A stretch of DNA of 44,088 nucleotides from an uncultured Nitrospiraceae bacterium (lineage in GTDB: Bacteria; Nitrospirota; Thermodesulfovibrionia; Thermodesulfovibrionales; Dissulfurispiraceae), in the NCBI GenBank assembly GCA_947085205.1, contig CAMTVO010000034.1, positions 1-44,088 on the forward strand, in the 5' to 3' direction. The notes under the pieces were generated by a model, which was not told the origin of the DNA, searched no databases, and was given only the letters and a program-made list of their open reading frames with translations. How positions within the stretch are numbered: the first letter of the stretch is position 1; every line of letters begins with the position of its first letter. The position numbers were made by a program, and so were the translations under genes. Shown here piece by piece: positions 1 through 44,088 of this stretch.

Positions 1-202
1 ATAGCGAAAGGTCGTCTGGGGTCGGGGAACGGGGAACTTGTCTGCCCAGGAAACGATTCCTCATGCCATGCACGGATCGATTACAAGATTACCATACAAT
101 ATAACGACACTTCCCGTTAGAACAACGCAGCGCTGGGTTAAAAGGTGATGTAGAGCATATAGCGCCTGCAGTTAAGGTCTAAATCTTGCTTTTATTATTT
201 CG

Positions 203-925
203 CTAAACGATTGTTCCGTCTTTTATCTTTATAATCCTTTTTGTATAGGCAGCTATATTCTCGTCGTGGGTCACGACTATGACCGTCTTGCCGAGTTTGT
301 TCATTTCTGTAAGAAGGTTCATTATTTCTGTAGCGGTCTTGCTGTCAAGCTGTCCTGTCGGCTCATCGCACAGAAGCAGCTCCGGGTCATTAATCAATGC
401 CCTTGCAATGGCGACCCGCTGCTGCTGCCCTCCGGACAATTGATTGGGCCTGAATTTTGCCCTTTCTTGCAGTCCGACAAGCCTGAGAAGCTCCATTGCA
501 TGTCTTTCTGCATCGCCGTTATGTTTTTCGATGTAAAGAGTGGGGAGCAGTACATTTTCGAGCACAGTGGCATAAGGCAATAAGTAGAAATTTTGGAATA
601 CAAATCCGATGTGCTCGTTTCTGATAACAGAGAGTTCATCGTCCGTAAGGTTCGAGACTTCCCTGTCAGCAAGCACATAACGGCCTGATGTAGGTATGTC
701 GAGGCATCCGATGATGTTCATGAGCGTTGTTTTTCCTGAGCCGGATGTGCCCATTATGGCAACGAATTCGCCGCGCTCAATACGTAGGTTTATGCCGTTT
801 AAGACCTCCACATTTTCTTCGCCTATGGTGTAAGTTTTTGTTATTTCCTCCATCAAACATAGCGGGGTATCGGAGTGATGGAGTGATGGAGTGATAGAGT
901 GTTCAGAGTTTGCATAGTTTTTCAT
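203..925 (-). CDS. ABC transporter ATP-binding protein (MacB/LolD-type ATPase domain)
   Basis: Walker A GTSGSGKT, signature LSGGQQQRVAIARAL, Walker B LLLCDEPT and H-loop VVTHD. It follows MFP and TolC genes. Confidence 0.93.
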   Translation of the reverse strand: MKNYANSEHSITPSLHHSDTPLCLMEEITKTYTIGEENVEVLNGINLRIERGEFVAIMGTSGSGKTTLMNIIGCLDIPTSGRYVLADREVSNLTDDELSVIRNEHIGFVFQNFYLLPYATVLENVLLPTLYIEKHNGDAERHAMELLRLVGLQERAKFRPNQLSGGQQQRVAIARALINDPELLLCDEPTGQLDSKTATEIMNLLTEMNKLGKTVIVVTHDENIAAYTKRIIKIKDGTIV

Positions 926-2034
926 TTTTTGTTCTTTTTGTCCTCTTTTGCCGTAACCGGAAGGATTAGCTTTATTGCAAGCTCGTCTCCTTCATTGGCC
1001 CCTGATATTATCTCTGTCCTTTCCTCACCCCTGATGCCGATTTTTATCTCTACTTTTTGTACTTTATCCGGACCAATTACTTTGTAGGCAATCTGTTTGC
1101 CTTTTTCGAACTTAACGGCTGCATTCGGAACAGTAAGTATATTCTGCTTCTCGTCGAAGATTATCTTTACATGGGTAGTCATCTCGGGCTTTAGCAATGC
1201 AGCGTTTTCTTTGGCCACTTTTACGATTGAGAGATAATAAACAATATTGTCTTTGACAACCGGCTGTGGATATATCTTTTCTATCGCGCCGTAGAAAAGC
1301 TTGTTTGGAAATGTGTCGACATAATATTCTACCTTCTGTCCTAACTTTACTCTTCCTATATCCGTCTCATCCACATATATCCACATTTCGAGGAGGGTAG
1401 GGTCGAGTACAGTCACGAGATTAGCTACCTGAAGCCCGGCAACTATTGTCTCGCCTTCTTGCGCCGTAACATCCGAGACAACGCCGGCAATCGGCGCATA
1501 AATCCTTGTGTATGTAAGCTTTGTCTCCTGCTGCTGCAACTGTGCCTTAATGTCTTCTATCTTTGCCATGGATGCCTCAAACTGGCTTTTTGCCCTGTCT
1601 ACAGCATCCTTTGTGGTGTATTCATGCTTAAGGAGTTCGACTTCTCTCTCATAGTTTATTTTTGCGTAATTGTAATTTGCCTGCGCCTCCTTTAAGGCAG
1701 CCCTTTGCTGTTCAATCGCGTGGCGTATCTCTCTGTCGTCTATAAGCGCTATTAGTTGCCCTTTCTTTACTCTGTCTCCGATTTTTACATTCATCCTGAA
1801 TATTGTCCCTGTCGCCCTTGCGCCTATCTTGACCACAGCCCCTACCTGCGGCTTTATAATCCCTGTCTCGACAAGCACGCCCCTTATGCTGTCCCTTTCT
1901 ACCTTTGCTGTTTCGATGACCTTTATCGAGGGCTTTGTGAAGAACTTTTTATAAACAAAAAAGCCGCTTATAAGAAGTATCGCAGTAATAATAACAATTA
2001 AAATTTTTTTCACTAATTCTTTTCTCCTATTCAC
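922..2034 (-). CDS. MacA-like efflux periplasmic adaptor (membrane fusion protein)
   Basis: N-terminal TM anchor, lipoyl half-motifs (VKIGDRVKKGQLIA; IYAPIAGVV), coiled coil and VDETDIGRVKLGQ. Confidence 0.9.
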   Translation of the reverse strand: MNRRKELVKKILIVIITAILLISGFFVYKKFFTKPSIKVIETAKVERDSIRGVLVETGIIKPQVGAVVKIGARATGTIFRMNVKIGDRVKKGQLIALIDDREIRHAIEQQRAALKEAQANYNYAKINYEREVELLKHEYTTKDAVDRAKSQFEASMAKIEDIKAQLQQQETKLTYTRIYAPIAGVVSDVTAQEGETIVAGLQVANLVTVLDPTLLEMWIYVDETDIGRVKLGQKVEYYVDTFPNKLFYGAIEKIYPQPVVKDNIVYYLSIVKVAKENAALLKPEMTTHVKIIFDEKQNILTVPNAAVKFEKGKQIAYKVIGPDKVQKVEIKIGIRGEERTEIISGANEGDELAIKLILPVTAKEDKKNKK

Positions 2035-3329
2035 TATTTCCTGTTGTTCTGCTGCTCTGTTGCTCTACTGCTCTGTATTGCCTCAAGCCTTTCTATGCCT
2101 GCGACCTTTTCGAGCAATGCCTTTGACAAGACCAGATTTAATTTTGAACTGATTAGCTGTTCCCTTGCATTTGACAGAAGGCTTTCTGCCTGCATAAGCG
2201 AGAGTATATCCGCCTTTCCTACCTTGTATTCGCCGAATGCCTGAGAATAATTATGCTCTGCCTGTTTCAACTGCTGGTGTGCAACCTTCAATTTACTGGA
2301 GGCTGTTATAAAGTCTTCGTATGTCTTATGCATATCGAGGAGTATTCGCCTTTTCAGGTCGTTTAACTTTTCGGTAGAAATGTTTTTTTCAAGCTCGGAG
2401 GACTGCTGTTTGAAAAACTTTCCGAGCTCAAAGATATTCCATGTTGCCGTAATGCCAGCGATCTTTTCTTCGGAGAAGCCTGTCCTCCCTCCGCCTGTTT
2501 TTGTGTAAGACGTGCTTAACGAAAGCTCAGGATAAAATGCGCTGTTGGCAAGAGACTTGCTGCTCTTTGATATTTCAATGGAATTTTCCGCCTGCTTAAT
2601 CTCCGGCCGCTGGAACGCTATATCAGAAAGCTTTTTTCTGTCTGGAAGTCTTATATCTAAATCCAGACTGCCTGTAAGCTCATAATTGCTGTCGAGAGTT
2701 TTCCCTATGAGCGAATTGAGTTCTGACAATGCCTTTTTGAAATCTCCCTCTGCCTGTATCAGATTAAATCTTGCCTGTTCAAGCCTTACAGAAGCCTGAA
2801 GAACATCGGAGAGCTTTGCAACGCCGAATTTATATCTTCCCTCTGCTACCTCATAATCCTTTTGTGCATCCTGAAGCTGAATCTTTCTCTGCTGAAGCGT
2901 ATCCCTCTGGGCAATGGCAGTATAAAAAGCAACCTTTATGTTGTATTCCAGTTCGATGAGGTTTTTTCTGACATCTTCATTGTCTATGTCGAGATTGAGT
3001 CTTGCGATGTCTCTGTTTGCCCTTCTTTTGCCGCCGTCAAACAATGTGTATGACAATGAAAGGTCATAAGCCCTTGTGTTGAACTCCTGACTCGATGTGT
3101 AAAATCTCTTCTGTGTTGTTGATGCATCGAGGCTTGGAAGATAGGGCGCCAGCGAGGCATTATAGAGGGCATCTGTGGACTTTACCTTTATTATTGACGC
3201 TTTATATGACGGAAGGTTCTCCTTTGCAAGCGATATGGCCTCATCGAGGGTTAAGGAATGGGATATGCTGTGAGCAAACACAGCCAGAAAGCTTAAAAGT
3301 ATATAACTGTATCTAAAGGCCATCTTCAT
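2034..3329 (-). CDS. TolC-family outer-membrane efflux protein
   Basis: Signal peptide, LTLDEAISLA start, two OEP repeats (LSYTLFDGG; ATWNIFELG) and operon context. Confidence 0.9.
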   Translation of the reverse strand: MKMAFRYSYILLSFLAVFAHSISHSLTLDEAISLAKENLPSYKASIIKVKSTDALYNASLAPYLPSLDASTTQKRFYTSSQEFNTRAYDLSLSYTLFDGGKRRANRDIARLNLDIDNEDVRKNLIELEYNIKVAFYTAIAQRDTLQQRKIQLQDAQKDYEVAEGRYKFGVAKLSDVLQASVRLEQARFNLIQAEGDFKKALSELNSLIGKTLDSNYELTGSLDLDIRLPDRKKLSDIAFQRPEIKQAENSIEISKSSKSLANSAFYPELSLSTSYTKTGGGRTGFSEEKIAGITATWNIFELGKFFKQQSSELEKNISTEKLNDLKRRILLDMHKTYEDFITASSKLKVAHQQLKQAEHNYSQAFGEYKVGKADILSLMQAESLLSNAREQLISSKLNLVLSKALLEKVAGIERLEAIQSSRATEQQNNRK

Positions 3330-3448
3330 ATCTGATTAAATTACCACAACAAGCTCGACAAGCTCAACAAACTCTTACCTAAATTGCGTGATTCCTGCAC
3401 GTTAAACTTTAAAAATAGATGGCAGGCATGTCTGCTATCTATAACAAG

Positions 3449-4651
3449 TTAAAAATCGCTCAACATAGGTCTTAATACTTCTTCCACAATTTCCTTGATG
3501 GGTATCTTTGTCTTTTTTGAAATAGCCTTTAAATCTTCATACTCAGGAGAAATATTAACTATGGCGCCTTTTAGAGACGATACCTTTACTCTTACGTCGC
3601 CGTATTTTGTTTTTATCTTCTTTATCTCCCGGTCTAAAGTCTTGCGATATACATTATAAAATCTCATGCCGATTGTTGTGGTCTCTTTAAATAGCATATC
3701 TGACAGTTTTTCAACGTCATTCTCTCTTGAGATAATGGTCAGCTTTACAGCAGGTCTGCCTTTTTTCATGATAATGTTTTCCATGAAGACATCAAGCGCG
3801 CCTGCCTTGAACAGCCTTTCGAAAACATGCTCATAAATCTGAGGATTCATGTCATCTATATTGGTTTCGATGATTGTCACAAAATCTTCGTATTTACTTG
3901 AACCTGTCTCTTTGCCTATAAGTATTCTCAGGGTATTTGGAATAGTCTTAATATCTTTGTTTCCTGCCCCATATCCAATTTTTTCTATTCTTATTTCGGG
4001 CAAAGGAGAGGATTTTGATTTAAGTCCTGATATAATTGCCGCCCCTGTTGGAGTGGTAAGTTCAAATGGTATATCCGAAGAATAAACCGGATAGCCTCTC
4101 AAAAGCTCTGCGGTTGCGGGCGCTGGCACAGGAAGGATACCATGCTCTGTTTTTACACTGCCGCTTCCGAGATTGACAGACGAGGTGTATAATTTCTCTA
4201 TTCCGAGAATATCAAGGCATATCAATGTCCCGAATATATCCACAAGGCAGTCGATACCTCCGAGTTCGTGGAGATGGATATTTTCAAATGGCTCTCCGTG
4301 AACTCTCGCCTCGGCCTCAAAGAGCTTTTTAAATATATGCAGACCTTTTTGTTTAATATCATCAGATAGCGTAGATGTTTTAATTATCTTCTCAATATCT
4401 TTCCATTTTTTAGCTGCTGACTGCTGACTGCTGACTGCTGACTTTTTTATTATCACATCTACTTTTGTGGCAGATATGCCGTTTCGTGAAACCTTTCTAT
4501 ATTTAAGACCGTAATTCTTTATTGGAAGCTTTTTAAGTTCATTTGCAATATCCGATAGATCTACCCCTGCATCAACGAGTGCGCCGAGGCACATATCCCC
4601 GCTTATCCCTGCAAAGCAATTAAAATAGGCTATTTTTTTATATTCCGGCAT
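3449..4651 (-). CDS. larC: Nickel pincer cofactor biosynthesis protein LarC
   Basis: CFAGISGDMCLGALVD, AEARVHG..IHLHELG, HGILPVPAPAT, ELTTPTGAA, ETNIDDMNP and PEYED motifs. Confidence 0.92.
   Translation of the reverse strand: MPEYKKIAYFNCFAGISGDMCLGALVDAGVDLSDIANELKKLPIKNYGLKYRKVSRNGISATKVDVIIKKSAVSSQQSAAKKWKDIEKIIKTSTLSDDIKQKGLHIFKKLFEAEARVHGEPFENIHLHELGGIDCLVDIFGTLICLDILGIEKLYTSSVNLGSGSVKTEHGILPVPAPATAELLRGYPVYSSDIPFELTTPTGAAIISGLKSKSSPLPEIRIEKIGYGAGNKDIKTIPNTLRILIGKETGSSKYEDFVTIIETNIDDMNPQIYEHVFERLFKAGALDVFMENIIMKKGRPAVKLTIISRENDVEKLSDMLFKETTTIGMRFYNVYRKTLDREIKKIKTKYGDVRVKVSSLKGAIVNISPEYEDLKAISKKTKIPIKEIVEEVLRPMLSDF
4414..4441. repeat. Four perfect tandem copies of CTGCTGA inside larC
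   Basis: Read directly. It encodes the SAVSSQQSA segment. Confidence 0.9.
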
Positions 4652-4725
4652 GAAGTATTTTACACTTTTAAAGACGGAAGTGGAAAGAGGCTTGGCTATT
4701 TTAAGCAGAAATTTGATAAACTTAA

Positions 4726-4802
4726 TGGCTCATAGCTCTTAGCTCATGGTTCATAAGTATTTTGCTGTCAGCCATCAGCTATGAACTATCAGCCATCAGC
4801 TA
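4726..4802. repeat. Two oppositely oriented imperfect heptamer arrays (GCTCATA-like / CATCAGC-like)
   Basis: atggctcatagctcttagctcatggttcata ... tgtcagccatcagctatgaactatcagccatcagcta. The arrays are roughly reverse-complementary. Confidence 0.7.
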
Positions 4803-4806
4803 ATAT

Positions 4807-4849
4807 GCCGGGATAGCACAGTGGTAGTGCAGCTGATTCGTAATTAGCA
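4807..4849 (+). repeat. attL: 5' half of tRNA-Thr (direct repeat of 23964-24006)
   Basis: 4807-4844 is identical to 23964-24001 (38 bp), followed by one mismatch and 4 more matching bases. There is no T-arm or 3' acceptor strand. Confidence 0.95.
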
Positions 4850-5042
4850 AAATTTAAAACCCCGCAACCCTGCAAATCCAGTATTTTCAAGCCTTCGCAA
4901 GGAATAAGATATGTCTAAAAATATGTTAGTATGTTGTTAGTAAGTCATAATTACATTACAATTTTATGACACCGACCTTGCTATATCCAATTCAAGAGAC
5001 CAAGCCTATAAAAACCATCGAAAAAATCCATGTCAAAAAACA

Positions 5043-5154
5043 GTGTTGCATTTTTAACACCGTGTCATATTTTTCAACACTATAACTCATTGTTTTTTAT
5101 AGACATTTCAACAGCGTGGTATTTTAAACACAGGTGTGTGTCAAAAATTATACA
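5043..5154. promoter_or_regulatory. Cluster of TGT-N10/11-ACA palindromes (candidate enhancer-binding-protein sites)
   Basis: TGT-N10-ACA at 5044-5059 and 5139-5154, TGT-N11-ACA at 5063-5079, CGT-N10-ACA at 5115-5130. They lie ~115-230 bp upstream of a -24/-12 motif. Confidence 0.55.
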
Positions 5155-5269
5155 TATTTTAGATAACCTATATATTACCACATCTTTTCATAAAAAATCA
5201 AGCATAGAAAAACATAGGTTTTTCAATGACTTACAAGAGCGATAAAAATATGCGTGGATATTGACAGAT

Positions 5270-5285
5270 TGGCATGGGTTTTGCT
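5270..5285 (+). promoter_or_regulatory. Sigma-54 (-24/-12) promoter
   Basis: TGGCAtgggttTTGCT has exact GG-N10-GC spacing. An IHF-like TTTCAAtgacTTA lies at 5221-5233. Confidence 0.65.
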
Positions 5286-5693
5286 AATATATTTATATCG
5301 CCTTTGGCGAGAATATCAAAATAAGTAGTAAAAGGGGGCAGAAAGAGAGAAAGGCGGAAAAAATAGAGTATGCCGCCCAGGCTGATTGAGAGCGATAGGG
5401 ACGAGGGTGCTGGTGACACCCGCAGCGCTCCGTAAAGTCGGAGTTCACCACCCAAGGTTGTGACAGGGCACACAGTACTCATACAGACCCAAAAAAAAAC
5501 TGTATGATAGCAGGCGCAAAAGGGCGAGGCGCCAGCGAAATAAGCCCAAATCAAAAAAGTTCAAATCAAAGGCACACAGGACATCCTGAGTGCACCTAAA
5601 AAGTCATAGCGCACACCGCGCGGAAAAATCAAAAACACGGAGAAGTAAAGTAGTGCAGTAGCCTTTCACCTTTCATGCCTCGAGAGAGGAAAC

Positions 5694-6254
5694 ATGAAAG
5701 CAACAGCAGCAGACACCAGGATCGATGACACTAGGATCGACGTAGACGATTTTTTCGTAAAAAACTACAACAGCCTTGCAAGATATTGCCATGCACATTG
5801 GAACGGGTCGGGTCAGGATGTATTGCACGGGGCGTGGGAAAAAGCACGTAAGAGGTATCAGGACATCAATTTCGACCTGTTCACTGACCTTGCGCTTGAG
5901 GCCTCAAGGGAAAAGGCATACTGGTATCCAGGCCGGGACGGGATGATGGTTATCGTCCCACGCACAGAGACCACGCGGAAACGGCTTGCAACACACTTCG
6001 CAGCAGGCGATGCAGCAGCGAAAGACTACAGCGTCACGGATGAGATGACAACGAGAGAGAGGAAAAAGTGGATAAAAAAAATAACAAGCCTCAAAACAAC
6101 AGGTATGACAAACGCGGAAATAATTGCAGCGCTCCAAACCTCGGGACTGAGACGCAGAGCGCAGCTAAAGGCAGAGGCAGAAAAAGAAGAAAAAGAAAAC
6201 CTGAACCTCTTTTCTGAAACTGAAAATGCATATATATCAGAGGAGGTGGAATAA
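5694..6254 (+). CDS. Hypothetical protein with possible ECF sigma-factor-like regions
   Basis: RBS GAGAGGA. FFVKNYNSLARYC..SGQDVLHGAWEKA resembles sigma region 2, and MTTRERK...GMTNAEIIAAL resembles region 4. Similarity was judged by eye only. Confidence 0.45.
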   Translation: MKATAADTRIDDTRIDVDDFFVKNYNSLARYCHAHWNGSGQDVLHGAWEKARKRYQDINFDLFTDLALEASREKAYWYPGRDGMMVIVPRTETTRKRLATHFAAGDAAAKDYSVTDEMTTRERKKWIKKITSLKTTGMTNAEIIAALQTSGLRRRAQLKAEAEKEEKENLNLFSETENAYISEEVE

Positions 6255-7258
6255 TGTCAGGTAACAACACATACGCAAGGGGCGGGAACACCGCCCCTCA
6301 GGCTATACAACAGCAGGCAGAGGACGCGCTAAAGAAAATAGAAAAAACACGGGCAGAAATGCAGACGCTCTTTCATGCATACTACTCTGGTATATTACAT
6401 TTTCCTTTCCTGTTCGACCAGCTCATATATCGCAATACAATCAATATCCTTGACGGCCCGGGCAGCGCAGGCAAGTCCACGCTTGCCTTGCAGCTTGCAC
6501 TTGCCACGATTTTCCAGCAGCCATTCTTGTTGCCTTGCTTTTCTCACAGAAGGGAAGAAATAGGGGTTGATATATCGAATGTGATATATGTGACCAATGA
6601 AAACGAGAACCCCAAGGAGATAATGGTTTCACGATTAGCAAGCATGGCGCAAGCAATGAATGTAGACTGGGAAGACATAAATAAACATTTCTCAATATTT
6701 TACACCGAAAATTGCCTGACGGAAAAGCTTTTTGGGACTATCACGCCTACTGCTGCATACACCACGCTGCAGAGGGCAATCCAAAAATACCAGCCGGACC
6801 TTGTAATTCTGGACAATCTATCAAACCTTGCCGGAATAGAGGAAAACTCAAACGCAGAGGTTAACACATTCTATTCCTATCTGCTGAAACTCAAGACAAC
6901 GATACTGATACTGCACCACCACGCTAAAAGCGACATAACGAACGGCGCCGGGGAGACCACGCCACGCGGGGCAATCGCGATAAGGGAAAACGCACGCTGC
7001 AGGCTAGTATTGAAGAAAGACGTATTAGCAATAGAAAAAGCCAATTTTTCTCAATACGACCAGCACTATATACCACTTGCAAGGAGAGACGGCGCATTTT
7101 TTGCTGCAGTGCCGGAACCGCTTACATCGGATGATTTGAAAGAAATTGACATTTCAGACGAAACCAAAAATAACGGCAATGGCAATGGCAATGAAAAGAA
7201 AACCAGCAAGAAAAAAAGAAAGGAGGACTTATATGTCGGAGAATTTGAAGTGCTATAA
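6254..7258 (+). CDS. RepA-type (AAA_25, RSF1010 RepA-like SF4) helicase
   Basis: Walker A GPGSAGKST, Walker B PDLVILDNL, ENSN, ILILHH.K and RGA.AI...AR motifs. RBS AGGAGG. Confidence 0.8.
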   Translation: MSGNNTYARGGNTAPQAIQQQAEDALKKIEKTRAEMQTLFHAYYSGILHFPFLFDQLIYRNTINILDGPGSAGKSTLALQLALATIFQQPFLLPCFSHRREEIGVDISNVIYVTNENENPKEIMVSRLASMAQAMNVDWEDINKHFSIFYTENCLTEKLFGTITPTAAYTTLQRAIQKYQPDLVILDNLSNLAGIEENSNAEVNTFYSYLLKLKTTILILHHHAKSDITNGAGETTPRGAIAIRENARCRLVLKKDVLAIEKANFSQYDQHYIPLARRDGAFFAAVPEPLTSDDLKEIDISDETKNNGNGNGNEKKTSKKKRKEDLYVGEFEVL

Positions 7259-7979
7259 TGACGTAGAAATATACCGAAGATTTCTCAAATATCCTTTCGG
7301 GCTGCCAAAGAGAAAAGGCATATCTCATTATGTCAAGCACATACTGAACAACGGACGAATTGAGTATAAGGCACCTGATCCAATCGGAACAGAGGACACA
7401 GAAGTGCTATACACACTATTTACCTTAATCCAACAAGGCAAGACGATGATTACATTGTCCAACACCGAAAAAATACCGGTGACGTGCGTGGAAACCACCG
7501 TACAGGATATCGCTAAGGAACTCAACACTCACAATTACCAGCGCGTGCTGGATAGCCTCAGAAGACTGAAAGGACTGTCAATGCACTGCTACTATGGAAA
7601 GAAAAAAGAAGTCCACATCAATATCATATATCGCATTGAGTATTTCCGCGACACCGGCGGGATAAGAATACTGATAGCAGAGGAAATATACCGTGCCCTA
7701 ATGAACAAGACGCTCACAATCTCATATGACACATATATTGACCTGTCACCCACGGCCAAAAATCTGTATACATATCTTACTACCAACTCAGGGGACACGT
7801 TCAAGGAAGATACTATGATTGAGAGGGCAGTAATACTTGCCTCAAGAAAATGCGATGCACAAGTGAAACTCCGTGAGGCAGTAGACGATCTGAAAAATAA
7901 TGGCATAATACGGGATTATTCCAGACGGAAAAAAGATGGCACATGGTATATCACTATCGACAGGAAGAGGCAGGAGTAA
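7233..7979 (+). CDS. Putative plasmid replication initiator (RepC/TrfA-like winged helix)
   Basis: ATG at 7233 follows AGGAGG. The gene overlaps the helicase and is followed directly by iterons. The basic protein has DIAKEL..NYQRVLDSLRRL and LSPTAKNLY segments typical of Rep winged-helix domains. Confidence 0.6.
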   Translation: MSENLKCYNDVEIYRRFLKYPFGLPKRKGISHYVKHILNNGRIEYKAPDPIGTEDTEVLYTLFTLIQQGKTMITLSNTEKIPVTCVETTVQDIAKELNTHNYQRVLDSLRRLKGLSMHCYYGKKKEVHINIIYRIEYFRDTGGIRILIAEEIYRALMNKTLTISYDTYIDLSPTAKNLYTYLTTNSGDTFKEDTMIERAVILASRKCDAQVKLREAVDDLKNNGIIRDYSRRKKDGTWYITIDRKRQE

Positions 7980-8003
7980 CCCTGTCTCTTTTCATCCGTG
8001 TTT

Positions 8004-8160
8004 TTCCCCCGTGGTCGTAAAATGCACCCGCCAAAATCCCCGCAAAGCATTGATATTTATTGTTTTTCTGTCATTCAGTCGATTACCCCCTACTTTCCCC
8101 CGTGGTCGTAAAAAACCTTCCCCCGTGGTCGTAAAATGCCCCTCAAAAAATCCCCGCAAA
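8004..8160 (+). repeat. Iterons / candidate oriV
   Basis: TTCCCCCGTGGTCGTAAAA (19 bp) is exact at 8004, 8095 and 8118. Copies 1 and 3 extend to a 43-bp imperfect repeat ending AAAATCCCCGCAAA. Confidence 0.8.
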
Positions 8161-8212
8161 ACCTTGCCAGTGCTTGATTTGCTGGAAATTGCCTTAACCC
8201 CCCCCATAGAAA

Positions 8213-8320
8213 CTCTCTCCCATAGAGGGAGAGAGAGAGAAAGCGATTTTTTTCTGAAGAAAAATCGCTTTCTCTCTCGTAAGACATGCATGTGAAGGGC
8301 ATCGAACCCTTCACATGCAT
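8213..8320. repeat. Three adjacent inverted repeats
   Basis: 9-bp stem at 8213-8235, perfect 19-bp arms at 8233-8251/8260-8278, and perfect 14-bp arms at 8286-8299/8307-8320. Confidence 0.9.
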
Positions 8321-8741
8321 TAATGACCGGAAAACATATGTATCGCAGAAAAACATATGCTCTCTAGAATACCTTTGTTTTCAACAATGAAGTGATTTTT
8401 TTTAAACAGATAAACGCTGTAAAAAAAAACAAAGGTTTGCCTAGTATTCCCGGAATATATACCTTTTTTTTTTAAAAAACAATCGCTTTCTAGTATACCT
8501 ACCTCATAAAAAATATAAAAAGACTTCCCATTAAAGAAAGAACAGACAAAAGGCAAAGACAAAGGCAGGAAAACAGAAAAGCGTATGTATTACTTACATC
8601 CCCCTATCTTTCCTTTTTGGGCGCAGTTTTTTGGAAAGCTTAATGCATATATATAGTGAGATGACGTAAGAACATGCACAAAGGGAGATGGAGAATGCAG
8701 CGATATAAGAATGTTCAAATAAGCAAATAAAGGGGAAATAT

Positions 8742-11700
8742 ATGGTAAGCATTACGAATGTTAGCAGTGGGCAGGCGTCGACCTATTACCAGCGCGACAA
8801 CTATTACACACGTGCCGATGGACAATGGCAGGGCGCGGGCGCCTCGGCATTAGGACTATCCGGGGCGATCCAAAAAGATGATTTTGAAAACCTCATACAT
8901 GGCCGGGACCCGCAGGGTGACCGGCTTATAGCCGGCGGCGGCGAAAACCACGAACACCGCGCAGGCGTGGATCTCACTTTTAGCGCGCCGAAATCGGTAT
9001 CGGTGCTGCATGAAGTTTCAGGAGACCAGCGGATACTGGACGCACACAACCGGGCGGTGGAGAGGACACTACAATACGTGGAAGAACATTATACTCAGGC
9101 ACGGCAGACGCAGGACGGCGTAACTGAACGCGTCGATACCGGCAATATGGTCATCGCAAAATTTACCCACTATGTCAGCCGGGAGCTTGACATGCAGATA
9201 CATACGCACGGTGTAGCAATGAACATGACACAGCGAGAGGACGGTCAATGGCGGGCATTATCGAACGAGGAATTATATAACAACAAAATGCACATCGGGC
9301 AGATATACAGGAACGAATTAGCGGTAGAACTGAAAGAAATTAACTACGCGATTAAGACCGACAGTAGAGGTTTTTTTGAAATCCAGGGCATAGACCAGAA
9401 AGTGCTTGACGAGTTTTCCAGACGCAGCGAACAGATACAGTCAGCAATGGAAGACCTCAAAAAACAGTATCCAGACGCCAGCGAAAGCAAGATCAAGGAA
9501 ATGGCATGTCTCGACAGCCGCGTGGCCAAGAAAGATGTAAACATGGACGATGTAAGACAAACGTGGCAGGAAAGGCTTGAAAAACTTGGATATACCAAAG
9601 AACAGATACAGGCATCCGTCCAAAAGGCAGCGGAAGAAATGAGGGCAATTGAGAGGGGTCAAGGGCATGAGAACAACCCCGAAAAGACAGCAGGCGCAGG
9701 AGTTGCAGCGGCAGGCAGAATAATTACAGAACAGGAAAGCGTGTTTTCACGTAAAGACCTTCAGGATACTGCAATGAAGATGTCGATTGGTGATGCACGC
9801 ATAGACGACATCGAAAGGGCGATAGAGAGGGCGGAGAGAAACGGAGACCTCATAAGATTGGATGAGGGCAAATATACCACGCATGAGATGATACGGATTG
9901 AGAATGACATCGTGGAGAAAGTAAGGGACGGACACGGCAAGGCAGAGGCACTGGACGCAGAGAAAGTGCAGGCAGGTATACAGGAATACGAGAAAGAAAA
10001 AGGCTTTTACTTATCCGAGAACCAGAAAAACGCAATATCTCATATCCTCACCAGCAAGGACAGCGTAATAGGCATACAGGGCGATGCAGGGACAGGAAAA
10101 ACCACAGCATTGCAGGTAATGAGAGAGATAGCATCCAGGCATGGGTATGAAGTCAAGGGATATGCATACACAGGCAAGGCAGCGGAAGAGATAGAGAAAG
10201 CAAGCGGTATCCAGTCGCGGACATTACACTCATTCCTTGGAGAAAAAACAGAGGCAACAGCAGGAACAAAGGAGATATGGGTAGTGGACGAGGCCTCAAT
10301 GATGGGCAGCAGGCAGATGCACGGCCTGCTGGAGCGGGCGGAGGCAGCAGGGGCAAAAGTGGCAATGGTGGGGGATACCAAGCAATTGCAATCCATCGAG
10401 GCCGGCCGGATGTTTCAGAAGCTCCAGGAGACCGGCGACATGAAGACAGTGAGAATGTCCGAAGTCCAGAGGCAAAAAACAGAAGATTATAGAGATATAG
10501 TAAAAGACATATCCGAAAAGCGATTTGAAAAAGCGATGGAAAAACTTGAAAACACAGGAAAGATACATGAGATAGCAGACAGGCAGCAGAGGATTGACGC
10601 CATCGTGAAAGACTACACGGACAGCAAGAAAGACACAATCATAGTCACAGCACTGAACAAGGACAGGAATGAGATTAACGACCGCATCCATTCTGAACTA
10701 ATGAGACAGGGTAGGATAGGACAGCAGGAATATGAGTTTAACGTCAGAGAAAGCAAAAACTTGTCACCGATTGAAAAGCATTTTGGACAGAATTATGAGA
10801 AAGGCGACATAGTAATTGCGAACCATGCAGGCATCATGGGCAGGGCAGGAACAGAGGGAAAAGTAACCAGAGTAGACCATCAGAACCACAGAATTGAGGT
10901 TGAGACCAGAGGGAAAAATAGAGAGAGTGTCAAACATGAGATAGACCTGAAAGAACACGGACAGAACCTTGCAGTATACCGGGAAAAGCAGCAGTCATTT
11001 TCACAGGGAGAAAAGGTTGTCTTTCAGAAAAATGACCGCAGTCTTGGAGTGAAAAACGGGCAGACAGGAACGATTGAAAGTATAGATAAGGACGGTAGGG
11101 CAACCGTGAAAATGCACGATGGCCAGGAGAAGAAAATCAACCTTTCCACACAATACAATTACATCGACAGGGGCTATGCAGTTACATCATACAAGAGCCA
11201 GGGACAGACAGCAGACCGGGTGATTTTCCATTCAGTAGCTACCGAAAAATCAGAGGGCAGAGGGACGAATTATAACGAGGCTTATGTCGCCGCTACCCGA
11301 GGCAAGCACGACCTCAAAATTTACACGAACGACAAACAGAAATTCACCGAACAAATGAAAGTAGAACAGCAGAAAACCAGCACTTTGGATTATGAGAAAA
11401 CAGCAGAATGGAGAAGTGAGAAAGCAGAAAAACAGACAGGCAGAAAAACAGAAAAACACGAAAGCGCGAGGTCAGAAAAACACGAAAGCAGAAAAGCAGA
11501 AAAGCGGGAATATGAAGACAGAAAAGCGCAAAAACAGCATGGCACAGGAGTGACAAAATTACCTGACAGGGCACCAGGGAAACAGAGCTGGTGGGATAGA
11601 GCGCTCCCCGGCGGAAAAATTGAAATATCTCCACTGGTCGGAACAATAAAAGAATCTCAAAAGGGTATTTCATTTTATACAACGCGGGAGGGTTTTTTTG

Positions 11701-12275
11701 GGGACAAAGTAAAAAAGGGAAAATACATATCAGGGGAAAAGAAAGGAACTCAATTTAGGAATGAATACCGTGTTGACCAGGGGCTTTTTGGGAAAAAGCT
11801 TAAAGGCACATACGTGGAAAAACGTAAGGACGGAACTATAGTGGTAAGCAAGTATGAATATCGCCAAAAAGACACTTTATCATCTGTGTTTTTCGGGCGC
11901 GGGAATATCAAGCCAAAAATGGAAATGACTAAGTCCGAAACATACATTATTAGACCGGATGAGGCGCGGAAGTGGGCAGGTAAGGATGTGCAGAAATTGG
12001 AAAAAACCCTGAAAGCGAAATACGCGGAAAAAATAATTAAGAAAGCCGAAAAAATGGGAAAAGGGCAATACAAGGAAAGCGCAAAAACGAAAGAGCCAAC
12101 CACGCTGAAAAGCTCAGGAGTGAATGAGAAAGTTTACCGACACCACGAGACTGAAAACGTAAAATCCCGCGGAGCGGAAAGAGAGAAAACAGCAGGAAGT
12201 GAAAGCGCAAAATCACAAGCACAGGAAACCTCAAAATCGCAAGGGCAAAATCAAAACCAAGGTCGTGGCAGGTAG
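8742..12275 (+). CDS. trwC: MOBF conjugative relaxase-helicase (TrwC/TraI family)
   Basis: YY-x4-YY (YYQRDNYY), DLTFSAPKSVS, H..SR..D.QIHTH, EFSRRS, Walker A GDAGTGKT, DEASM and YAVTSYKSQGQT. Confidence 0.96.
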   Translation: MVSITNVSSGQASTYYQRDNYYTRADGQWQGAGASALGLSGAIQKDDFENLIHGRDPQGDRLIAGGGENHEHRAGVDLTFSAPKSVSVLHEVSGDQRILDAHNRAVERTLQYVEEHYTQARQTQDGVTERVDTGNMVIAKFTHYVSRELDMQIHTHGVAMNMTQREDGQWRALSNEELYNNKMHIGQIYRNELAVELKEINYAIKTDSRGFFEIQGIDQKVLDEFSRRSEQIQSAMEDLKKQYPDASESKIKEMACLDSRVAKKDVNMDDVRQTWQERLEKLGYTKEQIQASVQKAAEEMRAIERGQGHENNPEKTAGAGVAAAGRIITEQESVFSRKDLQDTAMKMSIGDARIDDIERAIERAERNGDLIRLDEGKYTTHEMIRIENDIVEKVRDGHGKAEALDAEKVQAGIQEYEKEKGFYLSENQKNAISHILTSKDSVIGIQGDAGTGKTTALQVMREIASRHGYEVKGYAYTGKAAEEIEKASGIQSRTLHSFLGEKTEATAGTKEIWVVDEASMMGSRQMHGLLERAEAAGAKVAMVGDTKQLQSIEAGRMFQKLQETGDMKTVRMSEVQRQKTEDYRDIVKDISEKRFEKAMEKLENTGKIHEIADRQQRIDAIVKDYTDSKKDTIIVTALNKDRNEINDRIHSELMRQGRIGQQEYEFNVRESKNLSPIEKHFGQNYEKGDIVIANHAGIMGRAGTEGKVTRVDHQNHRIEVETRGKNRESVKHEIDLKEHGQNLAVYREKQQSFSQGEKVVFQKNDRSLGVKNGQTGTIESIDKDGRATVKMHDGQEKKINLSTQYNYIDRGYAVTSYKSQGQTADRVIFHSVATEKSEGRGTNYNEAYVAATRGKHDLKIYTNDKQKFTEQMKVEQQKTSTLDYEKTAEWRSEKAEKQTGRKTEKHESARSEKHESRKAEKREYEDRKAQKQHGTGVTKLPDRAPGKQSWWDRALPGGKIEISPLVGTIKESQKGISFYTTREGFFGDKVKKGKYISGEKKGTQFRNEYRVDQGLFGKKLKGTYVEKRKDGTIVVSKYEYRQKDTLSSVFFGRGNIKPKMEMTKSETYIIRPDEARKWAGKDVQKLEKTLKAKYAEKIIKKAEKMGKGQYKESAKTKEPTTLKSSGVNEKVYRHHETENVKSRGAEREKTAGSESAKSQAQETSKSQGQNQNQGRGR

Positions 12276-12312
12276 CGGTTATTTCCGTTTTATTTCCCTA
12301 AAGACCAATCGG

Positions 12313-12368
12313 AAGGAGAGGGTAGAATTATCGCTAATCACTCTAATACTACCCTCTCCTTTTTTTTA
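12313..12368 (+). terminator. Intrinsic terminator after relaxase
   Basis: AAGGAGAGGGTAG / CTACCCTCTCCTT stem followed by a T-tract. Confidence 0.75.
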
Positions 12369-12481
12369 TCGCACACTGTCAATTTACATCGACAGAGTGC
12401 TTTAAACGACAGGGTAGTTGTATTGAGAGGTAGGCTAAAATTGCCTTACCTCAGACACAAGACCAGTTTTCCCGCTTTAGT

Positions 12482-12527
12482 ATCACACCCAACGCAACCT
12501 TCGTTTGCAAGGTGCGTTGGATGTGAT
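12482..12527 (-). other. Candidate oriT (MOBF nic-like site in an inverted repeat)
   Basis: The minus strand reads TGCGTTGGGTGT^GAT, resembling the F (TGCGTGGGGTGT^) and pKM101 (TGCGTTAGGTGT^) nic sites. It lies upstream of a RHH gene. Confidence 0.65.
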
Positions 12528-12709
12528 TGTTTTCTAAGGTTTTAAAAGGCTACCTTTTACCTATCTTTTTAGCCTCAAATCAAGAATTATCAATCTTTTG
12601 AGAGGTTACCACTGTTTTTATCCTCAAAGGATACCAAAGATACCATAGTGAAAAATGAAAATGCATATATATAAGAGAGTTAGATTTTACACTTAAGGAG
12701 GTAAGGAAA

Positions 12710-13084
12710 ATGGCAAGGCAGGTAAATCTGAAATTTAGGGAAAACGAATATGAGGAACTTGAGTTTATGGCGAGGTCGGCAGGGTTAAAAGTGCCTGCAT
12801 ACATCCGCCAAAAACTCAAAAGCGCACTCAAGGAAGAGGCCAGAGATGGTGCATTGGTAATCCGCATGATTGAGACAATGGAAAAACTCCAAAACCATCT
12901 TTACCTGACTGGTGGAAAGCAGGAAATGCAGGGTGACGGTGAGGTAAAAAAGCTTGCAATGTTTATGTCCAAAATGGCTAAAGAAATTTTTTCTCAGGTC
13001 ATCATAGACAAAGACAAAAGAAAAGCTTTTTACGAAAAGTTTACGGCGGAAGAGTTGGAGCTATTTGAGAGAGGGGGTGACTAA
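12710..13084 (+). CDS. Ribbon-helix-helix protein, probable relaxosome accessory factor (TrwA/MobC-like)
   Basis: QVNLKF-ENEYEELEFMARSAGL-VPAYIRQKL RHH pattern, RBS AAGGAGGT, and position next to the oriT candidate. Confidence 0.7.
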   Translation: MARQVNLKFRENEYEELEFMARSAGLKVPAYIRQKLKSALKEEARDGALVIRMIETMEKLQNHLYLTGGKQEMQGDGEVKKLAMFMSKMAKEIFSQVIIDKDKRKAFYEKFTAEELELFERGGD

Positions 13085-13887
13085 TGCGATATTTCAAGCT
13101 TTCAATAGTCATCGCTACCGCGGTTTTTCTTGCATGGCATACTCAGATTTTCATTGCAAGCATAGAGCCCAACCCGGTGTTTTCTTGGTTAGCCTCTATC
13201 CTCATAGAATGCATGATTATAGCTCTCGCTTTGCAGTTCCGGCAGAGGAAGACATCTCTCATTTTTCTCATACCGCTATATCTCATTTCCACGATTGCAG
13301 CCAGCGCAAGTTTCATTGTTCAAAATGAGGGCGAACTGGAGAAAATGCTTAGTCAAAAGCAGCAGATTGAACTACTTTCAGATGACCTGAAAGCCACTAA
13401 AGAGGCATATAGCCATGGCCAAAAATACGTGACCAGGACACTGGAAAGGGAGAGAAGACTCCGGGACGCGATGCTCCAAATTTCAGGGCAGGCGAGTGGC
13501 AGAATTGCGACAGGCAAGGCAGTAGTTTTTCTGATTTTAGTGGTGGTCATGCAGGCGGTTTCAGTGTATCTCGCATCGACTGTTACAGCGTCACACCGTA
13601 ACAGTGTTACAGGGCGTAACAGTAACAGTGTAACAGCGTCACATAGCAGCGTAACAGGGGGAAAAGCAGAAGATGTTACAGCACATGATATACCTGTTAC
13701 GACTACTCAAAAGGCAGAGGAAAACGCACAACGGACAGATACGAAAAATGACATACAGGCAAATATGAAACCACTTGAAATGCAGATAATTGGAATGCGA
13801 AATCAGGGATTGTCATATCGTCAGATTGCGAGAGAATTAGGCATTTCAACAATGACAATTTCAAGAGTTCTAAAAAGGCAAAAGTGA
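13084..13887 (+). CDS. Multi-pass membrane protein with C-terminal HTH
   Basis: About 4 hydrophobic segments, a coiled coil, a VT-repeat linker and GLSYRQIARELGISTMTISRVLK. Confidence 0.75.
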   Translation: MRYFKLSIVIATAVFLAWHTQIFIASIEPNPVFSWLASILIECMIIALALQFRQRKTSLIFLIPLYLISTIAASASFIVQNEGELEKMLSQKQQIELLSDDLKATKEAYSHGQKYVTRTLERERRLRDAMLQISGQASGRIATGKAVVFLILVVVMQAVSVYLASTVTASHRNSVTGRNSNSVTASHSSVTGGKAEDVTAHDIPVTTTQKAEENAQRTDTKNDIQANMKPLEMQIIGMRNQGLSYRQIARELGISTMTISRVLKRQK

Positions 13888-13941
13888 AAAAGCAAAATGC
13901 ATATATATGTTGTGATTTTAAGATTAAAGGGGGTGATAACA

Positions 13942-14250
13942 ATGAGCAAAGCAATAGCAGATGAAATCAGGGCAGAGGCAATAAAGCTGATTGAGTTTGA
14001 GTTTCAGAATAACTCGTCACACTTAAGAGAACGTGCTATTAAGTTATTCAAAATAGCATATCGGCTTGAACAGGCTTTAGCAAAGCCTAACATGAGCATG
14101 ACCATTAAAACCGAACACAGCGCACTAAAGCAGGAGATAATCGAAATGCGAAATCAGGGTAAATCATACAGGCAAATATCGAGGAAATTAGGAGTGCCAA
14201 CGTCAACGGTTTACAAAATTTTTAAGCGCTATGTATGCGAGAAAATTTAA
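13942..14250 (+). CDS. Small HTH protein
   Basis: ATG 13942 after GGGGGTG. C-terminal MRNQGKSYRQISRKLGVPTSTVYKIFK. Confidence 0.75.
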   Translation: MSKAIADEIRAEAIKLIEFEFQNNSSHLRERAIKLFKIAYRLEQALAKPNMSMTIKTEHSALKQEIIEMRNQGKSYRQISRKLGVPTSTVYKIFKRYVCEKI

Positions 14251-14276
14251 CATCACATCAGAAAGGAGATAAGAAA

Positions 14277-14519
14277 ATGGCAGTCAAGGAAGTAACAATC
14301 AAGGTAATGGACGGACACTTACGGTGTCCAGCGTGTTCGGGTTTTCTCTACGACGCTATACACGCAGGGGATAGGAGATGGACATATCTGTATCGTGACA
14401 GCAAGCACTGCAGCAAGTGCGGGCGTGACTGGAAGATAACAAGACGGAACGGTAAGTGCACGATATACCAGTTTCCAATCCGAGAGGATGGGGTGGTAGC
14501 AAAGGGGGTGATAGTATGA
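14277..14519 (+). CDS. Small zinc-ribbon protein
   Basis: RBS AAAGGAG. CPAC...CSKC motif. Confidence 0.65.
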   Translation: MAVKEVTIKVMDGHLRCPACSGFLYDAIHAGDRRWTYLYRDSKHCSKCGRDWKITRRNGKCTIYQFPIREDGVVAKGVIV

Positions 14520-14686
14520 AATGCGACACTTGCCATTTTGCAGTCGAAGGCGTAACGCCGGAACATGACAACTGCATGGATTGCATAAGACGGGCAGAGA
14601 CGGTGCAGATGATCTTGATTTTTCTGGTCCCGTTATCTTTCATCGCAGGATATACATTCAAGACAATCGAGAAATTTATCGACTGA
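14516..14686 (+). CDS. Small Cys-rich protein with C-terminal TM segment
   Basis: ATGA overlap with the previous gene, RBS GGGGGTG, CDTC..CMDC and a hydrophobic tail. Confidence 0.55.
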   Translation: MKCDTCHFAVEGVTPEHDNCMDCIRRAETVQMILIFLVPLSFIAGYTFKTIEKFID

Positions 14687-14748
14687 AAAATCAAAATGCA
14701 TATATATGTATGAGAACATTTCACATCAGAAAAGGGGGTGATGAAAAC

Positions 14749-14931
14749 ATGGGAAGAAAGACGCCGGACCAGCTCCGGGCTGAGGCCCGGCGCCTGATGG
14801 AACTTGCGAGGCAGCTTGAGGACCAGCAGGCGGTAGGAATAGGCAGGGCGATCCTATCCAGAAAGGACGAACTTGAGAAAATGGACGCCGGGGAATTAAA
14901 AACTTTTTTGATTGAAATTTTGAGCAAATAA
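14749..14931 (+). CDS. Hypothetical 60-aa helical protein
   Basis: RBS GGGGGTG before ATG 14749. It lies downstream of a motif copy. Confidence 0.6.
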   Translation: MGRKTPDQLRAEARRLMELARQLEDQQAVGIGRAILSRKDELEKMDAGELKTFLIEILSK

Positions 14932-14948
14932 AAAAGGAGGTAAAATTA

Positions 14949-15323
14949 ATGTCAGACTTAATCGCAAAACTCAAAGAAAAAGAACAGGAAAAGGGCAAAA
15001 AAAGCATATTCTGGAGACCTAATCCCGGGGACATTCTTGAAGGCAGGGTGCTAGCAATCGGTAGCACAATCACAAGTTTTGGCGATGGCGACTACGTGGA
15101 GCTGGAAACCACAGACGGACAGAAAATCACAATTTGGTTGAACTCAATTCTAAAAAAACTAGTGGAGCAGGAAGACGTATCCGAGGGCGACCGGGTGGCT
15201 ATCAAGTTCGTGGGCGTGGTGACCAGCTCAAAAAACAAGAAACGGGCATACAAGGATTACGTCTTAGTCAAGGACACAGAGGCCACAGAGGACGCACCGG
15301 AGACTGAACCGGAGGCAGCTTAA
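14949..15323 (+). CDS. Putative OB-fold single-stranded DNA-binding protein
   Basis: W.P.PGD.LEG beta-rich core, GDRVAIKFVG and acidic C-tail DTEATEDAPETEPEAA. RBS AGGAGGT. Confidence 0.55.
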   Translation: MSDLIAKLKEKEQEKGKKSIFWRPNPGDILEGRVLAIGSTITSFGDGDYVELETTDGQKITIWLNSILKKLVEQEDVSEGDRVAIKFVGVVTSSKNKKRAYKDYVLVKDTEATEDAPETEPEAA

Positions 15324-15339
15324 TTTTTACCAGTAGGTA

Positions 15340-15375
15340 AGTTAGTGCTAACTCACAAGCAAGTTAGCACTAACT
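15340..15375. promoter_or_regulatory. Double palindromic operator AGTTAG-N2-CTAACT x2
   Basis: 15340-15353 and 15362-15375 are exact reverse complements, and each is itself palindromic. They lie upstream of the coupling protein RBS. Confidence 0.65.
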
Positions 15376-15404
15376 ACCATATCACAATCACATAGGAGGT
15401 TAAC

Positions 15405-17060
15405 ATGCAATATAAAGAGAATAGAGGGTATAAAGGTTTTGAGACGTGGTTTCACTCGATACAAATGGAAGCGAAGATGTATATATATACATTTCTTATC
15501 GTCTTGCTCTTACATCTTGCTATCCCGGTTCTTTACCTTTTCATTTTCAAATTTAACTTGGTGGAGATTTTGTTTTTTACGATTTCTAATTTTCGCTTTG
15601 ACGTGCTGCCGCGCGTGTTTAAAGTCATGATTAAATACGCGTGGATTATTTTCGTTCTTGCTACTCCAATATGGCTGCTATACCCTGCCATGCTCCGCAA
15701 GTGGAAAAGCAAGTCAAGCGAGATGATGAAAGACCAGCACTTACGAGGCAGCAAGCTGGTATCCGAGGATGAACTCAAAAAGCTCATGAAAAACGAACAA
15801 TCATCGTTGCAGCTTGGCAGAATACCATTACCCACGAGGGCGGAAACAAGGCATTTCCTCGTTACTGGGCGTCCGGGCACAGGAAAGACAACGCTCATGA
15901 ATTCTGTTATTTCCAAGCTCCGGGATAGAGGTGAAAAGTGTCTGATATACGATTTCAAGGGCGATTATTTATCGCACTTTTATCGTGCTGAGACTGATTA
16001 CATCTTCAATCCACTTGATACCCGCTCAATGCACTGGTGCTTGTTCGATGAGATACGGATGCACCCGGATATTGACAGCATTGCAACGTCCCTAATCCCG
16101 CCGGCGAACGACGACAAATTTTGGACAGATGCGGCGCGGGACGTATTTGCATCGATACTTCACTATTGCGTGAAAAGCGGAGAAACAACGAACGCGGACA
16201 TATGGAAATACGCTAGCTATGCAGAGTCGCCTATGCTTGAACTCATGCAGAACGCAGTAGAACAAGGCATAGAAGAGGCAAAAAGAGCAACGGGATACTT
16301 GCAGGGATATGAGAAAGGCTCAAAAGTGGCATCTGATGTTCTCTCTACTATGAGGCAATATACCAATGCTTTTTTCTACACGAGGCATTTAGGAAATGAT
16401 TTCTCAATCAAGCGGTGGTTAGAAGAAGATGGATCATCCTTTATTTTTCTCACAAATTACAGCAATCTACGGGACACGTTGAAACCGCTGCTATCCTTAT
16501 TCCTTGATACTGCTTTGAAACATCTCTTATCATTGCCTGAAAACTTGAACCGGCGCAGGTTTGTGATTATCGATGAGTTTGCGTCACTTCAACGGTTAAG
16601 CTCACTAGTTCAGGCGCTTGAGCAGGCACGCAGTAAAGGCGGGTCAATATGGATAGCCACGCAGGACGTGGGGCAAATCCAGAAGATATACTCCCCGGAA
16701 ACCACTAACACAATCGTGAACACGTCAAACACGCTGATATCCTTTGCACTGAACGATCCACTATCTTCTGATTTTCTCAGCAGGGCATTTGGTGAGCGTG
16801 AGATCCTCGAAACAGATGAGAGTATATCAATGGGTCCCGCAGACCAGCGCGACGGCCTGAACATCCAGCGGCGCAGGAAAACAGAAAAGCTGCTACTACC
16901 AAGCGAGTTTATCACCCTGCCCGATTTGAATTTTTACATCAAGATGCTTTCCTATCCCATTACACAAACCCGCGTGGACATAACCCGACTGGAAAAAAGG
17001 CAGGACAGCTTTGTGCTCAATCCGATTTTTCACCTAAAATCGGAAAACGAAAATGGATAA
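15405..17060 (+). CDS. trwB: Type IV coupling protein (TrwB/TraD family)
   Basis: Two N-terminal TM segments, HLRGS, Walker A GRPGTGKT, IYDFKGD, FNPLD.R, Walker B IIDEFASL and ARSKGG..IATQ. Confidence 0.93.
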   Translation: MQYKENRGYKGFETWFHSIQMEAKMYIYTFLIVLLLHLAIPVLYLFIFKFNLVEILFFTISNFRFDVLPRVFKVMIKYAWIIFVLATPIWLLYPAMLRKWKSKSSEMMKDQHLRGSKLVSEDELKKLMKNEQSSLQLGRIPLPTRAETRHFLVTGRPGTGKTTLMNSVISKLRDRGEKCLIYDFKGDYLSHFYRAETDYIFNPLDTRSMHWCLFDEIRMHPDIDSIATSLIPPANDDKFWTDAARDVFASILHYCVKSGETTNADIWKYASYAESPMLELMQNAVEQGIEEAKRATGYLQGYEKGSKVASDVLSTMRQYTNAFFYTRHLGNDFSIKRWLEEDGSSFIFLTNYSNLRDTLKPLLSLFLDTALKHLLSLPENLNRRRFVIIDEFASLQRLSSLVQALEQARSKGGSIWIATQDVGQIQKIYSPETTNTIVNTSNTLISFALNDPLSSDFLSRAFGEREILETDESISMGPADQRDGLNIQRRRKTEKLLLPSEFITLPDLNFYIKMLSYPITQTRVDITRLEKRQDSFVLNPIFHLKSENENG

Positions 17061-17085
17061 TGCATATATATGTAGGAGGTGCAAC

Positions 17086-17391
17086 ATGAAAGAAATAATA
17101 ATAATAAGGTTACTTAGCCTTGCACTTGCAGGTGCGGGGTTAGGATATGGGTTGAATGAGATTAACCAATTGCCACATAAGCAAGAAATTCCAGACTTCC
17201 AACAGGTAATTAAGCCTGTAGTATCTCAGATATCACAGGCAGTATCAGCAGCAGCAGCAGAGGAAAGGAAAACCCAATCAATACTGATAACTAAGTATAA
17301 GCCTGATGAATTTTATCAGGCACAAGCACGCGTTGATATATGTAGCTATTACATTGACATGTCCGACTGCCCAAAAGGAGGTGAAAACTAA
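17086..17391 (+). CDS. Hypothetical membrane-anchored/secreted protein
   Basis: AGGAGGT RBS before ATG 17086. Hydrophobic N-terminus. Confidence 0.65.
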   Translation: MKEIIIIRLLSLALAGAGLGYGLNEINQLPHKQEIPDFQQVIKPVVSQISQAVSAAAAEERKTQSILITKYKPDEFYQAQARVDICSYYIDMSDCPKGGEN

Positions 17392-17711
17392 TGTCAGGAT
17401 TGATGAAGATACTTGTCATTACCGCGCCGGTGCTTGCTTTGCTCTTATTTTATGTCATTACAAAGCAATCGCAAATGGACACTGAAATGAAAAAAGAGGA
17501 CGCAAGGTTTGAACGCGAGTGGGCAGAGTTTAATAAGGACTTTTCAACGTCAGGCGACCGGCAGAAATATGAACAGCGGGCTCAGCAGGCGGAGCAGGAG
17601 TTCCAAGAGCTGAAGAAAAAGGAAAAGGAGAAAGAAGAAAAGACCGAGCGGATTGAAAAGGAACTCGAGAAGGCAATAGAAGAACACGGCAAGGACGCCG
17701 GGAAAAAGTGA
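17391..17711 (+). CDS. Hypothetical N-terminal TM plus coiled-coil protein
   Basis: RBS AGGAGGT, TAATG overlap with the previous gene and an E/K-rich coil. Confidence 0.7.
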   Translation: MSGLMKILVITAPVLALLLFYVITKQSQMDTEMKKEDARFEREWAEFNKDFSTSGDRQKYEQRAQQAEQEFQELKKKEKEKEEKTERIEKELEKAIEEHGKDAGKK

Positions 17712-17813
17712 AAAAGCAAAATGCATATATATATTGTAGTACGGGGCAAATAAAATAAGGGGGCGGAAGGCGTCCTTGACGCCGGCCCTCTACAAATGCC
17801 CAAGGGGTGAAAA

Positions 17814-18221
17814 ATGAGACGCACAAAAGTAGTATCGCCTATCTTCATCAAGAAAGGCAAGGGAAATGACGGCAAGGTATTGGTCGTCATGTTGGTATTA
17901 ATCTTAATGGTTGCACTGTTTAGTATGGCTGCAACCGCAAAGGCAGCGACAGAGGCGCCAGTGGAAGATATAGTAGAGAATAAGGCAACGTGCACAGTGA
18001 CATATTTTACAGAAAAAGGTGGAAAATATATCACAAAAAAACATGCAGCGAATATCAACGAAATATTGACAGTACTACATCGCAACATTGCTGACGAGGT
18101 AACGACAAAGGACAGTAAGTGGGGAGAAATAGGGGTTGACTGCGACATCGACAGACCTGTCTATGATGAAATGGCAGGAAGAACGGTAAGGGGTTTTGCC
18201 TTTATTTTTTCTTTGAAGTAA
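17814..18221 (+). CDS. Hypothetical exported protein
   Basis: RBS GGGGTG. Hydrophobic segment followed by an AxA cleavage-like site. Confidence 0.65.
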   Translation: MRRTKVVSPIFIKKGKGNDGKVLVVMLVLILMVALFSMAATAKAATEAPVEDIVENKATCTVTYFTEKGGKYITKKHAANINEILTVLHRNIADEVTTKDSKWGEIGVDCDIDRPVYDEMAGRTVRGFAFIFSLK

Positions 18222-18274
18222 AATTTAACGGGGCGGTTTCCGCCCCTTAATATCAGAAAGGAGAAAGGGCGACC

Positions 18275-19465
18275 ATGAAAAGAGTAATTGCAAGTATTGT
18301 ATCATTTTTGGTAGTGATAATTACTACTAATACAGAGGCAGGCTATTGGAGCATTCACTGCGAGAATGCCTCATGTGTAGCCTCTCAGGGTGCGCTGAAA
18401 GTATACTGGATGGCAGCAGGAATAAATAATATATATCAGGGCAAACTTACCGGTGTAGAGGGAATACCTATCTCAATCGAAGACTATCAGGCGGTAGAGA
18501 AAAAGATTGAATCCACTATTGAAAAGACCATAACACGCAAGAAAGGATCAGACACCAATGTTAAGGCTGATGCTCCAGAGGGCACGGGCGGACCATCGGC
18601 AGGCAGAACAGACAGCAAAGAAAACCTATTTTCCAAAAAGCGTTCAATGTCACAGAGTAAGACAATGGGTAAGAAAGTCAATGTGGATTACACACTTGCC
18701 TTTGTCGAGTGGCTGGGAGACACAAGATTTATTTTAGATAAAAGCATTAAGCGATATTGGGTAGCAGCAGAAATGGCTTTAAATGCGTATAAAAACGGAA
18801 ACATAGAGGAATTAATAGAACAGTTTTTCATCGCAAGAAACGCTGAGGCAATAGAGGACGTGGCCGTGAACGCAAAGCTTACGGACGAAACTAAAGCATT
18901 GATAATGACTAAGTATATAGGGCTTACAAGATTTCCTTTAGCTCTACCAACAGTGAGATATGCACTCGCAAGCCAAGCGGTGTATAACATTAGTAATAAT
19001 ACGGAAGAGGCAGTGAAGGTATCCAATGAATATAAACAAGATATGGAGAATCTTTCGATGCTAATAAGACCAGGGCAGACAGCACTGAAATTGTATAAGT
19101 CCAACCCCGAGCTTGCTTTTCTTAAATGGTTAGCTGATAATCATCGTTTTGTGAAGAATATCAATGATATGCCTTTAGAGGACAAATATCTGGTGGCCAT
19201 TAGTGTTTTTAGGGAAATCAAAGCTGACCTTTTGGATGACGCAGATAAAAGCTTTTTTAAAGAAGAAAGGCAGGAATTCGAGGCAGCAATCAAGGCAAAG
19301 GATAAAAGCGTTCAGATTGTAACAGTCAAGGGCAGTCCAATCCCTGTAATTCCTGTAATTTCAATTGTGGCAGTATCAGCAGTGATAATCGGAGCGATAT
19401 ATATTGGAACCCGGGCTAACCGGAAAAAGAAAAATAACACGCAGGAGGTAATCAATGAGGGTTAA
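18275..19465 (+). CDS. Hypothetical protein with signal peptide and C-terminal TM anchor
   Basis: 396-aa ORF with an N-terminal signal, a C-terminal hydrophobic helix and a basic tail. Confidence 0.75.
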   Translation: MKRVIASIVSFLVVIITTNTEAGYWSIHCENASCVASQGALKVYWMAAGINNIYQGKLTGVEGIPISIEDYQAVEKKIESTIEKTITRKKGSDTNVKADAPEGTGGPSAGRTDSKENLFSKKRSMSQSKTMGKKVNVDYTLAFVEWLGDTRFILDKSIKRYWVAAEMALNAYKNGNIEELIEQFFIARNAEAIEDVAVNAKLTDETKALIMTKYIGLTRFPLALPTVRYALASQAVYNISNNTEEAVKVSNEYKQDMENLSMLIRPGQTALKLYKSNPELAFLKWLADNHRFVKNINDMPLEDKYLVAISVFREIKADLLDDADKSFFKEERQEFEAAIKAKDKSVQIVTVKGSPIPVIPVISIVAVSAVIIGAIYIGTRANRKKKNNTQEVINEG

Positions 19466-20111
19466 CAATATGTTAGTGTCGTGTGTGCTTTTTGTTTTTT
19501 TTGCGGCGGCGACTGCACACGCTATTGAGATTAGTGAAGACCTTAAAACAGCCCTGCTTAAAATGATAGAAAAAGCTACAAAAGTTGATGTGGTAATGGA
19601 TAGAGAGGATATAAGAAAAGAAGTATTACATTCAGCGCTTATAACTGCATCTATGCGTGTATCTGCTGATAGGTTATTAGATGAATACAGAGATGGAAAA
19701 TTAACATTTCTTGAAATTTTAATGACTCCTCCCTCAGGAGATGTTCAAATGCCCGTAGTTGAGAAAACTTTATGTTTTCTGTTTTTGAAAGACATAGCTC
19801 TACTACAGGGAGACAAAAATAAGGCTAAAAAATACGTAAACATGGCAGAAAAAAATGCACAGGACGGGATAAATTACTATTCTAAAATAGGGCAAAAAGG
19901 CAGTATTATAGCTATGTATAATCTGTATATGTATAACGAGATTTTAAAAGCATTTGCGCCTTCTTTTGCTGCTCCAATTGGACAGAAGGATATAGAAAAT
20001 GCTAAACGAATTATATCGGAATCGGATTATTTACGAGAGCGGAGCCTTGCTTTAGAGAATGCGATAACACAGTGGAATAAAAACATTTCAAAAATTCCTA
20101 AAAAACCGTAA
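19455..20111 (+). CDS. Hypothetical secreted helical protein
   Basis: RBS AGGAGGT. Signal peptide ending AHA. Confidence 0.7.
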   Translation: MRVNNMLVSCVLFVFFAAATAHAIEISEDLKTALLKMIEKATKVDVVMDREDIRKEVLHSALITASMRVSADRLLDEYRDGKLTFLEILMTPPSGDVQMPVVEKTLCFLFLKDIALLQGDKNKAKKYVNMAEKNAQDGINYYSKIGQKGSIIAMYNLYMYNEILKAFAPSFAAPIGQKDIENAKRIISESDYLRERSLALENAITQWNKNISKIPKKP

Positions 20112-20133
20112 TCAATCCACCTCTCAATCCCCA

Positions 20134-20166
20134 CAGGACGGGCGCTTAAGCCTGTCCTTTTTTTTC
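20134..20166 (+). terminator. Intrinsic terminator
   Basis: AGGACGGGC..GCCTGTCCT stem followed by a T-tract. Confidence 0.75.
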
Positions 20167-20198
20167 TTATAGGCAAAGAGCAAATGCATATATATCAC

Positions 20199-20768
20199 AT
20201 GCGCACGCTTGTGATAATATTTTTCCTGCTGATACCTATGACAGCGGAATGCACAACAATCATAATCCCCGGCAGTAATACCGGCGCCGAACAAATGGCA
20301 TCCTTGCAGGCGAATATCCCCGCAGCTATCGTCATATATCCTGTTACGATGATGCCGTTATCTGCCGCGGCAGAAAGCATAAAATCGCAATTAGACGCTC
20401 AAAAAATTGAAACCGTTGAAACCATAATCGGCTATTCATGGGGAGGGCTAATTGCTCGCGAATTATCCGGCCGATATCCTAAACTGCAAGTCAAGAAAAT
20501 AATCCAGATAGGCACGCCGAACGGCGGATATAAGCACGCTCCGTCATTCATTTTTCGCACCTTGCAAACAAGCGCTGATATATACATAATCGCCGGAGCG
20601 TCCAGTTCAAGAAAATGGTATCTAACGGGGTTAAACGACGGCACGGTAGACCTCGACTCGGTCCTGTCTATACCATCGAAAGAACACGTTATTTTTAATC
20701 TCAATCACGCCGAACTGGTCCGCGATATTGCCGTCATTCAAAAAATTATTCAGTGGATGAAAAAATAA
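20199..20768 (+). CDS. Small secreted alpha/beta hydrolase (lipase/esterase-like)
   Basis: GYSWGG nucleophile elbow, IGTPNGG, NDGTV (Asp) and LNH (His). Signal-like N-terminus. The start could be 20184 or 20199. Confidence 0.8.
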   Translation: MRTLVIIFFLLIPMTAECTTIIIPGSNTGAEQMASLQANIPAAIVIYPVTMMPLSAAAESIKSQLDAQKIETVETIIGYSWGGLIARELSGRYPKLQVKKIIQIGTPNGGYKHAPSFIFRTLQTSADIYIIAGASSSRKWYLTGLNDGTVDLDSVLSIPSKEHVIFNLNHAELVRDIAVIQKIIQWMKK

Positions 20769-20772
20769 AACG

Positions 20773-20841
20773 CATGCTCGCACTTTCAGCACCCAAAAGT
20801 GCGAGCATGTAAGCACTTTTTGACCCCAAAAGTGCGAGCAT
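20773..20841. repeat. Combined inverted and direct repeats (AAAGTGCGAGCAT)
   Basis: 14-bp inverted repeat at 20773-20786/20796-20809, and 17-bp direct repeat CCCAAAAGTGCGAGCAT at 20792 and 20825. Confidence 0.85.
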
Positions 20842-20911
20842 TTTCAGTCCAGAAAAAAACGAAAAAGCAAAATGCATATATATGTATATCTTATTTCAAG
20901 GGGGTGTGTAA

Positions 20912-21163
20912 GTGATGAAAGAACTCAGGGAAAGTATCAAGGAAATGGCGCAGGCAGTGAGAGAGACAGCAATACTCATGTATTCTGTATCACCTAGGTT
21001 GGTAGTAATGATGGGCATGGGAACGTCCTATCTCGCAGGCGTGACATTGCCTGCGTGGACGGGACTGTTGGCAATAGGGATAGTGGCATATTCAATCTAT
21101 AAATTTCAGAGAGCCATACACCGTAAGGCGATGGAAGAAGTAGAGAGTGAGGGCAAGGAATGA
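20912..21163 (+). CDS. Small membrane protein
   Basis: RBS GGGGGTG. Two hydrophobic segments. Confidence 0.6.
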   Translation: MMKELRESIKEMAQAVRETAILMYSVSPRLVVMMGMGTSYLAGVTLPAWTGLLAIGIVAYSIYKFQRAIHRKAMEEVESEGKE

Positions 21164-21477
21164 AAGCAATACCACTGTGCTTGATATCGCTATTTCTGTT
21201 CCTATCGTCTTGCTCTCCGCGCGTCAGCATAAACATTAGTCCTCCGCGACTAATTAATATAGCAAGCTGCGAGATGGTGGGCGCAAAAGAAGAATTAATC
21301 ATAGCTATTCTGGGCGCAGCAAAGCGGAAAGCGGAAAAGGACGGATATACAATCCGCACTTTCCCGGCAGGGAAGAAGACAGGCTGGAGAGAAATCACAA
21401 TAGTAAGTATGAACGACATAGTAGTGGACGCATATTGTGTTCCCACGCTATATGTATCACGAGGAGGTGAAAACTAA
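21160..21477 (+). CDS. Putative lipoprotein
   Basis: Signal peptide with lipobox LSSC. Confidence 0.65.
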   Translation: MKAIPLCLISLFLFLSSCSPRVSINISPPRLINIASCEMVGAKEELIIAILGAAKRKAEKDGYTIRTFPAGKKTGWREITIVSMNDIVVDAYCVPTLYVSRGGEN

Positions 21478-21770
21478 TGAGTAAACTTTTAACACCAGCA
21501 GAAGTGGCGGAAATGCTTAGTATAGCTCCTATCACGCTATATCAAATGGTGCACTATGGCCGCATACCCGCGGTGAAAATATCTGCGAGATGTCTGAGGT
21601 TCCGGGCAGAAGACATCCAGAAGTGGATCGCCGAGAAGACGCACGGGGTTAATCCACGCCCAATGGCACGGGTAAAAGGTGGCAAGCGTGGCAGGCCACG
21701 TAAGAACACTGCAGAAAAGGCGAGGGTGGACGCAATCGTAGAACAGGCAAGGCAGGATCATCATGCATAG
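21477..21770 (+). CDS. xis: Excisionase-type HTH (HTH_17/AlpA-like) with AT-hook
   Basis: LLTPAEVAEML.I...TLY....GRIPAVKI...LRF...DI..WI and KRGRPRK. Confidence 0.85.
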   Translation: MSKLLTPAEVAEMLSIAPITLYQMVHYGRIPAVKISARCLRFRAEDIQKWIAEKTHGVNPRPMARVKGGKRGRPRKNTAEKARVDAIVEQARQDHHA

Positions 21771-22008
21771 GTGCTCTATATTCTGCAAGGACGCCGCCTG
21801 TATCGCTGAGGTGCTGGAAGATAACCATGTCCAGTGCCTAACCGACATGGTAGTGAACCGCACACAGGCGATGTCAGGGGCGATCGAAATACTACTAAAG
21901 GAAAAGCAGGAATGCCTTGAACCTGATATTGTTGAACTCCTAAAGTCAATCAAGAACGACATACAGGAGTTAGGATCCTTCATAAGGAGACTAAATAATC
22001 ATGACTGA
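21763..22008 (+). CDS. Hypothetical protein
   Basis: Overlapping ORF in the xis operon. Confidence 0.5.
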   Translation: MHRCSIFCKDAACIAEVLEDNHVQCLTDMVVNRTQAMSGAIEILLKEKQECLEPDIVELLKSIKNDIQELGSFIRRLNNHD

Positions 22009-22195
22009 ATACAACTACCTTGATGGGAAGAAAACGGTCCTGACAGCGGATGGCAAGACGCCTCATATCCGCATTGTTCGAGGCCTTAACGAAGAAATAA
22101 TAAATATTTTAGGCGCGGCAGGACGGCTTAAGGGCGAGGCACTGGAAGACTACCAAAAAAGAAAGGGGAAAAATAACAATGCAGGGAGAACTTGA
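22001..22195 (+). CDS. Hypothetical protein
   Basis: RBS AAGGAG. Overlapping ORF chain. Confidence 0.5.
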   Translation: MTEYNYLDGKKTVLTADGKTPHIRIVRGLNEEIINILGAAGRLKGEALEDYQKRKGKNNNAGRT

Positions 22196-22370
22196 ACATA
22201 TACCTGAGGAACTGGAGAGGCCTATCACAAAGTGGGAAAAGGCCATATGTCCTATATGCGGAAAGGAATACATACACAGCAGGTTTTACCATCCGAAAAC
22301 TTGCCTATCCCTTAAGTGCATACTGAAAGAGAGAGGAGAAGAGAACGATGAAACCAATCAAAGCAATTAG
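22179..22370 (+). CDS. Small zinc-finger protein
   Basis: CPICGKEY...TCLSLKC. Confidence 0.55.
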   Translation: MQGELEHIPEELERPITKWEKAICPICGKEYIHSRFYHPKTCLSLKCILKERGEENDETNQSN

Positions 22371-22671
22371 GGGTAAGTGCATAGATTGTGCACACGATCT
22401 TAAGGGCGTGAGAGAGTGCAAAGAAGATAATTGTCCTTTGCACGAACTCCGTATGGGGAAAGGCGGGGGCACGCGTCTAAAAAAAATCAGGTTATACTGT
22501 TTATGGTGCACTAACAAGCAACCGGTAGAGGTAGCAGCATGTCCGTCTATAGAGTGTCCTCTATGGCATTACAGATCTGGTAAAAGACCTCATAAAACCG
22601 TTTCTATTGCTAAAAATCCCTCTATTACACACGGTTTAAAAGATGAACAGCTCAAACTAATACCAACATAG
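22348..22671 (+). CDS. Cys-rich protein with two tandem CxxC..Cx4CPL domains
   Basis: IRGKCIDC..V.ECKEDNCPLHELR.GK and IRLYCLWC..V.ACPSIECPLWHYR.GK. RBS GAGGAG. Confidence 0.7.
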   Translation: MKPIKAIRGKCIDCAHDLKGVRECKEDNCPLHELRMGKGGGTRLKKIRLYCLWCTNKQPVEVAACPSIECPLWHYRSGKRPHKTVSIAKNPSITHGLKDEQLKLIPT

Positions 22672-22717
22672 CCACCTGTAACCGTGACATGTTTTAACCG
22701 CAGTAATAAACAGTTTT

Positions 22718-22747
22718 TTTACAAAGAGAGGTAAAACTATGTATAAT
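22718..22747 (+). promoter_or_regulatory. Sigma-70-type promoter of integrase
   Basis: TTTACA-N18-TATAAT. Confidence 0.5.
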
Positions 22748-22805
22748 TTAGGTAGCTCTTTGACAACGGATTTGCAGGGCCCACGGGTTAATAAGGAGAA
22801 AACCT

Positions 22806-23882
22806 ATGGGACTCTATAAGAGAAAAAACACATACTGGATGAGTTTTTCCTACAAGGGCAGGCAATACCAGCGCAGCACAGGCACAACGGATAAGGCAAT
22901 TGCACAGCGCATACACGATGCCGTCCGTGGCAGGATAGCATTAGGGCAATGGATACCTGAAGAACAGGCTATTGAATATACCTTTGATGACCTTATGGAA
23001 AAATTCATGAAAGAACACGCGCCAAAGCGAGAACCCGCAACGCAGAGAATGTATGCCAATTCATTTAAAAATCTCAAGCAGTTTTTTCAGGGGATGCCTT
23101 TATCACGCATAACTCCAAAGGCCATTACTGAATACATGCACAAACGCCTTGACAGCGGTGTATCTATAGCTACAGCCAACAGGGACTTTGCTGCACTTTC
23201 TAAAGCCATGAACCTTGCATGGAAACGGTGGGAATGGTGCAAAGAAAACCCATGTATCAAAGTACAGAAAGAACCGGAAAACAACAAGGTTTTGAGGTGG
23301 CTATCTCAGGAAGAGGAAGACAGGCTCATGGCTGCTGCTAATGGATTGATTGACGGGCAGTTAACGGAGATATTAACCATCGCACTGTATACCGGGATGA
23401 GACAGGGAGAGATCCTTGATTTGAAATGGGAGAACATAGACCTCTTTAGAAAGACCATTCTAATACGGAAATCCAAGAACAAAGAACCACGAACCATTCC
23501 AATGAACCAGACAGTTAGCCGAATGCTGATATCCATGAGCAAGGTAATGAGTATGTCAGGATACGTGTTTACCACACAGGGCAGGAAGATGAAATTCAGA
23601 AACCTCATGAGGGCCTTTTATATCGCTCTGAAAAAGGCAAATATCGAGAAATTCCGTTTTCACGACCTCAGACATACCTTTGCGACCCGGCTTGTTCAGG
23701 CAGGCGTTGATTTGTATTCCGTAGCAAAACTTTTAGGCCATAAGGATATAAAAACCACACAGAGATATTCTCACCATTCAGTAGAGAGTGTCAGACAGTA
23801 CGTTACAGTGCTGGATAATTTTTCAGAAAAAAATGACGCTGAAAAAGAACCCCAAAAACTTGATTTTTCTGCCAATTTTTGA
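22806..23882 (+). CDS. int: Tyrosine recombinase (phage-type integrase)
   Basis: TGMRQGEI (R), SKN (K), FHDLRHT (HxxR) and LLGH..IKTTQRY (H, Y). N-terminal arm-binding beta domain. Adjacent to attR. Confidence 0.96.
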   Translation: MGLYKRKNTYWMSFSYKGRQYQRSTGTTDKAIAQRIHDAVRGRIALGQWIPEEQAIEYTFDDLMEKFMKEHAPKREPATQRMYANSFKNLKQFFQGMPLSRITPKAITEYMHKRLDSGVSIATANRDFAALSKAMNLAWKRWEWCKENPCIKVQKEPENNKVLRWLSQEEEDRLMAAANGLIDGQLTEILTIALYTGMRQGEILDLKWENIDLFRKTILIRKSKNKEPRTIPMNQTVSRMLISMSKVMSMSGYVFTTQGRKMKFRNLMRAFYIALKKANIEKFRFHDLRHTFATRLVQAGVDLYSVAKLLGHKDIKTTQRYSHHSVESVRQYVTVLDNFSEKNDAEKEPQKLDFSANF

Positions 23883-23913
23883 CCCTGTTTATGACAAATT
23901 TATGACACTGATA

Positions 23914-23922
23914 TGTTATAAT
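23914..23922 (+). promoter_or_regulatory. Element-borne extended -10 promoter upstream of the intact tRNA
   Basis: TGtTATAAT ending 41 bp before the tRNA. Confidence 0.6.
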
Positions 23923-23963
23923 ATACCTCACTCATTCCAAAAACCGTTACATATCAGTTACTT

Positions 23964-24035
23964 GCCGGGATAGCACAGTGGTAGTGCAGCTGATTCGTAA
24001 TCAGCAGGTCGAGGGTTCGAATCCCTTTCCCGGCT
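23964..24035 (+). tRNA. tRNA-Thr(CGT), contains attR
   Basis: Full cloverleaf: GCCGGGA/TCCCGGC acceptor, GCAC/GTGC D-stem, GCTGA-TTCGTAA-TCAGC anticodon arm and TTCGAAT T-loop. CCA is not encoded. Confidence 0.97.
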
Positions 24036-24254
24036 TTATAGGAGTTGCGCTTATTGCTCCCGGCAGAAGACATGAAGATATTTATTTGAGAACTAAGCGA
24101 TTAGACCGTCTTTAAAGTTTCCCGCTTAAAATCCCGATAACAAAATAGTCAATTTTATGACAGATAGGTTTAATTCAATGTCAATTTGCACGAAAATCAA
24201 AATCAATGTAAGAAAAATAAAATTATATTTCAATCGGTTATGTATCTTAAATGA

Positions 24255-24270
24255 TGGCATGGTTATTGCT
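24255..24270 (+). promoter_or_regulatory. Sigma-54 (-24/-12) promoter of the pse cluster
   Basis: TGGCAtggttaTTGCT with GG-N10-GC spacing, 50 bp before the pseB start. Confidence 0.7.
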
Positions 24271-24320
24271 TATTTATACTGTTCTGCAAAAATAAAATAA
24301 CAGCATATTAGGAGACAGGC

Positions 24321-25316
24321 ATGTTTAATGACAAAGTAATACTAATTACTGGCGGCACAGGGTCATTTGGTAAAAAATTCACACATTATGCGCTGACAAA
24401 CTATAAACCTAAGAAGATTATTATCTTCAGCAGGGATGAGTTTAAGCAGTTTGAGATGTCCCGCGTCTTTCCAGACACAAAATATCCTGTAAGATATTTC
24501 TTGGGAGATATAAGGGATAGGGAGCGGTTGTACAGGGCATTTGATGGTGTTGATTATGTAGTTCATGCAGCAGCGATTAAACAGGTTCCAGCGGCTGAAT
24601 ATAACCCTTTTGAAGCAGTAAAGACTAATATACTGGGCGCCCAGAATATTATTGAAGCAGCTATAGACATGAGCGTGAAAAAGGTTATTGCCTTATCCAC
24701 AGACAAGGCTGTCAGCCCGATTAACCTCTACGGAGCTACAAAGCTTGCTATGGAGAAATTATTTGTAGCAGCCAATGCCTATGTAGGCACACGTGATACA
24801 TCCTTCGCTGTTGTCAGATACGGCAATGTGATTGGCAGCAGGGGAAGCGTTATCCCACTGTTTAAAAACATGATAGAAAGCGGCAGAAAAAAACTGCCTG
24901 TTACAGACGAGAGGATGACGAGATTTTGGATAACACTTTTTCAGGGAGTGGAGCTTGTCTGCAAGGCAGTGAAAGACAGTATTGGCGGCGAGGTCTTTGT
25001 GCCAAAGATACCGAGCATGAAGATAACAGACCTTGTAAATGCAATGTGTTCTGAGTGTGAATATGAGGTTGTCGGCATCAGACCAGGTGAAAAATTACAC
25101 GAGACATTAATTTCAGAAGACGAAGGCAGAAATACTATTGATATGGGCGATGTTTATATTATTTTGCCCCAGTTTGTTTTTAAAGAGATTGAGTTTGATA
25201 AATACTCTGCGCATACCAAAATGCCTGATGGATTTTCTTACCGCAGTGATAAAAACAATCAATGGCTGAATGCAGAAAGCATTTCATTTATGATTCAGGA
25301 GATTGAAGTTGACTGA
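24321..25316 (+). CDS. pseB: UDP-GlcNAc 4,6-dehydratase (inverting)
   Basis: ITGGTGSFG, SRDEFKQ, KQVPAAEYNP, STDKA..P.NLYGATK and RYGNV.GSRGSV. Confidence 0.93.
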   Translation: MFNDKVILITGGTGSFGKKFTHYALTNYKPKKIIIFSRDEFKQFEMSRVFPDTKYPVRYFLGDIRDRERLYRAFDGVDYVVHAAAIKQVPAAEYNPFEAVKTNILGAQNIIEAAIDMSVKKVIALSTDKAVSPINLYGATKLAMEKLFVAANAYVGTRDTSFAVVRYGNVIGSRGSVIPLFKNMIESGRKKLPVTDERMTRFWITLFQGVELVCKAVKDSIGGEVFVPKIPSMKITDLVNAMCSECEYEVVGIRPGEKLHETLISEDEGRNTIDMGDVYIILPQFVFKEIEFDKYSAHTKMPDGFSYRSDKNNQWLNAESISFMIQEIEVD

Positions 25317-26457
25317 TTTCATTCCTTATGGAAGACATTTCATAGATGAGGATGATATAGCCGCCGTAGTCTCTGTCCTCAAATCAGACCATCTTACGCA
25401 AGGCCCGGCTGTTGATGCATTTGAATCAGGGCTTTCCAAATATGCGGGAGTGAAGTACGCGGTTGTCTTTTCCTCCGGCACGGCGGCTTTGCATGCCGCT
25501 TACTTTGCCGCCGGCATAAAGGCAGAAGACGAAATGATTACTTCTCCCATAACCTTTGCCGCTACAGCCAACGCAGGTCTTTATCTAGGGGCTAAACCGG
25601 TTTTTGTGGATGTGAAGAAGGATACCGGAAATATAGACTTTTCAAGCATCGAGGGAAAGATTAATGATAAAACAAAAGTGATAGTTCCTGTTCATTATGC
25701 AGGACATCCTGTTGATTTGGAGCAGATAGCCGGAATAGCACAAAAACGCGGCATTATTGTGATTGAGGACGCTTGCCATGCTTTAGGGGCAAAATACACG
25801 GATTTCAGTATAGGCGATTGTAAGTACTCCGATATGGTTGTCTTCAGCTTCCACCCGGTAAAGCATATTACTACAGGAGAGGGCGGCGCTGTTATGACTA
25901 ACAACAGAGATTATTACGAAAAGCTTCTTATTTTCAGAACACACGGCATAACAAGAAAGGATTTTGTGAATGAACCTCACGGCGACTGGTACTACGAAAT
26001 GAAGTTTTTGGGATACAACTACAGGATGACGGATATTCAAGCAGCGCTCGGCATGTCGCAGCTAAAAAAGCTTGATGGATTTATTTCAAGGAGAAGAGAG
26101 ATAGCAGATATTTACAACAAAGCCTTTAAGGATAACCCTTACTTCGATATGCCGGTAGAAATGGATTATGCCTTTCATTCTTATCACCTTTATCCTATAA
26201 GACTTAAAGACGAATACAAGGAAAAAAAGAAAGAGATATTCATAAGATTGAAACAAAACGGTCTCGGGGTTCAGGTTCATTATATCCCTGTCTATTTGCA
26301 GCCTTATTATCAAAGATTAGGATTTAAAAGCGGATTGTGTCCTTATGCCGAAGACTTTTATCAGAGAGAGATCAGCATCCCTCTTTATCCTTCAATGAAT
26401 GACGAAGATGTAGCGGCTGTAGTTGAGAGGATAAAAGAGGTTTTCAAAGGATTATGA
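25303..26457 (+). CDS. pseC: UDP-4-amino-4,6-dideoxy-AltNAc aminotransferase
   Basis: IPYGRH, LTQGP, EDACHALG, FSFHPVKHITTGEGG and GYNYRMTD. It follows pseB. Confidence 0.9.
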   Translation: MKLTDFIPYGRHFIDEDDIAAVVSVLKSDHLTQGPAVDAFESGLSKYAGVKYAVVFSSGTAALHAAYFAAGIKAEDEMITSPITFAATANAGLYLGAKPVFVDVKKDTGNIDFSSIEGKINDKTKVIVPVHYAGHPVDLEQIAGIAQKRGIIVIEDACHALGAKYTDFSIGDCKYSDMVVFSFHPVKHITTGEGGAVMTNNRDYYEKLLIFRTHGITRKDFVNEPHGDWYYEMKFLGYNYRMTDIQAALGMSQLKKLDGFISRRREIADIYNKAFKDNPYFDMPVEMDYAFHSYHLYPIRLKDEYKEKKKEIFIRLKQNGLGVQVHYIPVYLQPYYQRLGFKSGLCPYAEDFYQREISIPLYPSMNDEDVAAVVERIKEVFKGL

Positions 26458-27341
26458 TAGAAAAACTTATAATAGGGACTGCTAATTTCGGATTAGAATA
26501 CGGGATTGCAAATAAGAAGAAATTGAATAGCGAGGAGGTTTTTGAAATCCTCAGTCTTGCAAAAGAAATGGGCCTTTGGGGAATAGATACGGCAAGGGCA
26601 TACGGTGATGCAGAGATGGTATTAGGGGAATTTTTCAAGAAACACGGCAAGGTTTTTAATGTTATAACCAAACTTCCTAAAAAAGACTATAAAACCACAA
26701 AGGATGTGGAAGACGAGGTTTTTGAGTCAATGAAAAATATGAATATTGAATATATTGACTTTATTCTTCTGCATTCCTATGAAACATACAAATTTTATGG
26801 AAAGCTCATAATACCTGTGCTTCAATCCCTTTGCAGTGATAAGAGTATAGGACGATATGGTGTTTCGGTCTATCATCCTGAAGAGGTTGAAGACATTACA
26901 GGAGCGGTTAAAGATAATTTGGCTATTGAATTTCCATTAAACCTATTTGACCAGAGATTTTTGGGCAGAGATATTATTCATAAGCTAAAGTCTGATGGAG
27001 GCTTCCTGTTTGCACGGTCTATATTTTTACAGGGTTTGTTTTTCCTTGACGAGAAAAGACTTAATGGCAATTTTGCAAAGGTTAAGGATAAAATCGGAAA
27101 GATTAGAGAGATATCAGAAAAATATAACATTAAACCCGAATGCATATCGTTTTTGTTTGCTGCTGAAAAGTCATGGATAGATGGAGTTGTTATAGGTATT
27201 GACACTAAAGAACAGCTTGTTGCCAATATGGAATGTTTTTCAGAGGGAAGCCTGAAAAAATATAAACTAATAGAACCTCTCCTTACAGATATGGCAGTTT
27301 ATGATGAGGAAATTATTTTGCCGTATAGGTGGAAATCATGA
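26454..27341 (+). CDS. Aldo/keto reductase
   Basis: GTANFGLEYG, IDTARAYG.AE, GVSVY and ARSIFLQG. Confidence 0.88.
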   Translation: MIEKLIIGTANFGLEYGIANKKKLNSEEVFEILSLAKEMGLWGIDTARAYGDAEMVLGEFFKKHGKVFNVITKLPKKDYKTTKDVEDEVFESMKNMNIEYIDFILLHSYETYKFYGKLIIPVLQSLCSDKSIGRYGVSVYHPEEVEDITGAVKDNLAIEFPLNLFDQRFLGRDIIHKLKSDGGFLFARSIFLQGLFFLDEKRLNGNFAKVKDKIGKIREISEKYNIKPECISFLFAAEKSWIDGVVIGIDTKEQLVANMECFSEGSLKKYKLIEPLLTDMAVYDEEIILPYRWKS

Positions 27342-29380
27342 AGATTGGTTTGGTCTTACAGGCAAGAAACAGCTCAACGAGATACCCGAAAAAGATGCTT
27401 CATGATTTTTTTGGCAAGCCTGCAATTGAATGGGTTATTGATAGATGCCAGAAGGCTAATACAGATTATAAAATCCTTGCCACATCAGTAGATAAAGATG
27501 ATGATGTGCTCGCTGATATTGCTCAAAACAAGGGCTGGTATGTTGTAAGGGGAGGCGTTGAGGATGTTCTCGGTAGATTTGCAAAGGCTGTAGGGGACTT
27601 TGGATTAGATGTAGCTGCAAGGATAACAGGAGATTGCATATTAACTGATTACAGGCTTGTGGATTACGCCCTCACGAGATTCCATGAATTCAAGGCAGAT
27701 TATCTTGTTCTTACAAATATAATTGATGGATTTGATGTAGAGGTCATAAGCGGCAATGCCATACTCGCGGCAGATAAGAGGGCAAAACTGCCGTCTGAGC
27801 GAGAGCATATAAATCCTTTTATAAGGAAATCAAAGCGATTTAGAGCAATTTATTCTCCTTATGGTAAGGAAAATTTATCTCATATCCATCTAAGCCTTGA
27901 TTATAAGGAAGATGCAGAGGTTATCGCTGATATACTTAGACGACTTGGTAGTCAGGATTTCACTTACGAAGATGTGGCAGGGCTTTTAAAAACAGAGCCC
28001 CATGTTTTAGAAAAGACTAAGCATATCACCCCTAATGTTGGATATCAGAAATCATTGAATGATGATAGAGAGTTTATAAAGAGATTAAAAAGAAAGCCAT
28101 TAAGGCTCAAGAAAAATACAGCACTTTTTGAAAAAGTGAAAAATCTCATCCCCAATTGTTCTCAGACATTCAGCAAGTCTTATCTCCAGTTCAGTGTGGG
28201 GGCTTCTCCGCTTTTTGTTAAGGAAGGGAAGAGATGTTATATAACAGATGTGGATAACAACAAGTTTATTGATTATACGATGGGGCTTGGCGCGTGTACT
28301 CTTGGTTATGCCTTTGAGCCGGTAATGAATGATATAAAAAAGCAGATGAAAAAAGGAAGCGTTTATACGCTCCCGCATCATCTTGAGTATGAGCTTGCAG
28401 AACTTTTAACGCAGATAATACCATGCACTGAGATGGTTAGGTTTGGCAAGAACGGCTCTGATGTGACATCTGCAGCAGTGAGATTAGCAAGGGCATATAC
28501 CGGAAGGGATTATGTGGCGTGCTGCGGTTATCACGGCTGGCAGGAGTGGTATATAGCTACTACAACGAGAAACAAAGGGATTCCTGAAGATGTAAAAAAG
28601 CTGACACTGACATTCCAGTATAACAATTTAGAAAGTTTAGAAAAATTATTTGAACAATACAAAAATAAAATAGCCTGCGTGATTATGGAGCCGGTGAGTT
28701 TAGCGCCGCCAAAAGATGACTTTTTGCAGAAAGTGAAAGAGATAACCCATAAAAATGGGGCTTTGCTTATATTTGATGAGGTGGTTACGGGTTTCAGGTT
28801 TTCTATGGGAGGCGCACAGGAGTTTTTTGGAGTTATACCCGATATAGCGTGTTTTGGAAAGGCTATGGGAAACGGCATGCCCATATCAGCAATAGTCGGA
28901 AAGAAAGAAATAATGAAGCTTTTCGATGAAATCTTTTTTTCCTTCACCTTTGGAGGGGAAACTATTTCAATAGTTTCAGCAATTTCAACCATAAGGTATA
29001 TGATGGAAAATAAGACAATAGAGTATATATGGGAACAAGGGGAAAAGTTTAAAGCCGGCATAGAGAGGCTCATAGAGGAGAAAGAACTCGGTGACATGCT
29101 TTCAATAGACGGCTACTCTGTTAGAACATTATTAAACTTCAAAGGAGAGGAAAGAGAAAGTCTTAAAATGAAGACCTTTTTTCAGCAAGAGTGTGTAAAG
29201 AGAGGCATATTATTTACAGCAGGACATAATATGTCCCTTCCTCACAGTGATGAAATTATTGAGAAAACATTATCTGTATATGATGGGGTAATGGATATAT
29301 TAAAATACAGCATGGAATATGGGATGCTTGATGAGATGATAGAAGGGAGGCTTCTTGAGCCTGTATTTAGAAGGGTTTAG
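27338..29380 (+). CDS. SpsF-type cytidylyltransferase fused to class III (GSA-aminomutase-like) aminotransferase
   Basis: N-terminal QARNSSTRYPKK, RITGDC and EREH. C-terminal KNGSDVT, IFDEVVTGFR and FGKAMGNGMP. Confidence 0.88.
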   Translation: MKIGLVLQARNSSTRYPKKMLHDFFGKPAIEWVIDRCQKANTDYKILATSVDKDDDVLADIAQNKGWYVVRGGVEDVLGRFAKAVGDFGLDVAARITGDCILTDYRLVDYALTRFHEFKADYLVLTNIIDGFDVEVISGNAILAADKRAKLPSEREHINPFIRKSKRFRAIYSPYGKENLSHIHLSLDYKEDAEVIADILRRLGSQDFTYEDVAGLLKTEPHVLEKTKHITPNVGYQKSLNDDREFIKRLKRKPLRLKKNTALFEKVKNLIPNCSQTFSKSYLQFSVGASPLFVKEGKRCYITDVDNNKFIDYTMGLGACTLGYAFEPVMNDIKKQMKKGSVYTLPHHLEYELAELLTQIIPCTEMVRFGKNGSDVTSAAVRLARAYTGRDYVACCGYHGWQEWYIATTTRNKGIPEDVKKLTLTFQYNNLESLEKLFEQYKNKIACVIMEPVSLAPPKDDFLQKVKEITHKNGALLIFDEVVTGFRFSMGGAQEFFGVIPDIACFGKAMGNGMPISAIVGKKEIMKLFDEIFFSFTFGGETISIVSAISTIRYMMENKTIEYIWEQGEKFKAGIERLIEEKELGDMLSIDGYSVRTLLNFKGEERESLKMKTFFQQECVKRGILFTAGHNMSLPHSDEIIEKTLSVYDGVMDILKYSMEYGMLDEMIEGRLLEPVFRRV

Positions 29381-29394
29381 CCTTTAAGGAGGTT

Positions 29395-30582
29395 GTGCAA
29401 TTGAATATAAAGCATGAAATAGAAGACGAACTGGAGCGGTGCACAAGGTGCACGCTTCCGATAACGTGGGAAACCCTTTATTTCGATAATGAAGGGGTCT
29501 GCAATATATGCAGGAACTGGGATGCAAAGCAGAAGGAAGTAAATTGGGAAGATAGAGAAAAACAGATTATCAAGATATTTGAGGAGAGAAAGAAGGAAAA
29601 GGCATCTTATGACTGTATAGTTCCTTTCAGCGGTGGGAAAGATTCCACATTCACCCTCTGGGCGATTGTCAAAAAATATGGACTCAAGCCTCTGGTTGTT
29701 TCTTTTGACCACGGTTTTTATAGACCTCGCACTATTGAGAATAGAACGAGAACATTCAGAAGGCTTGGCGTTGATGTTATAACCTTCACACCTAACTGGC
29801 AGACGGTAAAAAAATTAATGCTTGAGGCCCTTATCAGAAAGGGAGATTTTTGCTGGCACTGCCATGCCGGTATTTTTGCGTATCCAATGAACATAGCCGT
29901 TAAATTTGAAATTCCTCTTCTTATATGGGGCGAGGGCGGTGGTGAGTATGAGGGATATTTTAAATTTGCCGACCTTGAAGAAACAGACGAATGGAAATTC
30001 AACAGGAGGATAATTCTGGGCATGCGCGCGGAGGATATGGCCGGATTTACAGGCGTGGAACTTAGAGATTTGAAGCCGTATATGTATCCTCCTAAAGAAG
30101 AGTTGGAGCGTGTCGGAATAAAAAGCCTTCCACTCGGCAAATATATCCCATGGGATGTAAAAAAACAGGTTGAGATAATAAAAAAAGAACTCCAGTGGAA
30201 AGAGGACGAGATAGAGAGCGGATTCCCTGGACCGACATATGAGAAGATAGAATGCATGTTCACTGGGGTAAGGGATTACATAAAGTATCTCAAGAGAGGT
30301 TTCTCAAGGATAACGCATCTCACAACCCTTGATATTAAGCATGGAAGAATGAGCCGCGCCGAGGCTATGGAGCATATAAAGAGGCTTGAAAAGAGAAAAC
30401 CCAGAAGCCTTGATGTATTTCTTGAATATCTCGGAATTAACGAAGAAGAGTTTAATAAGATTGTATTAAGGCATGTTATATATCCTGCGAAACCCCTTGA
30501 TCCAAAAACACTGTCGGAGGGGTCAAAGCTGTGGGATCAGGATTTGTGGTTTCGGGACAAAGTAAATGAGGAGAAAAAATGA
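29395..30582 (+). CDS. N-acetyl sugar amidotransferase (PseA/WbuX family)
   Basis: CTRC..CNIC, PP-loop SGGKDS and GDFCWHCH. It is followed by hisH and hisF paralogs. Confidence 0.88.
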   Translation: MQLNIKHEIEDELERCTRCTLPITWETLYFDNEGVCNICRNWDAKQKEVNWEDREKQIIKIFEERKKEKASYDCIVPFSGGKDSTFTLWAIVKKYGLKPLVVSFDHGFYRPRTIENRTRTFRRLGVDVITFTPNWQTVKKLMLEALIRKGDFCWHCHAGIFAYPMNIAVKFEIPLLIWGEGGGEYEGYFKFADLEETDEWKFNRRIILGMRAEDMAGFTGVELRDLKPYMYPPKEELERVGIKSLPLGKYIPWDVKKQVEIIKKELQWKEDEIESGFPGPTYEKIECMFTGVRDYIKYLKRGFSRITHLTTLDIKHGRMSRAEAMEHIKRLEKRKPRSLDVFLEYLGINEEEFNKIVLRHVIYPAKPLDPKTLSEGSKLWDQDLWFRDKVNEEKK

Positions 30583-31190
30583 AGATAGGGATAGTGAATA
30601 ACGGCCTCGGAAATGTAGGCTCTGTGCACAGCGCATTTGAATTTTATAAGTATGATGTTATTTTGGCAAACAATCCAAAAGACCTCGATGCATCGGATGT
30701 AATTGTGCTTGCAGGCGTGGGAAATTTCAAGACCGCGGCGGCAAAGTTAAGGCAACTTCAGTTCTGGAATAAGCTCGGCGAAGAGGTAATAGTCAAAAAG
30801 AAGCCGCTGCTCGGTATTTGTCTCGGTATGCAGTTATTTGCAGATGTCAGTTTTGAAGGCGGCGAAAACAAAGGATTGGGCTGGATAAAAGGCAGGGTGG
30901 TAAAGATAGAGGGAGATTTGGTAAAGGTTCCTCATATAGGCTGGGATGAGGTAAAGCCTATGGACGAAATCCTTTTTAAAGGGATGCGTTATAACTCCTT
31001 TTATTTTATGCATAGTTATCACTTTATACCGGAAGACAAGAGTGTGATAAAAGCCGTAACGCAATATGGAGACCTTGAAATTGTTTCTGCCGTAAGAAAA
31101 GACAATATAGTAGGCGTTCAGTTTCATCCTGAAAAGAGTCAGGGAGATGGTTTGAGACTGTTGAGAAACTTTCTGGAGATGTCTAAATGA
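30579..31190 (+). CDS. hisH: HisH-like glutamine amidotransferase subunit (WbuY-type)
   Basis: GICLGMQ, VPHIGW, YFMHSY and QFHPEKS. Confidence 0.9.
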   Translation: MKIGIVNNGLGNVGSVHSAFEFYKYDVILANNPKDLDASDVIVLAGVGNFKTAAAKLRQLQFWNKLGEEVIVKKKPLLGICLGMQLFADVSFEGGENKGLGWIKGRVVKIEGDLVKVPHIGWDEVKPMDEILFKGMRYNSFYFMHSYHFIPEDKSVIKAVTQYGDLEIVSAVRKDNIVGVQFHPEKSQGDGLRLLRNFLEMSK

Positions 31191-31948
31191 CATACAAAAG
31201 GATAATTCCTATTTTTTTGTTGAAAGGAAATCGACTTGTGAAAGGAACCCGATTCGGGGATTTTGTTGATGTCGGAGATCCGCTTTCACAGGCCATGATT
31301 TATGACGCGCAGGGCGCAGACGAGATAATCATTGTGGACATAGACGCGTCAGGGAATAAGCGGCTTATTAATACCGACATAATCAATGCCATGATACATA
31401 AATGCAGATTGCCCATCAGCGCTGGAGGCGGAATTAAAACAATAGAGGATGCAAGGAAATGCTTTGGAGCCGGGGCCGACAAGATAATCATTAATACCTC
31501 TGCTGCTTTAAACCCCTCTTTAATTAAACACTTAGCCGATGAATTCGGTTCCCAATCTGTGGTTGTATCTGTGGATGTGAAGAAAAGCAGGACAGGAAAT
31601 TATGATGTTTACATTTATTCAGGCAGGCAGAAGGCGGCTTTAGATATCATGGAACACATCTCAAGGGTTATTGATTACGGGGCGGGAGAAGTAATCGTAA
31701 CATCCATTGATAAAGAGGGGACGCTTACAGGCTTTGATTACGAGATATACAATAAGCTGAAAAATATTACAAAGGTTCCTTTGATAGCCTCCGGCGGAGC
31801 CGGAAAATATGACGACATGGTCAAGCTTTTCAAAGAAACAGACTGCGATGCCTGCGCTGTAGGAAAGATGTTGTTTCTGAGGGACTATGACATTGTAAAA
31901 TTTAAATCATATCTTAAAGGAAGAAAAATTCCGGTAAGGGATGCATAG
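31187..31948 (+). CDS. hisF: HisF-like cyclase subunit (WbuZ-type)
   Basis: RIIP..LVKG, GADE, GGGI, FGSQSVVVSVD and IASGGAG. Confidence 0.9.
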   Translation: MTYKRIIPIFLLKGNRLVKGTRFGDFVDVGDPLSQAMIYDAQGADEIIIVDIDASGNKRLINTDIINAMIHKCRLPISAGGGIKTIEDARKCFGAGADKIIINTSAALNPSLIKHLADEFGSQSVVVSVDVKKSRTGNYDVYIYSGRQKAALDIMEHISRVIDYGAGEVIVTSIDKEGTLTGFDYEIYNKLKNITKVPLIASGGAGKYDDMVKLFKETDCDACAVGKMLFLRDYDIVKFKSYLKGRKIPVRDA

Positions 31949-31958
31949 GAGCTTGCAT

Positions 31959-32480
31959 ATGAAGATTTCAGGAGAGAGGATTTATTTAAAGATGCTATCC
32001 ATAGAAGATGTTGGAGAAAACTATGCTGCATGGCTGCATGATGAAGAGATTACCCAGTTTCTTGAAATTAGATGGAGGACATTCACGCTTGAAGAGATTA
32101 AAGATTATGTAAAAGCCATGAATGAAAGTCCAAATGACTTTTTATTCGGCATTTTCCTGATGGAAAATGCCGAACATATTGGAAATATAAAGGTTGGAGA
32201 AATAAATCAGATTCACAGATTTGGCGATGTTGGGTTGATTATAGGCAATAAAAATATGTGGGGCAAAGGCTATGGGACCGAGGCAATAAAATTAGCTACT
32301 CAGTATGCCTTTGAAGAACTCAACCTGAATCATTTAAAAGCAGGCCTATATGCTGACAATACAGGGTGCTACAAAGCCTTTCTTAAAGCTGATTATAGAG
32401 AAGTCGGCAGGTATAAGAAAAGCAGGTTTTATAAAGGGAGATTTGTTGATGAAATACTGTTGGAGAAGTGCAAGGGGTGA
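31959..32480 (+). CDS. GNAT N-acetyltransferase (RimJ/RimL-like)
   Basis: HIGNIK and WGKGYGTEAI. The start could be 31941 or 31959. Confidence 0.85.
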   Translation: MKISGERIYLKMLSIEDVGENYAAWLHDEEITQFLEIRWRTFTLEEIKDYVKAMNESPNDFLFGIFLMENAEHIGNIKVGEINQIHRFGDVGLIIGNKNMWGKGYGTEAIKLATQYAFEELNLNHLKAGLYADNTGCYKAFLKADYREVGRYKKSRFYKGRFVDEILLEKCKG

Positions 32481-32489
32481 GGCTATTTT

Positions 32490-33539
32490 ATGTTGCGACT
32501 TAAAATTGGTGCAATTGACACGCTGATTCTGTTCGGCGGCGGACAGTTGCTGGTTGACTTTGCAGAGGAATCTTTAAAAAGGGGAATAAAAACTTATGTT
32601 TTTGCAGTTACGAGACATCTTGAGGAAGTTATTGATATAAAAACAGGCTTAACTTTAGCAAAAGCGATGAGAAAACAAAAGATACCTTTTTATCAGGTGA
32701 AGGATATAAACAGGTCGTCTGAATTAAAAGCCATAATAGCTAAAAGCAAAAATGCAATGGGAATAGGTCTTGGTGAGGTATACACCTTTAGCAAAAAGAC
32801 GATAATCTTGTTTGGAGGAAGGCTTTTTGATTTTATGGTTATTAGACTTCCACAATATAGGGGAGGGGCTCATTTCACATGGCAGATTTTAAGAAAAGAC
32901 AGGATTGGCTGCTGGAATATACAGTTAATAAATGAAGAAATGGTACCAGGAGTCTATGACTCAGGAGAGATATTAAAGACAAGAGGATATGCAATCCCAG
33001 AGCAGGCGAGGATACCGCAGGATTATTTCAAGATAGCTCATGAAGAGGCATTGAAATTATTTATTGAGTTTTTGGATGAGGTGCGAAAAGGAAAGGAATT
33101 TAAATTTACCAAACTTCAGGAAAACCTCAGTTCATATTTCCCACGATTATATACATTGAAACATGGTTATATAAACTGGTCATGGGATACAGATGAAATA
33201 GAGACCTTTATCTGTGCCTTTGATGAACCATATCCAGGTGCATCTACATTTTTAAATGGCAGAAGATTTTTTTTGAAAGACTGCAATTCACAATATAGCG
33301 AAGGGAAATTTCATTCATTTATGGCTGGACTTATTTACAGAATTTACAACGGCTCTGTTTATATAGCAGCAAAAGGCGGCTCATTAATTGTTAAGCAAGT
33401 ATTGGATGAAAAGGGCAATAACATTATTCGAGCTTTGAAGGTTGGTCAGCGTTTTTATACTCCGTTGAAATATCTTGAAGATGCAATGTTGTTTAATGCT
33501 GAATATGATACTGAAGGGTTGGTGAAAAGGAAGCGTTAA
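32490..33539 (+). CDS. Formyltransferase-like protein
   Basis: LPQYRGGA..W, DSGEI, INWSW and AFDEPYPGAST of the Fmt fold. Confidence 0.75.
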   Translation: MLRLKIGAIDTLILFGGGQLLVDFAEESLKRGIKTYVFAVTRHLEEVIDIKTGLTLAKAMRKQKIPFYQVKDINRSSELKAIIAKSKNAMGIGLGEVYTFSKKTIILFGGRLFDFMVIRLPQYRGGAHFTWQILRKDRIGCWNIQLINEEMVPGVYDSGEILKTRGYAIPEQARIPQDYFKIAHEEALKLFIEFLDEVRKGKEFKFTKLQENLSSYFPRLYTLKHGYINWSWDTDEIETFICAFDEPYPGASTFLNGRRFFLKDCNSQYSEGKFHSFMAGLIYRIYNGSVYIAAKGGSLIVKQVLDEKGNNIIRALKVGQRFYTPLKYLEDAMLFNAEYDTEGLVKRKR

Positions 33540-33542
33540 TTA

Positions 33543-34838
33543 ATGCACATGAAAGAGCTGCTCAAAAAGATATATCCTTTAAGATTGGCCCCAGTATCCG
33601 AAGATACCGATAAAGCAGTTGAAATACTCTGCAATGAATTGCCCTTTATAGTCCATGAATATAAATCAGGATTAGAACACAATGGCTGGACAGTCCCACA
33701 GAAATGGAAACCTGTCAAAGCCGAGATACGGAAAGATGGAAAACTGATATATGATGGAATGAAGCATCCCTTAGGAGTAGCTGCTTATAGCACTTTTTTT
33801 AAAGGAAAAGTATCTCTTGATGAACTTAGAAAACACCTTTTCTATCATCCGAATCTTCCAGATGCCCTTGTTTATCACTGCGACTATTTTTATAAGCAGT
33901 GGCTTAAAGATTGGGGATTGAGTGTACCCTATAATTTATATAAAAATTTAGAGGATGGAGACTATGAAATAGATATCCAAACAATCTTTGAAGATGGAAC
34001 AATGAATGTGTTGGATTATTTATTAGAAGGTGAAATAGAAGACACAATAATACTCAATGCCCATAACTGCCATGCTGCACAGGCAAATGATGATATATCA
34101 GGTGTTGTAGTCGCTATAGAGGTTATTAAGAGATTACAAAAAAGAGCAACGAGAAAATATAGCTATCGTGTGATTATTGCGCCTGAACATCTTGGAACTG
34201 TTTTCTATTTAGCTCATATCCCAGAGAATGTGGCAAAGACCTTTAAGTATGCCATATTTCTTGAAATGCTTGGTAACAAAAACAGGTTTGCATTGCAAGA
34301 GTCATTTACTGGAGAGAGCTTGATAGATAAGGCTGCACATCATTATCTCAGACACAATTTCCCTGATTATTATTCAGATAAATTCAGAAAGATAGTCGGC
34401 AATGATGAAACCGTATGGGAAGCGCCGGGATATGAGATTCCATGCATCTCTCTTTCGCGCTGGCCTTATCCCGAATATCATTCAAATCTCGACAGCGAAG
34501 ACATAATTCATGAAGAAAAGCTAAAAGAGGCTGTAGAGACAGTCTGGGGAATAATTGACATGCTCGAAACGAACACAGCAATGAAAAGACATTTTAATGG
34601 CCTTGTTGCATTGAGCAATCCAAAATACGACCTGTATATATCCACTTTTGATCCGAGCATAAGGAGTTCAGTCTCTGAGGAGCAAAAAAAATGGAATTAT
34701 TTGATGAACTGTCTGGTCAGATATTTTGATGAAAAGACTACCGTTTTTGATGTAGCGATAAAACATGATATTGAGTATTCAAGGCTTTATCAATATTTAT
34801 TGAAATACAGGGATAAGGGGCTGATTTCTTTTGTCTAA
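33543..34838 (+). CDS. DUF4910 aminopeptidase-like polysaccharide biosynthesis protein
   Basis: WTVP..W, H.CH..ANDD.SG, PEH.G and YPEYHS.LD, with a C-terminal winged helix. Confidence 0.8.
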   Translation: MHMKELLKKIYPLRLAPVSEDTDKAVEILCNELPFIVHEYKSGLEHNGWTVPQKWKPVKAEIRKDGKLIYDGMKHPLGVAAYSTFFKGKVSLDELRKHLFYHPNLPDALVYHCDYFYKQWLKDWGLSVPYNLYKNLEDGDYEIDIQTIFEDGTMNVLDYLLEGEIEDTIILNAHNCHAAQANDDISGVVVAIEVIKRLQKRATRKYSYRVIIAPEHLGTVFYLAHIPENVAKTFKYAIFLEMLGNKNRFALQESFTGESLIDKAAHHYLRHNFPDYYSDKFRKIVGNDETVWEAPGYEIPCISLSRWPYPEYHSNLDSEDIIHEEKLKEAVETVWGIIDMLETNTAMKRHFNGLVALSNPKYDLYISTFDPSIRSSVSEEQKKWNYLMNCLVRYFDEKTTVFDVAIKHDIEYSRLYQYLLKYRDKGLISFV

Positions 34839-35850
34839 GAACGAATCAAAGGTCGTTATCTTAACAGAAGGCAGTACAGGAATAGGATTCGGGCATATAA
34901 CAAGATGCGCCTCATTGTATCAGGCTTTTGAGGAGAAAGGCATTGAACCGCATTTTATAATAAATGGAGATGAAACGGTTAATGATTTGCTGAAAAATAG
35001 AGAATATTCTGTTTTCAACTGGCTGAACGAAAGGGAAAGATTGTTTGGTTTTATAAAAGACGCTGATGCAGTGATTATTGATTCATATCTGGCGGATTAT
35101 GATTTGTATCAAAAAGTATTTAGAGTCATAAAACTACCCGTCTTAATTGAGGACAATAGAAGAATTGATTATCCAAAAGGCATCGTAGTAAATGGCGCTA
35201 TAAATGCAGATGAATTGAGTTATCCTGAGAAAGACGCCGTGATTTATCTGCTTGGCAGTAAGTATGTACCTCTTAGGAAAGAGTTCTGGGATGTTCCGGA
35301 AAAAGAAATAAAAGAAAACATGGAAAGCATAATGATAACTTTTGGCGGCGCTGATATGCAAAATATGACGCCGGCGGTTCTAAGGCTTTTAGTTGACAAA
35401 TATCCGGCATTGCTTAAAAAAGCTATAATAGGAAAAGGATTCAAGGACGTGAGGGAAATAGAGAGGTTAAAGGACAATAAAACAGAATTGATATATTATC
35501 CCGATGCTGAAAGAATGAAAGAAGCGATGCTCGAATCGGATATTGCAATATCAGCAGGAGGGCAGACATTATACGAACTTGCAAGAGTTGGTGTTCCCAC
35601 GATAGCCATGGCAGTCGCTGATAATCAGTTTGTTAATGTAAAGGGATGGCAGAAGGCTGGATTTATCGAATATGCTGGGTGGTGGGAGGATGAAGGGATT
35701 TTTGAGAATATCGTAAAGAGCATGGCAGCATTGCAGAATAAAGATTTAAGGAAAAGGATGTCAGAGGTTGGAAGGTCATTGATTGATGGACAGGGCGCAC
35801 GGAGAGTTATACAGGAGATATCGAACTGGCATGGTGAATCTAAGAAGTAA
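34831..35850 (+). CDS. pseG: UDP-2,4-diacetamido-2,4,6-trideoxy-altropyranose hydrolase (PseG/SpsG)
   Basis: IGFGHITRC, IIDSY, TFGGAD, SAGGQTLYE, ADNQ and DGQGA.RV. Confidence 0.85.
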   Translation: MSKNESKVVILTEGSTGIGFGHITRCASLYQAFEEKGIEPHFIINGDETVNDLLKNREYSVFNWLNERERLFGFIKDADAVIIDSYLADYDLYQKVFRVIKLPVLIEDNRRIDYPKGIVVNGAINADELSYPEKDAVIYLLGSKYVPLRKEFWDVPEKEIKENMESIMITFGGADMQNMTPAVLRLLVDKYPALLKKAIIGKGFKDVREIERLKDNKTELIYYPDAERMKEAMLESDIAISAGGQTLYELARVGVPTIAMAVADNQFVNVKGWQKAGFIEYAGWWEDEGIFENIVKSMAALQNKDLRKRMSEVGRSLIDGQGARRVIQEISNWHGESKK

Positions 35851-36373
35851 TTTTGAATTAGAGGGCGTTCCCCTTGTGAATTTTATAAATCTCAATGATG
35901 AAGAAAAAGAGATGTTAAGAAACTGGCGGAATCATGATGATATAAGAAAATTGATGTATTCAAATCATATTATTTCTCCTGAAGAACATAAAATATTTAT
36001 AGATGGATTAAATGGGGATAATAAAAACTTTTATTGGCTTGTGAAAGGGAATAACGGAGAATATGTTGGAGTTATTTCCTTGAACAGAGTAGATTTTAAT
36101 AATAAAAACTCTTATATCGGAATATACGCGAATCCTGATTGTAACTTGCCCGGCGTTGGACAGATACTGATGGACTGCTTAAAAAAAATTGCTTTTGAAA
36201 TAGCCGGCCTTCATACACTTAAATTAGAAGTGATGGAGACAAACGAAAAAGCAATGAACTTTTACACAAAATCAGGATTTGCTGAGGAGGGGAAATTGAA
36301 GGAGTTTGTTTTTAAAGACGGCAAATGGCAGGATGTGATAATAATGGGGACTGTAAACAAACAAGAGGAATAG
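35831..36373 (+). CDS. pseH: UDP-4-amino-AltNAc N-acetyltransferase
   Basis: WRNH..IR..MY....I..EEH and LEV...N.KA..FY.K.GF. The ATG at 35831 follows AGGAGA. Confidence 0.85.
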   Translation: MVNLRSNFELEGVPLVNFINLNDEEKEMLRNWRNHDDIRKLMYSNHIISPEEHKIFIDGLNGDNKNFYWLVKGNNGEYVGVISLNRVDFNNKNSYIGIYANPDCNLPGVGQILMDCLKKIAFEIAGLHTLKLEVMETNEKAMNFYTKSGFAEEGKLKEFVFKDGKWQDVIIMGTVNKQEE

Positions 36374-36377
36374 GGGC

Positions 36378-37442
36378 ATGAAGTTCGAAATAAGAAATAG
36401 GTCTGTCGGAGACAATCATCCAGTTTTTATAATCGCTGAGCTTTCAGCAAATCACCAGCAGAAGTTTGATTTAGCAGTAGAGACAATAAAAGCCATAAAG
36501 GAATCCGGCGCGAATGCCGTTAAACTTCAGACCTATACTCCTGATACCATGACAATAGACTGTGATAACGAATATTTTCAGATAAAGCAAGGAACAATAT
36601 GGGATGGGAAAACACTTTATCAGTTATATAAGGAGGCATATACTCCATGGGAATGGCAGCCGAAACTGAAAGAAATAGCTGAAGATTTAGGACTTATATG
36701 CTTTTCCTCTCCGTTTGATAAAACCGCTGTGGATTTCTTAGAAGAAATGAAAGTTCCGGCGTATAAGATCGCATCGTTCGAGATAACCGACACACCGCTG
36801 ATAGAATACATTGCCTCAAAGGGAAAGCCTGTAATTATATCAACAGGAATAGCAACACTTTCTGATATAAAGGAAGCTGTTGATGCATGCAAAAGAATGG
36901 GGAATGAACAGATAGCCCTTTTAAAGTGCACATCGGCATATCCAGCACCTCTTGAAGAAGTTAATTTAAGGACAATTCCAGATATGACAGAAACCTTTAA
37001 AACTATTGTGGGATTATCAGACCATACTTTAGGGATTTCAGCGCCCATTGCAGCGGTTGCGCTTGGAGCAAAGATTATAGAGAAACATTGCATATTGGAC
37101 AGAAAACTGGGGGGGCCTGACTCTGTCTTTTCCCTTGAACCGGAAGAGTTTAAAGCAATGGTAAAAGCAGTAAGAGAAGTGGAAAAGGCACTTGGAGTTA
37201 TAAGCTATGAACTGACAGAGAAAGTAAAAAAGAGCAGAGAATTTGCCCGCTCTTTGTTTGTGGTTAAAGATATTAAAGCAGGTGAGGTTTTTACAGAAGA
37301 AAATATAAGGTCTATAAGACCCGGATTCGGGCTGCATCCAAGATATCTAAAAGACATAATCGGCAAAAAGGCAAAGCAGGACATACAAAAAGGAACGGCT
37401 TTAAGTTGGGATTGCTCGGAATTTAGGTTCAGAGGATGTTGA
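36378..37442 (+). CDS. pseI: Pseudaminic acid synthase
   Basis: IAELSANH, KLQTYTPDT, TPWEW, YKIASFE, KCTSAYP, GLSDHT and a C-terminal SAF domain (SIRPG.GL.P). Confidence 0.92.
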   Translation: MKFEIRNRSVGDNHPVFIIAELSANHQQKFDLAVETIKAIKESGANAVKLQTYTPDTMTIDCDNEYFQIKQGTIWDGKTLYQLYKEAYTPWEWQPKLKEIAEDLGLICFSSPFDKTAVDFLEEMKVPAYKIASFEITDTPLIEYIASKGKPVIISTGIATLSDIKEAVDACKRMGNEQIALLKCTSAYPAPLEEVNLRTIPDMTETFKTIVGLSDHTLGISAPIAAVALGAKIIEKHCILDRKLGGPDSVFSLEPEEFKAMVKAVREVEKALGVISYELTEKVKKSREFARSLFVVKDIKAGEVFTEENIRSIRPGFGLHPRYLKDIIGKKAKQDIQKGTALSWDCSEFRFRGC

Positions 37443-37453
37443 GGTATTAGGAA

Positions 37454-39460
37454 ATGGCGGAATTAACTACTGACGGCAAAAAACAGGATTTGAAAGTATT
37501 TTTTGATGAAATTGAGAAGTCCATTCGTAGTATTGATAATCAGTATGACTTCTTAAAACAGATTGAGCATATTGTTGCTAAAATGGATGAAATCTCTGAG
37601 CCTAATGAAAATCCTTTTTTTAACGAAGCATTTTTGAATCTATTACGGGATAAGATTTTTCTGTTTTTTATAAGCAGGCAGGCATTTGATATAACTTGTT
37701 TTAAATTATATCCATTATTTGACCCTTCAAATTTGAAATTATCTGCACATCAAGATATGAGCATACTTAAGAATACCCTATTGTTAAGGTATGAAAAACT
37801 TGACAATCTTAATAAACAAATAGCGCTGTTAATAATTTTGCTTATAGACATTCTAAATCAATATAGAGGCGAAGGTATCAGTGATTTTATTGCCCGTTAT
37901 ACAGATATAGACATGACTACAAAGGAATTTGGCGATGTGTTAGATATTTTAGACATTACACCAGATGAAATTGTGGATATTTATATCAAATCTGGAACCC
38001 TTGCGCCAAATATCTTTATGAGTAAAGATATTGTGACCCGGAAAAAAAAATTATTGTTTCTACTTCATATATGGGAGATATTTAAGTCCCCTATTTGTTA
38101 TAACAAACTTTACGAACCATTGAAGGCACTTTTTTACGAAGCCATAAGGTCAAGAAATACAGAGCTTATTTTATATATAGGCTTTTTCATTTGCTTTTAT
38201 TACGAAAATCTCCATGACAACTTTACAGCATGGAAGATGCTTGATAAGGAAATAAAGAAGCCAATGAGTGATTTTTTTGTTCAGTATTGCAGGGATAATC
38301 ATATAAAGCAATGCGATAGAACTCCGGAAAAAGGCAAAAAGATAAAGGTAGGCTATGCTGACAGGCGATTGCTTCTATCCTCTCCTATGTGTGTTTTATT
38401 GTCCTTAGTGCAAGGTCATTTTATCAATAAAAATCCTGATATGGAATTTTATGTTTATGGCTATGATTATAAAGAGCAAATTGGTGATTCCATAGAAATC
38501 ATAAATTACATAAAATCTATGGGGTTTGAATGCATCAGTGCAGGGGAGTTGGGTAACTTTGATGATTTTTATTATTCACACTTTGAGAAGGCAATGGCAT
38601 TAAGGAGAAGGATAATAGAGGATGGAATAGATATACTTATCACCACAGGAACGTCGATTGACAATTTCCTTGTCTCCTCAAGGGTTGCGCCAATTCAGAT
38701 ATACTGGTCGCATATAAACCCGTATTGGAGCGTTAACAATCTTGATTACAGGATAATTCATGCAAGCGTGGATTCAGTGATAAAAGGCTTTTATCATGAT
38801 GTTGAATATTTCAGATTTCCTGCCCCTATGGCAAAGGAATTTTTAAATCCACCTGTTTCAGATCAAGCGATTGAACATGTTAGAAAAAAATTTCCCGAAG
38901 GCAAGACTATTCTTGGATTTATAGGAAGACTTGTCAAGGCATACAGCAGCGATTACCTATTTGCAGTGTCCGAGATTTTGAGAAGGAATCCAGATACTAT
39001 TTTTTTATTTTGTGGTAGTGGAGAACAAGAACCAATCAGAAAATATTTTGAAAAAGTGGGTTGTATTGATAGGGTTTATTTTGAAGGGCATGTCTCTCCC
39101 CATGTATATGGACATATAATTGATATAGCCATTAATTCATTCCCCACTTCTATGGGCAATGCAGCCAATGAGTTTTTGGCAAAGGGCAAGCCTGTGGTTT
39201 CTATGATAAGCCCTTTTAGTGGAACCGAAGAAATAAGGGATTTTATATTAAAAGCTAAAAAGGATAAGATTGGCGGAGAGATATGGGCTGATTCTACGGA
39301 GGAATATATCAGGATAGCAGGTGATTTTATAAAGGATAAAGATTACAGGGACAAGGTTGGCAAAAAGGAACAGGAAATCATAAGACGGATATATGATTGC
39401 CAGAAATCAGCAAGCCAGCTTGAGACATTATTTATATCTTTAGCCGAGAGAAAATCATAA
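37454..39460 (+). CDS. Putative protein glycosyltransferase (helical N-terminus plus GT41/GT-B-like domain)
   Basis: IKVGY, I.EDGIDIL, RVAPIQIYW, GRLVK and NSFP..GN...E....GKPVV resemble OGT/SPINDLY-type catalytic domains. Confidence 0.65.
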   Translation: MAELTTDGKKQDLKVFFDEIEKSIRSIDNQYDFLKQIEHIVAKMDEISEPNENPFFNEAFLNLLRDKIFLFFISRQAFDITCFKLYPLFDPSNLKLSAHQDMSILKNTLLLRYEKLDNLNKQIALLIILLIDILNQYRGEGISDFIARYTDIDMTTKEFGDVLDILDITPDEIVDIYIKSGTLAPNIFMSKDIVTRKKKLLFLLHIWEIFKSPICYNKLYEPLKALFYEAIRSRNTELILYIGFFICFYYENLHDNFTAWKMLDKEIKKPMSDFFVQYCRDNHIKQCDRTPEKGKKIKVGYADRRLLLSSPMCVLLSLVQGHFINKNPDMEFYVYGYDYKEQIGDSIEIINYIKSMGFECISAGELGNFDDFYYSHFEKAMALRRRIIEDGIDILITTGTSIDNFLVSSRVAPIQIYWSHINPYWSVNNLDYRIIHASVDSVIKGFYHDVEYFRFPAPMAKEFLNPPVSDQAIEHVRKKFPEGKTILGFIGRLVKAYSSDYLFAVSEILRRNPDTIFLFCGSGEQEPIRKYFEKVGCIDRVYFEGHVSPHVYGHIIDIAINSFPTSMGNAANEFLAKGKPVVSMISPFSGTEEIRDFILKAKKDKIGGEIWADSTEEYIRIAGDFIKDKDYRDKVGKKEQEIIRRIYDCQKSASQLETLFISLAERKS

Positions 39461-40518
39461 TGGGATACACCAAATTAAGTCTAATTTTTATAAGGGAGCT
39501 GATACGAAAAGGCATTTTCAAGAATATCAAGTCAGTGATAGAACTCGGATCGTTAGATATTCAGGCAGATTATAATGAGGTTGTGAACTTTTTTGATTCA
39601 TTAAATTTCAGGTATGAAAAAGAGAGATTGCAGGAAAGGATGAGAAGTGACAGGATTCCTGCAAAAATATTGTATGTGGGAATAGGAATTAAACAATATA
39701 AATGTGTAGATACAGACGGATTTCATGGTTGTTATCAATTCGATCTGAATGAAGATGTAGGTAGGGTATATGGATATGATGAAAAGTTTGACTTGGTAAC
39801 AAATCTTGGAACAGGTGAACATATTTTTAATCAATATGCTTTTTTCAAAAATATACACGATCTATGCAAAGTTAATGGGTTTATGCTTCATGGATTGCCT
39901 ATGCAGGGATTTATTAACCATGGATTTTACAACTACAACCCGCGCCTTTTTTATTCATTGGCAAAATCAAATGGCTACATTTTAGAGGGTATATGGATTG
40001 CTGATAACGTGAAGAATACTATTGTCGAGTATGCAGACAGGGATGCAGATAAAGTTTTAAAAGAATCTTATGTAAACTCGTCAGAGGGCATCGTAATACT
40101 TATATTACTTAAAAAAACAGAAGGCAATGAATTCAGTCTTCCATTTCAAGGTTCGTATTTAGAGTTAATACAAAATGATCATATAAAAGAAAAATATTTG
40201 AGTAAAAATATTCCTGCTGTTTTTAGGAGTTTTGTATCCAACCGTAATATAAAAGGAGTTGCCATATTTGGCACTGAAAAAGCAGGGACATTAGCTCACG
40301 AATTTTGTAAATATGCAGATATAAAAGTTATTTGTTTTATTGATGATTTTAAAAAAGGAGTATTTAATGATATTCCAATTGTAGATTGGGAAACCTTTGT
40401 AGGTAAATATCAAAAAGAGGTTGATTTTATAATTAAAGGGCCATATCAGCATGGTTCTTTGGAAGACAGGCATGCATTATGTGTTGAGGTTAAAGAACTA
40501 AAGGATTGTTATTTCTGA
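39460..40518 (+). CDS. Class I SAM methyltransferase-like protein with C-terminal Rossmann-like domain
   Basis: VIELGS, FDLVTNLGTGEHIFNQ and HGFYNY. C-terminal VAIFG..FIDD. Confidence 0.7.
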   Translation: MGYTKLSLIFIRELIRKGIFKNIKSVIELGSLDIQADYNEVVNFFDSLNFRYEKERLQERMRSDRIPAKILYVGIGIKQYKCVDTDGFHGCYQFDLNEDVGRVYGYDEKFDLVTNLGTGEHIFNQYAFFKNIHDLCKVNGFMLHGLPMQGFINHGFYNYNPRLFYSLAKSNGYILEGIWIADNVKNTIVEYADRDADKVLKESYVNSSEGIVILILLKKTEGNEFSLPFQGSYLELIQNDHIKEKYLSKNIPAVFRSFVSNRNIKGVAIFGTEKAGTLAHEFCKYADIKVICFIDDFKKGVFNDIPIVDWETFVGKYQKEVDFIIKGPYQHGSLEDRHALCVEVKELKDCYF

Positions 40519-40536
40519 AGAGGGTAAATTGATAGA

Positions 40537-41652
40537 ATGAAAAAATCGGTCTTGTTTGTAATTGACATCCTGAAATACGGAGGCGCTCAGAGGGTTTTGT
40601 TGAATCATGCAAAATTCCTGAAAAGGCAGGGCTTTAAGGTATCTGTCTTTTCTATAAAAGACGATATGGGATTCAATATTCCTGAAGGCATTAATGTGTA
40701 TAAGGCTTTAAGCAGAGACCAGAAGATAACCGAAAATATATTTTATGTTTTGGAAAAATTGAATGGAGTGGTTAAGAGGCATGATTTAATAATCGGCTTC
40801 ATGGATTTTATAACAAACTATATCACTGTTCTGTCATCAAAGATTAATAAAAAGCCTGTATTTATTTCTGTACGCAATACCCTGAGCGAGGAGATAAGGA
40901 AGTTCGATTATAAGCGCATAAATCATGATTTAACGACTCTTACATACAACATGGCTGATAAGGTAATATGCCCTGCCAGACATGTTCAGAACGATGTTGT
41001 TTCAAATTTCAATATACCCAGAAGAAAAACAAAGGTTTTGTATAATCCTGTCGATATAAAACTAATAAGCGCATTAAAGAGACAAAAGACTGAGCCTGAG
41101 CATGGAGAGGCTTTTACTGGAAAGACTATTTTAAGCATGGGACGACTCGAAAGGCAAAAAAACTTTAAAAACCTTATTTATGCCTTTAGAAACTTGCGTA
41201 AACATTATAAGGAAGATGTAAAACTCGTTATCATAGGCGAAGGGAGCTTGAGGGAGGAGTTAGAAAATGTTGTTGAGAGGACAGGGTTAAGAAAGAAAGT
41301 GTTTCTAATAGGAAAACAGCACAATATATACAAATTTCTGTATCACTCTGACCTGTTTATTCTCCCATCCATTTATGAAGGTATGCCCAATGTTGTTTTA
41401 GAGGCTATGGCAGTCGGAGTGCCGGTTGTTGCTTCAAGCCTGCCTCCGTTAAGGGAGGTGATCTCTGACGGCAAAAACGGCTTACTATTTGAGACAAACA
41501 ATATAAAAGATATGAGCAAAAAGATATTGTCTCTGCTGACCGATACTAAAAAAGCAGAGAAGATTAAAGGAAGGGCTTTTAAGGATATAGAGAGCTATGA
41601 TATTGATAGGATTGGCTTGCAGTTAATGGATATTTTAGGTCTTAGAGGATGA
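40537..41652 (+). CDS. Glycosyltransferase family 4
   Basis: GGAQRV, GRL..QKNF and PSIYEGMPNVVLEAMA (ExE motif). Confidence 0.92.
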   Translation: MKKSVLFVIDILKYGGAQRVLLNHAKFLKRQGFKVSVFSIKDDMGFNIPEGINVYKALSRDQKITENIFYVLEKLNGVVKRHDLIIGFMDFITNYITVLSSKINKKPVFISVRNTLSEEIRKFDYKRINHDLTTLTYNMADKVICPARHVQNDVVSNFNIPRRKTKVLYNPVDIKLISALKRQKTEPEHGEAFTGKTILSMGRLERQKNFKNLIYAFRNLRKHYKEDVKLVIIGEGSLREELENVVERTGLRKKVFLIGKQHNIYKFLYHSDLFILPSIYEGMPNVVLEAMAVGVPVVASSLPPLREVISDGKNGLLFETNNIKDMSKKILSLLTDTKKAEKIKGRAFKDIESYDIDRIGLQLMDILGLRG

Positions 41653-41694
41653 GTATGGACAGAGTTGGAAATATTTTGGGGATATAAGATATAA

Positions 41695-42981
41695 ATGGAT
41701 AATTTAAAAGAAAAATTGGCCAAATCAGGATGGGTTCTTACCAATGAAAATTTTAAGCCTCCATTTGATTTTAAGGAGGAATTGCGATATAACCTTATAG
41801 GTTACTCAGTAAGTATTTTAGCTATTATTCCTTTATTGGTAGTTTTAGTATTTCTGTACTTTTATCTTAGGTTTAAAGGAAAGAACAAAAGACCCAGCAT
41901 GTTGTTTGGAACGCATGCGGTAATTACCTTTAAACTGCTTAAGAAAGTATTGGAAGAAGAACATGACTGCACTATTTTTGCCTTCAAAGATGATTTTCAC
42001 AAAGTGGAAAATATCGATGTTATAACTGCCGAAGATATTATGCCGAAATGGATTGCCAAAAAGTACCCGTATCTTCTGGGCAGGTACTTGGCTTTTGTCT
42101 GGGCGCTTAAAAACTATGACATTTTTCACCTTTATTTTGACGGCGGTTTTTTGGACAGAACCATATGGTGGAGATTAGAGCCGATTATTTATCAACTCTT
42201 TGGGAAAAAAGTCATTTTATATCCGTATGGAGCTGATGTTCTGGATATTTTAAGGCATAACAACTATATATACAAATTTGGAATGATGACTTTTAGTTCG
42301 AAATACTTCAATCTGGATTTCAAGAGAATCCGAAGAAATTACTGGTGGAGCAAATATGTTAATTTTGTTGTTGGTGGAGGAGACTCTGTTTATTATATGC
42401 CGAGGGTTGATGTATGGTCATATAATATAGGTTTTGTGAAGAATAAGTTGATAGATTATTATTTCCCAGAAATCACAGATGGAATAAACATAATTCATTA
42501 TGCAAATCATGATGTAAGGAAAGGCAGCGCTGTAATTAAAAAAGAAGTAGAAAGATTGATAGCCGGGGGATATAAAATTAATTATATGTTTATGCATCAA
42601 AGACCATACGGTGAAGTAATCGAACTGCTTAAACGCTCTCATATATTCATAGAAAATATAACACAGGGGTTCATCGGACCGGCAGCAGTAACAGAAGCTG
42701 CAATGAATGGGAAGATCTGTCTTGTTTACTCTAAAGACGGAATGGAGCGTTTATATAAATTCATATGTCCTGATTATTATAAAGATTTCTTTGATAATTC
42801 TCCTTTGATAAATGTTGATCAAAATAGTTTGTACGATAAATTAAAAAATCTGTTGGACAAAGATGAGGCGGAGTTGAAAACTTTAAGTCATGAAACACGG
42901 GATTTCGCCGAAAAAGTTATTAGAGCTAATGAGGAAGCTTATAAGTTATGTATAAGCAGTATTGTCAATAATGGAGGTTAA
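41695..42981 (+). CDS. Putative GT-B glycosyltransferase-like protein with N-terminal TM
   Basis: YGAD, H.ANH..RKGS and EAAMNGK. Cluster context. Confidence 0.6.
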   Translation: MDNLKEKLAKSGWVLTNENFKPPFDFKEELRYNLIGYSVSILAIIPLLVVLVFLYFYLRFKGKNKRPSMLFGTHAVITFKLLKKVLEEEHDCTIFAFKDDFHKVENIDVITAEDIMPKWIAKKYPYLLGRYLAFVWALKNYDIFHLYFDGGFLDRTIWWRLEPIIYQLFGKKVILYPYGADVLDILRHNNYIYKFGMMTFSSKYFNLDFKRIRRNYWWSKYVNFVVGGGDSVYYMPRVDVWSYNIGFVKNKLIDYYFPEITDGINIIHYANHDVRKGSAVIKKEVERLIAGGYKINYMFMHQRPYGEVIELLKRSHIFIENITQGFIGPAAVTEAAMNGKICLVYSKDGMERLYKFICPDYYKDFFDNSPLINVDQNSLYDKLKNLLDKDEAELKTLSHETRDFAEKVIRANEEAYKLCISSIVNNGG

Positions 42982-42982
42982 T

Positions 42983-44001
42983 ATGGAGTTGCCGGATCTT
43001 GATGGCATAAAAAGCACATTGCAGTATTTTGTCTTTCCCAAGCTTTTAGTTGCAGAAACAACTACTAAATGCAATTTGCGGTGTATTATGTGCCCAAGAA
43101 AATCTCTGACAAGAAAATTGGGAGATATGAAATTTGAGACATGGAAAAAAATTATTGATGAAGTTGCAGAGATTGATCCGAAGGTTGAAATCTGGCCTGC
43201 AATTATGGGAGAGCCTCTTTTATTGGGTGAAAAACTCATAAAATTTATTTCCTATGCCAAGAAAAAAGGCATTGAAAGAATCATTCTTAACACTAATGCC
43301 AATTTCATGAATGAAGAAATCGGAGTTAAGCTTGTTGAGAGTGGAGTTGATCAAATTATTTTTGGAATAGATGCAAATAGCACCGATGTTTATAATAAAA
43401 TCTGCATCGGTGGGGATCTCAAACAAGTTAAAGTAAATATATCATATCTTTCAGATTATCTGTATAAGCATAATCTTAAAAAACCACTTCTAATCGCACA
43501 GTTTATAGAAATGGATGAAAACACTCATGAGAGAGAGCTATTTAAAAAAGAATGGCTGGGGAAAGGGGTTGCAGTTAAATTGCGAAGAAAGCTTGGTTGG
43601 GGGTGGGGCGTAAAAGCGGATAATTTAAAATTTGAGGTAAAAAAAGAATTCCATGCCCATGGATTATGAGGACAATGAGTATTCACTGGAATGGGAGAAT
43701 TACTCAATGTGATGCTGATTTTGACGGACAGTTCTATGCTGGAGATATAAAGTCAAATGCCTTAAAAGAAGTATGGGATGGAGAGTTGAAGAAAAGAAGG
43801 AATTTGCACTGGAAAGAGACATGGCCTAATTTGCCATGCAGCAAATGCAATGACTGGAAGGCAGGTTTTTCAGAATTCTACTTGCCTGAAGAACCAGAAC
43901 AAATATTGTACAAACCTGAATTGGATAAAAAATTATTTAGCGAGCAAGAGGGGTATAATCAAAAAGTGTGTAAAAACATAGGCGGTGTATCCTATAATTA
44001 A
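42983..44001 (+). pseudogene. Radical SAM/SPASM protein split by a frameshift at A7 (43639-43645)
   Basis: CNLRCIMC motif in 42983-43669. The -1 frame from 43645 reads RIPCPWIMRTMSIHWNG..QCD...CSKC, a SPASM domain whose first Cys precedes the 43666 ATG. Confidence 0.8.
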
Positions 44002-44037
44002 TGACCAATTAATTAAAGAAAGGAGGACACACCACCT

Positions 44038-44088
44038 ATGGGGAATAGTAGCATTGAGACAGGCAAGCAGTCAAGGGTAACCTATGAT
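44038..44088 (+). CDS. Start of a CDS truncated by the window edge
   Basis: AGGAGG followed by ATG 44038, open to the end of the window. Confidence 0.45.
   Translation, partial: MGNSSIETGKQSRVTYD

Follow-up and report, generated by a model that had tools for sequence, protein, structure and literature searches.

The window analysed here (the whole stretch of 44,088 nt, on contig C34 of a 1.89-Mb Nitrospirota genome) carries a 19.2-kb element that is bounded by a partial copy of a tRNA-Thr gene at 4807 and by the intact tRNA gene at 23964-24035. All genes of the element lie on the + strand and encode a 186-aa ORF product (P0001), AAA_25 helicase-like, Rep-like, relaxase, NikA-like and coupling proteins, an excisionase and an integrase. 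The integrase, att repeats and relaxase expected of an integrative mobilizable element are thus all present, together with a coupling protein. None of the 26 element ORFs, which include several membrane ORFs without a family, matched VirB proteins, and PF03135 (VirB4-type channel) had no match in the genome, in a search whose control was detected in just 1 of 14 genomes. Since no VirB protein was recognised, with this weak control, the element is read here as mobilizable, with a replicon of its own. Its features are as follows.

4807..4844, +, attL at the element's left end, 38 nt duplicated from the 5' part of tRNA-Thr(CGT)
5043..5080, +, tandem enhancer-like pair (5043-5060, GTGT-N10-ACAC, and 5062-5080), matching the host lpxC enhancer
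5083..5095, -, IHF-like site with one mismatch, just after the tandem pair as in lpxC promoters
5114..5155, +, second palindrome pair (5114-5131 and 5136/5138-5155)
5221..5233, +, IHF-like site with one mismatch to the consensus, 49 nt before the -24 element
5261-5290, +, overlapping sigma-70-type promoter, TTGACA-18-TG-N-TAATAT; rival or second input
5270-5285, +, sigma-54 -24/-12 site TGGCA-N6-TTGCT with exact spacing
5297..5693, +, predicted structured leader of ~400 nt; 5337-5355 can pair with 5661-5679
5694..6254, +, gene of the sigma-like protein P0001 (186 aa), first gene of the element
6225..6237, +, motif copy 1, ahead of the helicase and Rep genes and within the 3' end of the gene for P0001
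6254-7258, +, AAA_25 helicase-like gene
7179-7979, +, Rep-like gene
8001..8136, +, direct repeats following Rep, three of 22 nt each, likely origin iterons
8642..8654, +, motif copy 2, ahead of the relaxase gene
8742..12275, +, MOBF/TrwC relaxase-helicase gene
12660..12672, +, motif copy 3, ahead of the NikA-like gene
12710-13084, +, NikA-like gene
13896..13908, +, motif copy 4, ahead of a small HTH gene
13897-14250, +, small HTH gene with weak region-4-like matches
14695..14707, +, motif copy 5
15405..17060, +, TrwB/TraD-type coupling protein gene
17059..17071, +, motif copy 6
17720..17732, +, motif copy 7
20183..20195, +, motif copy 8
20871..20883, +, motif copy 9, preceding a run of overlapping genes, the excisionase gene among them
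21477..21770, +, excisionase-like HTH_17 gene, in that run
22806..23882, +, tyrosine integrase gene
23964..24035, +, intact tRNA-Thr(CGT) gene holding attR

The element has inserted into the 5' half of its tRNA gene, and tRNA-Thr(CGT) is the sole such tRNA found in the assembly; integration at this position means that the element provides the DNA upstream of the intact gene (4807-4844, 23900-23963), including a TATAAT. The attP/attB joint is absent from the contigs of four DNA runs, which, as contigs drop rare forms, is uninformative on excision. The same genome (G000) contains a sister element at tRNA-Ala (G000:C9:8500-26490), the first gene of which encodes a complete ECF-type sigma factor, P0028. 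The word A(A/T)TTTATGACA is found near both ends of both elements (4961 and 23897 in the window, 26335 and 8641 in C9), and these words are candidate integrase arm sites. Several exported or membrane ORFs without a family, located at 17053-20768, are common to both elements (a 396-aa ORF is 76% identical) and could represent a module for transfer or exclusion that went unrecognised. A candidate oriT region is marked at 8233-8320 by two perfect inverted repeats, which lie after the iterons and before the relaxase gene.

Direct family scans of P0001 gave no match in Pfam, NCBIfam, PHROGs or PDB sequences. The sole match of a word-indexed sequence search was P0001 itself, the ESM Atlas gave no usable match, and pattern scans found one locus in metagenomes and none in genome contigs or viral contigs. 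An exhaustive search with P0001 yielded 26 other matches, of which 25 were kept: P0024 (four short stretches) was left out of the 27 matches before alignment, leaving a profile of 26 homologues. This profile aligns with P0028 of the sister element (probability 95.3, E 2e-8), which itself scores over the TIGR02937 sigma70-ECF cut-off (46 vs. 42.9) and matches Pfam Sigma70_r4_2 at 3.5e-10; P0001 gives no match to TIGR02937. In a structural search with the AlphaFold model of P0001 (pLDDT 81, pTM 0.44), each of the six top-ranked chains (of 48,161) is a sigma or sigma-like region-2 domain, from RpoE, SigH, SigR, PhyR-SL and SigC among others, with rmsd of 2.8-4.3 over 62-78 residues and Z of 6.5-7.4, values that are middling and that, being below 8 between helical domains, may reflect a common arrangement. 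Foldseek comparison with the PDB and with viral models gave no match at E ≤ 0.001, with sigma factors at the head of both lists.

Residues ~10-90 of P0001 have the predicted fold of an ECF sigma region 2, and the C-terminal half is predicted to form a helical hairpin and a long helix. Region 4 was not detected in P0001 by Pfam, NCBIfam or whole-model fold search, in which the rows for the C-terminal half are generic helices. Region-4 matches are found in four family relatives (P0028 and three more), and the relatives form a series with full region 4 (these four proteins), a reduced HTH, a hairpin, or nothing in its place. The region-2 fold, the homology and this series support region 2 and indicate that region 4 appears to have been lost rather than to be degenerate. 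The first-pass annotation had compared the product to ECF regions 2 and 4, the latter degenerate, and had proposed checking this by profile and fold searches; its region 2 is borne out by the homology to P0028 and by the top-ranked structural matches, if not by a direct family match or a Foldseek match at the above threshold, and its degenerate region 4 is not. As judged from these comparisons and the model, P0001 is likely a region-2-only, ECF-derived sigma factor. In the helix that resembles the core-binding one it has G46, vs. E in 24 of 41 alignment rows, which, like the lack of a direct family-model match, speaks against an unqualified sigma assignment. No anti-sigma gene was found beside its gene, the next gene being that of the AAA_25 helicase-like protein.

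The P0001 family occurs in 18 of 390 genomes of the class, all within the host's order, and in 11 of 401 sampled genomes of the phylum, none of them outside that order. In the 20 family loci the gene lies beside xis, relaxase, coupling protein or integrase genes; it is usually the first gene, and the locus is often bounded by a tRNA. Nine of the 20 combine a divergent XRE-type repressor gene with a sigma-70-type promoter (eight repressor proteins were scanned, the ninth being identical to one of these). The family tree is rough, its bootstrap support not being settled.

The word AATGCATATATAT occurs in nine exact copies between 6225 and 20871, all on the + strand, and these are all the copies in the 1.89-Mb genome. 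Between attL and 5694 there is none within two mismatches, in agreement with the first-pass observation that the first gene lacks an upstream copy. GAAA lies 11-13 nt upstream of the GCAT core in eight of the nine copies, and a ribosome site and start codon follow eight of nine. Across the family, 14 of 20 loci have ribosome sites preceded by GCATATATA (with at most one mismatch) or by the variant TGCATTAWWWATA; the variant was chosen by eye from the same elements and recurs in two loci found later. Six loci, some of them partial, have no motif. The GCAT-AT-rich word switches strand with divergent genes (G214, G220), and relaxed motif sites number 21 vs. 8.0 expected. In several genomes the exact 11-mer is not confined to the element (G086, 3/14; G026, 2/7; G077, 1/4; G034, 0/5).

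Another 15 relaxase loci, which lack a family match, served as a negative control, and the motif is absent from 12 of them; several of the control loci run directly from an XRE repressor gene to xis or relaxase. Of the three with motif sites, one is cut by a contig end, one has a single site, and the third (G216, five sites) has, opposite an XRE repressor gene, a very divergent first gene whose product ends in QGVLF. The co-occurrence of homologues with repeated motifs, which the first-pass annotation had proposed as a check, is supported by these comparisons. In G216 a motif site also lies before the XRE repressor gene (L138:16751), which suggests negative feedback by the element sigma. The sister element contains seven GCATATATA sites, a 24-bp palindrome array before its sigma gene and a stand-alone duplicate of the P0028 region 4 (P0029); cross-activation between the two elements is possible.

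The region upstream of the P0001 gene agrees in most respects with its first description. The -24/-12 site has the exact spacing and is among 16 strict-form sigma-54 sites of the genome; the IHF-like site at 5221 has one mismatch to the consensus; and of the four palindromes, three are exact TGT-N10/11-ACA (5044, 5063, 5139) and the fourth has one mismatch (5114). IHF sites are expected near att sites too. Of 31,326 overlapping 120-nt windows of the genome, only 2 contain at least three such palindromes (for 4851-5300, shuffle P=0.016); at least three are likewise found at just 1 of 35 relaxed sigma-54 sites, against a background of 1 in 7,508 windows. With palindromes at -227 to -132 and the IHF-like site at -49, the placement fits, as a sequence match, the layout of a sigma-54 promoter, in which activator sites lie ~80-250 nt upstream with IHF bound in between. 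No sigma-54 activator was found in the element, as had been noted before; the host encodes rpoN and 16 full activator AAA domains, none of them on the window contig.

Missed in the first-pass annotation was a sigma-70-type promoter that overlaps the sigma-54 site, matches 10 of 12 positions, has a TG extension and predicts the same transcription start. One alternative, which we regard as unlikely, is that the element's sigma factor and its regulon are real and the gene is transcribed from this promoter, the sigma-54 site being incidental, or blocking when occupied. Such a reading draws on the promoter's sequence, on the dual role of the -12 box TGC, which also provides the TG extension, and on the relatives, most of which use sigma-70-type promoters (with the divergent XRE repressor in 9/20). 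It leaves unexplained the four lpxC-like palindromes and the presence of another host sigma-54 enhancer in a second element, both described below, and no repressor gene is present to silence so strong a promoter. The leader folds with a z of -3.8, its long-range stem closing just before the ribosome site, and neither an Rfam family nor a + strand terminator was found in it; the fold is consistent with a single transcript from ~5297, whichever sigma factor initiates it.

The palindromes were initially taken to be of the NifA type. This reading was not retained; a model derived from lpxC promoters of the host family was preferred, and the palindromes look like sites of the lpxC regulator instead. 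The pattern of palindromes plus a sigma-54 site gave one match each in 22 of 68 genomes of the host family, and the first 12 loci, as well as further ones that were read, all lie before lpxC. A conserved tandem sigma-54 enhancer is observed before lpxC in the host (G000:C62:6437-6530) and in 21 relatives. A matrix built from 11 relatives ranks the host lpxC locus first and the locus at 5043 next (43, 25, then 18 bits), with the four window sites as the top cluster; when scoring is limited to positions that played no part in the search, places 2, 3 and 4 of 541 go to window sites. In the alignment of the window with lpxC promoters, the tandem pair and the IHF-like word occur in the same order. 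Synteny did not pinpoint the lpxC activator, as an activator gene is nearby in just 2 of 19 lpxC loci.

A sigma-54 site lies upstream of the family gene in just 2 of 20 loci, namely in the window and in G026; the chance of one further strict site among 19 loci is P=0.077, so that by itself this could be coincidence. The sigma-54 gate is thus a local variant and not family-wide. The G026 element carries upstream of its sigma-54 site the same 12-mer as the 5221 IHF-like site, and a different tandem site, TGAC-N7-GTCA, that is found in 35 of 68 genomes; of 15 such loci read, 8 have a downstream sigma-54 site, three of these with confirmed pilin genes. In G000 this site is flanked by a pilin gene on one side and, on the other, by a kinase/activator pair, which we take to be PilS/PilR. 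A shared origin of the window and G026 promoter regions was considered and rejected, as the two do not align apart from the IHF word (score 33 against a shuffle mean of 29). Given this, and given that the two proteins are not sisters in the rough tree, the enhancers were likely acquired from hosts on two separate occasions. Chance occurrence of the gate is unlikely, because the palindromes match the host lpxC enhancer and a second element carries a pilin-type enhancer. The host sigma-54 gate of the original proposal accordingly keeps the backing of enhancer matches in two elements, with the qualifications that it is local and that a sigma-70 promoter overlaps it.

As the activator sites copy those of the lipid A gene lpxC, the timing of the element's activation is probably set by a host regulator. 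That the regulator of lpxC itself activates the 5270 promoter seems to us slightly short of an even chance. It is rather improbable that the sigma-54 promoter is real and answers to another host protein, such as a receiver-less flagellar activator, or that it drives the leader RNA alone. There are 16 candidate activators, site 5138 also resembles a perfect TGTCA-N6-TGACA over the start of the gene of a receiver-less flagellar activator (C14:94909), and the leader is long and structured; the tandem model favours the lpxC type over other activators, no + strand terminator was found in the leader, and host pilin promoters likewise have leaders of 140-300 nt. Downstream of the element, at 24147-24270, a host sigma-54 site precedes a pseB-like sugar operon, with GTCA-N6-TGAC 108 nt upstream that resembles the palindrome at the same flagellar activator gene.

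Taken together, the reading that we prefer is a cascade in which P0001 would direct the host polymerase to the nine GCATATATAT sites, its own gene being switched on at the sigma-54 promoter by an lpxC-type host activator; as a whole we consider it a little better than evenly poised. Its first step, somewhat more secure, is that a host activator with IHF would open the 5270 promoter, with transcription starting near 5297 and producing the 400-nt leader. Its second step, which we hold to be quite probable, is that P0001 would bind the core polymerase and read the motif as a -10-centred promoter, and so turn on the replication, mobilisation and excision genes together. With no motif before the sigma-like gene, the output would follow the host signal and not lock on. 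On at least two occasions a host enhancer would have taken the place of the family's usual switch, in which a divergent XRE repressor acts over a sigma-70 promoter: an enhancer of the lpxC type in the window element and of the pilin type in G026. Of the cascade as first proposed (host sigma-54 promoter, element-encoded ECF-like sigma, nine motif promoters), the sigma-like nature of the product and the co-occurrence with the motif find support, as does the sigma-54 gate as a local variant; region 4 and the NifA-type sites do not.

It appears improbable that P0001 is one half of a split sigma factor, as are Tn916 Sig7-8 and T4 gp55/gp33, with region 4 supplied by the small HTH protein. Split sigma factors are established (bioRxiv 10.64898/2026.10.01.756105), the ORF at 13897-14250 has weak region-4-type matches (Sigma70_r4_2 at 2.7e-5, TIGR02937 at 3e-5), and the C9 element has a stand-alone region-4 ORF. 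The best matches of the ORF are, however, generic HTH families, and it is not conserved in relatives; its gene lies behind a motif copy, so that a split sigma factor would depend on itself. Moreover, the complete element of G232, which carries motif sites and encodes a same-clade protein that lacks region 4, gave no region-4 match in the 22 further ORFs that were scanned. Equally little probability is given to the motif being an operator, or being read by host sigma-70 with an element activator, and to the region-2 remnant being a decoy or anti-sigma: the motif does hold a TATATAT that resembles a housekeeping -10, P0001 lacks region 4 and the conserved acidic residue, and sigma-like anti-anti-sigma domains exist (3t0y ranks 5th structurally), but GCAT is invariant upstream of the AT run, the same word accompanies full-length and truncated family members and is absent from most relaxase loci without a family gene, and in G086 a motif copy lies upstream of the family gene itself, as in autoregulated sigma factors.

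The cascade so preferred may have a further layer at the C-terminus of the sigma-like proteins. The pattern Qxx[LM][FW], set after viewing the alignment and counted over rows that are not independent, is found within the last 25 residues of 23 of 45 family proteins vs. 2 of 1530 host ORFs, and proteins with intact region 4 also carry this motif or a loose form of it. In P0001 the corresponding column holds NLNLF (169-173), which is off-consensus, with N169 where 30 of 41 alignment rows have Q. The pattern corresponds to the beta-clamp consensus QL[SD]LF, which MuC of phage Mu uses to activate transcription (PMC12867686). By analogy, whether such a motif ties the activity of the family to replicating element DNA is evenly balanced, and for P0001 itself such a tie is doubtful. 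Clamp coupling as a replacement of region 4 is plausible, given the element's replicon. Combining these layers, one may picture a three-layer switch, from the sigma-54 enhancer of a housekeeping regulon to a region-4-less sigma factor and on to the host beta clamp, by which transfer and excision would be tied to the state of the envelope. An enhancer from lipid A (window) or type IV pilin (another genus) regulation would replace the phage-type repressor, and the genes would fire on replicating element DNA, with the clamp used as T4 gp55 uses its own. We think it unlikely that this full picture is correct.

The family offers a natural series, with region 4 of a sigma factor being lost as the promoter word stays, and hence a test bed for minimal -10-centred recognition. 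It also suggests that elements can swap an SOS-style repressor for a host sigma-54 enhancer, so that mobility would respond to signals from the envelope or pilus. Should the clamp motif prove functional, the clamp-coupled transcription of T4 and Mu would extend to integrated conjugative-type elements, with a sigma factor that uses the host clamp. Being small and having a 13-nt site that the host genome proper lacks, such a sigma factor is a candidate orthogonal expression part.

The comparisons with known systems that follow are drawn from the available portions of the cited reports. In Desulfovibrio, lpxC is the target of a sigma-54 activator, the response regulator DVU2934/Dde_3003, which binds a GTGT...ACAC palindrome upstream of the gene (PMC3333781, PMC4045070); these portions describe no mobile-element target for it, and the Desulfovibrio site is GTGT-N7-ACAC, vs. 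N10 in the window (PMC3333781). The lpxC enhancer of the host family would extend this regulation to Nitrospirota. T4 gp55 is likewise a region-2 sigma factor with a C-terminal clamp-binding motif and -10-only promoters, but it is a phage protein that requires gp33 and the phage clamp gp45 (PMC7892883); homology between P0001 and gp55 was not found (Foldseek E 2.8). MuC binds the host beta clamp for transcription through QL[SD]LF-like motifs; in contrast to the element family, whose link to the clamp comes from the motif alone, it is a phage protein and not a sigma factor (PMC12867686). Our literature search, which mostly did not cover subscription papers, found neither a sigma-54-gated element sigma factor nor a clamp-binding sigma factor in a conjugative element, and it gave no precedent for the series of region-4 loss, for the clamp-type tail, for host sigma-54 enhancers being borrowed repeatedly or for the three-layer switch.

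SetCD/AcaCD-type activators resemble the proposed cascade in that dispersed sites allow one element-encoded factor to activate the excision and transfer genes, but they are FlhCD-like activators that work with sigma-70 and have no sigma-54 enhancer in the portion of the source available, which also gives ICEclc as a case of host sigma input through its RpoS dependence (PMC5812530). SigN of pBS32 is an element-encoded, weakly ECF-like sigma factor with a private consensus, an element-only regulon and a host-regulator gate; it differs in being plasmid-borne, in the repression of its sigma-A promoter by LexA, and in its bipartite -35/-10 promoters and positive feedback (PMC6751061). In the case of Tn916, the element's own Sig7-8 positively controls the integrated element and is needed for excision, and its first expression comes from an upstream promoter; it is a split sigma factor with one main promoter and autoactivation (bioRxiv 10.64898/2026.10.01.756105), whereas in the window element a lone region-2 protein is paired with nine dispersed sites, the input is of the sigma-54 type, and this copy lacks an autoregulatory site. 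On the accounts available of SigN and Sig7-8, an element-encoded sigma factor with a private regulon is thus already precedented.

Follow-up and report, generated by a model that had tools for sequence, protein, structure and literature searches.

What reads a short word that is repeated nine times in one mobile element? The question is raised by the window, a 44,088-nucleotide stretch of contig CAMTVO010000034.1 from an uncultured Nitrospiraceae bacterium, where the initial annotation had described such a word, each copy just before a gene start, and had taken it for a promoter or activator site. Its counts were reproduced in full. There are nine exact matches to ATGCATATATAT, all on the + strand and starting at 6226, 8643, 12661, 13897, 14696, 17060, 17721, 20184 and 20872; a mean of 0.01 matches would be expected by chance, and none of 100 dinucleotide shuffles got to nine. 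An A precedes every copy, as had been noticed, making an identical word of 13 letters, and the longer form GAAAAA(G/T)(C/G)AAAATGCATATATAT is present at the same five copies as reported (12661, 13897, 14696, 17721 and 20872). The consensus across all nine is tGaAAAagcAAAATGCATATATAT. The annotation had seen no copy in the flanking host DNA, and this holds for the genome as a whole (65 contigs, 1,885,442 bases, 89.7% complete), where the 12-mer occurs nine times forward and never in reverse, in the element only. With one mismatch allowed, the 13-mer has 20 genome matches: the nine exact ones, ten outside the element and one more within it. As a control, ten shuffled 13-mers of matched composition gave 1-7 matches each. 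The 23-nt extended form has only single, unrelated matches (three in species-representative genomes and seven in metagenome contigs), none of which adjoined homologues of the element's proteins. Most sigma regulons are less strict than 13 bp identical in nine copies, and this exact identity could partly result from recent copying rather than selection.

The element itself is 19.2 kb long and is flanked by a repeat of about 44 bp of tRNA-Thr. At its left end, attL (4806..4848, + strand), about 44 bp are identical to the start of tRNA-Thr(CGT) at 23964, with a partial tRNA match at 4807-4866 (28 bits); attR lies within the 5' part of the intact tRNA-Thr(CGT) gene (23964..24035, + strand). A tyrosine integrase (22806..23882, + strand; Pfam Phage_integrase, 3.7e-39), a TrwC relaxase and a TrwB coupling protein are encoded, so that everything by which an integrative mobilizable or conjugative element is defined (integrase, att repeat at a tRNA gene, relaxase, coupling protein) is there. 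Pfam scanning of 37 ORFs, of which the largest left unassigned encodes 396 aa, gave no match to a VirB4-class ATPase or to a complete type IV secretion apparatus; hence the element is filed as mobilizable, or as the user of an unrecognised pore. Pfam further recognises an AAA_25 helicase, a weak Rep-like protein, a NikA-like RHH protein, HTH proteins, an alpha/beta hydrolase and an HTH_17 excisionase-like protein. Most gene labels of the initial annotation are thereby confirmed, but "SSB" is not: the 124-aa product of 14949-15323 has no Pfam match at E <= 0.01.

A copy of the word stands ahead of every gene block of the element except the first gene and the integrase, and the distances from core to start codon given earlier (28, 99, 49, 45, 53, 26, 93, 15 and 40 nt for copies 1-9) agree with the ORF table. 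On the + strand, copy 1 (6225..6237) lies in the last codons of the first, sigma-like gene and precedes the helicase (6254-7258) and the Rep-like gene (to 7979), while copy 2 (8642..8654) precedes the TrwC relaxase-helicase (8742-12275). Copy 3 (12660..12672) is followed by the NikA-like RHH gene (12710-13084) and a membrane-anchored HTH protein (13084-13887), and copy 4 (13896..13908), whose extended motif contains the TGA stop of the upstream gene, by a 102-aa HTH protein (13942-14250) and a zinc-ribbon protein (14235-14519). Next come copy 5 (14695..14707), ahead of a 60-aa gene (14749-14931), the 124-aa gene and TrwB (15405-17060), and copy 6 (17059..17071), which overlaps the TrwB stop codon and precedes two small membrane or coiled-coil genes (17086-17711). 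Copy 7 (17720..17732) precedes 17814-18221, 18275-19465 and 19455-20111, which encode signal-peptide or membrane proteins with no Pfam assignment. Copy 8 (20183..20195) is 3 nt upstream of the ATG of the hydrolase gene (20199-20768), and copy 9 (20871..20883) precedes the block 20912-22671, which includes the excisionase-like gene (21477-21770).

Where would transcription begin? At copy 1 the ribosome-binding site GGAGGTGG begins 4 nt past the core and at copy 6 AGGAGGTG begins 2 nt past it; because of this closeness, we infer a start within about 4 nt of the core, which fits the 3-8 nt anticipated in the annotation. In the sister element of the same genome (C9), GGAGAGGTG begins 1 nt past GCATATATA. 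Copy 8 has no ribosome-binding site between it and the ATG, and a leaderless mRNA is predicted there. The same GCATATATAtcacATG arrangement also precedes the 83%-identical hydrolase gene of C9. The gene could also start at an in-frame ATG within the core or, in C9, at a TTG, which makes the leaderless reading less certain. A terminator-like hairpin with a T-run (20135..20158, + strand; 9 pairs, 6 of them G-C, then TTTTTTTCTT) lies 26 nt upstream of copy 8, and a hairpin with a 17-bp stem (20773..20809) is found after the hydrolase gene, before copy 9.

The host's own promoters look different. Its tRNA genes are preceded by TTGACA-N17-TAtAAT, and its sigma-70-family genes, by PF04542 and TIGR02937, are only two, one of RpoD size and one of FliA size. 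As an ordinary host promoter the word was rejected: there is no -35 box or TTGACA upstream, and eight of the nine copies lack the TAnnnT register. A sigma-70 scan flags a single copy (copy 7, via its flank), and the 38 sigma-70-like sites of the element are no enrichment over shuffled sequence (34.5 +/- 5.3). A conserved A-rich block, GAAAA..AAAA, directly abuts the core on its upstream side, and since GAAAA is only 7 nt from GCAT no standard -35 spacing fits. The best host-type site of the element (TTTACA-18-TATAAT, 22718..22747, + strand, 11/12 matches) is ahead of the integrase. Another (TTGACA-18-TAATAT with TG, 5261..5290, + strand), recognised by consensus match only (10/12), is upstream of the sigma-like gene, where it is a candidate entry point of a cascade; the 398-nt stretch between this site and the gene folds better than shuffles (z -3.49).

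That first gene (5694..6254, + strand) encodes a protein of 186 aa with a sigma region-2 (sigma-2) helical fold, no clear region 4 and a C-terminal NLNLF. The protein has no Pfam match at E <= 10. It is, however, homologous to a Pfam-supported ECF-type sigma encoded at the same position in the sister element, and one of 38 family members matches Sigma70_r2 at 4.3e-4. By hhalign the family scores 93.6% against the Pfam-supported C9 sigma and 68.8% against 20 ECF sigmas; the family profiles, searched against PDB sequences, matched no sigma factor. The region 4 helix-turn-helix, the reader of -35 boxes, is not recognisable in the 186-aa protein; the C9 homologue has a region-4 match at 39.8 bits, and the G102 homologue, with 24.9 bits, is just short of the 25.7 cut-off. 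Some sigma-family factors, such as gp55 as it is summarised in the literature, have no region 4, and so its absence lowers the case for ECF membership, not that for sigma-like function. There is no Pfam model for the family and only 40 relatives were found among 1.84 billion representative proteins, so that routine annotation would miss it. Its tails carry Q..[LF][FW] within the last 30 residues in 25 of 42 members, against 0.76 in shuffled tails and 0 of 165 body windows; the tail of the 186-aa protein itself is NLNLF and not Q-first. A modelled complex with host DnaN received a weak score (0.33, best control 0.02).

Putting the word and the protein together, we think it probable that the nine AATGCATATATAT copies are -10-type cores of element-specific promoters, read by host RNA polymerase with the element's own sigma-like protein. 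Host RpoD would transcribe the sigma-like gene from the candidate site at 5261-5290 and the integrase from that at 22718-22747. The sigma-like protein would then bind core polymerase and open the DNA at GCATATATAT, whose G and C would fall near positions -13/-12. Transcription would start about 4 nt downstream of the core, so that the leaders from copies 1 and 6 would be very short and the mRNA from copy 8 would have none. The genes for replication, relaxase, coupling protein, membrane proteins, hydrolase and excision would thus be switched on together. The GAAAA..AAAA block may add contacts, whether with the alpha subunits, with the protein's short C-terminal helices or with one of the two HTH proteins.

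Related elements of other Nitrospirota have a sigma-like gene and a GCAT+AT-rich motif of their own, and this core is common to elements in different host genera. The nine-copy word is this element's variant of a GCAT+AT-rich signal that runs through the family. The family profile matches the first gene of elements in C9, G338, G340, G102, G098, G290 and G332. Sampling of 401 genomes found the gene in nine, eight of them among the 31 that have a TrwB homologue, these genomes being kin and not independent. It was not found in the G324 locus, nor in three other relatives (G074, G114 and G214), all on short contigs. In C9 and G102, where the protein has kept its region-4 match, an A-run is located at a fixed 12-15 nt upstream of GCAT. 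The related motif of G324 is on both strands and turns with gene direction. This, together with the uniqueness of the word, its position before gene blocks, the hairpins upstream of two copies and the ordinary promoters of host tRNA genes, supports the annotation's idea of a directional, element-specific transcription signal unlike the host consensus. What is added here is a candidate reader protein, the sigma-like first gene product, and the family-wide nature of the motif.

Several other readings can be suggested. One is that the copies are RpoD promoters without a -35 box, consisting of a TG-extended, AT-rich -10 and perhaps aided by an HTH protein at GAAAA..AAAA, with the sigma-like gene otherwise employed, for example in replication. 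In the core an AT-rich run does come after a TG, the A-tracts before it look like an UP element, the sharing of GCAT+AT-rich cores across host genera is what a conserved host reader would produce, two HTH proteins of the element are paralogues that weakly match Sigma70_r4 and HTH_23, and the sigma-like gene adjoins the helicase and Rep genes. We nevertheless consider this unlikely. Copy 7 excepted, no register of the core has both the A (position 2) and the T (position 6) that the sigma-70 scan demands, and for any hexamer compatible with the bound on the start site the TG is displaced by one base. All promoters seen ahead of host tRNAs have a clear TTGACA box, host DNA lacks the word, and in G290, where a related 10-mer occurs 59 times, only the six in-element sites among the 31 matches listed come with the second block, a start codon and a ribosome-binding site.

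Could the word be an operator instead? One of the element's regulators (the 102-aa HTH protein, the membrane-anchored HTH protein, the RHH protein or the excisionase-like protein) would then repress or activate overlapping promoters, as the global repressors of some plasmids do. Nine perfectly identical sites are a typical operator trait, both ATGCAT and the AT-run read the same on the two strands, the element encodes several candidate DNA-binding proteins, and the membrane-anchored HTH protein is 57.6% identical in the sister element, whose core is nearly the same. As a whole, however, the 13-mer is asymmetric and not self-complementary, and it has the same orientation in all nine copies and follows gene direction in G324, against a symmetric operator that works either way round. 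Copies 1, 6 and 8 are too close to the ribosome-binding site or ATG for an independent -10 and start site to fit in between, so the word itself must be either a start-proximal promoter element or a part of the transcript. No regulator common to all related elements was found by tblastn at E <= 1e-3. All this makes an operator quite improbable in our opinion. If the word is part of the transcript, it might act in RNA, as a processing site, a stabiliser or a translation signal in polycistronic transcripts begun elsewhere. AU-rich leaders can raise translation, and the copies all have the sense orientation and shortly precede ribosome-binding sites, in some cases by only 2-4 nt. Yet these sites lie anywhere from 2 to about 80 nt away, and the word and its flanks do not pair into a hairpin. 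The hairpin and T-run before copy 8 would end upstream transcripts, a long hairpin precedes copy 9, and there is no enrichment of sigma-70-like sites from which transcripts could begin farther upstream. We would give an RNA signal very little chance.

With the reading of the copies as promoters for the sigma-like protein preferred, a further speculation concerns when they fire. The QxxLF clamp-binding-like C-terminal motif weakly suggests a coupling to replication like that of T4 or Mu. To our knowledge, experimental proof of replication-coupled transcription exists only for T4 and, recently, Mu. The element might then run a T4-late-like, replication-coupled programme, in which a region-2-only sigma of a new family, restricted to integrative elements of one Nitrospirota order as sampled, sits on the host beta clamp via its QxxLF-like tail; we offer this tentatively and regard it as rather doubtful. 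The clamp would be loaded when the element's Rep and helicase, or a relaxase nick, start DNA synthesis, and all nine operons would fire only on an excised, replicating copy. If the motif is functional, replication-coupled transcription reaches integrative elements; the clamp-tethered reading, if true, would take such sigmas beyond lytic phages for the first time.

T4 gp55, compared here by its published description, likewise belongs to the sigma family as a small and highly diverged member that has a domain homologous to region 2. T4 late promoters are described as a -10-like element with no conserved -35; here too there is no conserved box at the -35 position, but GAAAA..AAAA abuts the core. 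The clamp-binding motif of gp55 is said to be tethered by a linker, and a Q..[LF][FW] ending is seen in most members of the present family (25 of 42). T4, by the same descriptions, is a lytic phage with its own trimeric clamp and a co-activator, gp33, whereas in this integrative element the clamp would be host DnaN, no gp33-like gene was identified, and NLNLF replaces a Q-first motif. Phage Mu provides another parallel: as reported (PNAS 2026, PMC12867686), the late activator MuC has near-consensus clamp-binding motifs (consensus QL[SD]LF) and needs the host beta clamp for transcription. As is proposed for the protein described here, MuC is a mobile element's transcription factor that carries a clamp-binding motif; it differs in acting as an activator alongside sigma-70 and in not being sigma-like, and clamp binding is weakly predicted in our case.

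Almost no genetics is available, as far as we know, for Nitrospirota. The model is concrete and cheap to test, with one gene and one promoter in a reporter strain. If it is true, one small protein and one word of 13-24 bp wire replication, transfer and excision genes into a single switch, and the sigma/promoter pair is compact and may be orthogonal. According to a preprint (bioRxiv 10.64898/2026.10.01.756105), Sig7-8 of Tn916, acting at Psig7, provides another integrative transfer element with a sigma activity of its own, which switches on the genes for its excision and transfer without dependence on host sigma specificity. The likeness is one of description, not sequence: as described there, regions 2 and 4 of Sig7-8 are two proteins and one main promoter is read through around the excised circle in Firmicutes, whereas here only the region-2 fold is evident and nine near-identical putative promoters are dispersed over an element of Nitrospirota. 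SigN of pBS32, by its description and not its sequence, is similarly the sigma factor of a mobile replicon with a promoter set of its own there, differing in that it is reported to be induced by DNA damage and to reside on a large plasmid. Our best reading of the locus is that the element encodes a sigma factor which serves a regulon of its own, in the manner of Tn916 Sig7-8 or pBS32 SigN.

The nine-copy motif is a real feature of this DNA. Exact copies of the 12-mer core, ATGCATATATAT, start at 6226, 8643, 12661, 13897, 14696, 17060, 17721, 20184 and 20872, all nine on the + strand, against an expectation of 0.01 in the window from shuffles. An A directly precedes each copy (9/9) and five copies carry the extended form. 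The initial annotation had described all of this, together with core-to-start-codon distances that agree with the ORF table, and its description stands exactly. It had also claimed that the word is absent from the host flanks, and this extends to the genome: in the 65 contigs of the same assembly (1.885 Mb, 89.7% complete, the window being the whole of contig C34) the 12-mer has nine forward matches and no reverse ones, all of them at the element sites, rather than being frequent in the host in both orientations. When one mismatch is allowed in the 13-mer (A plus core), there are 20 matches in the genome, comprising the nine exact copies, one more within the element and 10 elsewhere; ten composition-matched shuffled 13-mers gave 1-7 matches each. 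The conserved stretch exceeds the core, the nine-copy consensus being tGaAAAagcAAAATGCATATATAT. Public collections contain the 23-nt extended motif only as single, unrelated matches, three among species-representative genomes and seven among metagenome contigs, and none of these adjoins element genes. The window DNA itself is present in four DNA metagenome runs from one study, and no RNA run is listed for it.

The element carrying the copies is 19.2 kb long, with all genes on the + strand. Its attL-side repeat (4806-4848) consists of about 44 bp of the 5' part of tRNA-Thr(CGT) and matches the tRNA gene at 23964-24035. Since it is the 5' part, not the 3' part, that is duplicated, and the intact tRNA lies at the integrase end, the element supplies the upstream promoter region of the tRNA, which is preceded here by TGTTATAAT. 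There are also TTCACTA-like heptamer runs before many host tRNA genes (e.g. contig C12 at 4931, C16 at 27158 and C43 at 48522). An Rfam scan of the element matched only the tRNA and its fragment. The first gene (5694-6254, +) encodes a 186-aa protein without Pfam assignment. According to Pfam, it is followed on the same strand by an AAA_25 helicase gene and a weak Rep-like gene, a TrwC relaxase-helicase, a NikA-like RHH protein, a membrane-anchored 267-aa protein with a C-terminal HTH (13084-13887), a 102-aa HTH paralogue (13942-14250), small genes followed by a TrwB coupling protein, several membrane or secreted proteins of no Pfam family, an alpha/beta hydrolase, a block with an HTH_17 excisionase-like gene and, just inside the right end, a tyrosine integrase. 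The Pfam scan found no VirB4-class ATPase in the element, which therefore looks mobilizable and not self-transmissible.

Several further features can be mentioned. The two HTH proteins have a near-identical C-terminal HTH (..EII.MRNQG.SYRQI.R.LG..); the first is anchored by several predicted membrane helices, the second is soluble, and motif copy 4 lies between their genes. The place after the coupling protein where one would look for a mating-pore module (17086-20111) is taken by five genes whose products are small membrane, coiled-coil or signal-peptide proteins of no Pfam family. Two of them are conserved in the sister element on contig C9 of the same genome, the one for a 396-aa protein with 76% identity. 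Three direct repeats of TTCCCCCGTGGTCGTAAAA, 91-100% identical, at 8001-8136 just 3' of the Rep-like gene are candidate replication-origin iterons, and a perfect 19-bp inverted repeat lies downstream at 8233-8278. Two more inverted repeats (12313-12361 and 12482-12527, arms of 18 and 15 nt), in the 385-bp gap after the relaxase gene, are candidates for oriT or terminators. The element is flanked by an ABC/HlyD/outer-membrane efflux set and sugar-nucleotide enzymes (Pfam), from which we take the host to be diderm. The genes of the right flank (24300-44088), for sugar nucleotides and polysaccharides, are all on the + strand, and its G+C is low (0.33-0.43; genome average 0.433).

All gene blocks have a motif copy ahead of them, apart from the first gene and the integrase, and these two genes have the two best host-type sigma-70-like sites of the element, at 5261-5290 (10/12 matches, with TG) ahead of the first gene and at 22718-22747 (11/12 matches) ahead of the integrase. 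Overall, such sites are not enriched in the element (38 versus 34.5 +/- 5.3 in shuffles). Between the site at 5261-5290 and the first gene lie 398 nt (5296-5693) that are richer in G+C and fold much more stably than shuffles (-114.5 kcal/mol, z -3.49). This stretch has no Rfam match; it could control the switch, either as a regulatory leader or as a small RNA. A hairpin with a T-run (20135-20158) precedes copy 8 and a hairpin with a 17-bp stem precedes copy 9, so that new transcripts are needed at both places. The ribosome-binding site begins 4 nt after the core at copy 1, 2 nt after it at copy 6 and 1 nt after it in the sister element. This leaves no space for a separate promoter between word and gene, and hence the word must either be transcribed itself or act as the promoter element next to the start. 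Behind copy 8, the ATG of the hydrolase gene comes 3 nt past the core, and the gene lacks a ribosome-binding site; GCATATATAtcacATG also precedes the 83%-identical hydrolase gene of the sister element. The simplest reading is that transcription starts about 4 nt past the core. If so, G and C would stand at about -13/-12 and the hydrolase mRNA would be leaderless, unless its translation started elsewhere, which could be at an in-frame ATG inside the core or, in the sister element, at a TTG.

In a sample of 401 genomes of the phylum, 31 have a TrwB homologue (E <= 1e-20), and there is a second copy in the window's own genome on contig C9; a TrwB query in genome contigs gave no close relatives by protein pattern. 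The loci around these homologues are related elements. The initial annotation had suggested looking for conservation there, and each of them has its own recurrent gene-strand motif, made of GCAT and an AT-rich run. It is GCATATATA in the sister element (seven copies on the gene strand), TTGCATATATA in genome G338, TGCATATATA in G102 and G332, and TGCATTAATW followed by ATAGWAGAG in G290, G098 and G074. The sister element occupies about 8.5-26.5 kb of contig C9 (locus L072; 18 kb) beside a tRNA-Ala preceded by TTGACA-N17-TTAAAT. It has no helicase/Rep module, and its identity to the window element is 67% for the relaxase, 83% for the hydrolase and 58% for the membrane HTH protein. The two elements could cross-talk via their near-identical promoter cores.

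What might read such a signal? The product of the first gene has no Pfam match even at E <= 10, and a shared-word homologue search returned the query alone. A profile search of 1.84 billion representatives gave 40 relatives of 71-219 residues (alignment A3). With the family alignment A1 no relatives were found in viral contigs, with A1 and A3 no sigma factor among PDB sequences, and an ESM Atlas search gave no usable match. The AF2 model has a mean pLDDT of 79.6, with four N-terminal helices above 90, and the protein is predicted to have a sigma-2 fold. It is homologous to the 202-aa ECF-type sigma encoded in the same position, as first gene, in the sister element: the family profile matches that protein at 93.6% probability (E 2.2e-7). 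The latter reaches 39.8 bits on Sigma70_r4_2, above the cut-off of 25.7, and among PDB sequences it matches ECF and FliA-type sigmas best (top SigE, E 0.0015). An hhalign comparison of the family with 20 bona fide ECF sigmas of the phylum gives 68.8% (E 4.5e-5), the stretch G.GEDV.HEA...RY...FSLF..L..EAAR pairing with regions 2.1-2.4. Sigma70_r2 is matched by a single family member (4.3e-4), and the homologue in G102 falls just under the Sigma70_r4_2 cut-off. By profile, a family member is the first gene in the elements of C9, G338, G340, G102, G098, G290 and G332, and none is found in the G324 locus. Nine of the 401 genomes, all of the host's order, have the gene, and eight of these are among the 31 with a TrwB homologue, an overlap that is not a statistical test since the genomes are kin. 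Region 4 cannot be recognised in the window's protein, in keeping with a promoter that lacks a -35 box. In the two relatives that retain this region, C9 and G102, GCAT is preceded by an A-run at a constant distance of 12-15 nt. The sister element also encodes an 89-aa region-4-only paralogue of its sigma (49% identity); the window's 102-aa HTH protein is not its counterpart (E 4.6), and we claim no split-sigma partner.

A unique directional word stands before the gene blocks, and the promoter or activator site proposed in the initial annotation is supported and can be put more sharply. Host RpoD would make the sigma-like protein and the integrase; the sigma-like protein would then redirect core polymerase to the nine GCATATATAT sites, with starts about 4 nt past the core, and replication, transfer and excision genes would be switched on together. 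We regard this scheme as a whole as moderately probable.

Alternatively, host RpoD might itself read the copies as promoters lacking a -35 box, perhaps with an HTH activator on the A-rich block. Host tRNA-gene promoters are of the ordinary TTGACA-N17-TAtAAT type; the motif has no TTGACA-type -35 box, and no register of the core gives a hexamer with A at 2 and T at 6, copy 7 excepted through its flank, and we consider such reading by RpoD unlikely. Only two genes of the sigma-70 family occur in the host, and by size they correspond to RpoD and FliA. A promoter for host FliA (sigma-28) was rejected: the core is partly like its -10 box but deviates at the key central letters, and six of the nine copies lack the fixed upstream box. 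The same holds for a sigma-54 promoter, for which an upstream GG is obligatory; GC lies at the right distance from the presumed start, but A-runs replace the GG. The word might also be an operator bound by a regulator that the element encodes. G324 carries genes on both strands, and there the orientation of the motif follows that of the genes, so the signal is directional and gene-linked, unlike a symmetric operator, and we find this explanation quite improbable. A signal acting at the RNA level, which the closeness of word and ribosome-binding site might bring to mind, seems to us very improbable.

The 59 occurrences of TGCATTAATW in G290 first raised the suspicion of a host-wide signal; in five relatives TGCATATATA is found 7-24 times. 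Among the 31 G290 sites listed, six are inside the element, and only these combine the second block with a ribosome-binding site and a start codon; the other listed sites lie within coding sequence. In the window's own genome TGCAT followed by five W is not enriched (360, versus 131-462 for 13 one-letter variants and 38 and 43 for two CG-containing scrambles), and TGCATATATA occurs 24 times versus 5-18 for nine variants. Hence we take the counts as background and reject this suggestion.

Returning to the sigma-like protein, its family has a further trait. Within their last 30 residues, 25 of the 42 members have a conserved Q..[LF][FW] motif, compared with 0.76 on average in shuffled tails and 0/165 body windows, and this motif matches the bacterial clamp-binding consensus QL[SD]LF given in a paper on phage Mu (PMC12867686). 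The window protein's tail reads NLNLF (residues 169-173), and the nine residues that follow are encoded by the predicted promoter and the ribosome-binding site of the next gene. A complex prediction for residues 120-186 with host DnaN from contig C60 scored 0.33 (best control 0.02), three runs agreeing in at least 76% of contacts, with partner pLDDT of at least 63. The score mark is reached by 116/157 solved complexes and 2/215 mismatched pairs, and, at 0.60 or under, by only 18/157 solved complexes plus both mismatches. The prediction weakly supports clamp binding, and since clamp-peptide complexes have already been solved, it may reflect likeness to those. In phage T4, the diverged sigma gp55 has a region-2 homology domain and a tethered clamp-binding motif, and its promoters consist of a -10 element only. 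MuC of Mu requires the host clamp (PMC12867686). A clamp-tethered sigma in an integrative element is a rather doubtful possibility; if correct, it would be new.

Phage sigma factors with private promoters are known. Element-encoded ones are also described for Tn916 (Sig7-8; bioRxiv 10.64898/2026.10.01.756105) and pBS32 (SigN). Full-text searches, of incomplete coverage, found no literature on a sigma factor with a clamp-binding motif in a conjugative context, nor on a sigma factor and promoter encoded by an integrative and conjugative element. Compared with the known element sigmas, what is new here is an unannotated sigma-2-only family, its clamp-binding-like tail, nine dispersed, letter-identical predicted promoters that span nearly the whole element, and the phylum in which they occur.
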